DNA of 64,000 bases. Origin: Abditibacterium sp. (GTDB lineage Bacteria > Armatimonadota > Abditibacteriia > Abditibacteriales > Abditibacteriaceae). Positions 1 through 64,000 of the stretch are shown piece after piece. The notes under the pieces were generated by a model that did no database searches, had not been told where the DNA came from, and worked only from the letters and a program-made list of their open reading frames with translations. Where the stretch lies: NCBI GenBank assembly GCA_965199495.1, contig CBDASK010000003.1:3232001-3296000 (forward strand). Reading direction: 5' to 3'. Both the position numbers and the translations under genes were made by a program. Every line of letters starts with the position of its first letter. The first letter of the stretch is position 1.

Positions 1-368
1 AAGCCGATGCGCTGCTTAACAGCCACGTCGCGTGGGCCGCGCCCGAAAATCTCGACGCTGCCGCCGTTGGGCTTGATGAGGCCCAACAAAAGTTTGAGCG
101 TCGTGGTTTTGCCGGAGCCGTTGGGGCCGACCAAACCGAAAATTTCGCCGCGTTTCACGTCAATTGTTAAGTCATTGAGCGCGACTTTGCCCGCGCGCGA
201 AAACGGCGCGCGATAGGTTTTGTTCAGATCGTGCGTCTGAATAATCACGTCGCCCGCGCCTTCGAGTGGCGCTTTGGTCGCGGTCGCGCCCTTGGGCGTG
301 GCGACGGCGACGGGTGGGGAATCGACGGGTTCGATGGCGATTTCACCCTGAGAATTGGATGGAGGCAT
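1..368 (-). CDS. ABC transporter ATP-binding protein (C-terminal part runs off the window edge)
   Basis: Minus-strand frame from ATG at 368 reads ...GEIFGLVGPNGSGKTTTLKLLLGLIKP (Walker A). Absent from the ORF track because it has no stop in the window. Confidence 0.85.
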   Translation of the reverse strand, partial: MPPSNSQGEIAIEPVDSPPVAVATPKGATATKAPLEGAGDVIIQTHDLNKTYRAPFSRAGKVALNDLTIDVKRGEIFGLVGPNGSGKTTTLKLLLGLIKPNGGSVEIFGRGPRDVAVKQRIG

Positions 369-538
369 GGAATTAAAATCGTTCTGCACCAAATGATGGA
401 CAGAAACTAAATGGGCGCGAAGTTGTCACGCTTCGCAAAATGGGAATAAAAGCACTTTACATTTTAACGAGATAACTCTATGCACGCTTTGTTGATAATC
501 GGGTTTCGTTAAGAAGGCAAGCGAAAATAAGACTTCTT

Positions 539-1447
539 TTACTTCAGTTTCAGCGATGCGATCCAAGGTGCCGGGAAATGCCGCATATAAAAGTCGCGAA
601 GTTTCGCTTTACGCGCACTTTCGTCGTAGCCAATATTCCATCCTAATTTGCGCTCGCAGGCCGGGCAAAAATCGAGCGGCGCACCGTCGGCGTCGGCGAG
701 CGAGTTGGAGCCATTCATCGCGCAACGATAGAAAACGCAGTGCGAAATGCCGAACATATGCCCGGTTTCGTGACACAAAACCTGACAGGCGCGCCGCAGT
801 TGCGCCTTCGCGGGCGCGCCTTTGGTGCGATAGCGCGCCAGCGAATAAACGCCGACGCGCTGGCGATAGGAGGCCAAACCGAAAACGAAACTCAATTTGC
901 CGCTCCACAAATCGCGATTGGTCACCGCCAGATAAGCCGTGGCATCGTCGGGTAAACGCGGTTGGAGCCGCGCCAAAATCGCGTCGGCATCGAATTGTCG
1001 CTGGAATTTGGCGCTGCCCGCACGCGAGGACACACTTAATTTATTCAACGATAGCGGTTTTTCCAATCGCGTAGGCAACATGAAAAACGCGCCGCAAAAT
1101 TGGCGCAACTCTTCCAGTTGCCGCGTTTCTTGCGCGTCGAAATCGCCCAGCGGCAACAGCACCAAAGTGCGCCGTTGCGGCGTCGGGCGCATCGGAAATT
1201 CGCGTCTATAATTTCCAAACGTCTGCACTGGTTCGGCGAAGCTCGCATACCAACCGGGCGCGTTGTCGCGCGTCAGATGCAGCCACGCCGTGTTGGGATC
1301 GCGATTCCATTCGCTCTGGCGGGCGCGCTCGGCCAGAAAATTATCGGTCGTCGCGCCGCCCCAATGTGGATTGATTGCGCTCCAAGCGAGGTAGCCCACG
1401 ATTATGGCGGCGGTGGCTGCAAGTTGGAGGCGGCGCGGTCTGGGCAT
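539..1447 (-). CDS. Archaemetzincin-family (peptidase M54) zinc metalloprotease with N-terminal membrane anchor
   Basis: HETGHMFGISHC (HExxHxxGxxHC), CAMNGSNS Met-turn, FCPAC. Confidence 0.85.
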   Translation of the reverse strand: MPRPRRLQLAATAAIIVGYLAWSAINPHWGGATTDNFLAERARQSEWNRDPNTAWLHLTRDNAPGWYASFAEPVQTFGNYRREFPMRPTPQRRTLVLLPLGDFDAQETRQLEELRQFCGAFFMLPTRLEKPLSLNKLSVSSRAGSAKFQRQFDADAILARLQPRLPDDATAYLAVTNRDLWSGKLSFVFGLASYRQRVGVYSLARYRTKGAPAKAQLRRACQVLCHETGHMFGISHCVFYRCAMNGSNSLADADGAPLDFCPACERKLGWNIGYDESARKAKLRDFYMRHFPAPWIASLKLK

Positions 1448-1478
1448 AATTTGAAACTAAATTCCAAATATAAAAAAT

Positions 1479-1534
1479 CCGATTAAGAGCCTATCGGTGT
1501 GCCGCCGGCGGCACACCGATAGGCTCTTAATCGG
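1479..1534. repeat. Perfect 56-bp palindrome with no spacer
   Basis: CCGATTAAGAGCCTATCGGTGTGCCGCC|GGCGGCACACCGATAGGCTCTTAATCGG; contains the stop codon of the GT4 gene. Confidence 0.95.
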
Positions 1535-2717
1535 TAAATTCGCGATACAACGCTTCAATTTGCGCGGCATGATCGGCGATGTGAAATTTTTCGATAACCG
1601 TCGCGCGCCCGTTGGCGCTCAAATGCTGGCGCAATTCGCTGTCGCGAAAAACGCGCGTCATCGCTTCGGCGAGTTCATCGGGCGCGTGAGGTTTGACCAA
1701 CAATCCGTCTTGGCCGTGCGTCACAATTTCGAGCGGCCCATTTTTGTTGACGGCAATCACCGGGATTTCCAAGGCCATCGCTTCTATCAAGACGCGGCCA
1801 AACGGTTCGTCGCCCGCCGGATGAACCAGGCAATCGAGCGCCGACATCGCGTCAACGGCATCGCTCTGGCGCGGAATGAAGTTGAAATGTTCGATCAAAT
1901 CGTGCTTTTTGATTAGGTCGCGCAATTCTTCGATGTAATCTTGATGTTCGCCGAAAAGGTCGCCGCCAATCGAGACGAAACGCACATTTTTCATGCCCTG
2001 TTGCTGCACCATCTTGGCGGCGGCTTCGATGAAATCGGCGTGGTTTTTCCACGGCACCATTTGGCCGACGATGCCGAAAATAAAAGTATCATCGGGCACG
2101 CCGAGCGTTTCGCGCAAACGCGACGGCATATTGGGGCGCCATTGTTCGGGGTCGAGGCCGTTATAAATAATGCTGATTTTCTCGCGCGGCACGCCATCTT
2201 TTTCGAGTTGCGAGGCCACGCAACCCGAAATCGCGATAACGCGCGTCGCTTTGGAGGCGAGTTGGGGCGCGATTTTGTCCAGCGAAATCAGATCGCGGCA
2301 GTGCCACAGCGCCGGGCGATTGGTGCGCTCGGCAGCCACGCCGCCGACCAAGTGCGCCGTCGTCGAATTGGAATGGATGAGCGCGGCGCCGCTTTGGTCT
2401 ACCAAACGGCAGATAAAAGGCGCGGTCTGCAAAACGTGGAGCAGCGACGCCATGCCATCAATAATGCCGCGTGGCCGCTGCAAACGACGGAGCGGCGCGA
2501 ACGAAACGTTCCAGTGTTCCTCGCGCAATTCGGTGGCAAAAGGCCCATCGCCCGGCAACGCGATAAACGGCTCAAAGGGCGCATCAATCTGGCGCAGGCC
2601 CTTGAGCAGAGCGCGCAACGAAACTTCGGCCCCACTGATCTGCGCCGAGTGATTGAGGTAAAGCACCGTCTTTTTTTCAGTGGGCGAAGCGGGCGTGGAA
2701 TCCGTGGAATTGCTCAT
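1527..2717 (-). CDS. Glycosyltransferase family 4 (GT-B)
   Basis: GAEVSL N-terminal motif, IHSNS, EPFGRVLIEAMA (ExxGxxxxEA). Confidence 0.9.
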   Translation of the reverse strand: MSNSTDSTPASPTEKKTVLYLNHSAQISGAEVSLRALLKGLRQIDAPFEPFIALPGDGPFATELREEHWNVSFAPLRRLQRPRGIIDGMASLLHVLQTAPFICRLVDQSGAALIHSNSTTAHLVGGVAAERTNRPALWHCRDLISLDKIAPQLASKATRVIAISGCVASQLEKDGVPREKISIIYNGLDPEQWRPNMPSRLRETLGVPDDTFIFGIVGQMVPWKNHADFIEAAAKMVQQQGMKNVRFVSIGGDLFGEHQDYIEELRDLIKKHDLIEHFNFIPRQSDAVDAMSALDCLVHPAGDEPFGRVLIEAMALEIPVIAVNKNGPLEIVTHGQDGLLVKPHAPDELAEAMTRVFRDSELRQHLSANGRATVIEKFHIADHAAQIEALYREFTD

Positions 2718-2770
2718 AATTATAACTTTTTGAAACTACTTCAAATTATACCTTGCCGTCGCGAAAATTT

Positions 2771-3616
2771 CTAATTAATTTCGCCATTCAACCAGTTTTG
2801 CGTGATCTCGAAAACTTGTTTTTCCCATTCCAATCCGTAAAACGAATGATTGGCGCCCGCCACGATTTCGACAACGGGCGGGCGCGCCGAGTGTCGCGCA
2901 TACCAATCTTTTGCTTCGGGCGCGATGGGGTCGGCGTCGCCATAAATTTGCAAAATCGGGCCGCGATATTTTTTCCAATCGCTCAGCGATTGCGCGCGAA
3001 AGCCCGGCGGCAATTGGCCGGGTTCGCGCGATTCGACGTTTTTATTGGCCGCGCCGCCGCCGCCTTTCATCGCTTTGCCGACGGCGGCGGTATCCACCTG
3101 GCCGCGCGCGATTTTGAGATAAGTTCGCGGATCCAAAAGTTTGCGCGCGTATTTGCCCAAGTTCGCCGCGCGCTTTTTTTGCTGCCCCGATTGTTCCGGC
3201 AGCGCCGCGAAAATCGGCGCGCTCCACAACGCGATGCCGTCCCACTTTTCGCCCGCCGCCGCGACCGCGATTTCGCAGCCCGAACACAAACCAACCGCGA
3301 TGAATTTTTCGCTTTCGCTTTGTTTTCGCAACAGTTCCAACGCGCAAAACGTATCGTCGCGCATCGTCGCCAGCGTGGCGAGTTCGGTATCGCCTTCGCT
3401 GTCGCCGCGCCCGGCGAAATCGAAGCGCAACGAATCGAAACCCAACGCGCCAAAGTGGCGCGCGGCGCGCGTCAACATTTGGTGCGGCCCAGTGCGATAA
3501 CCGCTCCATCCATGCAAAAACAATAGAGCGCCACGCGGTGTCTGCTCCGTTTGGTGCAACACGCCGACGAGCGTTTCGTCGCGCGCGTTGGGGAAAGTCA
3601 GGGGGAGTTCGGGCAT
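2771..3616 (-). CDS. Alpha/beta hydrolase resembling exosortase A system-associated hydrolase 1
   Basis: LRFDFAGRGDSEG, GLCSG nucleophile elbow, GANHSF. Start moved to ATG 3616 (MPELPL); the longer ORF reads through a palindrome. Confidence 0.8.
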   Translation of the reverse strand: MPELPLTFPNARDETLVGVLHQTEQTPRGALLFLHGWSGYRTGPHQMLTRAARHFGALGFDSLRFDFAGRGDSEGDTELATLATMRDDTFCALELLRKQSESEKFIAVGLCSGCEIAVAAAGEKWDGIALWSAPIFAALPEQSGQQKKRAANLGKYARKLLDPRTYLKIARGQVDTAAVGKAMKGGGGAANKNVESREPGQLPPGFRAQSLSDWKKYRGPILQIYGDADPIAPEAKDWYARHSARPPVVEIVAGANHSFYGLEWEKQVFEITQNWLNGEIN

Positions 3617-3627
3617 AAATTTAGAAC

Positions 3628-3744
3628 GTAGATGCGATATAAAATCGCAGCCAAGGAAGTCGTCGGCCTTCGCCGACGGTTTGAACTTTCTTCTGTCGGC
3701 GAAGGCCGACGACTTCCTTGGCTGCGATTTTATATCGCATCTAC
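3628..3744. repeat. REPIN-like inverted repeat, family A copy 1 (50-bp arms, 17-nt spacer, GTAG end)
   Basis: GTAGATGCGATATAAAATCGCAGCCAAGGAAGTCGTCGGCCTTCGCCGAC followed by its exact reverse complement. Confidence 0.9.
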
Positions 3745-4470
3745 AAATTCGAGCGATTCTAAAAGCGGCACGGGCGGCGTGTAATCGAGCAAATTCCAGA
3801 ATGCGGGCATCACAATCGCGCGCGTTTGCGCGCCGATTTGGTCGGCGAAATTTTGCAGCGGCGGCGCCATCGCATTGCGCGGTCCGACGTTCCACGCTTG
3901 CGCTTCGCCCTCAAATTGAACGGCGTCGCGTAAATCGAGCGCGTTCAATTCGTCGCGTAAATTCTCGCCCAACGCCCAGCCGTCCAAATCTCCGGCGGGT
4001 AACGCGGCGCCGCCGCCCGCCATCGAAACGCGCATTTTCTGGCGCATATTGAGTTGGCTCAGCATCGCGCGCCCGGTTAATATCGGTTCGATGAGCAATA
4101 AGCGCGACGCGCGTTCGCGTTCGAGATAAGCCAGCGAGGCGCCTAATCGCACGCCCAACAATCCGATTTGTGCATTGGGCGCGCGCCCCGCGACAACAGC
4201 CACGGCGGCGGCGATGTCGGCGCGCCACGCGGTCAAAGTCGCGTCGGCGAAATCGCCGTGGCTGTCCCCAGTGCCGCGATACGAGAAAAATAGCGATGCC
4301 TCGCCGCGCGCTTGCAACGCCAACGCGATTTCGGTCAACGTGCGATGCGCCGATTTTTCTTCTTCGGCAAACGGCGGGCAAATCACCCAGACGCGTTCGG
4401 CGTTTTCGGCGCCGCGCCAAACTCCGAAAAGTTGAAGTTCGCCAGACGGGAAAAAGAGCGGTTCGAGCAT
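3730..4470 (-). CDS. Alpha/beta hydrolase-like protein resembling exosortase A system-associated hydrolase 2
   Basis: CPPFAEEEK, YRGTGDSHGDF, GVRLGA. Confidence 0.8.
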   Translation of the reverse strand: MLEPLFFPSGELQLFGVWRGAENAERVWVICPPFAEEEKSAHRTLTEIALALQARGEASLFFSYRGTGDSHGDFADATLTAWRADIAAAVAVVAGRAPNAQIGLLGVRLGASLAYLERERASRLLLIEPILTGRAMLSQLNMRQKMRVSMAGGGAALPAGDLDGWALGENLRDELNALDLRDAVQFEGEAQAWNVGPRNAMAPPLQNFADQIGAQTRAIVMPAFWNLLDYTPPVPLLESLEFVDAI

Positions 4471-4490
4471 AAACTCAATTTAATGCTTCA

Positions 4491-4581
4491 TTAGCCAAGA
4501 AAAGGCACAAAAAATACCAAGATTGGAACAAAAATGTTTTCGTCCACACCTTTTGATTTTTTTGTGCCTTTTCGCGGCTAA
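4491..4581. repeat. Inverted repeat, A/C-rich AAAGGCACAAAAAA family, copy 1
   Basis: TTAGCCAAGAAAAGGCACAAAAAA ... TTTTTTGTGCCTTTTCGCGGCTAA; related to 32890-33058. Confidence 0.75.
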
Positions 4582-4586
4582 CAAAA

Positions 4587-4838
4587 TCAGTTGGTTTGTT
4601 TCGATTCGACCAATGCCGCCATCGCGTTGACGGTCTCAAAGTTGGTGGGCGAAAACTCCATGTCTTCCATTGAAATATCGAACTCGGATTCGAGGCCGAC
4701 GACCAACTCGAACAGCGCGACCGAATCAATATCGTAGGTTTCCATCAGCGACGCGTCGTCGGCGATGGTGTCGGGATCAACGGGCAAAAACAGCCGCTCG
4801 ACGATCATGGTTTTAATGCGGGATTTAAGGGAATTCAT
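4587..4838 (-). CDS. Acyl carrier protein
   Basis: 83 aa, acidic; IDSVALFELV phosphopantetheine Ser motif; C-terminal NFETVNAMAALV. Start at ATG 4838. Confidence 0.85.
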   Translation of the reverse strand: MNSLKSRIKTMIVERLFLPVDPDTIADDASLMETYDIDSVALFELVVGLESEFDISMEDMEFSPTNFETVNAMAALVESKQTN

Positions 4839-4846
4839 GGAGATTT

Positions 4847-5569
4847 TTAGAGAACGGGAACGAGCGCGAAGTAGCAGACCGCGCACCAAACGAGGCCAAT
4901 GACATAGCCGCCGACGACATCGGACGGGAAATGGACGCCCATATAAATGCGGCTCAGGCCAGTAAAAAACACGGTGAGAATCGCGGCCAAAGCCAACAAT
5001 GCGTAGGACAAAAAGGAAATGTGCAGCAAGGGTGCAATTAAAACGCAGCCCGTCCAAAAGCAAAACGATGTCAGCGAATGGCCTGACGGAAACGAGGCAT
5101 CTTTCATTTTGTGGCCGAAACTGCCCTCGGCGCGCTCTGGGCGTGGCCGCTTGAAGACGCGCTTAGAAAAATACGACAGAAACGACGAACCCATGTAGCA
5201 AAATCCGGGAAAAAAGAACAGCGTCTGATGCGCCGGATGTTGGCTCGCCGCCCACGTCGCAAGGCCAATCGAAAGCACGATTAAGCTGGGCGCCGAAGCG
5301 AAATTCGTCCAGAAACGGAAAAACCAGGTGCGCAAAACGCGGTCGGTCGTTGGGTCGGCATGATCGCGATAACGCAGCACGCGCGCCCACTGGCGCACAT
5401 GCGTATCGAGTGCCAGTAAATGCCCACGCACTCTGGGCTTCATGACTTGGAAAATCACCATCAACACGGCGAGCGTCACGATCCAAGCGAGCGCAAAACG
5501 CGGCCCAGCCGTCGGAATAAGCGCGATAAACTGCCGGATAAACGCCCACAGCGCAGAGATTAAACCCAT
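4847..5569 (-). CDS. PAP2-family membrane phosphatase
   Basis: KRVFKRPRP, SFPSGHS, SRIYMGVHFPSDV (C1-C3 motifs). Confidence 0.92.
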   Translation of the reverse strand: MGLISALWAFIRQFIALIPTAGPRFALAWIVTLAVLMVIFQVMKPRVRGHLLALDTHVRQWARVLRYRDHADPTTDRVLRTWFFRFWTNFASAPSLIVLSIGLATWAASQHPAHQTLFFFPGFCYMGSSFLSYFSKRVFKRPRPERAEGSFGHKMKDASFPSGHSLTSFCFWTGCVLIAPLLHISFLSYALLALAAILTVFFTGLSRIYMGVHFPSDVVGGYVIGLVWCAVCYFALVPVL

Positions 5570-5635
5570 CGCGCGCCTCGGCTGAGAAAATGAAAGTTGT
5601 TCATGGGGCGTTTAGTATTTTAGAAATAAATTGGG

Positions 5636-6520
5636 CTAATTGACAACCGTTTGAGCCGCTTGCTTTGGCAACAACTTCTGCCAATCCACTTCGCCAATGT
5701 CGCGTTTGGGCAAAGTTTTCCACGCGGCTTGCGCTTCGGAAGTGCCCGCTTCTCCGGCAAAAGTCGCGCCCCAACGTTTTTTGAACAATACGCCATTTTT
5801 GGCGGTGACGTAACCGAAATTAATATCGTCGCTTCCGGCGGTTGTCGTGTGTTCAAAATGATAAACCTCGACTTCGGGCGCCGTCCAGACTTGCCAACCG
5901 GCGGCGCGCGCGCGGTAGCAAAAATCCAAATCTTCGTATTGAACCGGCGAAAACGCGTCGTCCAAAACGCCGATCTGTTCAATCATCGCGCGTTTCATCA
6001 GCCACGCCGCCGAGATGGCGCACTGAACTTCGCGCGCCGCGTTCGCCGAACCGCGCACATCGCCGCGCGCCAGATAGCGAATGCGTCCGCTCGGCGCAAC
6101 CGCGCAACCGCAACATTCGATGTCAAACGGCGCCCACGGAAACAACAGCGTCGGCGCCACGATACCAATTTCAGCGCGCGCATCCAACGCATCGGCTAAT
6201 TCTTGCAGCCAATTCGCCTGACCGATGATCGTATCGTTATCCAAAAACGCGATGTGCGAGCCGGTGGCTGCTTCAATGGCGGCGTTGCGACCGCGAATCG
6301 CGCCGATGTTGGTCGCAAAATTCAGCGTTTGCACTTCGATACCCGCATTTTTGGCGGCAATTCCCCACTCTTGAAGCAATGTCAACGTGCCATCGCTCGA
6401 ACCGTTATCCACATTGATAATCTGCAACGGGCGCGCGGTTGATGCGAGCAGACTCGTCAGACAGGCGCGCGAATATTCGATTTTGTTGTGATGCAGAATG
6501 ACGACGGAGTAAGTGGCCAT
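5636..6520 (-). CDS. Glycosyltransferase family 2
   Basis: VDNGSSDGT, FLDNDT, YEDLDFCYRA. Confidence 0.9.
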   Translation of the reverse strand: MATYSVVILHHNKIEYSRACLTSLLASTARPLQIINVDNGSSDGTLTLLQEWGIAAKNAGIEVQTLNFATNIGAIRGRNAAIEAATGSHIAFLDNDTIIGQANWLQELADALDARAEIGIVAPTLLFPWAPFDIECCGCAVAPSGRIRYLARGDVRGSANAAREVQCAISAAWLMKRAMIEQIGVLDDAFSPVQYEDLDFCYRARAAGWQVWTAPEVEVYHFEHTTTAGSDDINFGYVTAKNGVLFKKRWGATFAGEAGTSEAQAAWKTLPKRDIGEVDWQKLLPKQAAQTVVN

Positions 6521-6599
6521 GAGGAGAATCTCAGAGTTTACGCCGCTCTAATTAAATTTGTCCGCATCGGCGGAAATTTACGAGTTCAATAAAACGAAA

Positions 6600-6625
6600 A
6601 CCGCGCCCGTGAAAACGGGCGCGGT
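6600..6625 (-). terminator. Intrinsic terminator downstream of the repeat-protein gene
   Basis: ACCGCGCCCGT-GAAA-ACGGGCGCGGT stem with a T-rich tail on the minus strand. Confidence 0.7.
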
Positions 6626-6641
6626 AAAAGCCAACTCAACT

Positions 6642-7376
6642 TTAAAATTTGATGCCGCTTTTAGCGGCCAAATTTTCCTGTCCATCAGCCAATTGTTTTG
6701 CCTCGACGAGTTCCCCGGCTTCTTGAACGGGCGCGTCACCTTCATGGGCGCTCGACATATACATCGTGGGCGCACTGTGCGTGACATGCGACAAACGCGG
6801 ATGAGCATCGGAGACTCCGGCTGAGCTGAGCGCGTTGGCCCATGAACCAAAGTTCTCTTTGCGGCGCGCGGCGCGATAGATGCCGGGTTCGTGCTGCTCG
6901 ATATAGGCCCAGCCCAATGGTTTGCCCTCTTTGGCCAGCGTTTTGATGGTATCGAGAATGCGGTTTTTCGTCCAGACGCGGCTTTCGCGCATCTTTTCGT
7001 GGTCTAACCCGGCGCCTTCAACGGCGCGGCGCCACGAACCGAAATAGCGATGCGCGCACGCCGCCAGATAAAGGCTGCGATGGCGCGTTTTGAATTGCGG
7101 ATCGAGCAAATCTTCGCCATCCGCGTGCAATTCGCAGATGCGCTGGATAATCTCTTCGCGCGTCCAGCGTTGTTTGACGCGTTTGAATTCGTCGTAGTTG
7201 AAACCGGCGGCTTCGACGGCGGCGCGCCACGAGCCGAAGTGCGAGGCCGAACGCGCTGATGAAAACAGCGCCGAATGTTCGATTTGTGCGGCGGTGGGCG
7301 ACAGATCGGCGCCCTGCATGTGCAGCTGTTTAATCGCCGCGATAATTTTTACTTTGGTCCAAACTTTTCCAGGCAT
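6642..7376 (-). CDS. Protein of three homing-endonuclease-associated-type repeats, no nuclease domain seen
   Basis: Three units of about 60 aa, WTx..II...FGSWxxA(V/L)xxAG; AGGAG RBS before ATG 7376. Confidence 0.75.
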   Translation of the reverse strand: MPGKVWTKVKIIAAIKQLHMQGADLSPTAAQIEHSALFSSARSASHFGSWRAAVEAAGFNYDEFKRVKQRWTREEIIQRICELHADGEDLLDPQFKTRHRSLYLAACAHRYFGSWRRAVEGAGLDHEKMRESRVWTKNRILDTIKTLAKEGKPLGWAYIEQHEPGIYRAARRKENFGSWANALSSAGVSDAHPRLSHVTHSAPTMYMSSAHEGDAPVQEAGELVEAKQLADGQENLAAKSGIKF

Positions 7377-7458
7377 GATTTTCTCTCCTAAAATCAACGA
7401 CTTCTGACTTGGTTCGCGCAAAGCGCGTGAGCGCGGGGCACAATGAGATTTTCTCATT

Positions 7459-7499
7459 TTCGCTCGCTGGGCGCCACAATCAGGCGCCCAGCGAGCGAA
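7459..7499. terminator. 17-bp GC-rich stem-loop downstream of hpf
   Basis: TTCGCTCGCTGGGCGCC-7nt-GGCGCCCAGCGAGCGAA; no clear U-tract on the hpf strand. Confidence 0.5.
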
Positions 7500-7516
7500 T
7501 GTTCAACGAGAAATGT

Positions 7517-8194
7517 TCAATCGGGCACCGGCTCGATCAAGCCGTAGCCGCCACCGTTGCGCCGGTAAACCACGCCGACTTCGTTGTCGCGACTGTTGCG
7601 AAAAACGAAGAAATCGTGGCCCAGCAAGTCCATTTGTAATGACGCCTCGTCAGGCGACATCGGTTTGAGCGCGAATCGTTTCACGCGCACCATCGAATCG
7701 GGATGGGCCATTCCATCGCCCATCATCGCGTCCATATCGGCCTCTTCGCCGCTATTTCCTTTGCCCGCGCCATTTGAAGCGTCGTCGTATTCGCGCTTGG
7801 GCATCGAAAGCGGGGCGATAGTCGCCGCCGTGGCTCCTTCGTCCGAGGACTTAGGATTCATCACGACGCCGTTTTGATCGTCGCGGTTGTTATGGCGACG
7901 CCCGGTGTTTTGCAGCTTGTCTTTGTAGCGGCGCAGTTGGCTTTGCAACTTGTTAAAGGCCGCATCGAAAGCGGTGCGCATATCGCCCGCGCGCTCTTCG
8001 GCTCTGGTAACAACTCCGCTGTCGAAGAGCGTGACTTCGGCGACAAATTGGCCGCGTTCCTGTTTGATACGCACTTCGGCATCGTCCAAATGGGACGACA
8101 TCTTTTCCAGAGAATTCAGCTTGCTCTCGAAGTGTTCGCGCATGGAGGTCTCGACCTCGCAATTGCGGGTTTGCACGTTCACAGTTTTGATCAT
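7517..8194 (-). CDS. hpf: Long-form ribosome hibernation promoting factor (RaiA/HPF)
   Basis: N-terminal domain DMRTAFDAAFNKLQSQLRRYKDKL; C-terminal domain KPMSPDEASLQMDLLGHDFFVF...VVYRRNGGGYGLIEP. Confidence 0.9.
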   Translation of the reverse strand: MIKTVNVQTRNCEVETSMREHFESKLNSLEKMSSHLDDAEVRIKQERGQFVAEVTLFDSGVVTRAEERAGDMRTAFDAAFNKLQSQLRRYKDKLQNTGRRHNNRDDQNGVVMNPKSSDEGATAATIAPLSMPKREYDDASNGAGKGNSGEEADMDAMMGDGMAHPDSMVRVKRFALKPMSPDEASLQMDLLGHDFFVFRNSRDNEVGVVYRRNGGGYGLIEPVPD

Positions 8195-8395
8195 AGGTAA
8201 CCTTTCCGAAATACGAGCCATCCCGGTGGCTGATCCATCCCTTCATCTAAAACGCGAAAGGAAGTTCGTCTTCAATGACGATTAATACGCAGGATACCTC
8301 AAATCGTTGTTCTTGTCAGGTTGCCACGTTGGAATCAATTGAAGTGTGTCGAAATTCACACCGCATTCACACGCTATCGGCACAAAAAAACGCGA

Positions 8396-8884
8396 TTAAA
8401 TTTTGTGAATCAGCGCCACCGCGTGCGCGTGCATGCCCAATCCGGCGCCGACATCGTCCAATCCTTCGCCGGTTTTGCCGCGCAAATTCACGCAATCGAG
8501 CGCGATGCCCAGCGCAGCAGCCACGTTGGCTTTCATCTGCGGCACAAACGGCGCGATTTTCGGCTGTTGCGCGATTAAAACCGCGTCCACATTAACGATT
8601 TGCCAGCCGTTTTCGCGCGCCTTGGCGACGGCGCCGCGCAGCAAAACGCCCGAATCGGCATCTTTATAAGCCGCGTCCGTATCGGGAAATAAACGGCCAA
8701 TATCGGGCAAACCCGCCGCGCCGCAAATCGCGTCGGTGATGGCGTGATATAAAACATCGGCGTCGGAGTGGCCCTGCAAACCTTTATCGAACGGCACGAG
8801 GACGCCCGCCAAAATGAGCGGGCGCCCCGTCACCAAACGGTGCGAATCGTAGCCGATACCGACGCGAAAATTGAGTGGGTTCAT
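8396..8884 (-). CDS. ispF: 2-C-methyl-D-erythritol 2,4-cyclodiphosphate synthase
   Basis: RVGIGYDSHRL, GHSDADVLYHAITDA, DIGRLFPDTD. Confidence 0.95.
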   Translation of the reverse strand: MNPLNFRVGIGYDSHRLVTGRPLILAGVLVPFDKGLQGHSDADVLYHAITDAICGAAGLPDIGRLFPDTDAAYKDADSGVLLRGAVAKARENGWQIVNVDAVLIAQQPKIAPFVPQMKANVAAALGIALDCVNLRGKTGEGLDDVGAGLGMHAHAVALIHKI

Positions 8885-8982
8885 GGGAAAGGAGAAAGGA
8901 TAGGAGATATGAAAGATGCAAAAGCTGGCTTTTCGCGCCGAAAAGCGCATTGTCCTTTTTATCCTTCAGCCTTTATCCTTGC

Positions 8983-9954
8983 TCAAACTTCGTCCGCCAC
9001 GAAACCCTGCGGCACAACGACACGTAAGGCGCGCGCCCAAACTTCGAGTTCGAGCGGCGTTTTCTGATTCAATTCGCCGTCAATGTTGGCCGTGGCTGGT
9101 CGGCCCAGCGAACGAACCGTCACTTTTTTCGTTTGGAAAAAATGGGTGCCCGGCCCGTTGAAATCGTGTTTGACCGCCCACATAAACGCCGCTCTGGCGA
9201 ACCGGCTGAGGCTGGCGCCGCCCAGCGAAAATACCGTGAGTTCGTCGTTTTGTACCGAGGATTCTTCGCTCGCCTTGACGCCGCCCGCCACGTAACGCCC
9301 GTTGGCGATGAGCAGTTGGTGAGTCAATGCCACGAAATTTTGCTGTTCTGAGGTCACGCGTAATTTCAATGGGCGATGGCGCCACGCCATTTTGAGTCCG
9401 GTCACGGGCCACGCCAATAATCCCAATTTCTTTTTGACTTCGCCCGTCAAAGCGCCCGCCAGCGATGCCGAGAATCCCAGCGAAACCGAATTGAGAAAAA
9501 CTTCGCCGTTGCATTTGCCGACATCAATCGCTTCGATGTGCCCGGCGGCGATGGTTTCGATGGCTTCTTTCAACTCTATCGGCACGCCGATGGAGCGCGC
9601 GAAGGTGTTGCCGGTGCCCAGCGGCAAGGCAGCCATCGCGACCGATGTGCCCGCCAAATAATTGGCGCACAGCGACAAAGTGCCGTCGCCGCCGCCGGTA
9701 ATTACCATTTTGGCGCCCTCGGCGATTTCGCGTTTGAGCAATTTCTCGGTTTCAGCTTTGTCGCTCGCCAAAATCGCCTCTTTGATGGGCAAACCGGCTT
9801 CGCGCAACATTTCTAAAGCCGAATCGAACTGCTCGCGCCCCTGACGCGAATGGCCGTTGACTAAAAATAAAACGGGTTGCGGCAAAGACTCGACGGTGGG
9901 TTCGGTGGGCGGATCAGGATGGACGGAAAGGGACACGGGCGGGCTTAATGGCAA
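8983..9954 (-). CDS. Diacylglycerol/lipid kinase family protein (YegS-like); start uncertain
   Basis: GGGDGTL, LPLGTGNTFARSIG, NGRYVAGG, IDGEL. The ORF-track N-terminus is derived from a repeat. Confidence 0.85.
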   Translation of the reverse strand: MPLSPPVSLSVHPDPPTEPTVESLPQPVLFLVNGHSRQGREQFDSALEMLREAGLPIKEAILASDKAETEKLLKREIAEGAKMVITGGGDGTLSLCANYLAGTSVAMAALPLGTGNTFARSIGVPIELKEAIETIAAGHIEAIDVGKCNGEVFLNSVSLGFSASLAGALTGEVKKKLGLLAWPVTGLKMAWRHRPLKLRVTSEQQNFVALTHQLLIANGRYVAGGVKASEESSVQNDELTVFSLGGASLSRFARAAFMWAVKHDFNGPGTHFFQTKKVTVRSLGRPATANIDGELNQKTPLELEVWARALRVVVPQGFVADEV

Positions 9955-9984
9955 ATTGATAACCGGAAATTTTTGGATTTCGCT

Positions 9985-10125
9985 CGCATTGTCATTCTGA
10001 GCGCAGTGAGGCACGAACGAAGTCGAAGAATCCACAGGTCGCGCGTTGACTTCGCTTTTGCCTTATCCAAAGTCGTGGATTCTTCGACTTCGTTCGTGCC
10101 TCACTGCGCTCAGAATGACAATGCG
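9985..10125. repeat. Long inverted repeat, TGTCATTCTGAGCG family (51-bp arms)
   Basis: CGCATTGTCATTCTGAGCGCAGTGAGGCACGAACGAAGTCGAAGAATCCAC and its exact reverse complement; related to 58297-58430. Confidence 0.9.
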
Positions 10126-10155
10126 CTTAATTTTTTCACGGTTAATTTTGCTCTT

Positions 10156-12462
10156 TCAAACAAATTTATCCGGCGTCAACGGCAAATCGCGCAACCGTTT
10201 GCCCGTCGCGTTGAAAACCGCGTTGGCGATGGCGGCAGCCACGCCGGTGATGCCGATTTCGCCGATGCCGCGACAACCCAGACTGTTGATATGTGGGTCG
10301 GGCACGTTGATGAACTCGACCTGAATTTCGGGCACATCGGCGTTGACCGCGACGTGATAATCGGCCAGATTGCGAATGATTGGGCGGCCAGTTGGCGGAT
10401 CGTAAAGCGTCTCTTCGCTCAACGCCATGCCGATGCCGAAACCGACGCCGCCCAAAATTTGGCTGCGCGCGGTGCGTGGATTCAAGACGCGCCCGCAATC
10501 AATCACGCTGACCCAATCCATCAGTCGAATCGTACCCAACTCTTCGTCCACGCGCAACTTGCAAAATTGCGCGCCAAACGAATGAAACGAATATTTTTCC
10601 ATGTCCGCGTCGGTTTCGGAATGCGGCGCCAAAATCGCGCACGGCGGCTTCTGCTTTTGCTTCAAACCGGCGCTGGCTTTGGCCGTCGCCATCGTTTCGG
10701 CGCGGCAACAGGCTTCGATATACGGTTTTCTGCTGCGCTTGATAATTTGCGAAAGCGCCTCGCCTTTGCTGCCGTCCGACTTCAAAACCGCCAGCCCGTC
10801 GCGAAAATGAATCTCCTCCAATTTGCGCCCGTGCAATGGCGAACGGCGGTCGGCAATCGCGAGTTTGGCGACTTGCGCCATCGCCATTTCGCACGCTTCA
10901 ACGACGGCGGGCGCCACGCTCGCCGTCAGTTGCGAGCCGCCCGCGACCGGCGCGAACGGCAAATCGGAATCGCCCAGTTCAAAGACGACTTTATAAAGCG
11001 GAAATCCCAGCGTATCGGCGGCGACCTGCCGGAAAACTGTGTAGGCGCCGGTTCCGATGTCGCTGCCCGCGCTGCCAGCCACGGCGCGACCATCGGCATA
11101 AATGCGGCAACGCGCACTCGCCGCCGTGCGATAACCCGGATAAGTCGCCGTCGCCATGCCATAACCGATGAGATAACGGCCTTCGCTCTGTGCCCGTGGC
11201 TCTATTTTGCGCTCGTTCCAGCCGATTAAATCGGCGCCGCGCGCGTAGCATTGTTTGAGTTGTTTGCTCGACCACGGCAAACCGTCTTTCGGGTTTTTGT
11301 CGGCGTAATTTTTCAAGCGAAATTCAATCGGGTCGAGCTTGAGTTCGTGCGCCATTTCGTCCATCGCGCATTCCATCGCGAAAACGCCCGGCGCCTCGCC
11401 CGGCGCGCGCATGAAAATCGGCGGCGCGATATTGTTGCGCGCGGTGACGTTCGCCATCGCGAAGTTGGGCACGTCATAAAGCAAGCGCGAGGCGAACGGG
11501 CTTGGCTCGAAAAACGCCGGTTGATATTCGTGCGTTTGCGTGGTGTTGTGGAACGACATCACCGCCAGATCACCATCGGTGCGCGCGCCCAAATCCAAAT
11601 CCATCGCGCACTCGCCGCGATGGCCGACGCCCGCGAACATTTGCTGGCGCATCAACGCCAATTTTACCGGGCGCCCAATCTGGCGCGCGGCCCAGACGGC
11701 GGCGATGTCGTGCGGCCAACTCGCGGCGCCTTTGCAGCCGAAACCGCCGCCGATGAAATGCGAAATCGCGCGCACGTTTTTGTCGGGCACCTCGAAAACC
11801 TGCGACATCAAAATCTGTGGCCCCTTCACGCCTTGGCTCGACAGATAAATCGTCAAATTGTCACCTTCCCAATCGGCAATAATCGCGTGCGGCTCGATGG
11901 GATTGTGATGTTCGGTGGGCGTGTGATAACTCGCCGAAACTTTAATAGGCGCGTTTGCGCCCGCCAAAACCGGTTCGCCGCGCTGATATTGCGCGTCTTC
12001 CATCCCGAAAAATTTTTCGGGTTTCGTCGTCGCGAGCGCATCCTTCAAACCAACGGCGGGTTTTTCGGTCTCGATTTCGGCAGTCACCAAAGTCGCGGCA
12101 TAACGCGCGCGTTCGTAGGTGTCGGCCACCACAATCGCGATGGCTTGGCCGTTATAGGCGATGTCGGGGCCGGAAAACGGCAGGCGAAACTCGCCGGGAA
12201 TCGTGCCCGCTTTCCCCAGTTCGGCGGGGTTAATCGCGCCGTATTTGGGTTGGTCGAAATGCGAAAACACATCAATCACGCCCGTCGCGGCGCGCGCGGC
12301 ATTCAAATCCAAACTTTTGATCGTGCCGCGCGCGACCGGCGAAGTCACCAAAACGGCGTGCGCCATGTTGGGGAGGGTGAATTCGGCGGAATATTTAGCG
12401 GCGCCGGTCACTTTCAATCGCGCGTCCTGCCGCGTGGCGCTCTGGCCGATGATGGGTTGCAT
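10156..12462 (-). CDS. Xanthine dehydrogenase family molybdopterin-binding subunit (YagR/PaoC-like)
   Basis: DARLKVTGAAKY, IGGGFGCKG, FMRAPGEAPG, DIGTGAYT, GIGEIGITG. Confidence 0.92.
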   Translation of the reverse strand: MQPIIGQSATRQDARLKVTGAAKYSAEFTLPNMAHAVLVTSPVARGTIKSLDLNAARAATGVIDVFSHFDQPKYGAINPAELGKAGTIPGEFRLPFSGPDIAYNGQAIAIVVADTYERARYAATLVTAEIETEKPAVGLKDALATTKPEKFFGMEDAQYQRGEPVLAGANAPIKVSASYHTPTEHHNPIEPHAIIADWEGDNLTIYLSSQGVKGPQILMSQVFEVPDKNVRAISHFIGGGFGCKGAASWPHDIAAVWAARQIGRPVKLALMRQQMFAGVGHRGECAMDLDLGARTDGDLAVMSFHNTTQTHEYQPAFFEPSPFASRLLYDVPNFAMANVTARNNIAPPIFMRAPGEAPGVFAMECAMDEMAHELKLDPIEFRLKNYADKNPKDGLPWSSKQLKQCYARGADLIGWNERKIEPRAQSEGRYLIGYGMATATYPGYRTAASARCRIYADGRAVAGSAGSDIGTGAYTVFRQVAADTLGFPLYKVVFELGDSDLPFAPVAGGSQLTASVAPAVVEACEMAMAQVAKLAIADRRSPLHGRKLEEIHFRDGLAVLKSDGSKGEALSQIIKRSRKPYIEACCRAETMATAKASAGLKQKQKPPCAILAPHSETDADMEKYSFHSFGAQFCKLRVDEELGTIRLMDWVSVIDCGRVLNPRTARSQILGGVGFGIGMALSEETLYDPPTGRPIIRNLADYHVAVNADVPEIQVEFINVPDPHINSLGCRGIGEIGITGVAAAIANAVFNATGKRLRDLPLTPDKFV

Positions 12463-12775
12463 AATTCGATTTGTCTGCCGAAACATTTGCTCTGGAACGC
12501 GCGCTATGTTGGCTAACGCGGACGGGTTTGTCTCCCTTTATTTTAACGTAAATTTTACTTTTACTCGCGCTCAATGCGGGCACAACAAATTGTCCATCGC
12601 ATCTACCGCGCGCAACCAAACCTGCATTTGCCCGGCGTCGCGGTTGTCTCACGCGTAACAGGGTGCCAGCGTCAATTCCACTTTAAGACAGGGACAATAA
12701 ATTTGCGGCAACGATACGTTTCAACACTGGCGTCGGGAACACCGTGTTCCGAGCCGCGCGTAAACTAATCTTTCG

Positions 12776-13819
12776 ATGTTATCGTCGCTCGCCATTGAAA
12801 ACCCATTGAACGAACAACAGGCCGCCAAACCGCGCGTTTCGGTCGTGGTGCCGGTCTATAACGAAGAAGAAAGTCTCGCTAAATTGCACGCCGATCTGCT
12901 CGCTTCGATGGCGCAACTGGGCCGCACTTACGAAATTATCTACGTGGACGACGGATCGCGCGATGCGTCATTCGAGATTTTGTCGGGCTTTGCCGCCGAT
13001 AATCCCAACGTGAAAGTCGTGCGGTTTCGACGCAACTTCGGCCAGACCGCCGCCATGACGGCGGGCATGGATGCGGCGCGTGGCGAAGTTATCGTGCCGC
13101 TTGATGCCGATGGACAAAACGATCCCCGCGACATCGTGCGCTTGCTGGAAAAAATGGACGAGGGTTATGACGTGGTTTCGGGTTGGCGCAAAAAGCGGCA
13201 AGATCACATCTGGCGCAAAATTCCGTCGCGCGTGGCCAACGGTTTGATTTCGCGCGTGACTGGAGTTTCACTGCACGATTACGGTTGTTCGCTCAAGGCT
13301 TATCGCGCCTCGATTTTGCGCGACGTTGCGCTTTACGGCGAAATGCACCGTTTCATTCCGGCCTATGCGTTTATGGCGGGCGGCAAAGTCACCGAAATCG
13401 TGGTGGATCATCATCCGCGCTTGGCGGGCGAATCGAAATATGGATTTGGCCGCATTCAAAAAGTCGCGCTCGATTTGTTGGTCGCGCGCTTTCTGGGCAA
13501 GTTTGGCCAAAAGCCGATTTACTTTTTCGGCGGCGGCGCGATGCGCGCGTTTGGTCTGGGACTTTTGCTGTGGCTTGTCGCGATTTTGCAGAAAATTTGG
13601 CCCCTTTTTAACGACCTTTTCGGCGGTACTTACGAGTCGCGCCACATCAACAATAACCCGCTGTTTTACATCGGCATTTTGATGATTATGGTCGGCGTCC
13701 AATTGTTGATGATGGGGATTTTAGCCGAAATGAATATGCGCATTTATTATGAAGGCGGCGACAAAGCGACTTATATCGTCGCCGAAACGCGCAACCTCGA
13801 AGGCGGCGTGACTTCTTAG
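12776..13819 (+). CDS. Polyprenyl-phosphate glycosyltransferase, GT2 (ArnC/GtrB-like)
   Basis: VVVPVYNEEE, VDDGSRD, RRNFGQTAA, LDADGQNDP; two C-terminal TM segments. Confidence 0.9.
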   Translation: MLSSLAIENPLNEQQAAKPRVSVVVPVYNEEESLAKLHADLLASMAQLGRTYEIIYVDDGSRDASFEILSGFAADNPNVKVVRFRRNFGQTAAMTAGMDAARGEVIVPLDADGQNDPRDIVRLLEKMDEGYDVVSGWRKKRQDHIWRKIPSRVANGLISRVTGVSLHDYGCSLKAYRASILRDVALYGEMHRFIPAYAFMAGGKVTEIVVDHHPRLAGESKYGFGRIQKVALDLLVARFLGKFGQKPIYFFGGGAMRAFGLGLLLWLVAILQKIWPLFNDLFGGTYESRHINNNPLFYIGILMIMVGVQLLMMGILAEMNMRIYYEGGDKATYIVAETRNLEGGVTS

Positions 13820-13847
13820 TTTGTAACTGATTTAGACGATACCAACC

Positions 13848-14570
13848 ATGAAACCCACACTTTTGCTTTGCGCTCTGCTCGCCACGCCATTATGCAGCCA
13901 CGCCGCGCCCGCCGACAAAACTATTGCGTCCGCAATCGAACAGCACAACGATGACGAACACGATCACGCGGGTGGCCCGAAAATCAACGAGGGTAGCCTG
14001 ACCGATTATTTATGGCGCCGCTCGGACGCCGCGTTTCATGCGGGCGATTTCGCGCGCGTGGTCGAACTGCATCGCGCCATCGTGGCGGTTGACCCGACCG
14101 ATGTCGAAAGTTACAGCGTGGGCGCGTGGCTGCTGTGGAGCTTGGAGCGAGGCGACGAAGCCACCGCGTTTATCGCGTTGGGTTTGAAGAACAATCCCGA
14201 CGATCCCGATATGTGGGAGGCGGCAGGCGATCAATACGGTTTGCAAAAGCAGTTCGCGCCCGAACGCGATGCTTATGGCAAAGCCGTCGAATTATCAGGG
14301 AAAGATGCCGACCAAATGCTACGCCGCCGCTATGCGCACGCCAGTGAACACGCGGGCGATTTGGCGGGTAGCGCGCAGGTTTGGCGCGGTTTGGTCGCGG
14401 ATTTTTCCAATGAAGCCGTGAATAAAAATAATCTGGCGCGCGTCGAAGAGGAAATGAAAACCAAAGGCGCGCAGACTCCGGCTCAGGCGATGGGTTTCGT
14501 CGGATTGGGCGGGCTGAGTTTGCTGGGGTTTGGTGTGTGGAAAAAGCGGGCGGGCGGGACGTTAAACTAA
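13848..14570 (+). CDS. Secreted TPR-like protein with C-terminal TM helix and basic tail
   Basis: Signal peptide, helical repeats, ends GFVGLGGLSLLGFGVWKKRAGG. Confidence 0.7.
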   Translation: MKPTLLLCALLATPLCSHAAPADKTIASAIEQHNDDEHDHAGGPKINEGSLTDYLWRRSDAAFHAGDFARVVELHRAIVAVDPTDVESYSVGAWLLWSLERGDEATAFIALGLKNNPDDPDMWEAAGDQYGLQKQFAPERDAYGKAVELSGKDADQMLRRRYAHASEHAGDLAGSAQVWRGLVADFSNEAVNKNNLARVEEEMKTKGAQTPAQAMGFVGLGGLSLLGFGVWKKRAGGTLN

Positions 14571-14589
14571 ACGTGGTCAGTCAATTTTT

Positions 14590-15852
14590 ATGAAAATCGC
14601 AATTATTGGGGGCGGCCCCATTGGAATGGAAGCGCTGCTTTATGGCACGCTGGCGGGCGCCGATGTTCAATTGTTCGAGCGCGGGCGCGTCGGCGAGAAC
14701 GTGCGCGCATGGAGCCACGTCGGCTTGTTCACAGAGTGGAAACGCGACCGTTCGCCATTGGGCGAGCGCGTTTTGAGCGAGCGCGGCGATGCTCTGCCCG
14801 ACGGCGAGAGTTCGCCCAATGGCGAGCAACTCGCCAATTATCTGATGCGCCTGGCGGCGTTACCGCAACTGCGCAACCGCGTTTTGGCGCAAACCGAAGT
14901 GCGCTCGATTACGCGCGAAGCGATGCTCAAACACGATTTGTGGGGCGATCCGCGCCGCGCTTTCGCGCCGTTTCGATTGATGACGCATGGCATCGGCGGC
15001 GAAAAAGTGCGCCATTTCGACGCCGTGATTGACGCGACCGGCGTTTATGGCACGCCCAACTGGGTCGGCAACGGCGGCGCGCCCTGTCCGGGCGAGTTGG
15101 GTTTGCAACGCTACATTGACTATCAAATTCCCGACGTGAAAGGCGCCGACGAAAGCCGCTTTGGGAGCAAGCGCACCCTCGTCGTGGGAACGGGCCATTC
15201 GGCGGCGACGACGCTGCTGGCCCTCGCCGATTTGCTCGGCCAACATGCAGCCACGCGCCTGACGTGGGTCGTGCGGCGCGGCGCCGCTAAAGACGGCTCG
15301 CTTTATTACATTGACCCGGCGGATATTTCGAGCGGGCGCCGCCAACTGGGCGAGCGCGCCAACGAACTGGCGCGTAGTGGCAACGTGGATTTACGCTTGA
15401 ATACGGTCGTCGAAGGAATCGAGCGCCGCGCTCACGTTTTTCACGTCAAGCTCTCCGATGGCACGACGGTGGAATGTCATAATTTGGTCGCGGGCGTCGG
15501 TTATCGCCCCGATCCGAAATTGTGGCAGGAATTACAAATTTCGCAGCATCCGGCCAGCGGCGGGCCGGGCCAATTAGCCGAAGCGATTATGACCGCCAAC
15601 AAAGCGGCGGGCGTCGGGCTTTCGACCGGTTACGCCGAAAAATCGGGCGAAGTCTCCAAACCCGAAGCCGGTGACGCGCACGATGCGCTGGAATTATTGC
15701 GGTTGGACGAGCCGAATTTTTATGTTATCGGCATCAAATCGTATGGCCGCGACGCCGGATTCCTCATGCAAAACGGCTTTCGTCAGGTGCGCGATGTCTA
15801 TCGGTTATTATGCGATGACCGCAGGTTGGATTTATACGAAGGCGTTTTGTAA
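14590..15852 (+). CDS. FAD/NAD(P)-dependent oxidoreductase (flavoprotein monooxygenase-like)
   Basis: IIGGGPIG, VIDATG, LVVGTGHSA, FYVIGIKSYGR. Confidence 0.85.
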   Translation: MKIAIIGGGPIGMEALLYGTLAGADVQLFERGRVGENVRAWSHVGLFTEWKRDRSPLGERVLSERGDALPDGESSPNGEQLANYLMRLAALPQLRNRVLAQTEVRSITREAMLKHDLWGDPRRAFAPFRLMTHGIGGEKVRHFDAVIDATGVYGTPNWVGNGGAPCPGELGLQRYIDYQIPDVKGADESRFGSKRTLVVGTGHSAATTLLALADLLGQHAATRLTWVVRRGAAKDGSLYYIDPADISSGRRQLGERANELARSGNVDLRLNTVVEGIERRAHVFHVKLSDGTTVECHNLVAGVGYRPDPKLWQELQISQHPASGGPGQLAEAIMTANKAAGVGLSTGYAEKSGEVSKPEAGDAHDALELLRLDEPNFYVIGIKSYGRDAGFLMQNGFRQVRDVYRLLCDDRRLDLYEGVL

Positions 15853-15907
15853 ATTGCGTCAGCCCCGCCGCTTCAAGATTTCGCTTCCGCTCAGGGTTCT
15901 GTTGATT

Positions 15908-16381
15908 TCACGCGGGCAAATCCTCGCCGGTGGCTGTAACTGTCAGGCGACCATGTTTGACGCCTTTGGTCGCGATGAGATTATCGGCGAGCGCGCGCAC
16001 GCGTTTGGCGTCGCCGCGCACGACCAAAACTTCCAGACAATTATCGTGATCGAGATGAACGTGCAGCGTTGAAATAATTAAGTCGGTGTGGTCGTGCTGC
16101 ACATCGGTCAGCAATCGCTGAAGTTGCGGTTTGTGATGATCGAACAAAACCGTGATAGTGCCCGCGACTTGTCCGCCCAGACTTTCGCGGTGTTCGACTA
16201 AATGCGCGCGCACCATGTCGCCAATCGCCAGCGAACGATTGTTATAACCCTTCTGCTCGGTCATGGCGTCCAGTTCGCGCGCCAGTTCGGCGGGCAGGGA
16301 AACGCTGAAACGCACCGCGCCCTCGCTCTTTTCGTTGTCCTCTCTTACTTTTTCGTCGCTTTGAGAATGATGATGCACCAT
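15908..16381 (-). CDS. nikR: Nickel-responsive transcriptional regulator
   Basis: RFSVSLP ribbon-helix-helix, GYNNRS, QHDH...STLHVHLDHDNCLEV nickel site. Confidence 0.93.
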   Translation of the reverse strand: MVHHHSQSDEKVREDNEKSEGAVRFSVSLPAELARELDAMTEQKGYNNRSLAIGDMVRAHLVEHRESLGGQVAGTITVLFDHHKPQLQRLLTDVQHDHTDLIISTLHVHLDHDNCLEVLVVRGDAKRVRALADNLIATKGVKHGRLTVTATGEDLPA

Positions 16382-16520
16382 AAATCCAAGTATAGGACGC
16401 CGTTGCCCGTTAATCTGGCGAATGCGCGAGCAGGTTTGCGCGCTTCTTTTCATTGTCGCGCGCTTAATGACACCAAAGGCGATTTATCGTCAATTTTCAG
16501 ACGGGTTATGGTATGTTAAT

Positions 16521-16548
16521 AGATTACACTGCTATTCAATCGTAACAT
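16521..16548. promoter_or_regulatory. Candidate NikR operator (imperfect inverted repeat)
   Basis: AGATTAC-N14-GTAACAT in the AT-rich region between divergent nikR and cbiM. Confidence 0.35.
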
Positions 16549-16584
16549 GAACGAGCGTGTCCGATGGTTTACAGCAGAAATTTT

Positions 16585-17676
16585 ATGCATATTCCCGATG
16601 GCTATCTCAGTCCCTCGACCTGCGTTGTGATGGCGGCGGGCGCGTTGCCGTTCTGGGTTGTCGCGTTGCGGCGCGTAAAGAAACTGTTGCACACGCGTTT
16701 GGTGCCGTTGTTGTCGGTATTCGCAGCGTTTTCGTTCGTGATTATGATGTTCAACCTGCCGCTCCCCGGCGGCACAACCGGCCACGCCGTCGGCATGGGC
16801 GTGGCCACGGTGGTTTTGGGGCCGTGGGCTTCGATTTTAGCGATTTCGGTTGCGTTATTAATTCAGGCGCTGTTTTTCGGCGACGGCGGCATCACGGCGT
16901 ATGGTGCCAACTGTTTCAATATGGCAATCGTCGGCTCACTGGTGGCTTATGGGGTTTATCGCGCGCTGGCCGGGCGCGCCGCGCTCGATTCGCCGCGCCG
17001 TGTGTGGGCGGCGGCATTGGCGGGTTACGTGGCGATTAACGTGGCGGCACTGTGCGCGGCGATTGAATTTGGTCTTCAGCCCGAACTCTTCAAAGACGCG
17101 ACGGGCGCGCCGCTTTACAGTCCGTACCCGCTACATATCGCGATTCCGGCGATGATGATTGGGCATCTCACGATTGCCGGATTTGCCGAAGCGATTGTTT
17201 CGGGCGGCATCGTGGCCTATTTGCAGCGCGCCGATATTTCGCTGTTGAAACTGACCGCGCCGGGCGCGCGCGAAGCCGATGACGCGACGCGAGAAATATC
17301 GGCGCGCGGCGGCTGGAAAACCACAAAACCGTTATGGATTGGTCTGGCGCTGATGATGATCGCGACGCCGCTGGGACTTTTGGCGGCGGGCACCGCGTGG
17401 GGCGAATGGGCGCCGCAGGATTTTAAAAACGCCGCGATGCGTCAGGAAATTCAGACGGCTTCGGGCGCGGCGGCGCCCGCAACGGCGCCGCAGGGCTTAG
17501 AAAAACTTTCATCGGTCTGGACGGCGCCGATGCCCGATTACGCGCCACCTTTTTTAAAGCACGAGCAGTTCGGTTATATTCTGTCGGCGCTGTTTGGCAG
17601 TGGATTGATTTTAGCGGCGTTTTTGCTCATGGGTTGGATTGCGGGCAGAACTTCCAAAGAAACGTTGAGTGAATAA
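16585..17676 (+). CDS. cbiM: ECF Ni/Co transporter substrate component, NikM/CbiM fused to an N-like domain
   Basis: N-terminal MHIPDGYLS fixes the start at 16585; GGTTGH, LFFGDGG; C-terminal WGEW...APMPDY. Confidence 0.9.
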   Translation: MHIPDGYLSPSTCVVMAAGALPFWVVALRRVKKLLHTRLVPLLSVFAAFSFVIMMFNLPLPGGTTGHAVGMGVATVVLGPWASILAISVALLIQALFFGDGGITAYGANCFNMAIVGSLVAYGVYRALAGRAALDSPRRVWAAALAGYVAINVAALCAAIEFGLQPELFKDATGAPLYSPYPLHIAIPAMMIGHLTIAGFAEAIVSGGIVAYLQRADISLLKLTAPGAREADDATREISARGGWKTTKPLWIGLALMMIATPLGLLAAGTAWGEWAPQDFKNAAMRQEIQTASGAAAPATAPQGLEKLSSVWTAPMPDYAPPFLKHEQFGYILSALFGSGLILAAFLLMGWIAGRTSKETLSE

Positions 17677-18544
17677 ATTCGCCCGCAATTTTCCAAATTC
17701 CATGATTCAACAACCGGCGCGGCGCAAGCGCAAAGATTTCGTCGAAGCCACGCTCGCCGGATTGCTCGAAGCGACCGACCAATCATTGTACGCCGAAGAG
17801 CTATCGGCGCGGCGTGGCTGGTTGCAAGGACTCGATCCGCGCGTCAACATCGTTGGTTTATTTGCGCTGATTATAGCGGCGGCGATGTCGCACAGTCTGG
17901 CCGTTATCGGCGCGATTTTCTCCGTTGCCGTCGCGCTCGCGTTGCTTTCGCGCGTGCCACTGCGCACCTTAGCCACGCGCGAATGGCTGCCGGTTTTCGT
18001 CTTCACCGGCTGCGTCGCCTTGCCCGCGATTTTCCTGACGCCCGGCCCGGCCATCGCACGCGTGCCCTTGCTGAATTGGGAAATCACCGCGACCGGAACG
18101 CTTAGCGCGCTTTATTTAATATCGCGCGTCGAAACGGCGGCGACTTTGGCGCTGTTGATGGTGCTTTGCACGCCGTGGACGCAGGTGCTCAAGGCGCTGC
18201 GCAGTTTGGGCGTGCCGGTCGTTGTCGTGGTGATGTTGGGTATGACTCATCGCTATATTTTTCTGTTGTTGCAAAGCGCGCACGATTTATTTCAGGCGCG
18301 CCGCAGCCGCATCGTGGCGCCGCTCGATGGCGCCGCGCGGCGGCGTTTGGCCACGACGAGCGCCGGAGTTTTGCTGGGCAAAAGTCTACATTTGAGCCAC
18401 GAAGTTTTTCTGGCAATGCAGGCGCGCGGCTTTCGCGGCGAGGTTTATACGCTCGATGAATTCCAGATGCGCCCGCGCGACTGGCTGGCGCTCGCGGCGT
18501 TTTTGCTGTTGGCTGGTTTGGCGCTCTGGTTTGGGCGGCGGTGA
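17669..18544 (+). CDS. cbiQ: ECF transporter T component (NikQ/CbiQ); start 17669 or 17702
   Basis: LQGLDPRV, MTHRYIFLL, AMQARGFRG. Confidence 0.88.
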   Translation: MNKFARNFPNSMIQQPARRKRKDFVEATLAGLLEATDQSLYAEELSARRGWLQGLDPRVNIVGLFALIIAAAMSHSLAVIGAIFSVAVALALLSRVPLRTLATREWLPVFVFTGCVALPAIFLTPGPAIARVPLLNWEITATGTLSALYLISRVETAATLALLMVLCTPWTQVLKALRSLGVPVVVVVMLGMTHRYIFLLLQSAHDLFQARRSRIVAPLDGAARRRLATTSAGVLLGKSLHLSHEVFLAMQARGFRGEVYTLDEFQMRPRDWLALAAFLLLAGLALWFGRR

Positions 18545-18550
18545 AATTAA

Positions 18551-18648
18551 CCGTAGGGACACCGCATGCCGTGTCCGCGAACGTTAAAATTACTTTTCAA
18601 TAACGCACTCGCCCACGTTTGCGGACACGGCATGCCGTGTCCCTACGG
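18551..18648. repeat. GTAG-type REP doublet (REPIN-like)
   Basis: CCGTAGGGACACCGCATGCCGTGTCCGC ... GCGGACACGGCATGCCGTGTCCCTACGG; each arm is itself an imperfect hairpin. Confidence 0.85.
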
Positions 18649-18670
18649 CGCGCAAATGCAACTGAACTTT

Positions 18671-19489
18671 ATGTCCCAACCGATTTTCGAGTTGCGCAAC
18701 GCGACCTACAATTACAATAACGTGCCTGCGCTTCGCGAAGTCAATTTGCAAATTCAAGCTGGCCAGCGCATCGCGGTCTTGGGCGCCAACGGTTCGGGCA
18801 AATCCACGCTGTTGCGTTTGCTCGACGCGCTCTATTTCGTCAACGCGGGCCAGTTGCTTTTCGATGGTGCGCCCGTCACCGAAGAATCGCTGCAATCCGA
18901 TGAATTCGCCTTTGATTTTCGTCGGCGCGTCGGATTGGTTTTTCAAAATCCCGACGTTCAACTATTTAATCCGACGGTTTTCGACGAGGTCGCGTTTGGC
19001 CCGTTGCAATTGCGTTGGGAGAAAAATTTAATTCGAGAAAAAGTCGCGCAGACGATGGAGCAGATGGAAATCGCGCATCTCAAAGATCGTTCGCCGCATC
19101 GGTTGTCGGGCGGCGAAAAGCAGCGCGTGGCTCTGGCCTCGGTGCTGATTCTCGACCCCGAAGTTTTATTATTGGATGAACCAACCGCCGCGCTCGACCC
19201 GAAAAGCCAGAGCCAAATGGTAGATTTTTTGAGCGACCGTAGCCACGCCAAAACCATAATAACGGCGACGCACGATTTGGACATCATCGAAGAGATCGCC
19301 GATATTTGCCATGTTTTTCGGCAGGGACAACTCATCGCCAGCGCGCCGCCAGCCGCAATTTTGTCCGACGAAGCGTTGTTGCGCAGCACCAATCTCATCC
19401 GCTCGCATCGCCACCATCATGCAGCCACGGCGGCGCACTCGCATTCGCATGGGCGGCACGCGCACGAACATGGCGATTCTACATCGTAA
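18671..19489 (+). CDS. cbiO: ECF transporter ATPase (NikO/CbiO) with His-rich C-terminal tail
   Basis: GANGSGKST, FQNPD, LSGGEKQR, LLLDEP; tail SHRHHHAATAAHSHSHGRHAHEHG. Confidence 0.9.
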   Translation: MSQPIFELRNATYNYNNVPALREVNLQIQAGQRIAVLGANGSGKSTLLRLLDALYFVNAGQLLFDGAPVTEESLQSDEFAFDFRRRVGLVFQNPDVQLFNPTVFDEVAFGPLQLRWEKNLIREKVAQTMEQMEIAHLKDRSPHRLSGGEKQRVALASVLILDPEVLLLDEPTAALDPKSQSQMVDFLSDRSHAKTIITATHDLDIIEEIADICHVFRQGQLIASAPPAAILSDEALLRSTNLIRSHRHHHAATAAHSHSHGRHAHEHGDSTS

Positions 19490-19491
19490 AT

Positions 19492-19616
19492 TTTGATTTC
19501 ACGCAGAGACGCAGAGGGAACAAAGAACAACATTTAAAACCGAAGATTTATATTTTCTTTGTTTTTTGGTTTTTCTTCATTCTCTCTGCCTCTCTGCGTC
19601 TCTGCGTGAAATCAAA
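19492..19616. repeat. Inverted repeat, CACGCAGAGACGCAGAG family (25-bp arms, AT-rich spacer)
   Basis: TTTGATTTCACGCAGAGACGCAGAG ... CTCTGCGTCTCTGCGTGAAATCAAA. Confidence 0.85.
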
Positions 19617-19726
19617 CCGAAGTTTGCGAGTTTTGTTAAAATAGAAAGCGATCACGAGCAGGACGTGACGCCCAAAAGAGGCTTGTCGGCGAAGGGGCGC
19701 GCGCAGCGAAGGGATCACAACACAAT

Positions 19727-20914
19727 ATGAGCAACTTTTACTTCTCCTCGGAATCCGTCACCGAGGGCCATCCCGACAAGATGGCCGACCAAATTTCGGA
19801 CGCGGTCTTAGACGCGATCATCAAGCAAGACAAAAAAGCGCGCGTGGCTTGCGAAACATTTTTAGCCACCGGTATTGTTCTCGTCGGCGGCGAAATCACC
19901 ACCAAAACCTACGTTGACATTCAGACCATCGCGCGCAAAGTCATCAAAGACATCGGTTATAGCCGCGCCAAATACGGCTTCGATTTTCTGACGGCGGGCG
20001 TTTTGAACTGCATCGGCCAGCAAAGTCCCGACATCGCGCAGGGCGTCAATCAGGCCGAAGAGTCGCGCACCGAAGGTTCCAGCGACAACTACGATTCCAT
20101 CGGCGCAGGCGATCAGGGCTTGATGTTCGGTTATGCCACCAACGAGACGCCGTCTTTGATGCCGCTTCCGATTATGAAAGCGCACCAACTCGCCAAACAA
20201 TTGGCCGACGTGCGCAAAAACGGTTCGATCAAATGGCTGCGCCCCGACGGCAAATCGCAGGTCACCGTCCGCTACGAGAACGATAAACCGGTCGCGATTG
20301 ACAAGGTTTTGATTTCGACGCAGCATCATCCCGACGTTTCGCAAGAAGAGATTCGCGCGCAGATCATCGAACACGTCATCAAGCCGGTTTTGGGCGAGTA
20401 TTACCACGACGACATCGAAATTTTCGTCAACCCGACCGGACGTTTCGTCATCGGCGGCCCGCAGGGCGACGCCGGTTTGACGGGCCGCAAAATCATCGTT
20501 GATACCTACGGCGGCATGGGTCGCCACGGCGGCGGCGCGTTTTCGGGCAAAGACCCAACCAAAGTTGACCGCTCCGCGTGCTACATGATGCGTCACGTCG
20601 CCAAAAACATCGTGGCGTCTGGTTTGGCGGATCGCTGCGAAACCCAAGTCGCCTATGCGATTGGCCGCGCGCATCCGTTGTCGGTTTACGTCAACACGTT
20701 TGGCACCGGCAAAGCCGACGACGAGAAAATCGCCAAAGCTGTCGAGCAAGTTTTCGATCTGCGCCCCGCCGCCATCATCGAACATCTCGATTTGCTGCGC
20801 CCGATTTACCTCAAAACCGCCGCTTACGGCCATTTTGGCCGCGAAGACGACGACTTCACCTGGGAGAAAACCGATCACGGCGAAGCGTTGCAAAAAGCCG
20901 CGCAAGAGGCGTAG
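19727..20914 (+). CDS. metK: S-adenosylmethionine synthetase
   Basis: [39 protein letters not shown]. Confidence 0.98.
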
Positions 20915-20929
20915 ATTTGGAGTTGTGAA

Positions 20930-20963
20930 AAAAGAGCGAATCGCAATTGCGGTTCGCTCTTTT
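20930..20963. terminator. Bidirectional intrinsic terminator between metK and the GNAT gene
   Basis: AAAAGAGCGAATCGC-AATT-GCGGTTCGCTCTTTT between convergent genes. Confidence 0.8.
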
Positions 20964-20965
20964 GT

Positions 20966-21451
20966 TTATTTAACGGTCACTTTTTCCAGCATCAGGCGCG
21001 TAGGATTATCTGGGCGAAATCCGATTTCTCTCCAGTGCTGGCTTTGGTAGAACCGGCGAGCGCGTTGGTTGCTCGCATCCACGCTGAGTCGCGCCATGAG
21101 AAAATTGCGCTCAGCGAAATGCTGACAGGCATATCCGTCTAAAAGTGGCGCCCAACCCAAACCCCGATAATTTGGTGCGAGATAAAGAAAGTGAACGTAA
21201 CCCACGGGTTCTTCGAAGAAGCGCCCCAGATGAAGTTGCCCAACAATTGTTTTTTCGTGCCAGACATGTAGACAACTGCGCGGGTTATCGGCCAGTTTTA
21301 CGGCGATTTTCTCCAAAAAATATGTGCCTCGTTGCGCATCATCCGCGCTTGTCTTCTCGCCCGAACTGATCCAATTCATATCGCGTTCAAATTCCAGACA
21401 AGTGGACGCGTCCATTTCTAAATTTATAGGTTCAAATCGGAGCGAACTCAT
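20966..21451 (-). CDS. GNAT family N-acetyltransferase
   Basis: LYLAPNYRGLGWA, NQRARRFYQSQHW. Confidence 0.8.
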   Translation of the reverse strand: MSSLRFEPINLEMDASTCLEFERDMNWISSGEKTSADDAQRGTYFLEKIAVKLADNPRSCLHVWHEKTIVGQLHLGRFFEEPVGYVHFLYLAPNYRGLGWAPLLDGYACQHFAERNFLMARLSVDASNQRARRFYQSQHWREIGFRPDNPTRLMLEKVTVK

Positions 21452-21527
21452 ATTTTGCAGTATAAGCGTTTGTCGGTTTATCAAATACCCGCAATCCAAC
21501 GCGCAAATGCTTGGAGCCGCGTATGAT

Positions 21528-23375
21528 TTAAAACTCGTCCACGACAACTAAACCATCCAAAACACGAAAGGTAATGCGCGGTGGCTCGTAGTCGGGGCTG
21601 ACTTTGTAGAAAAATTTGGCGTCATTGGTCACGACGTAGGCGCCGGTTGCGCGCGCTTCGCGGGCCAAAATTTCGTCGGCCTCGACGCCTTTGTCGGTGA
21701 TGAGTATTTCGCCTTGGCGCGCCATTTCGCGCAGTTCGGCGGGCTGGTCAATGTTATAGGGCAACGACGCGTCGGCGACGAAAATTATCGGCCAGCAATC
21801 GAGACGTTGCAACTCTTGCCGCATTAGTTGCAAATATTTCAGTTGGCCTTTGCCGTAGCGATTATTCAAAAAGCGCGCGACGTTGGAGGCGTCCACCAAA
21901 ACGCGGCTGGTGCGGTGCGTCAAAACGCGCGCGTAATGCGTTCCGGCCAGACTTAATCGTTCCAGAAATCGCTTGCGCAATTCGGGATTGGTGTCGCGCA
22001 GAAACTCCAGTTCCAACATCACTTTGCCGACGCGTTCTTCATCGTTTTTGTCAATTAATCGTCGCACTTCGCGCGCGGTTAAACGGATACGATGGCCCTG
22101 CGCCTGCCACTCGAATATCTCATCCAATGGCGAAGGTCGCGAAACTTTGACCGGGCGATTGGGCGCGTCCTGCGTGGTTGGCGGCGACGAAACCGCGTCC
22201 ACCGCTTTGGTTTTTGCCGCCGGTTTATCGCCATTTAATTCGCTCAATTTCGCTTCGAGCGCGACGACTTTGCGGCGCTCTTCCTCGCGCGATTGGGCGC
22301 TTTGGCGCAACTGCTTTTTTCCGCGTTTGTTGTCGAGTTCGAGTTCTTCGATTTGGCTTTGCAACGCGCGCACGCGCCGCTCTTCGCGCGCTTCGAGCTT
22401 ATTCAGTTCGCCATATTTATCAGCCCATTTTTGTTCAATTTGCTCCAATTTTTTGGCGAAGTTCTTCGCCTTTTTCTCCTCGCGCTTTTGCAAATTGGCG
22501 ATTTCATTTTCTAACGATTTGATTTTGCTTCTGGCACTCGCCTGACTATTCAAATTTTCGCGCGCGCCCGCGAGTTGCGTTTCCATTTGCGCTAATCGTT
22601 CGCGTAATTTATCGGCTTCTGCGCGCCAAAAATCGGGCGATTCTCCATCGAGTTGCGGCTCTTCAATCGGCGCTTCAACAGGCGCGGCTTGCAAGATTTG
22701 CGATAAATTTTCGGCGTCGCTAAGAATGTCGAGCAACTGGCGAAACAACGCCGTGTCGCCGCCGATAGCGACGCCAGCAGCCACGGCGTCCGGCCCAAAG
22801 CTGCGAATGAGCGAGGGCAAGCGCCCCGCCGCCGTGGCTACATCGCACGGCGCGGCGAGAATGGACAAAATCGGTGGTTGCGGCGTCTGGTGCGCCCACA
22901 GCAACAGCAATAAATGCAACTCTTCGGGATGTTTTTCCAGCCAGACCGCGAACCGTTTTTGCACTGGCTCGCGCCGTAAACTGCCCGGCGCCTGTTGAAA
23001 CCCGCGCAACGCCTCATATTTGAGCGGCCCCAATTCGTCGGCGCTCAAGTGTTTCCACAAAATTTTGCCGGGAATATCTGACACCAACCAGCGCGTCGCT
23101 AATAAAGGGAAATGGCGCGCGATCCACAATTGCGGCGCCAAGTTATCGGCCCAATTCTCATCGGCGTCGGCCAGAGTCGTCACGCGTTTGAGCGCGCGCT
23201 TTTGATACGCTTCGTTATCGAAATCGCGCCATTCATCGTCGTTTGGATTGTAAATGTCCGCGTTCAACGGCGGCGCACTTTCGGACGATGCTTCGTTGGT
23301 TTTAATGTCGGGCGTTGAAGTGAGAGTTTCCTGTTGCGAGTTATCAAATAAGGGTGCGGGCGCGCGTGTGGACAT
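21528..23375 (-). CDS. Coiled-coil protein with C-terminal PIN/NYN (Zc3h12a-like) ribonuclease domain
   Basis: Long central heptad region; VLVDASNVA...ADAS...EADEIL...YVVTND acidic catalytic pattern. Confidence 0.75.
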   Translation of the reverse strand: MSTRAPAPLFDNSQQETLTSTPDIKTNEASSESAPPLNADIYNPNDDEWRDFDNEAYQKRALKRVTTLADADENWADNLAPQLWIARHFPLLATRWLVSDIPGKILWKHLSADELGPLKYEALRGFQQAPGSLRREPVQKRFAVWLEKHPEELHLLLLLWAHQTPQPPILSILAAPCDVATAAGRLPSLIRSFGPDAVAAGVAIGGDTALFRQLLDILSDAENLSQILQAAPVEAPIEEPQLDGESPDFWRAEADKLRERLAQMETQLAGARENLNSQASARSKIKSLENEIANLQKREEKKAKNFAKKLEQIEQKWADKYGELNKLEAREERRVRALQSQIEELELDNKRGKKQLRQSAQSREEERRKVVALEAKLSELNGDKPAAKTKAVDAVSSPPTTQDAPNRPVKVSRPSPLDEIFEWQAQGHRIRLTAREVRRLIDKNDEERVGKVMLELEFLRDTNPELRKRFLERLSLAGTHYARVLTHRTSRVLVDASNVARFLNNRYGKGQLKYLQLMRQELQRLDCWPIIFVADASLPYNIDQPAELREMARQGEILITDKGVEADEILAREARATGAYVVTNDAKFFYKVSPDYEPPRITFRVLDGLVVVDEF

Positions 23376-23473
23376 AATTTAAGTATGCGCCAAAAGCGCG
23401 CCTGACCCCGATAGAAATTAAAACGGCGCGGCACAAAAATGTGCTGCGGCGCCAAAAAACATCTATTTTGGTC

Positions 23474-24448
23474 TCAAAAAACTGGCGCTAAAATATCCCC
23501 TTTATCCGTTGCTTGAAACGTAATTGGATTGGCGACGGGCGCGCCGCTGTTGTTTATTCCGTCGGGGCCGACCGAATAAACCGTGTGGCCTTTTCGCTGA
23601 AACCGTCCCGCGCTAAACGGATCGAGCGGCAACGGCGCGTTAGCCAATTTGTTTTCCAATCGGTCGGCGCGCGCCCGCAACGCCGCGACGACGAGCAATC
23701 GCTGCGTTTTGGCTTTGGCCCACAAAAATCGGCTGGCGGCATAAGATGTCGCGTAATTCTTCGAGTAGGTATCGAGAGCAACCGTCGGCTTTTGCGCGAC
23801 CGAATTATAAGGTTTGTCCGCGCCTTGAATCAGTTGATTATAATAATCCGCGATATTGATTTTGACCTGCGCAGTCGAAGTCTGGCGCAAAACCGTTTTT
23901 TCCTGTGGAGTGAAACCCAGACCATTTATTGTGATTTGCCAGTTTTTTGGAGTTTTGGAAGCGTCGTCCACTTGCTTCAGCTCTTCAGCTTTCTGATTGA
24001 CGAGAATTTGCTTATACGTAAATAATTTGGTGTCTTGAGATTCGAGTTGCGCCGCGAAGCCCCGCGCCGTGTCTGCATCAAGTCGCGAGGCGATGCGCCC
24101 AATATCTTTTAACGCCATTGACTGAATTCCATAAAAAGAAAGCGTGGTCAGATTGGTGATTTTGAGATTCTTCCATTCGAGAATCTCCAAACGCTCGCCC
24201 ATCGCGGCTTTGTAATCGCCAACCTTGAGGCTCGCCTCCGAGTCAGCTTTCAACTTCTGGGCCTCGTTGAGCCGAACCGTGCCGAACATCGCATACGTTT
24301 CAGCTACAAAACCATCTATTTTGGCTTGCACCTTTTTCTGTTTGGCAATAGCTCTTTGGCGAGGCTTGACCAAAATCATAGCAACGCCCGCAAGTAGAAT
24401 CACAAGACCTAAATATGCCACCCAAACGAAACGTTTTTGCACACTCAA
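23474..24448 (-). CDS. Hypothetical membrane-anchored protein; start uncertain (TTG 24448 or GTG 24442)
   Basis: N-terminal TM segment; C-terminal LPLDPFS...VYSVGPDG resembles pseudopilin GspG C-termini. Confidence 0.6.
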   Translation of the reverse strand: MSVQKRFVWVAYLGLVILLAGVAMILVKPRQRAIAKQKKVQAKIDGFVAETYAMFGTVRLNEAQKLKADSEASLKVGDYKAAMGERLEILEWKNLKITNLTTLSFYGIQSMALKDIGRIASRLDADTARGFAAQLESQDTKLFTYKQILVNQKAEELKQVDDASKTPKNWQITINGLGFTPQEKTVLRQTSTAQVKINIADYYNQLIQGADKPYNSVAQKPTVALDTYSKNYATSYAASRFLWAKAKTQRLLVVAALRARADRLENKLANAPLPLDPFSAGRFQRKGHTVYSVGPDGINNSGAPVANPITFQATDKGDILAPVF

Positions 24449-24465
24449 AGTATAAATGAGCCATA

Positions 24466-24503
24466 AAAAATCCGCATTCAGATCGCTCTGAATGCGGATT
24501 TTT
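24466..24503 (-). terminator. Intrinsic terminator of acnA
   Basis: AAAAATCCGCATTCAGA-TCGC-TCTGAATGCGGATTTTT. Confidence 0.8.
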
Positions 24504-24515
24504 ATTCGCGTAATT

Positions 24516-28919
<4,404 letters not shown>

Positions 28920-28970
28920 ATTCTGCTCTTTAGTTTTAACGCATTTTGCGCGCCGATGACTGAGAAATTC

Positions 28971-29791
28971 TCAACAACACTGCGCGTTGAGCCAGCATTT
29001 GTCCCAATCGCGCGCTTTTAGATCGTCGCGGTGCATCAGATAAAACATCGCTCCGGTATCGCCCCACATCCAGTCTATTTCTTTGTCGATGTCCATTTGA
29101 AGCAACACGATCCAATCATCGAGTGTGCCACGTCCCGTCCAATTCGCAGTCTCATAACGCGCGTCGTTTTGGATGATGTGCGGATGATTGAGCATTGCCA
29201 GAGAATGACGCGACTTCTCGAATTTCTCCAGCAACTCTTCCCACTGCCCTTCCTCTTCCTCGGTGAATTCGTCGTCTTCGGCATTGATCCAAAATGTCGA
29301 AGTCGGAACACTGCAAAAGATTTGCGGCTTTACGGTCGCGGTTTGCAGCCCATGCGAAATTTGCGCTTGCTCTGGCACCTGAGCGCGCTCTAAATCTCCC
29401 TCAAAATGAAAAACGCGCCAGCCTCCTTCATCGGCCATTTCGCCAAACGGCCAATCGCCGTCCTCGTTCATGTCGTAGAAAAACGACAATACGCCCGAAC
29501 TCGGCAATTGGTTTTCAATATCAAACGGCGCGATTTCAGCGAGATTGATTTGCGCCATAAACACGAGCGGCGCATCGTCTCGCATCGGCCACGCGAAACC
29601 ATCGGGCACATCGGGCGCGCCGCCGAACTTACTGGCGCCAATCGCAATCTCATCGTCATCGGCGCGCGTGGCTGCTAACGCGATGGCGGGTAACAATCGT
29701 TCGATAACGGCGTCTTGCAAGCGGGCGCGTGTTGGCGAATCAGGTTTTCGGCTTCGAGTCGCGACTGTGCGAACGTTTCGGCGGGCGTCAT
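28971..29791 (-). pseudogene. YwqG/DUF1963 family gene with apparent frameshift near the 5' end
   Basis: SKFGGAPDVP, FMAQINL, LPSSGVLSFFY, WMWGDTG. The ATG at 29791 has a GAGG RBS but is out of frame with the main ORF 28971-29720. Confidence 0.65.
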
Positions 29792-29831
29792 TTCGCGCCT
29801 CAGTTTATGAGAATCGTTTTAAAATTAGGAC

Positions 29832-30899
29832 TTACGCAGAAGCCAAGTTGATGGTAGGTCTTTTGAGTTGTTGAACGAGGTAGTCTCGCAGCAAGCCGTG
29901 CTTGAGTTGGTAGACGTTTGTGAGATTGCGGTGAGCAATGGCGGTCAATCGTGTCCAGACCAAAAGCGCGCAGTGGACGTGGTTACGCTGAATGCGAGCT
30001 TTGCGGCATTGGCAGCTCTCGATGCCTGTGAGTTGCTTGATTTCTCGGTGATACTGCTCAATCTTCCAGCGCACGGCACACACCTTTCGTGTCTCTTGCG
30101 TGGAATCCTGAGACAAGTCGTTGGTCACGACGTAGTCCGTGCGGCTGGAAGAAACCGGCACCCGGAACAGTTGCACCTTGAACTCTTTAGCAAACCCATA
30201 AACCTTGATCTTTTTGCCCGTTTGTAACTCTGCTTCGCTCCACTCCAACTCACTCACCGCGCGGTAAGGTCGCTCACCAAAGCTATCATCGACTTTGCGG
30301 TTGCTTTTGAGCGGACAGTAGAACAGCTTCTTGTCGGCACCGGCACCGGCACCGGCACCGGCACTGTCCTCCTGTTGGGTGTTTTGGTGCCAGTTCTCGA
30401 TTGTCCACATCAGGTGTTTGGTGGCATACCACGAGTCCATCAGCACGGTTTGAAACGGAATTGCCCGCGCCTTGATGCTTTGCAGCATCTCTTCGACATG
30501 GTCGAGCTTGCTTTTGCCGTCGCCATCGGGGTCGAAGATGCGGTAGTCAATGACCCAAAACTGCTCGGTTTCGGGATGGACATAGAGGCACGAGACCAGA
30601 CCGATACCGCGCACGATACCATGAGCGTTGCCGCTCCATTGTCTGCGCGTGGTCTCGATAGAGGGGCCAAAGCTCTTGTCCAACACCGTGTCGTCGAACA
30701 CGATAAACCCACTCGCGCACGGCTGGTAAACTTCGCGCACGTTCTCCCACAACAAACGCGGGGTGAGCTTCTCCCCGCGCAGGTAGCGGTTGAGACGGTC
30801 ATGGGACAGCTCTTCCACATGAGCGGCCATGTTAGTCAAGGTGTAATTGACCGGGCTGCTCAGAAGATATTGGCAGTAATCCAGTTTGCTCAAACTCAT
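29832..30899 (-). CDS. IS701-family DDE transposase
   Basis: IVFDDTVLDK, VLMDSWYA, RWKIEQYHREIKQ; stop codon lies inside the IR. Confidence 0.92.
   Translation of the reverse strand: MSLSKLDYCQYLLSSPVNYTLTNMAAHVEELSHDRLNRYLRGEKLTPRLLWENVREVYQPCASGFIVFDDTVLDKSFGPSIETTRRQWSGNAHGIVRGIGLVSCLYVHPETEQFWVIDYRIFDPDGDGKSKLDHVEEMLQSIKARAIPFQTVLMDSWYATKHLMWTIENWHQNTQQEDSAGAGAGAGADKKLFYCPLKSNRKVDDSFGERPYRAVSELEWSEAELQTGKKIKVYGFAKEFKVQLFRVPVSSSRTDYVVTNDLSQDSTQETRKVCAVRWKIEQYHREIKQLTGIESCQCRKARIQRNHVHCALLVWTRLTAIAHRNLTNVYQLKHGLLRDYLVQQLKRPTINLASA
30335..30364. repeat. (CGGCAC)x5 tandem repeat inside the transposase gene, encoding an Ala-Gly tract
   Basis: CGGCACCGGCACCGGCACCGGCACCGGCAC. Confidence 0.9.
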
Positions 30900-30980
30900 C
30901 AGAAAAAGTCTAAATCAACGCCCCTGCGTAAGTCCTAAAAATGCAACGCGATTTATCGTTCAATCGCCTTGATTGTTATT

Positions 30981-31412
30981 ATGGAGCCGACCCGCAAACC
31001 GCATCGTCCGCCGCCCGTTTTCAATCCCAGCGGCTTACCAGCCACGCCGCCGCCCTCGCCCGCGCCAACGCATGCTTCCGATCCGAGCGCGCCGGTAAAA
31101 GTTAAGCCTTACCACGGTTCGTGTCCCAACTGCGAACACGGTTCGATGTTTCCGCTCGTGCGGTTCTTCGAGACCGATGTCAACGAAAACCCGACGGCTG
31201 ATGCGATTATGCCCAACAAAATGGGCGCGCGATTATTTCCCGGTTTGAGTCTGGCGATCATGCTCGTCAGTTGGATCGGCGGCATGACGTGGGACAAAAA
31301 TCGCGTCGCGCGGGGCCGTCTCAAAGTGCGAAAAGCGCGCGCCGAGATTTTGCCGCACAATCCGCAAGCGGTGATTTGCCCGCAGTGTTACGAAGTTTTG
31401 GAACGGTTTTGA
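30981..31412 (+). CDS. Hypothetical protein with Pro-rich N-terminus, two CxxC pairs and one hydrophobic segment
   Basis: CPNC ... CPQC; host-like codon usage. Confidence 0.6.
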   Translation: MEPTRKPHRPPPVFNPSGLPATPPPSPAPTHASDPSAPVKVKPYHGSCPNCEHGSMFPLVRFFETDVNENPTADAIMPNKMGARLFPGLSLAIMLVSWIGGMTWDKNRVARGRLKVRKARAEILPHNPQAVICPQCYEVLERF

Positions 31413-31421
31413 TGGATCGTG

Positions 31422-31528
31422 GCTTCCGTAGAGACACCGATTTATCGTGTCTAAAACGCAATATTCGCCATTAAATTGAAAGCCAGTTCAACGTTTTAGA
31501 CACGATAAATCGGTGTCTCTACGGAAGC
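31422..31528. repeat. GTAG-type REP doublet, family B copy 1 (37-bp arms)
   Basis: GCTTCCGTAGAGACACCGATTTATCGTGTCTAAAACG and its reverse complement, between convergent genes. Confidence 0.9.
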
Positions 31529-31530
31529 AT

Positions 31531-32373
31531 TCACCCGACCGGTTGTGCCAATCGTTGAATGCGGTTGACGAAATCTTCGTCATAGGCATCGAGCGCGACT
31601 TTCTCGACTTCGACGGCGATTTCGGGTTCTTGATCGTTGCGCATTTGCGCGAACAGCAAAAGCGTTTGATAACTCGCGTTGGTCGGCTTCATCTGCGCGG
31701 CCTGCTTGAAGTGAGTCACGGCGGCATCAGTCTGGTCAGCGCGCAAACAGGCGGCGGCCAATCTCAACCGATAATACTCGTCGCGCGGCGCCAGTTCGGT
31801 GGCGCGCTCCATCATTTTTACCGAATCGCCCGCGCGGTTCATCAGCCGATATAAGTCGCCCAGATGAAAATGATAAAACGCGTCGCGCGGCTCCAATTCC
31901 AGAATCGTCAAAAGTTGCGCTTCGGCGCGTTCGTATAAACCCATCGTGGCCAGAGCCACGGCCAGTTTCCAGCGCAAAAACGGCTGCTTGGGCCGCGAAC
32001 GCACGGCGCGTTCGTAACTGCGCACCGCCGCCGCACTGCGCGCAAAGGTGATGCACAAATCGCCCAATCCGACATAAGCATCGGTCAATTCTTCCTCGTC
32101 GGCTTCGGTGTTTTCGCGGGCTTCGAGCGCGCGCTGGTAAAGCTGAAAGGCCTTGTGATGCAGATCGTTGGCGGCGTAACCTTCGGCTAAACGCGTTAAT
32201 CTTTCGGGCGATTCAGGGTTGAGACGGGCGGCTTTTTTATAGTTTTCGAGGGCGCCCGCGAAGTCGCCATCGTCGCCGCGCAGGTCTCCGGCGACGGAGT
32301 GCAAGCGGGCTTTTTCGTCAAGGGTTAATGGTTTTTCTTCGGAAGTGTTCGACATAACGGCAGCTTCATTCAT
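31531..32373 (-). CDS. Tetratricopeptide repeat protein
   Basis: Several TPR-like units (ALENYKKAARLNP, YERAVRSRP, MERATELAP). Confidence 0.85.
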   Translation of the reverse strand: MNEAAVMSNTSEEKPLTLDEKARLHSVAGDLRGDDGDFAGALENYKKAARLNPESPERLTRLAEGYAANDLHHKAFQLYQRALEARENTEADEEELTDAYVGLGDLCITFARSAAAVRSYERAVRSRPKQPFLRWKLAVALATMGLYERAEAQLLTILELEPRDAFYHFHLGDLYRLMNRAGDSVKMMERATELAPRDEYYRLRLAAACLRADQTDAAVTHFKQAAQMKPTNASYQTLLLFAQMRNDQEPEIAVEVEKVALDAYDEDFVNRIQRLAQPVG

Positions 32374-32444
32374 GGCGCGAAAAGACGCACCAACACGCGT
32401 TTCGTGCCGCAGCGATTCCAGTCGAGCGCACCAAAACAGCGTTA

Positions 32445-32882
32445 CTAAAATTCCAATGTGAGCGTAAATGGCCCATCGTTTTCGACTTGGACGCGCATCT
32501 CGGCGCCAAAGCGTCCGGTCTGCACGGGCACATTTTGCTCGCGTAAAAGTGTAGCAAGCAACTCAAACAGCCGGTTCGCTTCGTCGGGCCGCGCCGCACT
32601 GGTAAACGCCGGGCGCGCGCCCTTTTTCAATTCGCCGCACAACGTGAAATTCGAGACCAGTAATACTGAGCCGCCGACCTGTTCCAGATTCCAGTTGAAT
32701 TTGCCATCTTCATCGTCGAACACGCGCAGCGCCGCGATTTTGCTGGCGCATTTGCGGGCATTGTCGTCGGTATCGGTTTGGGTAACGCCGACGAAAACAA
32801 CCAAACCGCGCTCGATGTGCGCGATGGTTTGGTTTTCGACGACGACAGACGCGGCGTGGCTGCGTTGGATGACGAGTTTCAT
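32445..32882 (-). CDS. dtd: D-aminoacyl-tRNA deacylase
   Basis: MKLVIQRS, VSNFTL, GRFGAEMRV, NDGPFT. Confidence 0.95.
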   Translation of the reverse strand: MKLVIQRSHAASVVVENQTIAHIERGLVVFVGVTQTDTDDNARKCASKIAALRVFDDEDGKFNWNLEQVGGSVLLVSNFTLCGELKKGARPAFTSAARPDEANRLFELLATLLREQNVPVQTGRFGAEMRVQVENDGPFTLTLEF

Positions 32883-32889
32883 ATTTCTT

Positions 32890-33058
32890 TAAATTCAGTT
32901 GACCACAAAAACACAGAACTCACAAAAGGCACAAAAAAATTCAAAAAAATTCAAGAGGTTTTGAAGAGAAATTATTCAGTAAAGAAAGCTCGAACAGGTA
33001 TTTTTGAATTTTTTTGTGCCTTTTGTGAGTTCTGTGTTTTTGTGGTCAATTGAATTTA
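32890..33058. repeat. Inverted repeat, A/C-rich AAAGGCACAAAAAA family, copy 2 (arms about 58 bp)
   Basis: TTGACCACAAAAACACAGAACTCACAAAAGGCACAAAAAAATTCAAAAA and its reverse complement. Confidence 0.88.
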
Positions 33059-35437
33059 ATCGGTATCAATCGCTTTCTCTTTCGCCATCGCCAGCACACC
33101 AGCCACGGCGAGATAAATCACCGCGCCGATGCTCAAAACCGCGCCGAATCCGATGACTTTGGCCGCGACCGCCGCCACAATCGAGCCGACGACCGAAGCC
33201 GTGCCGTTGAGCGCCCACACGAGCGGCACGAAACCTTCGCCCTTGTGCGCGCTCCACAAACGCAGCCCCGATGGAAATGGCGTCCCCAGCAAAAATCCCA
33301 GTGGCAACAGCACAATCGCCACCAAAACGCAGCGCGCCACCAGTGGCAAAGGCAACAGCAAACTGGAAAATGGGCCGGACAGAATCCCGAAAATCGCCGC
33401 AAAAATCGCCACGCCCAGCGTACACGCTTGCGCGTGGCTGCGCAAAGCGTCGCCCGCGAACTTCTGCGAAAACGCCGCGCCCGCGCCGCCGCCCAATAAT
33501 ATCGAACCTAAAATTATCGTCAGCGATAATGTCGGATAGCCCAATGGTAATATCAATTTTTCAATGAGCGGAATTTCGATGAGCATGAATCCTACGCCCA
33601 GCGCCAGAAAATAGCCGACCTGCGCGGCGGCATTTCCAAGCGCGCGCTTTTCGCGCCGCGCGCCGAGGCCGACGAGCGTCGCGGCGAATAACAATGTCGC
33701 GCCGACGCTGAGACCCAATAAAATCGTCAGGCTGGGCGACGATTGGAAAATTGCCCACGGCGACATGGATAAATCTAAGACGAACGGGCGATTATCGGGC
33801 GCGGGCGATAAATCGAGCGGCGGCGCGCCCGGCACGTTCAGGCCCGAATTGATGAAACCGTCCATCGTCAGCGCGCCGCCGCCCAGCGCGCCAAAGGGGA
33901 ATATTTCGTTGCTCGCCGCCTGACCGGGAATCCATAACGGGAAAATGCCGCGCTTTTGGGCGCTGCTTTTCATGCGCGCGGCTTCATCGGCGGGAATCGG
34001 GTTGGGGCGCACCAACAGCGCCCATTGATATGGCCCCGGCTGATTGTAATAAACCACCGCGATGTGCGCGCCCGCCTGCGCCGTCGTCTGGCCTTGGTCA
34101 ATGAAATGTTGATAAGCCGTCGCGTAAAGTCGCGCCAACAAGGGCGCCGCGTCGCCGACAATGGCGAGTTGCCCTTTAGGTTGCAGCGTCGCCAGATAAT
34201 CGTCGAACGCGTCGGTTGTATAGATAAACGATTCGAGCAAAGCGCCGCCTTGACCCGCCGTGGCTGTCTTGGTCAGAGCCGAAAAAATCAGTTGATATTT
34301 CACGCCCTTTTGCCGCGCCTCGCGCACGAACGCGCGGCCTTCGGCGACCTGAACGTGAACGCGGGGATTGGAATAAATGCCGCCGTTGTATTGTTTATAT
34401 TTCGGCTCGTTCATCAACTCGACAATCGAAGGATTAATCTCGGCGCCATCAAATCTCTCGGCGCCATAACGCAACGCTAACAACGCGTCCAAACCGCCGC
34501 CCGGCCCAATGGACATCATGCGTTGGCCGTCCAAATTCGAGTTGTCAAACGTCCAATCGGAAATCGGAAACTCGCCGACGATGTTGGGCAACTCATAGAT
34601 TTTGCCGTCCCAATTCATCATGTTGGTCGGCACGTTGCCGTTGGTATAAAGCAAAAACGAATCGGGCGATTCGGGGTCTTTGACCACATCGGTGCGCGCG
34701 AACGCGTTCCAGCGCGTGTCCACAATTTTCGAGCCGTAACTTTTGTTGCCCAACTCGGTATAAAGCGGTTGAGTGATGCCACGGTCAGCCAGCGTTGCGC
34801 CGTCTTTGTCGGGCATCGGCGGAATCGGCTGCACGCTCCATAAATCGAAGTGACGGTTGTAGGGAATCAGCGCCAGCAAAATCAGCGCGATGGCGAGCGA
34901 AAATTTCTTGTCTTTGCCCAGTAAAACCGCGACAAACGCGCCCAGTGCGCCAAAGGCCAGACACGCGTTGGCCGCGCCCAAACCCTGCATAATGACCACG
35001 CTGCCAACAGCAGCCACGGCGGCCCCAGCCAAATCGAAGGCGTATAATCTGCCGCCCCATTGGGAGTAGCGCTCGAACGCCAACGCCAGAAACGCGCCTG
35101 CCGCGATGAACGGCCACAAAACAATCAAAGCCGCGACCCAATAATGTTGCGGGATAAACGCGAACACGCCGCGCAAGATGAGCGCGAGCGAAATCGCGCT
35201 TAAAACGCCCCACCACAACGCCAATTTATCGAGCGATAAATGACGAAATCGGTTGGCCAAAAGCCCGCCCAAACCCAATCCGCACAGCGCGAGCGAAACG
35301 ATGAGGAACGCGAATTGGTAGCGTAGCAAAACCGCGAACACGCGCGAAAGGGCGACTTCGTAGCCCAAAACCGCCGCCGATAACAAGGCGATGGCGAGAA
35401 ATAATGCGGGAGCGGGACGTTCTTCTTGTGGGGACAC
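33056..35437 (-). CDS. Polytopic membrane protein with central spermidine-synthase-like SAM-binding domain
   Basis: TM blocks (YAFDLAGAA; ALNGTASVVG) flank IGPGGGLD, AEINPSIV and AEGRAFV. Start taken as GTG 35437. Confidence 0.82.
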   Translation of the reverse strand: MSPQEERPAPALFLAIALLSAAVLGYEVALSRVFAVLLRYQFAFLIVSLALCGLGLGGLLANRFRHLSLDKLALWWGVLSAISLALILRGVFAFIPQHYWVAALIVLWPFIAAGAFLALAFERYSQWGGRLYAFDLAGAAVAAVGSVVIMQGLGAANACLAFGALGAFVAVLLGKDKKFSLAIALILLALIPYNRHFDLWSVQPIPPMPDKDGATLADRGITQPLYTELGNKSYGSKIVDTRWNAFARTDVVKDPESPDSFLLYTNGNVPTNMMNWDGKIYELPNIVGEFPISDWTFDNSNLDGQRMMSIGPGGGLDALLALRYGAERFDGAEINPSIVELMNEPKYKQYNGGIYSNPRVHVQVAEGRAFVREARQKGVKYQLIFSALTKTATAGQGGALLESFIYTTDAFDDYLATLQPKGQLAIVGDAAPLLARLYATAYQHFIDQGQTTAQAGAHIAVVYYNQPGPYQWALLVRPNPIPADEAARMKSSAQKRGIFPLWIPGQAASNEIFPFGALGGGALTMDGFINSGLNVPGAPPLDLSPAPDNRPFVLDLSMSPWAIFQSSPSLTILLGLSVGATLLFAATLVGLGARREKRALGNAAAQVGYFLALGVGFMLIEIPLIEKLILPLGYPTLSLTIILGSILLGGGAGAAFSQKFAGDALRSHAQACTLGVAIFAAIFGILSGPFSSLLLPLPLVARCVLVAIVLLPLGFLLGTPFPSGLRLWSAHKGEGFVPLVWALNGTASVVGSIVAAVAAKVIGFGAVLSIGAVIYLAVAGVLAMAKEKAIDTD

Positions 35438-35478
35438 GCAAGCAATTTTAGCGCAACTGCCTTGCTCGAAAACGTCGC

Positions 35479-35586
35479 GCTTCCGTAGAGACACCGATTT
35501 ATCGTGTCTAAAATCGTAAGAGTTGCCCCAATTTCAAAGCAACTCTTACGATTTTAGACACGATAAATCGGTGTCTCTACGAAAGC
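35479..35586. repeat. GTAG-type REP doublet, family B copy 2 (48-bp arms)
   Basis: Same core GTAGAGACACCGATTTATCGTGTCTAAAA as 31422, with a different inner stem and spacer. Confidence 0.9.
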
Positions 35587-35616
35587 TGTTCGCGCCAATA
35601 CGTTTAACTTTACCGC

Positions 35617-36705
35617 ATGACAATGAATTTGATCGGACAAAATACCGCGCAACTCGAAAACACATTATCTTCCATCGGCGAGAAACCGTTTCGCGGGCGC
35701 CAACTGGCGCAGTGGATTTATGGCAAAGGCGCCGCGACGTTCGGCGAAATGTCGAATTTGGGCGCGCCTTTAAAAGCCAAACTCGAAGCGCAGACCGCGC
35801 TCGAATTTCCCCTCGTCGTGACGCGCTACGAATCGCCCGATGGCACCACCAAACTTCTGCTGCAAATGGACGATGGCGAGCGCGTCGAAACCGTGCGTAT
35901 TCCCTACGCGCAGCGTTTGAGCGCGTGCGTTTCCAGTCAGGCCGGTTGCGCGATGGCGTGCCAGTTTTGCGCGACCGGTTTGGGCGGCTTTCGACGCAAT
36001 TTGACGACGGCGGAAATTATCGGCCAATTGTTGCTCGTTAAACGCGAAGGCGGTTCAATCCGTGAGCCGGGTCAGACACCCAGCCACGTCGTGTTTATGG
36101 GCATGGGCGAGCCGCTTCTCAATACCAAAAACGTGTTCCCGGCGCTTCACTTGATGCACGAAGAAATGGGCATTCCGATGCGGCAAATTACGGTTTCGAC
36201 TGTCGGCATTTTGCCCGGCATCGCGGCTTTGGCCGAGCAACGGTTGCAACTGACGCTGGCGATTTCGCTTCATGCGCCGACCGACGAGTTGCGCCATCGC
36301 CTGATTCCGACTTCGACAAAAACGCACGTCCGCGAAATCATCGCCGCCGCGCGCGATTATGTCGAGCAAACCGGGCGGCGCGTGACGTTTGAATACGTCG
36401 TGTTGGGCGGCGTCAACGACAGCCCGCAGATGGCCAAAGAGCTGGCGAAATTGTGCAAAGGCTGGGCGTGCCACGTCAATTTGATTCCGTGGAACGATGT
36501 GCCCGACGCCAAGCTCGAAGGCGCGGCTTTCGGCGCGCCGCACCCGGCGGATTTGGCGAATTTTCGTGTAACCTTGGAAAGCTCGAACATTTCGGTGACG
36601 CAGCGCGTGCAGCGCGGCGCCGACGTGGCTGCTGCGTGCGGACAACTGCGCGCCTTCGATTCCGATAAACAACGCGAAGGCGTGATTCCGCTCGCGGTTG
36701 TCTGA
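35617..36705 (+). CDS. rlmN: 23S rRNA (adenine-2503-C2) methyltransferase
   Basis: CVSSQAGCAMACQFCATG radical-SAM motif, VFMGMGEPL, AACGQL. Confidence 0.96.
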   Translation: MTMNLIGQNTAQLENTLSSIGEKPFRGRQLAQWIYGKGAATFGEMSNLGAPLKAKLEAQTALEFPLVVTRYESPDGTTKLLLQMDDGERVETVRIPYAQRLSACVSSQAGCAMACQFCATGLGGFRRNLTTAEIIGQLLLVKREGGSIREPGQTPSHVVFMGMGEPLLNTKNVFPALHLMHEEMGIPMRQITVSTVGILPGIAALAEQRLQLTLAISLHAPTDELRHRLIPTSTKTHVREIIAAARDYVEQTGRRVTFEYVVLGGVNDSPQMAKELAKLCKGWACHVNLIPWNDVPDAKLEGAAFGAPHPADLANFRVTLESSNISVTQRVQRGADVAAACGQLRAFDSDKQREGVIPLAVV

Positions 36706-36708
36706 TTT

Positions 36709-37455
36709 TTAGCGTGGGCGGCGCGCGAAATCTTTTTCGTAGTGCGGCGCCAGCGTGCCGAACAGTCGATCCCAAATCAAGGTGTAAAAGCCGAAATTAT
36801 GGTTTTCGTCCTGATGATGGCCCGCATGAAAACTGCTGGTTGAAATGTATTTGAGAACGCGATGGGTTTTCCAACGATCTGGAAACGGCTCAACTCCAAC
36901 GTGACCGATCAGGCCAAACAGCACGTTGAACATCAGATAAGTCGTCATGCCCAGCCACGTCGCCTGATAAACGCACAAAAGCGCGAGCCACATCACGCCG
37001 AAGCTGAGACATTCCAACGGATTCAGCACAAAAAGCGTCAGAGGGCGCGGGTTTTCGTAGCGGTGATGCGTGCGATGAACGATTTTGAAAATCCACGGAA
37101 TATGGGCGATGCGGTGCGCGACATACATCGCACCGTCCATCGCTAACACCAAAATCAGGAAATCTAATACGGCGGATAAAGAAAATTCGGAGCGCAAGCA
37201 GATAAATCCCCAGCGCCACAAATAAAGTCCGGCCAAAGTGACCAGCGAGTTCAACAAAATTGTGGTCGAAGCCAGCAATATTTCTTCGCCAGAAACTGGA
37301 GCCGCCGCTTCAGCGACTGCGCGATTGGCATAAAGGCGCGCGATCCACGCTCCCACAACTAACGCGCCGCCAAAGATAAATAAATTTTCCAGCAGGAACG
37401 CCAGCGCCATAATCCACACGGGCGTTGTGTGCAAAATGTGAATGAGAGCTTCCAT
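36709..37455 (-). CDS. Sterol desaturase / fatty acid hydroxylase family protein
   Basis: His boxes HRIAH, HRTHH, HAGHH; WDRLFGT. Confidence 0.9.
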   Translation of the reverse strand: MEALIHILHTTPVWIMALAFLLENLFIFGGALVVGAWIARLYANRAVAEAAAPVSGEEILLASTTILLNSLVTLAGLYLWRWGFICLRSEFSLSAVLDFLILVLAMDGAMYVAHRIAHIPWIFKIVHRTHHRYENPRPLTLFVLNPLECLSFGVMWLALLCVYQATWLGMTTYLMFNVLFGLIGHVGVEPFPDRWKTHRVLKYISTSSFHAGHHQDENHNFGFYTLIWDRLFGTLAPHYEKDFARRPR

Positions 37456-37470
37456 AAAGAGAGCTTACAA

Positions 37471-38046
37471 CTAACGCAGAAAATTGGTTCGCTCAATGAT
37501 TATAAACGGTCTTTTTATTTTCTGGCCCGAACTTTCTTGAGGAGTTGAACCGCGATTCAACGGCGCGCGGCGTAACAGCGCGAGCAGCACGCAAACCGTA
37601 GCCACGGCGAGTGGGAAGCAGATCGAAGCGTAGGCGGCGGCTTGAATCGTATCGGTGGGCGCGCCGTAATGGTAGAGGCGATTGCCGCTGTTTAAATCGG
37701 TTTGCAAGCTCCAATAGCACCAGAGCAGCAACGAAAATCCCAGACCAACGTAGGCCAGACGCGCGCGCCAGATGAGTTTGCTCAGCCAAAAACCTTCGAT
37801 GGCGCACAACGCGCCCGCGACGAGCGGCCAAACGCAAGTGATGAGCGGCAGCAAATAAACCGTCAAAACGTCTTTCTGGGCGCCGTAATAATCGCCGTCG
37901 GCGGGCAGGGCGAAAGTTTCCCGCAGCAAACGATGGAAAGCGATGGTCGTTATCAGCCACGCTATGCCCAGCGAAATCGCCGCGAGCAAAGCGATTTCGC
38001 CGCGAATCCCGCCTTCGTCCGCCGTGCGCCAGTGAATCACGGACAT
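37471..38046 (-). CDS. Hypothetical membrane protein (about 4 TM segments)
   Basis: Hydrophobic segments; co-oriented with the desaturase gene. Confidence 0.55.
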   Translation of the reverse strand: MSVIHWRTADEGGIRGEIALLAAISLGIAWLITTIAFHRLLRETFALPADGDYYGAQKDVLTVYLLPLITCVWPLVAGALCAIEGFWLSKLIWRARLAYVGLGFSLLLWCYWSLQTDLNSGNRLYHYGAPTDTIQAAAYASICFPLAVATVCVLLALLRRAPLNRGSTPQESSGQKIKRPFIIIERTNFLR

Positions 38047-38146
38047 CTTAACGCCTGACGCTTGCCACGCGCGCCACCGATGAACTTAAAACTCATTTCA
38101 CTTTTGCCCTTTATTCCTTAACCTTCATCCTTTATCCTTTCTCCCG

Positions 38147-39985
38147 ATGGCCGTCGCTTCTTCCCCCGAAAACCCGCTCGCCAATGCGCCCAATCCCAAA
38201 CGTCGCCCCAGTTTTTCGTGGCGTTCGATTTCGACTTCGGTGATTACGTGGGCCATCGCGCTCGCCGTGTTCGGGCCGTTCTTGATTTATCCGGTCACTC
38301 GCGTTTTGCTGGGCGCCATTTCCGAATCCGATTTCGCGGCGGGCACGCGCACGCTGCATTTCAATTATCTGTTGTTGCCCCTACAAAACGAAACGCTCAA
38401 AGTCAGCGTCGTCAATTCGTTTTTGCTGGCGATAGCCTCGACGTTTTTGTCGTCCATTATCGCGGTTCCGCTCGCTTATTCGTCGGCGCGGCTACGGTTC
38501 GCGGGCAAAAGTTTGCTCACGGGATTGTTGCTGGTGCCGCTACTTTTGCCGCCGCTCGTGGGCGCGATTGGATTAAAGCAGATGTTGGCACTCGAAGGCT
38601 TTGTCAACAGCTTACGTTTTGAATTTCAGTTGTGGGAATTTAGTCATGAGGAACAGCTCTCCCGTATCGGAGTTGCGGTCTCCGATCCGAGAATCCAAAG
38701 AAATCCTATCGATTTTCTGGGCAGCACGTTTCTGGGCGGTTGGGGGCCGCTGTTTTTAGTTGTTTTAGTCACGTCGCTGCATCTGTTCCCCCTGATTTAT
38801 CTCAACGTTTCGGCGGCGTGGGCGAACGTGGATTCGAGCTTGGAAGAAGCCGCCGAAAATCAAGGCGCATCAGCGTGGCGCGTGTTTTTTACCGTGACTT
38901 TGCCCTTATTATTTCCGGCGTTTATGTCGGGCGCTTTGATCGTTTTTATCTTCGCGTTCACCGATTTGGGCACGCCTTTAGTTTTCGGGTTTCGCGAAGT
39001 CGCGGCGGTTAAAATTTTCGACGCCAAATCGGGCAACGATCCGGCGGCGTATGTTTTGGCGTTTTATCTGGTGATTATGGCGGGCGCGATTTTCTGGATT
39101 TCGCGGCGCTTTCTCGACGGCGGACGCATCGCGACTTTGGCGCGCGGCACGCGACGCGCGCGCGAAAGTTCGCCGGGCGTGTTGCTAAGTGCGCTCAATT
39201 ACTTCTACTTTTTTCTGGTGATTGGCCTCGCGCTGTTGCCGCACGTTGGCGTGGTTTTGGCGTCGTTCGCCTCGGATTGGACGAGCAGTTTGTTCCCGAC
39301 ATGGACAACCGAAAACTATACGCAATTGTGGACGAACCCGGCGAATGAGGCGGCGGGCGCGATCAAATTATCGCTCTTTTGCGCGGCGCTTTCGATGGGT
39401 TTGGATGTCATCGGCGGCGCGGCGCTGGCTTATGCCCTCGTGCGTGGCCGCGTGTGGGCGCGCGGCTTGTTGGATACGCTCGCGATGCTGCCGCTTGCCC
39501 TCCCCGGTTTAATTTTGGCGTTTGGGCTTTTGATTACTTATCGCAACACGCCGCTCGACCCAATCTTGCGTAGCCCGATTCCTTTATTGGTCGTCTCCTA
39601 CGCGATTCGGCGTTTGCCTTATGCGCTCCGCAGCGTGTCGGCGGGCTTGCAACAGATGAGCGTGACGCTCGAAGAAGCCAGCCTCAATATGGGCGCTTCA
39701 CCACTCCAAACCGTCTGGCAAATCACGCGACCTTTGGTGACGGCGAACTTAATCGCGGCGGGACTTTTGACTTTCGCCTTCGCGGTTCTGGAAGTTTCCG
39801 ATTCGTTGATTTTGGCATCGGGCCAGCAAATTCCCATCGCGCAGGCGATTTATCAACTCAACTTGGCGGGCAAACTCTACGCGGCGTGCGCATTAGGCGT
39901 CGTCGGCATGATTATTTTGACCGCGACATTTTTGTTGGTCAATCGGTTGTTGGGCAAGCAGTTGGGCGCGCTGTTCCGCGCGTAA
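38147..39985 (+). CDS. ABC transporter permease, FbpB/ThiP-like (two fused domains)
   Basis: Two EAA motifs (SLEEAAENQGA; TLEEASLNMGA). Confidence 0.88.
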   Translation: MAVASSPENPLANAPNPKRRPSFSWRSISTSVITWAIALAVFGPFLIYPVTRVLLGAISESDFAAGTRTLHFNYLLLPLQNETLKVSVVNSFLLAIASTFLSSIIAVPLAYSSARLRFAGKSLLTGLLLVPLLLPPLVGAIGLKQMLALEGFVNSLRFEFQLWEFSHEEQLSRIGVAVSDPRIQRNPIDFLGSTFLGGWGPLFLVVLVTSLHLFPLIYLNVSAAWANVDSSLEEAAENQGASAWRVFFTVTLPLLFPAFMSGALIVFIFAFTDLGTPLVFGFREVAAVKIFDAKSGNDPAAYVLAFYLVIMAGAIFWISRRFLDGGRIATLARGTRRARESSPGVLLSALNYFYFFLVIGLALLPHVGVVLASFASDWTSSLFPTWTTENYTQLWTNPANEAAGAIKLSLFCAALSMGLDVIGGAALAYALVRGRVWARGLLDTLAMLPLALPGLILAFGLLITYRNTPLDPILRSPIPLLVVSYAIRRLPYALRSVSAGLQQMSVTLEEASLNMGASPLQTVWQITRPLVTANLIAAGLLTFAFAVLEVSDSLILASGQQIPIAQAIYQLNLAGKLYAACALGVVGMIILTATFLLVNRLLGKQLGALFRA

Positions 39986-40135
39986 CTGTTGGAGTTGACA
40001 CTTGGCATTCTTTTCTGTTGTTAAAAATCCGGCAATAAAGGTCAAAATCAAGCATAATTATAGTTAAGGTTGGCAAACGTGAAGGATAAGAATTAAGGTT
40101 AGATTCGCAATTGTGACCGCACAAGGAGATTCCGC

Positions 40136-41224
40136 GTGACCGACGAATTTGTTGATTTTTACGAGATTTTAGAGTTGCCCCTAGAAGCCGAGCGTTCCGA
40201 AGTTCGCAAGCGCATTAGCGAACTTTATGTCGAGGCGCAGAAAAATCTGGATCACCGCAATTTTAATACGCGCGTGCATTATCAGCAGTTATTTGAGATC
40301 ATATTGCCTCAGGCGCGCTATATTCTGTTGGACGAGGGACGGCGCGACGATTATGATCGTTTGGTGCGGGCTTCGCGCGGCCCCGATACGAGCAGTGCAG
40401 CCACGGGGGGCGAGAAGCCTGCGCAATCCACGGAGATGGGGCAGGGCAGTGACCGTTTTAAAACGGCTTCGAGCGGTGTTGCTGGCGCCGCGCCGCGCAT
40501 TGACGCGTTGCCCGACCAAGTTGACCCGCAGCAGTTGGAGCGCGAGCGCGAAGAACTCTGGAACAAATGGAAGGCCGGTTTGCAAGGCACGATGGAGCGC
40601 GAGGCGGCCAGAGAAAAAGGGCGCGAAGAGAAAACTCCTAACGCCGCCACAACGCCGCTCGCCGACCGCATCGAAGCCGCTCAAAGCGGAGCGCCCCAGC
40701 CGCAAGTTGGTCTGGGCGAACCTGCCGCGCCCGGCCCGTCTTCGCGTCCCGCGTCGCGGCCTCAACGGCCTAAAGTGAAATTCGATTTCGGTGGCGAAGA
40801 AAATAACGCCCCGCAAACCCACGAAAACGCGCCCGTCGCTGCCGCGGGAGAGTCCACGACTCCGGTCGCTGATGGCCTCACGGATCAACAAATCGAGGAA
40901 CGTCGTCTGAATCAACAGCGCGAGGTGATTCGCTCCGAATTGGAAAATACCGGCCTCAAAGGTGTGATGATTGGCGCCACCGCCGTTTTGTTGCCGGGCG
41001 TGGTTGCCATGACGATTTTCATGAGCCATTATTATCCGGTCAACAAAGTTCCGACGTTGCCGATCAAAAACGCGGGCGTGGCGTGGCTGCTGTGGTTGCT
41101 GGTTCTGGGCGCCTTGGCGTTTTTGTGCGCTCATCTGCTTTCCAAGTCCATGCGCCGCAAACAGGCCTTGGAACTTCAGCTCATGAGCTACGAAGATTTG
41201 ATGCGCCGCCGCAACAACGCGTAA
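40136..41224 (+). CDS. Protein with degenerate J-like N-terminal domain and two C-terminal TM helices
   Basis: DFYEILEL ... ARYILLDEGRRDDYDR; no HPD tripeptide; AAGGAG RBS before GTG. Confidence 0.65.
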   Translation: MTDEFVDFYEILELPLEAERSEVRKRISELYVEAQKNLDHRNFNTRVHYQQLFEIILPQARYILLDEGRRDDYDRLVRASRGPDTSSAATGGEKPAQSTEMGQGSDRFKTASSGVAGAAPRIDALPDQVDPQQLEREREELWNKWKAGLQGTMEREAAREKGREEKTPNAATTPLADRIEAAQSGAPQPQVGLGEPAAPGPSSRPASRPQRPKVKFDFGGEENNAPQTHENAPVAAAGESTTPVADGLTDQQIEERRLNQQREVIRSELENTGLKGVMIGATAVLLPGVVAMTIFMSHYYPVNKVPTLPIKNAGVAWLLWLLVLGALAFLCAHLLSKSMRRKQALELQLMSYEDLMRRRNNA

Positions 41225-41245
41225 TTTCGATTGGAAAAATGGCAC

Positions 41246-41274
41246 TTGCCGTGCGCGTTGGATTCGGGTAAAAT
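41246..41274 (+). promoter_or_regulatory. Sigma70-type promoter of tRNA-Gln
   Basis: TTGCCG-N17-TAAAAT, 12 nt before the tRNA. Confidence 0.7.
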
Positions 41275-41286
41275 GTTTCCGGTCTT

Positions 41287-41358
41287 TGGGTCGTAGCCAA
41301 GTGGTAAGGCACCGGTCTTTGGATCCGGCATTCGAAGGTTCGATCCCTTCCGACCCAG
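41287..41358 (+). tRNA. tRNA-Gln(TTG); CCA not encoded
   Basis: Acceptor stem TGGGTCG/CGACCCA, D-arm GCCAAGTGGTAAGGC, anticodon loop CTTTGGA, T-arm GAAGG-TTCGATC-CCTTC. Confidence 0.95.
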
Positions 41359-41372
41359 CTCAAAGCACAAAT

Positions 41373-41418
41373 AAAAAGCGCGCGTTGCCCTTACAAAGCA
41401 ACGCGCGCTTTTTTATTT
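41373..41418 (+). terminator. Intrinsic terminator after the tRNA
   Basis: AAAAAGCGCGCGTTGC...GCAACGCGCGCTTTTTT. Confidence 0.85.
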
Positions 41419-41515
41419 TACGGAGATTTTGCTCGTGGCATCCGGGTTGCATCTGCCATCGAAAGGAAAGTCCCCATTTCAGAAACCTTTAAACTCACGG
41501 GACTCAAATATCAAC

Positions 41516-42127
41516 ATGACAAGACTCGATGGCGAAAAGAAATCGCCCTTGCCCTGGATTATCGGGCTGATCGTTTTGGCGCTCCTCGCGGCGGCCATTT
41601 ACTATCTCACGGCTAACAAAACGAATAATACCGCCGTTGACGTGAATAGCCCGGCTATGCCAAGCAATTCGCCCAGCGCGATGGGCGATGCCAATACGGC
41701 TAATGCCAACGCCACCGATGCCAATGCGTTAGATTTCAACGCGACCGACACCAATATGGCCGATTCCAACGCGATGGCCGATAACAGCGCGATGAGCGAT
41801 TCCAATGCGATGGATTCCAATAGCGCGATGATGGACAATGCAGCCACGTCGGATTCCAACAGCGCGATGTCGGACAACTCGGCCATGTCGGACACCAACA
41901 GTGCGATGTCGGACAACTCGGCGGCCAACATGGCGATGCCGGGCGTGACGCCGGTGGCTGGTAATGCGAAGCCAGATGGCAACGGCGTTGTTGCTACGCG
42001 TTCCAAAACCATCGAAACCAAAAATGCGATTGTGACTTATAAGAAGTCGGTCAAAGAAGACGGTTCTTTGATGCACGATAAAACCATCGTTTCCAAACCG
42101 GTCGAGCAAGCCAAGAAAATGCAATAG
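41516..42127 (+). CDS. Membrane-anchored low-complexity protein with D-(S/T)-N-S-A-M repeats
   Basis: KKSPLPWIIGLIVLALL anchor followed by about 10 short Met-containing repeats. Confidence 0.75.
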   Translation: MTRLDGEKKSPLPWIIGLIVLALLAAAIYYLTANKTNNTAVDVNSPAMPSNSPSAMGDANTANANATDANALDFNATDTNMADSNAMADNSAMSDSNAMDSNSAMMDNAATSDSNSAMSDNSAMSDTNSAMSDNSAANMAMPGVTPVAGNAKPDGNGVVATRSKTIETKNAIVTYKKSVKEDGSLMHDKTIVSKPVEQAKKMQ

Positions 42128-42138
42128 TTGCACATATC

Positions 42139-42173
42139 CAGAAAGCGCGCGGATTGTCCGCGCGCTTTCTGTT
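42139..42173 (+). terminator. Intrinsic terminator
   Basis: CAGAAAGCGCGCGGA-TTG-TCCGCGCGCTTTCTG followed by T residues. Confidence 0.7.
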
Positions 42174-42246
42174 TGAAATTTTCGGCACCAAACCCGCAAA
42201 CCTAATTTAAAACGTAAAACCCAAAATTAAAAACCCACCAAACATC

Positions 42247-43824
42247 ATGCGTAAAGGCCACACAATTACTGGACTTCAAGTTTTAGCACTCGATAACGCC
42301 GCCGATTTGGGGCATGTGCTCGATCTTGTTTTTGATCACGATGCCGATGAATGTTTAGGCATTCTGCTGCGCGAACACAGTATGTTTCACGCCGCCCAAG
42401 TCGTGCCGTGGAGCGAAATTCGTTCGATTGGCAAAGATGCCGTTATGATCGAAAGCGAACATTCGGTCATGGCGCCGGGCGACGATGCGCGCTTGAGCGC
42501 GGTCATGGAGCGCGACACCCATCTTTCCGGCACCAAAATCCTCACCGAAACCGGCGACCAAATCGGCTCATTTTCCGATATTTATCTGGACGAAAACACC
42601 GGGCGCGTCATCGGCTACGAAACTTCGGGCGGTCTGGTTTCGGACACGATGAGCGGCAAGCGTTTCATTCCCGCCGAAAAAACTGGCGATTTGCGCGTCG
42701 GCAACGATGTGTTGATGGCCGATCCGCAAATCGCCAGCGACTTCGAGCGTCAGGCTCAAGAAGAGCCGGGCGGCATCAAAGGCGCATTACAAAGTGCGAC
42801 GGATAAAGTCAGCGATACCTATCACAACGTCGCTGACGCTTCGGTTGATAAACAGAAAGAGTTCGTCGTCGGCAAACAGGCCGGGCGCGATGTTTATTTG
42901 CCCGCGCCGACGGGCGAAGCGATGTCCACTATCAACGAAGATCAGGCGATGGTCAAAGTTGGCGATGCCAATCTCGATCACGGGCCGTTGTTGGTGGCCA
43001 AAGGCGAGACAATTACCGCCGATCAGGCCGATACCGCGACCAACGCGGGCGTTTTGGGCACGCTTGTCACCGCCGCCGGTGGCGGCGTCGCGGGCAATTT
43101 GCTGGGCAGCGCGCAGGATAAATTGGGCGGCGCCAGAGACAGCGCGCAAGACAAGCTCGGCCAAGCGCAGGGAAGCGCCGCCGCACGCGGCAGTGATACG
43201 CAAGAGAATTTGCTGCAAAAAGTGGTTGGCCAACCCGCCGGAACCGATGTCGATTTGAAAGATGGCTCCACTTTGGTCGCGGCAGGCATGACGATTACGC
43301 AGGAAATTGTGAATCGCTCGAAAACCGTGGGTAAAGAAAAAGAGGTCATCGCTTCGGCGGGTTTGGGCACGGCTTCGGTCAAGGCGCAGGACACCTACGA
43401 TGCCGCCGCCGCCAAAGCGGGCGACGCGTGGGATTCTGTCAAGGGCACAACCGCCGATTTGACCGACAGCGCCAAGCAGAAGAAAAGCGAATTGGACGAC
43501 GCCGCGCAAAAGCGTAAAATCAATCACGCGCTGGGCCGCCCCATCACGCGCATTGTGTTGGCGCAGGATGACACCGTGATTCTCAATACGGGCGACATCA
43601 TCACGCACAAAGCGATTCGCATGGGCCGCGACAACGGCGTGATGGATGTGATTCTCGATTCGGTTTACGACCAAGAACCCGACATCACGCCCGAAATGGC
43701 GCGCGCGACGCAACCCGGCGCGGCGGCGCTGCCATCGCAAGCGCAACCGACGGGACATCCTATAACCGCCACCGTTTCGCCCGACCAGCCCTCGCAAGAT
43801 CAGCCGTCGCAGGGCGAGCGTTAA
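42247..43824 (+). CDS. PRC-barrel domain protein
   Basis: Two PRC-like units (LGHVLDLVFD...IGKDAVMI; IGSFSDIYLDENTGRVIGYETSGG) plus A/D/K-rich helical repeats. Confidence 0.82.
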   Translation: MRKGHTITGLQVLALDNAADLGHVLDLVFDHDADECLGILLREHSMFHAAQVVPWSEIRSIGKDAVMIESEHSVMAPGDDARLSAVMERDTHLSGTKILTETGDQIGSFSDIYLDENTGRVIGYETSGGLVSDTMSGKRFIPAEKTGDLRVGNDVLMADPQIASDFERQAQEEPGGIKGALQSATDKVSDTYHNVADASVDKQKEFVVGKQAGRDVYLPAPTGEAMSTINEDQAMVKVGDANLDHGPLLVAKGETITADQADTATNAGVLGTLVTAAGGGVAGNLLGSAQDKLGGARDSAQDKLGQAQGSAAARGSDTQENLLQKVVGQPAGTDVDLKDGSTLVAAGMTITQEIVNRSKTVGKEKEVIASAGLGTASVKAQDTYDAAAAKAGDAWDSVKGTTADLTDSAKQKKSELDDAAQKRKINHALGRPITRIVLAQDDTVILNTGDIITHKAIRMGRDNGVMDVILDSVYDQEPDITPEMARATQPGAAALPSQAQPTGHPITATVSPDQPSQDQPSQGER

Positions 43825-43838
43825 GAGGAAATTGTTGG

Positions 43839-43880
43839 AAACAAATCGCCGCGCGTGCAAACGCGCGGCGATTTGTTTTT
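43839..43880 (+). terminator. Intrinsic terminator
   Basis: AAACAAATCGCCGCGCGT-GCAA-ACGCGCGGCGATTTGTTTTT. Confidence 0.8.
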
Positions 43881-43909
43881 ACGCGCCGGTATATAACCCC
43901 TGATGACGC

Positions 43910-44010
43910 AGAGTCTACACTGGCGGGGCTGACGCCTCTTTCCAATCAGCGATCTTTCTTCGCTCTTACGCTGATTGGAAGAAGGCGTCAGCCCCGCCAG
44001 TGTAGACTCT
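43910..44010. repeat. Inverted repeat, GGCGGGGCTGACGC family, copy 1 (42-bp arms)
   Basis: AGAGTCTACACTGGCGGGGCTGACGCCTCTTTCCAATCAGCG and a near reverse complement; related to 52016-52103. Confidence 0.88.
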
Positions 44011-44064
44011 CCCTGAGAAGGTCTCTTATGCGTCCGTCGCCCAATTCGGTTACTATTTAAATCC

Positions 44065-45081
44065 GTGATTTTAAATTATTGTAACCCGGTCTGCCCGGAG
44101 TATTTCGCCGATCCATTCGCCCTGAAGCACGACGATTGGTATTATGCCTATGGAACTTCGGGAGCCGAGAGCGACAACAGCGCGTTTCCCGTGACGCGTT
44201 CGCGCGATTTGACGAGTTGGGAGCCGTTGGGCACTGCGCTGCAAGTCGAAGCGCAGTTTTGTGGCGGCGCGCATTGGGCGCCCGAAGTCGCGTTTCGCGA
44301 GGGCGTTTTCTGGATGTATTATTCGGCGGCACCAGCCACGGCGAACCGCGACAACGATGCCGACGATGCCAATCATCGTTTGCGCGTGGCGCGCGCGGAC
44401 AATCCCGTCGGCCCGTTTCGCGATTGCGGCGTTTATGTGGCGCCTGATGAAAAATTCTCGATTGACGCCCATCCGTTTCGCGACCCGCAAACCGGCGACT
44501 GGTATCTGTTTTTCGCCAAAGATTTCTTCGACGAACGCGTCGGCACCGCTATCGTTGTGGCGCGCCTGGGCGACGATATGACGAGTCTGGCGAGCGAAGT
44601 TCAGACCGCCGTGCGTCCGTCGGGCGACTGGCAAATCTACGAGCGCGACCGTTTTATTTATGGCAAAACCTGGGACGCGTGGCACACGGTCGAAGGGCCG
44701 TTCGTGGTTTTTCGCGAGGGACTTTATTACTGTTTTTATTCGGGCGGCGCGTGGCACGGCGACGATTATGGCGTGAGCTACGCCGTGGCTGCTCATCCGC
44801 TGGGGCCGTGGGAAAACGCGCCGCAAGATGACCCGGTTGTGCTGCGCGGCGTGCCCGGCAAAGTGATCGGGCCGGGCCACAATTCGGTCGTTGTCGGGCC
44901 GGACGATCAAACGTTATTTTGCGTTTATCACGCTTGGGACGCGGCTAAAACCGCGCGCCGTTTGTGCATTGATCCATTGGTGTGGGAGCAAAACGAAGGC
45001 GCCGTCGGGCCGCACGTTTTGGGGCCGACTTTTACGGAGCAAACGTTGGAATTGCCGATTCAATTGCCTCTTGCGATATAA
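44065..45081 (+). CDS. Glycoside hydrolase family 43
   Basis: FADPFAL, HWAPEV, SIDAHPF, VEGPFV, GPGHNSV. Confidence 0.9.
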   Translation: MILNYCNPVCPEYFADPFALKHDDWYYAYGTSGAESDNSAFPVTRSRDLTSWEPLGTALQVEAQFCGGAHWAPEVAFREGVFWMYYSAAPATANRDNDADDANHRLRVARADNPVGPFRDCGVYVAPDEKFSIDAHPFRDPQTGDWYLFFAKDFFDERVGTAIVVARLGDDMTSLASEVQTAVRPSGDWQIYERDRFIYGKTWDAWHTVEGPFVVFREGLYYCFYSGGAWHGDDYGVSYAVAAHPLGPWENAPQDDPVVLRGVPGKVIGPGHNSVVVGPDDQTLFCVYHAWDAAKTARRLCIDPLVWEQNEGAVGPHVLGPTFTEQTLELPIQLPLAI

Positions 45082-45178
45082 AATCGCAGCCAAGAAAGTG
45101 GTCGGCTTTCGCCGACAGGTAGAACTTGCTTATGTCGGCGAAGGCCGACCACTTTCTTGGCTGCGATTTTATATCGCA
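45072..45178. repeat. REPIN-like inverted repeat, family A copy 2
   Basis: TGCGATATAAAATCGCAGCCAAGAAAGTGGTCGGCTTTCGCCGACA and a near reverse complement; contains the GH43 stop codon. Confidence 0.9.
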
Positions 45179-45229
45179 TCTCATCTTTGCGTTCTCGTTT
45201 GGCGCGTCGCTTGCGAATAAATTTCCCTA

Positions 45230-46246
45230 ATGAATTTAACTCCCGATTCCGCGCTTTCTCACGCGCCCGATGACGCGTCCAAAGGCAACGCTCGCACCCT
45301 CGCGAATCCGGCCAAATGGAAAAGTATTGGCGCTTTCGATTCCGACGAGGGCGAAGTCGTCTGGGGCGAAATTACCGGTTCGGGCGGCGGCGTTTATCAC
45401 ACGCGCGTCGAAATTGACGAACCGGCGTTTCGCTGCACCTGCCCCTCGCGCAAATTGCCCTGCAAACATGGGCTTGGGCTTTTGCTGTTGCGCGCCCAAG
45501 ACCCCGGCGCCTTCAAGGCGCCGCCGCCCGAATGGGCGTTGGACGAAGTCGCCGAAGTTGACGTTCAAGGTCTCGAATTGCCCGCCGCGTGGCAAAATGT
45601 TTTGGGCGGCGAAACCCAGAAATTTTACTTCAAAGAATTGGAAAAATTCGTTTCGCAGGAGCGCCACAAACACACGGTTTACCCGCCCATCGGCCAGGAG
45701 TTCGCCGCCCTCGATGCGGTCGCGCCCAAAAACGTGAAAGTTTTCATTCTGGGCCAAGACCCTTATCACGGGCCGGGGCAGGCGCACGGCATGGCGTTTT
45801 CGGTGCGGCCCGGCGTGGCTCCTCCTCCGTCGCTGGGCAATATCTTCCGCGAACTGCGCGACGATTTGGCGATTCCCCTGCCGCACAACGGCTATCTGAT
45901 GGGCTGGGCGCGGCAGGGCGTTTTGCTGCTCAACGCGGTTTTGACCGTCAGGCGCAGCGAGGCCAATTCGCACAAAAGCCAGGGTTGGGAAAAGTTCACC
46001 GACGCCGTTATTAAAGCGGTCAGCGACGGCGATGATCCGGTTGTTTTCGTGTTGTGGGGCAACTACGCGCAGAAGAAAGAAAAGCTGATTGACGCCGACA
46101 AACACACGATCATCAAATCGGCGCATCCCTCGCCGCTATCGGCGCATAACGGATTTTTCGGCTCCAAACCATTTTCCAAAATTAACGATGCGTTGGAAAA
46201 AGAAGGCCGCAAACCGATTGATTGGTCGAATTTCGAGGAAGAATAA
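45230..46246 (+). CDS. ung: Uracil-DNA glycosylase (family 1) with N-terminal SWIM zinc-finger domain
   Basis: CTCPSRKLPCKH (SWIM), then ILGQDPYHG, GVLLLNAVLTV and HPSPLSA in one frame. Confidence 0.9.
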   Translation: MNLTPDSALSHAPDDASKGNARTLANPAKWKSIGAFDSDEGEVVWGEITGSGGGVYHTRVEIDEPAFRCTCPSRKLPCKHGLGLLLLRAQDPGAFKAPPPEWALDEVAEVDVQGLELPAAWQNVLGGETQKFYFKELEKFVSQERHKHTVYPPIGQEFAALDAVAPKNVKVFILGQDPYHGPGQAHGMAFSVRPGVAPPPSLGNIFRELRDDLAIPLPHNGYLMGWARQGVLLLNAVLTVRRSEANSHKSQGWEKFTDAVIKAVSDGDDPVVFVLWGNYAQKKEKLIDADKHTIIKSAHPSPLSAHNGFFGSKPFSKINDALEKEGRKPIDWSNFEEE

Positions 46247-46287
46247 GTAGTGGCTTTCTTCAAAGTGGTTTGGAGTAAGCACGTAAT

Positions 46288-47354
46288 TGTCAAGTCCCAT
46301 GAGGTTGTAAACGGTAAGCGAGCAATTCGGTTGGGTCTTTGCGAAAGAGTTCGGGCTGTTTTTGGTGCCAGTTGCAGACGGCCTGATAAGGCGTGATGCG
46401 TCCGATCTGGCGGTGGCTGCGGCTGAAGTTGTAGAAGACAAACCAACGATGAAGATCGTCCTTCATCTCCTGTGCGTTGTCGTAGATCTGGCGTTTGGTC
46501 GTGCCTTCTTTGATTAGACCGTTGGCCCGTTCCACCATTCCATTGGTTTTGGGCGTGTAAGGCCGTGTTTGGCGGTGTTCGATTGCGTTGTCATGGCAGA
46601 TCTGGGTGAAGAGCGAGAGCTTTTTGGCGCGGTCGTAGCGATTGCGGAAAGTATTGAGGGTGAACTCGCGCCCGTTGTCGGTGAGTATCTTCTCGATTGT
46701 AAACGGGAAGAACTGCAGACAGCGCCGCAGAAAGTGCGTGGCTGCGTCGCCGTTGCGGGTGGGGTAAACCGCCAGATAGAGCAGACGAGTGGCGCGGTCG
46801 ATGGCCACATAGCAATAATACTTCTGTCCGCCCAGTTTGGGCAAGTAGAAGCAGTCGATGTGCAAAAAGCCGGGGCCGTATTCTTTGAATGTGCCCCGGT
46901 GTCCCGTGGGCTGTTGCTCCTTTTTGGGTAAGCGGCTGCAGCCGTTGCGGCGCAGCAGACGGTGCAAACTCGAACGGCGCAGATGCGGCATGAGCGGCGC
47001 CATGGCGTCGAAGAGGTCATCGAGCGAGAGTTCGCCCGTTTGCCGCAGCCACAGCAGTAGAGATTCTTCCTCTTCTTGCAGAGCGTAATGAATGTTGTCC
47101 GGGCGGCACGAGCGGTCAAAGCGATCTTCTCGATGCGTCCACTTGTGAACGGTGGCGAGGGAGACGCCCAGATTGTGGGCTAATGTGCGCATCGTTTGTG
47201 TGCTATTGCGGATAAGTTGGCGTTGCCGGGGGCAAGTCGCTGCGTTAGAATGAAGTTGCATTCGGTGGGGTTCCTTTGCTTGGTCGCTAAGAAAGCCTAC
47301 CGGATGTCACTCGCTTTTACCTCCTTTCTGTTCAGTTTGTGGTGGGACTCGACA
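46288..47354. mobile_element. IS481-family insertion sequence (1067 bp)
   Basis: TGT...ACA ends; IRs TGTCAAGTCCCA / TGGGACTCGACA match at 11 of 12; flanks CGTAAT / CGTAAG. Confidence 0.9.
46290..47261 (-). CDS. IS481-family transposase
   Basis: LHSNAAT start, PGFLHID, ILTDNGREF, PYTPKTNGMVERANG. Confidence 0.93.
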   Translation of the reverse strand: MQLHSNAATCPRQRQLIRNSTQTMRTLAHNLGVSLATVHKWTHREDRFDRSCRPDNIHYALQEEEESLLLWLRQTGELSLDDLFDAMAPLMPHLRRSSLHRLLRRNGCSRLPKKEQQPTGHRGTFKEYGPGFLHIDCFYLPKLGGQKYYCYVAIDRATRLLYLAVYPTRNGDAATHFLRRCLQFFPFTIEKILTDNGREFTLNTFRNRYDRAKKLSLFTQICHDNAIEHRQTRPYTPKTNGMVERANGLIKEGTTKRQIYDNAQEMKDDLHRWFVFYNFSRSHRQIGRITPYQAVCNWHQKQPELFRKDPTELLAYRLQPHGT

Positions 47355-47546
47355 CGTAAGTGCCTCCAAGCATCAGTTTTCATTTACAATTCAGCAAGAT
47401 CATCCGTTGGAGGCACTTACGTGCCCACTCCAAACCACTTTGAAGAAAGCCACTACCGAAGAATAGAGCATTGTTTGACGTTGGCTTTACAGCATTTCGC
47501 GAATTTCGGTCACACACGCGCGCTCAACTCGGCAAAACTGAGGGCA

Positions 47547-48338
47547 ATGAACCTTCAACCTTATCTCGATTTTACCGTTGAACTGGCGCAGGCCAGCGCC
47601 GAGGTGATCGTGCCGCTGTTTGGCCAACGCGAGTGCGGCCTCGAAATCAAAGCCGACGATTCGCCCGTCACCATCGCCGACCGCGAATCGGAGCGCGTGA
47701 TGCGCGCGATGATTAACGCGAAATTTCCCAATCACGGCATTATCGGCGAAGAGTTCGGATCCCAAAACGTCGAATCCGAATGGGTCTGGGTGCTCGATCC
47801 CGTGGATGGCACGCGCTCGTTTGTCGCGGGCATTCCGCTTTTTGGCACTTTGATTGGCTTGCTGCACAACGGCAAACCAGTCGTCGGTTGCGTCAATCAA
47901 CCGATTTTACGGCAGTTGCTCATCGGCGATAACCATACGGCCACGCTCAACGGCGAAACGGTGCGCGCCAGCTCGAACGATGATTTGAGTTGCGCGCTGT
48001 TGCTGACGACTGACCCGCTTCGTCCGGCGAATTGTCACTGCGGCGAGCGCTGGGGCCAATTGGCGTGCGAAGTCGGCACGGTGCGCACCTGGGGCGATTG
48101 CTATGGGTTTCTCATGGTCGCCACGGGCCGCGCCGACATGATGATTGACACGCGCATGGCAGCGTGGGATATTTTGCCGATTGTGCCGTGTTTGCGCGGC
48201 GCTGGCGCGCAAATCTCGTCTTGGGACGGCTCGCCGATGCTCGACTTTGAACCGTCGCATTTGGAGGGCAAACCCTATTCGTGCGTGGCGACGGCGCCCG
48301 CGCTGCACGCGCGGGTCTTGGAACTGTTGAACAGCTAA
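47547..48338 (+). CDS. Inositol monophosphatase family protein (HisN-like histidinol-phosphate phosphatase)
   Basis: SPVTIADRESE, GEEFG, WVLDPVDGTRSF, WGDCYG, WDI. Confidence 0.85.
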   Translation: MNLQPYLDFTVELAQASAEVIVPLFGQRECGLEIKADDSPVTIADRESERVMRAMINAKFPNHGIIGEEFGSQNVESEWVWVLDPVDGTRSFVAGIPLFGTLIGLLHNGKPVVGCVNQPILRQLLIGDNHTATLNGETVRASSNDDLSCALLLTTDPLRPANCHCGERWGQLACEVGTVRTWGDCYGFLMVATGRADMMIDTRMAAWDILPIVPCLRGAGAQISSWDGSPMLDFEPSHLEGKPYSCVATAPALHARVLELLNS

Positions 48339-48429
48339 ATAAACGCGCCAAAAGTTGCCTCAAGGCGCCGCGCGTGATAACTTATTCATGCTCCGGCGCG
48401 GCTTGAAAAGCGCGCATAGAACATCTCTT

Positions 48430-48912
48430 ATGGCGGAACCCCAAGAAATTGACTGGCCCGCGCAGGTCGCGTATTTGCGCGAATTGGCGCGCATCGTTCA
48501 CGACGAAAAACTCTCGCGGCTCGACATCGAAAGCGACGGCATGACGTGGACGCTCAAAGCTGCGCCGACGGCCATCGCGCAAGTCGTTGCGGTTGAAGCG
48601 GGCGCGCCCGTGGCTGCCATGGCTAACAGCGTTGCTCCGGTCAGTGCGGCAGCGACTCCAGCAGCCACGCTGGAGTTGACGCCGTTGCCGTCGCCGATGG
48701 TGGGCGTATTTTATCACGCGCCTTCGCCCGGCGAACCCAACTTTGTCGAAATCGGTGATCGCGTGGAACGCGGCCAAACTATCGGCATGATTGAGGCGAT
48801 GAAAGTTTTTAACGAAATCACCGCCGAAGCGAGCGGAACTCTGGTGGAAATTCCGGTGGGCAACGGCCAACTCGTCGAAACCGGCATGCCGTTGATGCTA
48901 CTGAAAGGCTAA
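48430..48912 (+). CDS. accB: Acetyl-CoA carboxylase biotin carboxyl carrier protein
   Basis: Ala/Pro linker, SPMVGVFY, IEAMKVFNEI. Confidence 0.92.
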   Translation: MAEPQEIDWPAQVAYLRELARIVHDEKLSRLDIESDGMTWTLKAAPTAIAQVVAVEAGAPVAAMANSVAPVSAAATPAATLELTPLPSPMVGVFYHAPSPGEPNFVEIGDRVERGQTIGMIEAMKVFNEITAEASGTLVEIPVGNGQLVETGMPLMLLKG

Positions 48913-48916
48913 TTCA

Positions 48917-49020
48917 GGAGACGAGGGAAACAGGAGACAAGGGAAACAGGAGTTGCGGGACGCGTTGAGTTTGCAGGTGTCCCATCTTCTGTCTCCCTCG
49001 TCTCCCTCGTCTCCTTCCCC
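48917..49020. repeat. Inverted short tandem repeat tracts (GGAGACGAG / CTCGTCTCC units)
   Basis: GGAGACGAGGGAAACAGGAGACAAGGG ... GTCTCCCTCGTCTCCCTCGTCTCC. Confidence 0.7.
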
Positions 49021-49023
49021 ATT

Positions 49024-50322
49024 ATGTCCCCAATTAACGTCGGAATTATCGGCCTTGGAACTGTTGGCGGCGGCGCCTTCCAAATCCTCGAACGCAACGC
49101 CGCGCGCATTCAGGCGCGCGTGGGCGCGCCCATTCGCCTGAAGCGCGTCGCCACGCGCACGCCGCAACGCGCCCTGGACGCGGGCATTGACGCCGCCATC
49201 GTGTCCGACGATGTCGAAGCGCTCCTCAACGACGATTCGATTGACATCGTCGCCGAACTTATCGGCGGCATCGAACCGGCGCGCAGCTATATTTTGCGCG
49301 CGCTTGAGAGCGGCAAATCGGTCGTCACGGCCAACAAAGAACTCATCGCCAAACACGGGACGGAAATCCGCGCCGCCGCCGAACGCGCGGGCGTTGACGT
49401 GTTATTTGAAGGCTCGGTCGGTGCGGGCATTCCCTTGATTAAATCGCTGCGCGAAAGTTTGGCGGGCAACGAGATTAGCGAAGTTTTGGGCATTTTGAAC
49501 GGCACGACCAATTTCATCCTGACCAAAATGACGCAGGAAGGCGCCGATTTCGGCGAAGTTTTGGCCGAAGCCCAGAAGTTGGGCTACGCCGAAGCCGACT
49601 CGACGGCGGATGTGGACGGTTTCGATACGATGTATAAGCTGGCGATTTTAGCGGGCATCTGTTTCGATACGCCCGTTGACATCGGCGATATTTATCGCGA
49701 GGGCATTCGCGGCGTCAGCGCACGCGATATTGATTACGCGACCGAATTGGGCTACGTTATCAAGTTAATCGCGCTGGGCCGCCGCGATCCCGACGGGCGT
49801 TTGGAACTGCGCGTGCATCCGACGTTGTTGCCACACTCGCACCCGCTCGCGAGCGTCAACGACAGTTTCAACGCGGTCTGGGTGCGCGGCGATGCCGTGG
49901 GCGACGTGATGTTTTACGGACGCGGCGCGGGCGATTTGCCCACCGGCAGCGCCGTCGTGGCTGATATTATCGAGGCCGCGCGCAACCGCGCCCGCAACAT
50001 TCGCACGCCCGATCATTCGCCCGAAGAAAAAGCGTGTATTCAACCGTTCGAGAACGCCTACACGCGCTTTTGTGTGCGGATGCAGGTCGGCGATTTGCCC
50101 GGCACCATCGCCCAGATCGCCGGAGTTTTCGGCGCGGCGGGCGTTTCTATCGAAAGCATCGTGCAGCGCCATCGCGACCGCGACAGCGCGGGCGGTTTCG
50201 CCGAAATTTTCTGGATGATGCACCACTCCACGCAAAGCGCGATGAACGATTCGCTCGAAGAACTGAAAAAGTTGGATGTCGTGCGCGAAGTCTCCAGCGT
50301 TTTGCGCGTCGAAGGCGAGTAA
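49024..50322 (+). CDS. hom: Homoserine dehydrogenase with C-terminal ACT domain
   Basis: GLGTVGGG, VVTANKEL, GILNGTTNFIL, AQKLGYAEAD, GRGAG. Confidence 0.95.
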   Translation: MSPINVGIIGLGTVGGGAFQILERNAARIQARVGAPIRLKRVATRTPQRALDAGIDAAIVSDDVEALLNDDSIDIVAELIGGIEPARSYILRALESGKSVVTANKELIAKHGTEIRAAAERAGVDVLFEGSVGAGIPLIKSLRESLAGNEISEVLGILNGTTNFILTKMTQEGADFGEVLAEAQKLGYAEADSTADVDGFDTMYKLAILAGICFDTPVDIGDIYREGIRGVSARDIDYATELGYVIKLIALGRRDPDGRLELRVHPTLLPHSHPLASVNDSFNAVWVRGDAVGDVMFYGRGAGDLPTGSAVVADIIEAARNRARNIRTPDHSPEEKACIQPFENAYTRFCVRMQVGDLPGTIAQIAGVFGAAGVSIESIVQRHRDRDSAGGFAEIFWMMHHSTQSAMNDSLEELKKLDVVREVSSVLRVEGE

Positions 50323-50361
50323 TTGCGCCCAACGCGCGTTCGTGGCATCCTGTGAAGCGAA

Positions 50362-51009
50362 ATGAAAATTCGACTTTTGCTCACTGCTTTGTGTTTGATT
50401 GCAGCGCCCGCATCGCACGTTTGGGCGCAAACTGCGGCGCCCGAAACCGCAGCACCCGAAACCGTGCGCCCGACAATTACGACTACTGGTCAGGTCAACA
50501 AACCGGGCAAATTTCCGTTTGTTGAGGGCGAAAAATTGTCTGCGCTTCTGGAACGAGCTGGCGGTGCGACCGCCATAGCCTCAACTAAAGAACTCTACGT
50601 TTTGCGCGACGGCGTGGTTATTCGGATCGATTTATCGGGATCGCAGACGGGGAAATTCGTTTTGCGCGAAGGGGATACTTTGGTCGTGCCCCAAGACTTG
50701 CGCCAGATATTTGTGATGGGAAATGTTGTCCGGCCCGGATACTATCCCATGAAAGAGAAAAAACCAACGTTCGTTTGGGAGGCGTTGATGTTAGCGGGCG
50801 GCCCCTCGGCTAATTCCGCCAACATTTATGTTGGCATCATCCGCAGAGAGCCGAAACTTTCCGATGACTGGTATGATTGGCCCACCGATATAAACGCGCC
50901 ATTGTTTCAGATTCCCTTGCAAGAGGGTGACGGGATTTACGTAACAAATCATAAACCAGTAAGCGGCCTTCAACTGCTCCACGACTTCATCACAACTGAC
51001 AAAATATGA
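50362..51009 (+). CDS. Secreted SLBB-domain protein
   Basis: Signal peptide; two SLBB units (GQVNKPG...LLERAGG; GNVVRPG...ALMLAGG). Confidence 0.8.
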   Translation: MKIRLLLTALCLIAAPASHVWAQTAAPETAAPETVRPTITTTGQVNKPGKFPFVEGEKLSALLERAGGATAIASTKELYVLRDGVVIRIDLSGSQTGKFVLREGDTLVVPQDLRQIFVMGNVVRPGYYPMKEKKPTFVWEALMLAGGPSANSANIYVGIIRREPKLSDDWYDWPTDINAPLFQIPLQEGDGIYVTNHKPVSGLQLLHDFITTDKI

Positions 51010-51962
51010 AAATAATTTCCTACGGTGAACTTTTAATTGACATGGTTTCGTCCGCGCCCGACGCGGCGATTGGCGCGGCGCTCGACTGGGTCAAAGCGCC
51101 CGGCGGCGCGCCCGCTAATGTCGCGGTCGGCGTGCAACGTCTGGGCGCGCAAGCCGAGTTTTGGGGCGCGGTCGGCGACGATCCGTTTGGCGAATTTCTG
51201 CGCGAAGTCGTGGGCGCCGAAGGCGTGAATGTCGCGCGTTTGCAATTGCGCCCGGAGCGCACGACGATCGCGTTTGTGGCGACTTTGGCGAGCGGCAATA
51301 AAGAGATTTGCTTTTATCGCCATCCCGGCGCCGACGTGCATTTCGACATTTCGCAAATCGGAGCCGACGCGTTCGAGGGCGCCGATATTTTCCATTGTGG
51401 CAGCGTCAGTTTGAGTTTGGAGCCGAGCCGCAGCGCGCAATTTGAATTGGCGAAACGCGCGCGCGCGGCGGGCACATTGGTTTCTTTCGATCCGAATTGG
51501 CGCCCATCTTTGTGGAACGATTTCGACGCAGCGCGCGAATTGATCTGGCAAATGATTCCACTGTCGGACATCGTCAAAGTCGCCGACGAAGAATGGGAAT
51601 TCGTCACCGGCACGCCCGATTTCGCCGAGGGCGCGCGCAAAATTCGCGAACTTGGCCCGCGCCTCGTCGTGATGACGCGCGGCGCGCAGGGCGCCAGTTG
51701 GAATTGCGCGGCGGGGCAAGGCGAAGTTGGCGGCTTTTCGGCCAAAGCGATTGACACGTTGGGCGCGGGCGATTCGTTCGTGGCGGGCATGCTCTATCAA
51801 GTCGGCGTGGCTGCATCGCTCGACGAAGTGTTAAACGCCGATTCGCTGAATGAAATTTTGCGATTTGCCAACGCGTGCGGCGCCATCGCCACGCAAAAAG
51901 CGGGCGCGATTCCAGCGTTGCCGACGCGCGATGAGGTTGAGGCGTTTATGGCAAACGCGTGA
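51006..51962 (+). CDS. PfkB-family carbohydrate kinase (fructokinase-like)
   Basis: PGGAPANVAVG, SFDPNWR, DTLGAGDSFVAG. Confidence 0.92.
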   Translation: MKIISYGELLIDMVSSAPDAAIGAALDWVKAPGGAPANVAVGVQRLGAQAEFWGAVGDDPFGEFLREVVGAEGVNVARLQLRPERTTIAFVATLASGNKEICFYRHPGADVHFDISQIGADAFEGADIFHCGSVSLSLEPSRSAQFELAKRARAAGTLVSFDPNWRPSLWNDFDAARELIWQMIPLSDIVKVADEEWEFVTGTPDFAEGARKIRELGPRLVVMTRGAQGASWNCAAGQGEVGGFSAKAIDTLGAGDSFVAGMLYQVGVAASLDEVLNADSLNEILRFANACGAIATQKAGAIPALPTRDEVEAFMANA

Positions 51963-52015
51963 GTTTTTCTCTCTACAGAGGCGCTCTGTAAGAAAAAATT
52001 TTAGATAACCCTTAC

Positions 52016-52103
52016 ATGCTCGGCGGGGCTGACGCTCTCTTCCAATCGGCGTGCTTTGGACGAACTCCACAGATTGGAAGAGGGCGTCAGCCCCGCCGAG
52101 CAT
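52016..52103. repeat. Inverted repeat, GGCGGGGCTGACGC family, copy 2 (32-bp arms)
   Basis: ATGCTCGGCGGGGCTGACGCTCTCTTCCAATC ... GATTGGAAGAGGGCGTCAGCCCCGCCGAGCAT. Confidence 0.88.
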
Positions 52104-52129
52104 TTGCTGTAGAACGGGTTTTATCAACC

Positions 52130-52166
52130 AAAAAACGGCGCCCTCACTTTCGTGAGAGCGCCGTTT
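52130..52166 (-). terminator. Probable intrinsic terminator of the 52183-53160 gene
   Basis: AAACGGCGCCCTCAC-TTTC-GTGAGAGCGCCGTTT with an A-run on the left (U-tail on the minus strand). Confidence 0.7.
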
Positions 52167-52182
52167 CATTTTCTCCAAACTT

Positions 52183-53160
52183 CTACCGATCTCGCCCGCC
52201 CGCCCGCGAAAAGCCGACTTCGCGGTCACTGTTATCGGGCGCGTTGTCGGCCTCTTCCTGCATCTCTTTGAGCTGACCAATCAAATCGCTCGCTTCGTGT
52301 TTGGTCAACTGGTCAACCGGCTTGCCGATCATCCGATCCAAATCGGTATCGCGCGAGTGGCGGCCAAATACTTTGCCCGCAATCGCCATAATCGCGCGAT
52401 GCTGCGGCTCGGTCATCGGGTTGCCGCCAACAGGAGCCACGGCGCCATCGTCGAAGGCATCGTCGTCGCGCTGCGCATTGCGGTTATTGCCGCGCGGCGC
52501 TTCGCGGTCTTCGCTTCGATTGTTCGAGCGCGGCGAATAATTGCCTTTGTCCGAATCGAACTCGATGTCTTCCAAATCCTGCGTGAACATACCCGAAGCG
52601 CGCGTGGCTGACAAAGTCGCGTCCACTAAAGCGCGTTTTTTCGCCATCTTCAAAACCGTGTTGGCAATGCCAGCTGCATCCTGATTCTTGTAACGCCGTT
52701 CGCGCGAGTTGCACGAACCGATGCCTTCGGCTTCGACGCCGCCGGTGCGCTTGTTGAGCAGCGTCACCTTCATCTCGTAGGCGACAAAGCCGTTATCCCA
52801 ATCCTCGACGCGATTGCTCACTTCGACCATCGGCGACAGGCCAAAAACCGCGTTGAGCTTTTCGGCGCCCGGCTTGAACAGCGTCGGTTTGTTGCCGCCG
52901 GGAATTACGCCGTAATCTTCGCCCACGGTCATGTGGTTTTTCACGTAATCGCGTAACATCTCGGTGCGGCGCGTCACTTCTTCGGGGCTGGCCGCGAAGT
53001 CGGGGAACACATCGGCGGCTTCAGGCGCCATTTCGGGTTCGGGCATAGTCGCCTCGGCTTGCGTTTTTGGTGCCGCTTTCGCGGTCACAGTCTCTTGCGT
53101 CGTCTCGGTCGTTTCGACCGGCTTGGTGGACGCTTTACGTCCTTTTAATTCTCCGCTCAT
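52183..53160 (-). CDS. Phage-type protein resembling single-strand annealing / recombination proteins
   Basis: DYGVIPG..KPTLFKPGAEKL, EGIGSCNSRE, NTVLKMAKKRALVDA...FTQDLED; small C-terminal helical domain; AGGAG RBS. Confidence 0.6.
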   Translation of the reverse strand: MSGELKGRKASTKPVETTETTQETVTAKAAPKTQAEATMPEPEMAPEAADVFPDFAASPEEVTRRTEMLRDYVKNHMTVGEDYGVIPGGNKPTLFKPGAEKLNAVFGLSPMVEVSNRVEDWDNGFVAYEMKVTLLNKRTGGVEAEGIGSCNSRERRYKNQDAAGIANTVLKMAKKRALVDATLSATRASGMFTQDLEDIEFDSDKGNYSPRSNNRSEDREAPRGNNRNAQRDDDAFDDGAVAPVGGNPMTEPQHRAIMAIAGKVFGRHSRDTDLDRMIGKPVDQLTKHEASDLIGQLKEMQEEADNAPDNSDREVGFSRAGGRDR

Positions 53161-53255
53161 TGTTGTTTATCTCCTGTTTCATCTCTAATTGGACGGATTG
53201 CGGGCATCGCTTCCTTTATTTCACTGAATTCCATGAAAATGCGAAAGCACTCTAA

Positions 53256-53284
53256 ATTTTACCCTGAATCTGTGGCAAAGTCAA
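53256..53284 (-). promoter_or_regulatory. Near-consensus sigma70 promoter
   Basis: Minus strand TTGACT-N17-TAAAAT, about 95 nt upstream of ATG 53160. Confidence 0.7.
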
Positions 53285-53617
53285 GCGAAAACAGCGCGTT
53301 TTTCGAGAAAATTTTCGGTCATTAAGAGGCGTCCAAAAATTCTCTCTTTGCCTTTGTTATTGATACGAAAATCGTTTTTGAGATTGGAATTAAATGCGAG
53401 CGTTAAAATTAATTTTATTATCAGTCCGAAATTTATCTGTTAAGAGAGTTATATTTATCTCTTTAAATTTCGCCCTCTTGGCAAATAATAACATCTTTAC
53501 TCAATTATATCCGCGATGATTTGGCACTTGTGTCAATTTTCTTGCATACTTTGCCCCTGAAAATCTTATGAACTTTTTAGTCAATTTATTGTCTATGAAG
53601 TTTCAAGGAGAAGCACA

Positions 53618-53854
53618 ATGCCTCAAGTAGATACAGAATTCCATTCACCCGACGACGAACAAATCTATCATATCGGTTACTCTGAATCCGATTTCGTAGA
53701 TTTGGAGCAGGTCGATCAATTTCAACCCGAAGTCAAGCCCCGCAGCACGACGAGCGCCTCAACCGATCTCTATACATCGTCACAACTCGAATCGCGCCGT
53801 TATCGCGACCAAGGCGATCCCGGCGAATACGACGCGCGCTTTGAAGATCAGTAA
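53618..53854 (+). CDS. Small acidic hypothetical protein (78 aa)
   Basis: AAGGAG RBS; followed by hairpin AGAAAGCTATCAA-like stem (AGAAAGCTATCAC-ATTT-GTGGTAGCTTTCT) at 53872-53901. Confidence 0.65.
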   Translation: MPQVDTEFHSPDDEQIYHIGYSESDFVDLEQVDQFQPEVKPRSTTSASTDLYTSSQLESRRYRDQGDPGEYDARFEDQ

Positions 53855-53974
53855 ATTCGTCATTTTCCCTCAGAAAGCTATCACATTTGTGGTAGCTTTC
53901 TTGCGTTTTGCGCGCGTTAATTTCGCTTTATAGGCAGAAAAATGACCCTTGATACGCGACAACGCGTCAAACAA

Positions 53975-54397
53975 ATGATGAACAAATTATTTCTTCCCGC
54001 TGTTTTGACTTGTTGTCTGCTGCCGATAGTAGCCACTGCCACTCCCAAAGCCGCTAACACTTCGGCCCGTCATGCCCAATCGTTGCACTTTAGGCGCGGC
54101 GCCACCAATCTCAGCGTGCGCGGCTCGCTGGGCGAAAACGTCAATCGTTTTTATACGCTGAAAATGAACGCGGGCCAGCACCTGAAAATCAGCGCGATTT
54201 CCGATGCGAAAACGCATTCGCAGGTCGTGCCGCTCCTTTTCGTGACGCCGCCGTGCGGCCAATTCAACGGCGACAAAACCAACTCCTACGCCGAAGATTC
54301 CAGTCGCGCCGGGATTTACAAAATCGAAGTCAAAACAAATTTAATGGCCTCCAATGCGCGCAACGGAAATTTCGTTTTGAAAGTCTCGGCTTATTAA
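53975..54397 (+). CDS. Secreted hypothetical protein (beta-sandwich / PPC-like)
   Basis: Signal peptide; LHFRRGA..VRGSL...YTLKMNAGQHL...GIYKIEV pattern. Confidence 0.65.
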   Translation: MMNKLFLPAVLTCCLLPIVATATPKAANTSARHAQSLHFRRGATNLSVRGSLGENVNRFYTLKMNAGQHLKISAISDAKTHSQVVPLLFVTPPCGQFNGDKTNSYAEDSSRAGIYKIEVKTNLMASNARNGNFVLKVSAY

Positions 54398-54583
54398 TTT
54401 TAGCGGCGGCTCCCGCCGTGGCTGTTGTTGGGCCATGCGAACGAGCGAAAATTTCGCGGCAGAGTTGCGAGGGTTTGCGGTTTACTTAGGCGGTCACCCA
54501 TTTTTAGAGCGCTTGTAATCGTGCGAGTTTTATTTTGACAGAAAATCGCGCCTCAACAATAGTTTGTTCCACATTTTAATACG

Positions 54584-54823
54584 ATGAAATTCAGCCTCAT
54601 CGGAATTTTTACTGCTCTGTTTTGGGCTATTATTTGGTTTGCTTTGTCAGGAGCGGTCATTTTTACTTCGCTAAAAATAATCCAATTCTTTCAGATGAAA
54701 TCCGATATATTGACATTCGCAATTCTGCTTCTCTCTTTTCCTATCTCCGGGTTCTTTATAGCCCCACTAATGGGGAGAGGTTTGAAAAGAAACAAAGAAG
54801 GAGACGCTTCGCCGAAGGATTAA
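54584..54823 (+). CDS. Small AT-rich membrane protein with two TM segments
   Basis: 79-aa ORF with two hydrophobic helices and a basic tail. Confidence 0.5.
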   Translation: MKFSLIGIFTALFWAIIWFALSGAVIFTSLKIIQFFQMKSDILTFAILLLSFPISGFFIAPLMGRGLKRNKEGDASPKD

Positions 54824-54876
54824 ATAACGAGGCGCGCGCGAATAATTTTAGAAGCGAGCGAACGATTCCCCGTCTT

Positions 54877-55707
54877 ATGCGTTTTTCGTCTTTGTCCGCC
54901 GTTACACGCACCGTCGCACTCGTGCTATTGTCGCTACTGTTTTTGGTGCCGTTTTACCTGATCGCGCGCAATTCTCTGCTGACCGACAAGCAAATCACTT
55001 CGTTCGATTGGATTTGGTGGCCCAAACATCCGCGTTTCGACAACTTCAGCGAACTGTTTTCCAGTCCCGACATTCCGATGGCGAGCGGCGTGGCCAACTC
55101 GTTTTTCATCGCGATGGTCACGCTGATTTTTCAGATGTTGTTCTCGTCAATGGCCGGTTACGCTCTCGCGCGCATTCCGGCGCGCGGGCGCGACTTGGTT
55201 TTCTACGCTGTCGTTGCCACTTTGATGATTCCCGGCGCCGTTACTTTCGTTCCTTCCTACGCTGTTATGGCGTGGCTGGGCGGCGTCAACACGCGTTGGG
55301 GCATCATCGCTCCCGGACTATTTTCGGCGTTCTCGATATTTTTATTTCGCCAGTTTTACCTGCGCTTTCCCTCGGAAATCGAGGAAGCCGGACGCCTGGA
55401 CGGCTTGGGTTATTTCGGCGTCTATTGGCGTTTATTAGTGCCCAACTCGACCGGCATTTTGATGGCGTTGGGAGTTCTCACTTTCATCGGAAGTTGGAAC
55501 GCGTTTTTGTGGCCTTTGGTCATCGGTCAAGACCCTTCGACGTGGACGGTGCAGGTCGTTTTGTCCACATTTTTAACTTCGCAAACCGTTAATTACGCCC
55601 TACTATTCGCGGCGGCGGCGGTCGGCGTGGCTCCTCTTGTTCTGGTGTTTTTGTTTATGCAACGCTACATCGTCGAAGGCGCCAAATTTTCCAGCGGCAA
55701 AGAATAG
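54877..55707 (+). CDS. Carbohydrate ABC transporter permease (MalG-like)
   Basis: MAGYALAR, EIEEAGRLDG, WNAFLWPL. Confidence 0.9.
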   Translation: MRFSSLSAVTRTVALVLLSLLFLVPFYLIARNSLLTDKQITSFDWIWWPKHPRFDNFSELFSSPDIPMASGVANSFFIAMVTLIFQMLFSSMAGYALARIPARGRDLVFYAVVATLMIPGAVTFVPSYAVMAWLGGVNTRWGIIAPGLFSAFSIFLFRQFYLRFPSEIEEAGRLDGLGYFGVYWRLLVPNSTGILMALGVLTFIGSWNAFLWPLVIGQDPSTWTVQVVLSTFLTSQTVNYALLFAAAAVGVAPLVLVFLFMQRYIVEGAKFSSGKE

Positions 55708-55748
55708 ATTTTATGCACTTTTCTAACTCTCGCGAGGTGACGCGCTAA

Positions 55749-56918
55749 ATGGCCAGCGTTACTCTGACTAAATTGCGCAAAGCCTTTCCCGATGCGCAAT
55801 CGGGGAAGGAAGTCGTGGCGGTCAATGATCTCAATCTCGAAGTGCGCGATGGCGAATTTCTGGTTCTGGTCGGTCCATCGGGTTGCGGCAAATCCACGGC
55901 GTTGCGCATGCTCGCTGGCCTCGAAACCATTAGCGGCGGCGAAGTGCGCATCGGCGAGCGCGTCGTCAATAACGTCGCGCCGGGCGGGCGCAATATCGCG
56001 ATGGTTTTCCAGAATTACGCGCTTTATCCGCACCTGAGCGTTTACGACAACATGGCGTTTAGCCTCAAGCTCAACCGTTTGCCGGGCTTTCCCAGATCGC
56101 TGTTCGCCGGGCCGGACGTGGTGCAGGAGCGCAAAAACATCGACATCGAAGTGCGCAACGCGGCGGAACTGTTGGGCATCACGCATTTGCTGGATCGCAA
56201 ACCGGCGAAGCTGTCGGGTGGCCAGCGCCAGCGCGTGGCGTTGGGGCGCGCCATCGTGCGCCATCCCGAAGTGTTTTTGATGGACGAACCTCTGTCCAAT
56301 CTCGACGCCAAACTGCGCGTGCAGACGCGTGCCGAATTGATCAAATTGCACCGACGTTTAGGCGTCACCACGATTTACGTGACGCACGATCAGGTCGAAG
56401 CGATGACGATGGGCCAGCGCATCGCCGTGATGCGCGACGGCGTTTTGCAACAGTGCGACACGCCGCTCGCGTTATATCACCAGCCGCGCAACGTTTTCGT
56501 CGCCGGTTTCATCGGCACGCCCGCGATGAATTTTATGCTCGCCAAAGTGCAACTCGGCGCGACACCGATGTTGGACGCGGGCACGATAAAACTTCCGATT
56601 CCCGCCGAGCGCGCGCAATCGTTGCAAAATTACAACGGCAAATCGGTCATCGTCGGGATTCGGCCCGAAAACATCTTCGACCGCGAATTTCCGCCGTCGG
56701 TAGGCCGCGAAACGCTGCTCAGCGAAGCCGTGCAATTGCCAGTTGATTTAGTCGAACCGACCGGATCGAAATCGTTGGTAACATTGCGCGCGGGCGAAAA
56801 CGTGTTAGTCGCCGAAATGGAAGCCGCCACCAAAGCGCGCGAATCTGGCAACGTTTCGGTCGTTTTCGACGGCGGCGCGGCGCACGTTTTCGACGCCCAA
56901 AGCGAGTTGGCGCTATGA
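55749..56918 (+). CDS. Carbohydrate ABC transporter ATPase (MalK/UgpC-like)
   Basis: GPSGCGKST, VFQNYALYPH, LSGGQRQR, YVTHDQVEAMT. Confidence 0.93.
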   Translation: MASVTLTKLRKAFPDAQSGKEVVAVNDLNLEVRDGEFLVLVGPSGCGKSTALRMLAGLETISGGEVRIGERVVNNVAPGGRNIAMVFQNYALYPHLSVYDNMAFSLKLNRLPGFPRSLFAGPDVVQERKNIDIEVRNAAELLGITHLLDRKPAKLSGGQRQRVALGRAIVRHPEVFLMDEPLSNLDAKLRVQTRAELIKLHRRLGVTTIYVTHDQVEAMTMGQRIAVMRDGVLQQCDTPLALYHQPRNVFVAGFIGTPAMNFMLAKVQLGATPMLDAGTIKLPIPAERAQSLQNYNGKSVIVGIRPENIFDREFPPSVGRETLLSEAVQLPVDLVEPTGSKSLVTLRAGENVLVAEMEAATKARESGNVSVVFDGGAAHVFDAQSELAL

Positions 56919-58216
56919 GCGCGCAACAAAACGGCATCAATCGCCGCGAATTTATCAAGACCGCGTTCGTCACGGCGGGCACAGTGACCATAGGAGCCAC
57001 GGCGCTTGGGTCATTGGGCGGTTGTCGGCGCGGCGCCTCGAAAAACGGGCGCGTCACTTTGACGCAGTGGTATCACCAATACGGCGAGACGGGCACCAAA
57101 GACGCGGTTTACCGTTACGCGGCGGATTATACCAAAGCCAATCCCAAAATTAATATCGAGATCGTGTGGGTGCCGGGCGACTACGCCACCAAGCTCAACA
57201 CGGCGCTTTTGGTGGCGGGCGGGCCGGACGTTTTCGAGCGTGGCGGCCTGACGATTCCGATGGTCAGCGCCGGACAAGTCGCGCCTTTGGACGATCTGTT
57301 TCCGCCCGACATTCGCGCCGATTTCGATCCCGGCGATTTGGAATCGTTTGGTGTGGATGGGAAAATTTACGCCGTCAAAATGGTGACGGACACGCAAGTT
57401 TTGTATTATCGTCCGTCGTTGCTCAAAAAAGCGGGCCTCGCGCCGCCGCAGACTTTGGACGAGTTGATCGCGGCCAGTAAAGCGTTGGTGGCGCCGCGCC
57501 GCAAAGGCATTTTCTTGGGCAACGACGGTGGCATCGGCACTCTGTTGAATATCGCGCTTTGGTCGGCGGGCGAGGAATTGTTGCGCGATGATAAAGTCGC
57601 GTTCAACACGCCACGCACCGCGTTGGCCTACGAAAAATTGCGCGTCTTGACCGAGTCGGATGCCAACCTCATCGGCGCGCCAACCGATTGGTGGGATCCG
57701 TCGGCGTTCAATCAGGAACTAACGGCGATGCAGTGGGGCGGTTTGTGGTCGTATCCCGAAATTAAAAAAACGTGGAGCGAAGATGTCGGCGCCTTGCCGT
57801 GGCCCGCGTTAGACGAGCAGGGCGCGCCCGCGATGCCTGCGGGTGGTTGGGCGCAGATGGTCAATGCGCGCAGTCCGCAGGTGGACGAGGCGAAAAAATA
57901 CGTCAATTATCTGTGGATCGAAAACCAGAAAATTCAGCTCGATTGGAATTTGAGTTACGGTTTTCACGTTCCGCCGCGCAAAAGCGTGGTAAAATTGGCC
58001 GACGCGCTCAAGGCACCCGTGCCCAGCAAAATCGTGGCGGATTTGGGCCAATACGGCCACATCATTCCGCCCGCGTGGAGTAGCGGCATGGGCACCGCGC
58101 TGAGCGATGCCGCCGTCAATATCGTGAAATTAAACTCGCCCGCCGCGCAGCAGATCGCCGTGGCTGCGAGCAAGTGCGAGCGCGAATTGGAACGCCAATT
58201 CCGTTATCGTAAGTGA
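56915..58216 (+). CDS. Carbohydrate ABC transporter substrate-binding protein (Tat lipoprotein signal)
   Basis: NRREFIK twin-arginine motif, LGGC lipobox, SBP family 1 features. Confidence 0.88.
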   Translation: MSAQQNGINRREFIKTAFVTAGTVTIGATALGSLGGCRRGASKNGRVTLTQWYHQYGETGTKDAVYRYAADYTKANPKINIEIVWVPGDYATKLNTALLVAGGPDVFERGGLTIPMVSAGQVAPLDDLFPPDIRADFDPGDLESFGVDGKIYAVKMVTDTQVLYYRPSLLKKAGLAPPQTLDELIAASKALVAPRRKGIFLGNDGGIGTLLNIALWSAGEELLRDDKVAFNTPRTALAYEKLRVLTESDANLIGAPTDWWDPSAFNQELTAMQWGGLWSYPEIKKTWSEDVGALPWPALDEQGAPAMPAGGWAQMVNARSPQVDEAKKYVNYLWIENQKIQLDWNLSYGFHVPPRKSVVKLADALKAPVPSKIVADLGQYGHIIPPAWSSGMGTALSDAAVNIVKLNSPAAQQIAVAASKCERELERQFRYRK

Positions 58217-58296
58217 AAATTTTGGATGTAGATTTTGCGCGTAAAGAACGACGAACGAGAACATTTTATGTAGGAGTTAAGGCGTTGCGCTCGCTC

Positions 58297-58430
58297 TGTC
58301 ATTTCGAGCGAAGCCGAGAAATCTTTCGGCCCCGCGCCAGCGGAGAAAATGCGAGAGCCTGAACGTGAAGACCTCTTCAACTTGCGCTGCCGCGCGGGCA
58401 CAAGATTTCTCGGCTTCGCTCGAAATGACA
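58297..58430. repeat. Inverted repeat, TGTCATTTCGAGCGAAG family (29-bp arms), inside the ABC operon
   Basis: TGTCATTTCGAGCGAAGCCGAGAAATCTT ... AAGATTTCTCGGCTTCGCTCGAAATGACA. Confidence 0.88.
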
Positions 58431-58485
58431 ATCGCGACCAGCTGCGTAATTCCTACTATCAATCACAAATTTGAAAAATCACACC

Positions 58486-59496
58486 ATGAAATCCCCCAGT
58501 TCCGCGCCCGATGCGGGCGGCGCGCCGCTCGCGCAAGACGTTTTATTCGCCGATAAAAAACGCCGCAGTTTGGTGCCCAAAATTTTCACGTCGGGCGGCG
58601 AGGGCACCGACCGCAACGCGACCATCGCGTTCTGGTTGTTCGTCGCACCCGCTTTGATTGGCCTACTGATTTTCGTGTTTTTGCCGATTTTGTGGGGCTT
58701 CGTTTTGTCGCTTTCCTACGCGCAAAACACCATCACGCCGATTCGTTTCGTCGGCTTCGCCAACTACATTGACCTGCTGACCGACGAAGCATTTTTGCGT
58801 TCGATGAGCAGCATTTTGGTGTTCGCGCTTTTCATCGTGCCGCTCACTTTCGCAGTTTCGCTGTGGCTGGCGCTTTTAGTCCATAACGCCGGATTCGGGC
58901 GCGCGTTTTTCCGCACCGCGTTCTTCATTCCGACGGCGGTTTCCTATGTTGTCGCCTCGCTGATCTGGAAAATTAGCCTGTTCAACTCGCTGCAATCGGG
59001 CGTGGCCAACCAACTTTTGGGTTTGGCGGGCGCTTCTCCAATTACGTGGATTGGCACGATTTCGCCGCCGTGGTTTTGGGTCGTTTTGGTCAGCGTGCGC
59101 CTGTGGCTGCAAGTCGGCTTTTACATGATCATTTTTCTGGCGGCATTGCAGGAAATTCCGCCCTCGATTTACGAAGCCGCCGCCGTGGATAACGTGCGTC
59201 CCGGTTGGCAGACTTTTCGCCATATCACGTTGCCACAACTGCGCGCGACGACGGTTTCGGTTTTGATTCTCAATCTCATCGCGGCGTTTCAGGCGTTCGA
59301 CGAGTTTTATAATATTCTCGGCACGGCGGGCGCCAACATCGCTCTGGCGCGCACGCCGTTGATTTATTTATATTCGCTGGCTTTGACCGACCAAGATTTC
59401 GGGCGCGGCACGGCGGGCGCCTTTATTTTGACGTTCGTAATTTTCGCGATTACGATTATCCAAGGCCGCATCATCGGCTTCGGCGATCGCGACTAA
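58486..59496 (+). CDS. Carbohydrate ABC transporter permease (MalF-like)
   Basis: FVGFANY, ALQEIPPSIYEAAAVD, FRHITLPQL. Confidence 0.9.
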   Translation: MKSPSSAPDAGGAPLAQDVLFADKKRRSLVPKIFTSGGEGTDRNATIAFWLFVAPALIGLLIFVFLPILWGFVLSLSYAQNTITPIRFVGFANYIDLLTDEAFLRSMSSILVFALFIVPLTFAVSLWLALLVHNAGFGRAFFRTAFFIPTAVSYVVASLIWKISLFNSLQSGVANQLLGLAGASPITWIGTISPPWFWVVLVSVRLWLQVGFYMIIFLAALQEIPPSIYEAAAVDNVRPGWQTFRHITLPQLRATTVSVLILNLIAAFQAFDEFYNILGTAGANIALARTPLIYLYSLALTDQDFGRGTAGAFILTFVIFAITIIQGRIIGFGDRD

Positions 59497-60152
59497 AGTT
59501 CGACCATGCGCGTTTCGCCCAATTCGTTGGCTTGCCACACGCGATTCGTCGTCACATCGAGCGCCGACAGCCAGCCACCGCCGTGGCAAAACGTATCAAT
59601 GCAGACGGCGTGGCTGATGTCGAGCGGCAGACCATTTTTCTGCGAAGTGTGCCCACAAATCACGCGTTTGCCCGAAAAATGCGGCGCCTGATTATCCACG
59701 CGCTCCCACAGCAAAACCTGTTGGTGCTGATCGGACAGTTCTAACTCGGCATCAACGGCGCCATGAACGAAAATTTCGTTTTCCGTTTCATAATACTCGG
59801 CCAAGTTATCGAGAAATTCCCAGTGCGCGGCGGGAACTTGAGTCAGGTCGCCATAAGAATGAATCGTCTCCAAACCGCCGACGTTTCCGTGGAACCACGA
59901 GATAAACCAGTTGCGATCTTCGCGCGCGTTTTCCATCCATAAATCGTGATTGCCACGCAGAAATATCGTGTTCGGGCGCGCCGATAGTTCGATTAATCGT
60001 TCCAAAACGCCGCGCGAATTGGGGCCGCGATCAACGTAATCGCCCAGAAAAATCAGCGTGTCGGCGGGCTGCAAATCCACGAATTCGAGTAGGGTATCAA
60101 GTGCGGTCAGGCAACCGTGAATGTCGCCGATGGCGAGAGTGCGAGGCGTCAT
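59493..60152 (-). CDS. Metallophosphoesterase (PPP-family Ser/Thr phosphatase-like)
   Basis: IGDIHG, LGDYVDRG, RGNHD, CGHT. Confidence 0.92.
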   Translation of the reverse strand: MTPRTLAIGDIHGCLTALDTLLEFVDLQPADTLIFLGDYVDRGPNSRGVLERLIELSARPNTIFLRGNHDLWMENAREDRNWFISWFHGNVGGLETIHSYGDLTQVPAAHWEFLDNLAEYYETENEIFVHGAVDAELELSDQHQQVLLWERVDNQAPHFSGKRVICGHTSQKNGLPLDISHAVCIDTFCHGGGWLSALDVTTNRVWQANELGETRMVEL

Positions 60153-61120
60153 TGTTTGCTCCAGATGCGCGTATTCAAATCGAGTTCTGCGATGATGCCC
60201 GTCGCCGCTTGCAATTGGTGGAGCGTCGTTTCGACGCCCTCGAAAGTCAGCGGCGTATTTAGGCCGGGCGGCTCAAACCAGTTCTCTTTTTTAGCAATCA
60301 TCAAATACAATGAACCGCCGATAAAAGCGGCACTTACGTTACCATTAAAATGTTGTTTTAATTTTAATAAACGACGCATGAGCACCGAAGATAAAATGTA
60401 GCGCGCTTCGGTTTGGTCGTTGGAATAAGTCACGAAAGCGCGCTCGAATTCGGGGTCTTCGAGTTGAACTAAAGCGCCGCGCCCGCCCAGTTTTCCACCC
60501 AACGACTGAATGCCACGACCAAAACTTCCCAGACTTCCAGAAATACCTTCGGGCACGACGTAAGTGAAACCAGTGAAGTTTTTATTGAAATCGGCGATGA
60601 GAAATAACCCGTAAAAAATCGTGACGTAATCGGTCGTGGTGCGGCCCTCCGAATCGGTGCGATCTTGCCTGTCTTCGGCGTGAACTTCGCTCATGCGCAC
60701 GCGCGTGGCTCCAATTTGGCCCGCGATTAAATCTTCGCAATTGTATCGGTCGGGCCGCTGAAAAAGATTGGCGGTGTTAAATTCGGCCTCGCTCAAACCC
60801 GATTGTGCGGAGTAACTTAAATCGCCGAATAATGTGACGAGTCGCGGCATCACCATTATTTTAAAACCAACGCCATAACTCTTTTTAGCGTTGCTCGCGA
60901 TAAACGCGTAAATAGCACCGGCGATAAGTGGCGGCCCAATCATAAAAATTTTGAGAATTCCGCCCATGCTGTAAACGAAAACCAAACCGGTAAGCCCCAA
61001 AATCACACATATAATTGCGGTCGTCGCACAGGTGCGCGCCTGTTGCGTGCGCTCGGCTTCGAGCGCACTTAAAGTCGGCGCGAGTTGGGCGCGCAATTCG
61101 TTTAAATCGGAAGAGTTCAT
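60149..61120 (-). CDS. DUF3137-like membrane protein
   Basis: Two N-terminal TM segments; LEDPEFERAFVTYSNDQTEARYIL; adjacent to lemA. Confidence 0.78.
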   Translation of the reverse strand: MNSSDLNELRAQLAPTLSALEAERTQQARTCATTAIICVILGLTGLVFVYSMGGILKIFMIGPPLIAGAIYAFIASNAKKSYGVGFKIMVMPRLVTLFGDLSYSAQSGLSEAEFNTANLFQRPDRYNCEDLIAGQIGATRVRMSEVHAEDRQDRTDSEGRTTTDYVTIFYGLFLIADFNKNFTGFTYVVPEGISGSLGSFGRGIQSLGGKLGGRGALVQLEDPEFERAFVTYSNDQTEARYILSSVLMRRLLKLKQHFNGNVSAAFIGGSLYLMIAKKENWFEPPGLNTPLTFEGVETTLHQLQAATGIIAELDLNTRIWSKQ

Positions 61121-61148
61121 AATTTTAATTTAACCGCAAATTTGTGCA

Positions 61149-61679
61149 TTACAATTTTATCTGTGGCGCCTCACGCGCCCCATTTTCGGCTTCGTAAAAG
61201 TCGCGGCGCACGAAGCCAAACGACGCCGCCAGCAGACTGGCGGGAAACGTTTCGACGGCATTGTTGTAATCGGCGACGGTCGCGTTAAAGGCGCGGCGCG
61301 AAGCCGAAATTTGTTCTTCGATTTCGGTGAGAGAGCGCTGCAAATGCAGAAAATTCGCCGAGGCTTTCAAATCGGGATAGGCCTCGGCGCGCGCCATGAT
61401 TTGCCCGATGAGTTGCGCGCTGGCGCCCTCGTTTTGAGCGCGATTGCCTTGCTCACGCAACTGCGTCAGTGCTTCCAATGTGTCGCGTTCGTGCGTCATA
61501 TAACCTTTGACAGTCGCGACTAAATTGGGAATTAAGTCAAAACGTTTTTGCAGATTGGCATCGAGCGAGGCGAACGCATTTTGCGCGGCGTTGCGACGCG
61601 TTATCAAGCCGTTATAAAGGCTGACGACGATGATCAATAATAGAACGATCAGGCCGCAAAAAACGGAAAGGGGCGACAT
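61149..61679 (-). CDS. lemA: LemA family protein
   Basis: YNGLI, KRFDLIPNLVATVKGY, AEAYPDLKA, YNNAVETFP. Confidence 0.92.
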   Translation of the reverse strand: MSPLSVFCGLIVLLLIIVVSLYNGLITRRNAAQNAFASLDANLQKRFDLIPNLVATVKGYMTHERDTLEALTQLREQGNRAQNEGASAQLIGQIMARAEAYPDLKASANFLHLQRSLTEIEEQISASRRAFNATVADYNNAVETFPASLLAASFGFVRRDFYEAENGAREAPQIKL

Positions 61680-61724
61680 AATGAAAGCGTGCAACTGGGC
61701 TTCATAAGTTTAGTTCAAGAGCGA

Positions 61725-62708
61725 CTATGGCTCGACGCGCACGCGGCGTCCGCTTTGATGAGATGCAATGGCGGCGTGCGCCAGTTGCAACGCGCGCCAT
61801 CCGGCGCTGGCATGAACCGGTGGCTCTTGGCCCGCGCGAAATGCCGTCAACACTTCGTCCATGTGCGCATCGAAAGTTTGCTCGAACGAACGATGAATAT
61901 CGTCGAAATATCCGGCTTGCCAGACGCGCGCGGTTTCGTCGCTCGCACGCTGAAACTGAAATTCGCGCACGGTATCGTTGACGAGGACGCGGCCCAACGT
62001 GCCGTTAATTTCGAGGCGATGCGTATCGCGATAGGCGTAAGACGAATCGTAGGAGCCGAGCAGATTACCGACGGCCCCGTTCTCGAATTCGAGCGCCAGC
62101 GCCATCGTCGAAAAACCGTGGCCGGTGCGGTCGCTCATCTGCGCCATAATCGAGACAATTGGGCCGCACAACCATTCGAGTTGATCGAAGCCGTGACACT
62201 GCGTTTCGATGAGATTGGCGTGCGGATGGTCTTGATGGCCTTCGCCGCCAAAGCGCCAACTGGCGAAAGTTAAATCGCCCAACTCGCCCGCTTCGATGGC
62301 GCTTTTCGCCATCTGCAGCGGGCGCGCGTAGCGATGATTGAAGTTAATCGCGAAAAACAAATCGCGTTCGCGCGCCGCTTCGAGCAATTGGCGCGCTTGC
62401 TCCAACTCGAAAACCAAAGGCTTCTCGACAAAGAGAGCCACGTCGGCTTCGATGAGTTGCAAAGTCGCCTCGAAATGATGTTGGTTGGGCAAACACACGC
62501 ACACCAAATCGGGATTTTCGGCGTTCAACATCGCTTCGATGGACAGATAAGGCCGCGTTCCAAACTCCGCCGCGCGGGCGTTGGTTCGCTCGGCGTTGCG
62601 TCCGACGATGCCACAAAATTCGACATCTTTGCGACCGGCCAAAATGCGTGCGTGTTGGCGCGCCCAGCCGCCCGTTCCGACGAGCGCGATTTTTAGTTTT
62701 TCATTCAT
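61725..62708 (-). CDS. Gfo/Idh/MocA family oxidoreductase
   Basis: IALVGTGGWA, FVEKPL, NFNHRY. Confidence 0.9.
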   Translation of the reverse strand: MNEKLKIALVGTGGWARQHARILAGRKDVEFCGIVGRNAERTNARAAEFGTRPYLSIEAMLNAENPDLVCVCLPNQHHFEATLQLIEADVALFVEKPLVFELEQARQLLEAARERDLFFAINFNHRYARPLQMAKSAIEAGELGDLTFASWRFGGEGHQDHPHANLIETQCHGFDQLEWLCGPIVSIMAQMSDRTGHGFSTMALALEFENGAVGNLLGSYDSSYAYRDTHRLEINGTLGRVLVNDTVREFQFQRASDETARVWQAGYFDDIHRSFEQTFDAHMDEVLTAFRAGQEPPVHASAGWRALQLAHAAIASHQSGRRVRVEP

Positions 62709-63046
62709 CGTGTTCCAGTTTGACGCGCCAAGGTTAACTTGACCGCGCTGACCCAAGCGGAGGCAAAACTTTGAAACCCAGGAGTTGTGCGCTCATCAAA
62801 ACGTGAACATTCAAATGAGGTCGTGACTTAATTGGCCCGCGACCCCAAATTAAGAGTTCCCATATTTGAGCAGATATTATGAGGTCATGGGTTTTGTATT
62901 TGCGTCTGATTTAATCATCGGTTAAAGAATTCATATCGCATAGAGAACCAGAACAACCGCAACAATTATAAATGCGTAATTTCGGTAGGGTTCTTTAAAG
63001 ACGCGAATCACGCGTTTAAAACAATTCTCACCGTGGAAAAACCATC

Positions 63047-63838
63047 ATGCAACAACATCCATTGGGGATTTTGCCCAAAAAACCTCGTTCCGCCTTCACT
63101 TTAATTGAGTTGCTCGTTGTCATCGCGATTATCGCGATTCTGGCCGCGATTCTGTTTCCCGTTTTCGCGCGCGCTCGCGAAAACGCGCGCCGCTCGTCGT
63201 GTTCCAGCAACATGAAGCAAATCGCTCTGGGCATCATCCAATATACGCAGGATTACGACGAGAAAATGCCGCCACGCAGCAATGGACTTACTGGCTGGCG
63301 CGTATTAACGCAACCTTACCTAAAAAGCACGCAACTCTTCTCTTGTCCTTCAAATCCCAATAACAGCAGACTGGGGGCCGAAGGCGGGCCAACGGGGCCA
63401 TATAGTGAGGCCGTTTTGGGCATCCACGATTCTTACGGAGCGCCGCAGTTGCGCCCCAACAATAACGCTGCTCTTCCTGCTGGCGTCACCAGCGATTCGG
63501 CATGGCGCGTTGACGATGGCGTTTCTATCGCGTCTTTTGATAGTCCGTCGCAACTTCTAATGGTAGGCGAAACCACCGCTGATTTTTCCGATATTCCGAT
63601 TCTCAACACCGACTGGGCTGGCAATCCCAACTACGTTTTTTCCGGGCATCTCGGAACCGGTAACTGGGCTTACGCCGACGGTCACGTTAAATCGTTGATA
63701 CCGACGCGCACGACGAATGAAACGCCAGTCAATCCTGTAACTGTCAACCAGTGGACAGCCGATAATTCACCGTTCACGGGCGCCGCTTTCACTCAAGTTC
63801 AGACTAACCTGACGGCTTCGATCAACAAATACAAATAA
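63047..63838 (+). CDS. Prepilin-type N-terminal cleavage/methylation protein (DUF1559, H-X9-DG)
   Basis: [52 protein letters not shown]. Confidence 0.92.
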
Positions 63839-63858
63839 ATAGTTGACGCTCCATCTGC

Positions 63859-63898
63859 CAAAGCTCCCGATTTCTCGAAGTCGGGAGCTTTGTATTTT
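63859..63898 (+). terminator. Intrinsic terminator
   Basis: CAAAGCTCCCGATTTC-TC-GAAGTCGGGAGCTTTG followed by TATTTT. Confidence 0.75.
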
Positions 63899-64000
63899 GC
63901 GGTTTACTTTTGTCAAACGCCGATTCATTCGTGCGCGCCAACTCTCCATCGCGCAATCGGCGCGAACCCGGCGCGGCGTCGCGCTTCTATTTTAAGTTCT

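Follow-up and report, generated by a model that had tools for sequence, protein, structure and literature searches.

A 12-bp word dispersed on both strands in one clade of Abditibacteriaceae, with strand-dependent spacing of its copies: a possible transformation-linked self tag

The heptamer CGTGGCT is found in 66 exact copies, on both strands (21..62442), in the 64-kb stretch of DNA analysed here (the window), where 7.6 are expected. It is the core of a 12-bp word present throughout the genome (G000), and what is new here is its spacing: within about 1 kb of a copy, others in the same orientation are depleted, and those in opposite orientation are not. Our best reading, which we hold at slightly less than an even chance, is that the word is a transformation-linked self tag comparable to the DUS and USS, specific to its lineage and spread by molecular drive. 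To our knowledge, sequence-specific uptake tags are established in only two proteobacterial families.

The first-pass annotation had counted about 65 copies by eye, 33 in one orientation and 32 in the other. The exact count is 34 AGCCACG and 32 CGTGGCT on the + strand, and the 17 positions it gave as examples are all in the exact-copy list. The strong excess it reported was also found, but its expectation of about 12 copies, computed for 58% GC, was too high: 100 dinucleotide shuffles of the window yielded 7.56 ± 2.77 core copies, with a maximum of 14, and the GC content of the window ranges from 51 to 58% per 4 kb. The whole genome contains 4,553 copies of CGTGGCT, and the density of the word is 0.96 per kb. 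The full 12-mer, CG[C/G/A]CGTGGCTGC[T/A], is non-palindromic, with a strict core of 6-7 bp and graded flanks. A 3′ flank had been proposed in the annotation, which missed the more informative 5′ flank, CG[C/G/A]. Among the 66 window copies, 30 match the 11-mer form CG[C/G/A]CGTGGCTG, and 16 the 12-mer form.

As had been claimed, the copies are nearly all genic: 64 of the 66 lie in called CDS. Over the genome, 90% of the copies are inside CDS, with a density of 1.04 per kb in coding and 0.52 per kb in intergenic DNA. The six readings previously reported are all real (AWL at 1281, (G)VA at 2334, RGW at 17813, AAT at 15249, SH at 19241 and EPR at 11195), but frame use is very uneven, as two frames cover 73% of the 4,117 coding copies. 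The commonest (1,800 copies) reads x-Val-Ala with the rare GCT codon, as in the copy at 2334..2343 (− strand). The second (1,228 copies) reads x-Ala-Thr, with the word on the antisense strand, as at 15249..15255 (+ strand). The copy at 1281..1290 (− strand, read AWL) is a strong one, carrying the CG-V flank on its 5′ side.

Codon or peptide bias is rejected as the source of the word, since the 12-mer excess outlasts synonymous shuffling of codons, with 1,198 copies observed against 24, a 51-fold excess. The two controls suggested in the annotation gave the same answer: the core was found 4,117 times in coding sequence against 741 under synonymous shuffling, and CGTGGCG and CGTGGCC, as well as CGTGGCA, are at or below the codon-shuffled null. 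In intergenic DNA, 178 copies of the 11-mer were observed versus about 1. Amino-acid identity is lower at motif sites (0.55 vs 0.62). We conclude that the word overrides codon choice.

Among 27 genomes of the family, only three carry the word (G000, G011 and G004), and these form one clade. Word sites align ungapped, with no indels, to non-motif sequence in non-carriers, which shows that the word arose by point mutation. Between G000 and G011, 23 of 26 motif codons retain their rare third base, compared to 66 of 154 codons elsewhere, whereas between G000 and G004 conservation (41/172) is no better than that of control words. The dialect of G004 is shifted, GGACGTGGCTG(G/C)TG, and includes inverted pairs between genes; this genome also has REP-like doublets containing the word. 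Seven other relatives bear different words at a density near 1 per kb, of which ATCGAGTACTCGAT and CTGCAAGTACTTGCAG are palindromic. With close carriers, non-carriers, a dialect and unrelated words, this single family is a ready comparative set for the search of a reader gene.

The word is thinner in acquired DNA. Islands contain 6-11 copies per 20 kb versus 19.8 in the core, and contigs C1 and C2 have 0.32 and 0.19 copies per kb. As a background, the 67 loci of 10 kb or more among the matches listed in a MetK contig scan had a median of 0.09 and a maximum of 0.38 copies per kb. In the window, the copy numbers first reported for the mobile elements were exact: none in the IS701 transposase gene (29832..30899, − strand), which is recently acquired DNA, one in the IS481 transposase gene (46290..47261, − strand; copy at 46737), and three in the aconitase intein (approximate ends 25688..27203, − strand; copies at 26304, 26414 and 27108). 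No word-rich viral contig was found among 120 loci scanned, and viral scans for an inverted pair of the word returned none.

The exclusion between same-orientation copies decays at about 0.65-1 kb, and is seen on each of the two arms of the chromosome (0.20-0.37, vs 0.94-1.06 for opposite orientation). Same-strand gaps longer than 6 kb are about half as frequent as expected, so that spacing is even. Close inverted pairs number 121 in G000 (about 5% of copies) and are mostly genic. Other repeated words cluster rather than exclude. A transcription effect is rejected, as sense-sense and antisense-antisense pairs exclude alike; avoided deletion between direct repeats is rejected as well, as exclusion is equal (0.20-0.29) for pairs of copies sharing 8 or 12 bases. 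At the scale of the genome there is neither orientation bias nor replichore polarity (0.506-0.511), in agreement with the strand neutrality first proposed, while in this genome KOPS (GGGCAGGG) shows a polarity of 204:21. Replichore polarity, KOPS and a primase site were rejected on this ground. A toy simulation with a same-strand saturation rule yields the observed spacing pattern, which is not mechanistic evidence. Such same-strand-only spacing offers a simple, measurable signature of the step in the transfer path where the bias acts.

We compared this pattern with USS9 in six Pasteurellaceae-type genomes, where its density is about 0.64-0.8 per kb; the spacing controls are G133 and G077 only, and are small (216 sites). 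In G077 both orientations were excluded (same 11 vs 21.8 expected, opposite 7 vs 21.3), which suggested same-strand-only exclusion as a feature distinguishing the word from USS. This was contradicted by G133, with 14 same-orientation pairs for 30.1 expected and 32 opposite ones for 30.5. Pooled controls gave 25 vs 51.9 and 39 vs 51.8, respectively. Since G133 obeys the same rule, spacing does not distinguish the word from uptake sequences. This suggests that same-strand-only spacing may also hold in some USS genomes, a property for which we found no literature report.

If the word is a self tag, homologous DNA bearing it would be taken up or recombined more often, and molecular drive would thereby spread the word. 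A single copy on each transferred piece would suffice, so a second copy nearby would gain nothing, and if incoming DNA survives as one strand only, saturation would be counted per strand. Candidate readers are the pilins of the pilB-pilT-pilC-pilD operon and a cytoplasmic protein recognising single strands. By profile search, ComEC, ComEA and the pilus operon are present; DprA, ComF, ComM and RecA gave short motif matches only. The main pilus operon, comEC, comEA and dprA are outside the window. Non-carriers also have ComEC (5/5 tested) and ComEA (26/27), so the competence genes do not explain the distribution of the word. Six pilin-like proteins were scanned, six further pilin-like genes being outside the scan, and none matched the DNA-receptor Pfam family (ComP/ComN type). 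The window itself has a DUF1559-type pilin-like gene (63047..63838, + strand), with no DNA-receptor family match and at most a putative part of the system.

The word resembles the USS of Pasteurellaceae and the DUS of Neisseriaceae by its density of about 1 per kb, its non-palindromic sequence with strict core and graded flanks, its thinning in acquired DNA, its dialects among relatives and, for the pooled USS controls, its short-range spacing. It also shares their unbiased orientation and point-mutation origin, both described for USS (PMC1939737 and PMC7811141, respectively). It differs from them by its unrelated sequence and lineage, by a longer exclusion range, and by the absence of a ComP-like receptor among our finds. 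About half of DUS/USS are described as sitting in terminators (bioRxiv 2025.10.24.684340), whereas the present word is mostly genic with few inverted terminator pairs: a large share in intergenic inverted-repeat terminators is not seen in G000, and partly seen in the G004 dialect.

Could the word be a by-product, of codon or peptide bias, of a small mobile repeat, or of avoided direct-repeat deletion? The concentration of coding copies in two frames and the REP-like doublets of G004 point that way, but we consider it highly improbable, this reading being already refuted by the null models (12-mer and intergenic 11-mer), the ungapped sites and the spacing, in which exclusion is independent of shared length and other repeats cluster. 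Nor is the word a REP/REPIN-type intergenic hairpin or inserted element, given its location in CDS and its ungapped alignment to non-carriers; Y1/RAYT transposases, present in 25 of the 27 genomes, were uninformative. A dispersed site for a nucleoid-organising or translocating protein inside the cell, the second option of the annotation, is improbable too, if somewhat less so. Even spacing is in its favour, and the periodicity of HIP1 has been interpreted as nucleoid organisation (PMC5861425). KOPS and AIMS are likewise short non-palindromic chromosomal words, but KOPS is separately present and polarised in this genome when the word is not, no 10-11 bp helical phasing of the copies was seen, and the 24 family genomes lacking the word would need the same function. 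The first-pass annotation was right about a real, strand-neutral, lineage-specific signal at the DNA level, although orientation is locally non-random, and its uptake-sequence option is also the reading we favour; its chromosome-organising alternative is weakened, as a double-stranded binding site gives no obvious cause for same-orientation-only exclusion, and phasing is absent.

The main rival to the self tag, absent from the annotation and possible although we find it unlikely, is an unpolarised Chi-like signal: a directional nuclease-helicase replacing AddAB would read the word on one strand and stop degradation, of DNA ends or incoming single strands. Two-ended breaks would require both orientations, and a further same-facing copy would add little, consistent with the exclusion on both arms. 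No RecB or AddA was found in the carriers, and the loss of AddAB in their clade keeps this reading open. AddA is present in 10/10 non-carrier congeners and 0/3 carriers, which have a single UvrD-family helicase each, and the reverse holds (3/3 carriers, 0/10 non-carrier congeners) for the candidate reader, a 1,421-aa Dna2/Bad-like Fe-S nuclease-SF1B helicase (G000 C3:4111365-4115630). Bad is described as a nuclease and 5′-3′ motor on ssDNA whose role is unknown (PMC7430649), and HIP1 has been proposed to be Chi-like in transformation (bioRxiv 2024.09.10.611283). However, the carriers being one clade, the gene swap is one event, and AddA likewise went undetected in 14 genomes from other genera, which mostly lack such a word. 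G016 has the Dna2-like gene yet no abundant word in 19 kb, nor has the 24 kb locus of a 39% homologue. In G011 the gene is split in two and lacks the N-terminal match. The folded central domain matched no PDB entry at E<=0.001, and no likeness to RecC or AddB emerged. A metagenome scan for the gene returned mostly distant helicases. The spacing rule is shared with G133. Like Chi, the word is non-palindromic, orientation-dependent in behaviour and enriched in core DNA; unlike it, it lacks leading-strand polarity, E. coli Chi being reported as polarised and, at 1 per 5 kb, about 5 times less dense (PMC8022716). Slightly more doubtful still is a new class of strand-read recombination tag, where an enzyme other than AddAB/RecBCD, perhaps the Dna2/Bad-like one, would recognise the 12-bp word on ssDNA. 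If so, self DNA would be protected or licensed from either direction, each strand having its own evenly spaced set, and one bacterial family would have evolved several such words independently. A one-strand, HIP1-like methylation mark, in which a methylase would modify AGCC(A)C for use in repair or recombination, would also need a set on each strand. We judge it improbable, yet less so than the nucleoid site. Lone-strand m6A sites have a penultimate adenine and none on the opposite strand, which is how the core reads as AGCCAC. HIP variants are reported to accompany matching methylases (PMC4390886), and methylated HIP1 to raise transformation (bioRxiv 2024.09.10.611283). Against it, Type I, IIG and ISP methylases at 14 loci of G004 and G011 included no intact orthologue of a G000 enzyme; of one ISP gene, G004 retains no more than remnants. 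Neither G004 nor G011 has the MmeI-like gene, a CcrM-like gene is genus-wide, a search of G004 for D12-class methylases gave none, and MutH is in 0/3 carriers; these four were rejected as reader on their distribution. An N4/N6 methylase that is conserved in the clade, and split in G000, is still a candidate (G011 and non-carriers stood outside this comparison). HIP1 and the alternate highly iterated palindromes of cyanobacteria are, like the word, hyper-abundant, genic, in all frames and swapped for other words across lineages. What HIP1 does is itself a matter of debate. The word differs in being non-palindromic and in having no matching methylase identified; a closer likeness to HIP is seen in the palindromes of the relatives.

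The word CGTGGCT/AGCCACG is present in 66 copies in the window (C3:3232001-3296000), close to the 65 or so counted in the first-pass annotation, against an expectation of 7.56 where that annotation had put about 12. In the whole genome (4.81 Mb, 55.7% GC) we found 4,553 copies, those on contig C3 being split into 2,256 and 2,277 between the two orientations, and the word heads the 6- to 10-mer rankings under order-2 and order-3 Markov models. Its full consensus is CG[C/G/A]CGTGGCTGC[T/A]. The core is strict, as single substitutions at positions 5-10 (GTGGCT) yield 0.1-2.6 times the null; the flanks are graded, and substitutions there are still enriched 2-27 times. The word is real and strong and, as had been supposed, undescribed within the literature searched, where most subscription journals were outside the scope: AGCCACG was not found as a whole word, nor CGTGGCT among the papers listed for it. 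The literature compared dealt with HIP1 (PMC4390886, PMC5861425, bioRxiv 2024.09.10.611283), USS and DUS uptake sequences (PMC7811141, PMC1939737, bioRxiv 2025.10.24.684340), Chi (PMC8022716, whose octamer lists concern phyla other than this one) and Bad (PMC7430649), together with PMC13756078.

Synonymous shuffling within the 3,821 genes called in this analysis was used as the null for coding copies. The word was observed 4,117 times in coding DNA vs 741±22 in the null, and the 12-mer 1,198 times vs 24, while the sister words were not comparably enriched (CGTGGCG, 2,152 vs 1,989; CGTGGCC, 1,076 vs 1,478; CGTGGCA, 634 vs 690). Two features remarked on at first sight were recovered: the null is exceeded in each of the six reading frames, and GCT accounts for 1,800/3,044 Ala codons after C-GTG, compared to 9.8% of Ala codons overall. 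Since the coding excess survives shuffling, and 178 intergenic copies of the 11-mer are found where ∼1 is expected, a coding by-product was rejected.

Along the chromosome, the strand neutrality claimed earlier holds: no replichore bias of the word was detected (0.506-0.511, z <1.5), while the KOPS-like GGGCAGGG is polarised 204:21 on the same contig, and the replichores are distinct, with a TA skew reversing near 2.0 and 4.4 Mb. Core and accessory DNA differ, as twelve 20-kb windows contain just 6-11 copies vs a core mean of 19.8 (variance 12.9), and the two small contigs are close to background.

Lineage specificity was also borne out. The 12-mer is abundant in only 3 of the 27 family genomes (1,323 copies in the source genome G000, 1,024 in G011 and 420 in G004); the other 24 have 3-33 copies each, and reversed-pattern controls 3-21. 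The word was not found above background in sixteen more distant genomes. These three carriers form one clade on a MetK tree (support 100/99; 25 family rows, two congeners being without the gene). In non-carriers, word sites align gap-free to non-motif sequence. Conservation at synonymous sites is clear between G000 and G011, where a rare third base is retained in 23/26 cases inside the motif vs 66/154 outside, and weak between G000 and G004 (21/62 vs 108/398). The latter uses a dialect, GGACGTGGCTG(G/C)TG, genes included (90 sites); its strongest form sits in intergenic inverted doublets, GTAGGACGTGGCTGGTGTC (L166-L180).

Copies in the same orientation keep apart. Their pair ratio at 0-200 bp falls to 0.36 with the 7-mer and to 0.10 with the 11-mer, and is back at 1 by 1.2-2 kb; for opposite orientations it is ∼1 throughout, and control words did not show this exclusion. 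Among 10-mer pairs 50-600 bp apart, 120/584 had the same orientation vs 292±12 in permutations, consistently on both chromosome arms. Exclusion grows with site strength, is equal on the 5′ and 3′ sides and is independent of the number of bases common to both copies. The same rule was seen in G011, on a small sample, and is not readable in G004 because its copies cluster. No description of strand-specific spacing of such words was found in the mostly non-subscription literature searched. As controls we used two Pasteurellaceae-type genomes rich in the USS word. At 50-600 bp, G077 (100 sites) gave 11 same-strand pairs vs 21.8 expected and 7 opposite vs 21.3; G133 (116 sites, L495-L500) gave 14 vs 30.1 and 32 vs 30.5. 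Pooled, these small controls give 25 vs 51.9 and 39 vs 51.8 (difference P = 0.05), and at 50-300 bp 3 vs 23.6 and 13 vs 23.5. The spacing rule therefore neither separates the word from USS nor is established as USS-general. In USS, same-strand exclusion may be the stronger of the two, which the literature searched does not describe.

The word accumulates in place, is kept up between close species and is lost in acquired DNA, and it saturates each strand over ∼1 kb. Word-bearing DNA would gain a recombination-linked advantage, and transformation fits best as the source of this putative advantage because it would account for lineage specificity, dialects and replication neutrality, and because one strand only reaches the cytoplasm (PMC7811141). 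The word resembles uptake sequences in behaviour and may belong with them, but few of its copies form the terminator pairs that are a hallmark of uptake sequences. A Chi-like reading accommodates the spacing equally well, and AddAB loss in carriers speaks for it. For a reader working on the one strand that is taken into the cell, transformation and Chi-like action would coincide.

Of the genes initially suggested for a search, those for competence are indeed found in carriers, yet also in non-carriers. AddA is present in 10/10 non-carrier congeners vs 0/3 carriers, a pattern matched by profile searches; with the same query it was not found in the other 14 genomes, save one weak match. A Dna2/Bad-like nuclease-helicase (G000 C3:4111365-4115630, L161; G011 C5:36235-38371, in two pieces) combines a PD-(D/E)XK domain at its N terminus with a helicase of the SF1B type, and four of its cysteines are conserved. 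Its gene is present in 3/3 carriers and no other congener, and also in G016 and G017; its association with carriers is a single clade-level event, with counter-examples. Within the genus its distribution mirrors that of AddAB. Methylase candidates have mostly turned over among carriers, and MutH is absent from all three. An N4/N6 methylase (G000 C3:3446463-3447708, L236) is clade-conserved, with 410-415 aa in most close relatives, and is broken into two ORFs in G000.

In samples of 6-224 kb from each of the 24 non-carriers, 7 had another word near 1 per kb and the remaining 17 had no abundant word. These words are ATCGAGTACTCGAT in G020 (L136-L140, L256-L260), G024 (L191) and G042 (L192), a GAGTACTC variant in G022 (L190), TTCGACCGTACT in G017 (L241-L255), CTGCAAGTACTTGCAG in G014 (L141-L145) and CCAAAGTACTTTG in G018 (L198). 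They are based on AGTACT or GTAC, some being dispersed palindromes and others intergenic hairpins. That of G017 is chiefly a hairpin between genes (mapped CDS have 69% coverage and contain 9% of the copies), that of G014 is chiefly intergenic, and that of G020 is dispersed, with exclusion at short range. One mechanism common to words of such differing anatomy is possible. Two tetramers are nearly missing from G000, most islands included: CTAG, at 0.04 of expectation, and GTAC, at 0.11. Samples from several relatives likewise have next to no GTAC.

Other repeats on G000 C3 include a REP-like hairpin family beginning GTAGAGAC, with 294 copies. Besides GGGCAGGG, one further repeat is strongly polarised; it contains TCTTGTGAG, has ∼140 copies and looks like a CRISPR repeat. 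A 168-aa gene (C3:1749731-1750237) has a RAYT-like motif match. Motif-bearing sequence follows the 16S gene (C3:1860978-1862474) within ≤300 bp and probes found no 23S in its vicinity, which suggests a possible lack of linkage between the rRNA genes. The window also encodes an aconitase A with an intein of ∼500 aa (24516-28919) and a uracil-DNA glycosylase whose N-terminal extension has a SWIM zinc-finger match (45230-46246).
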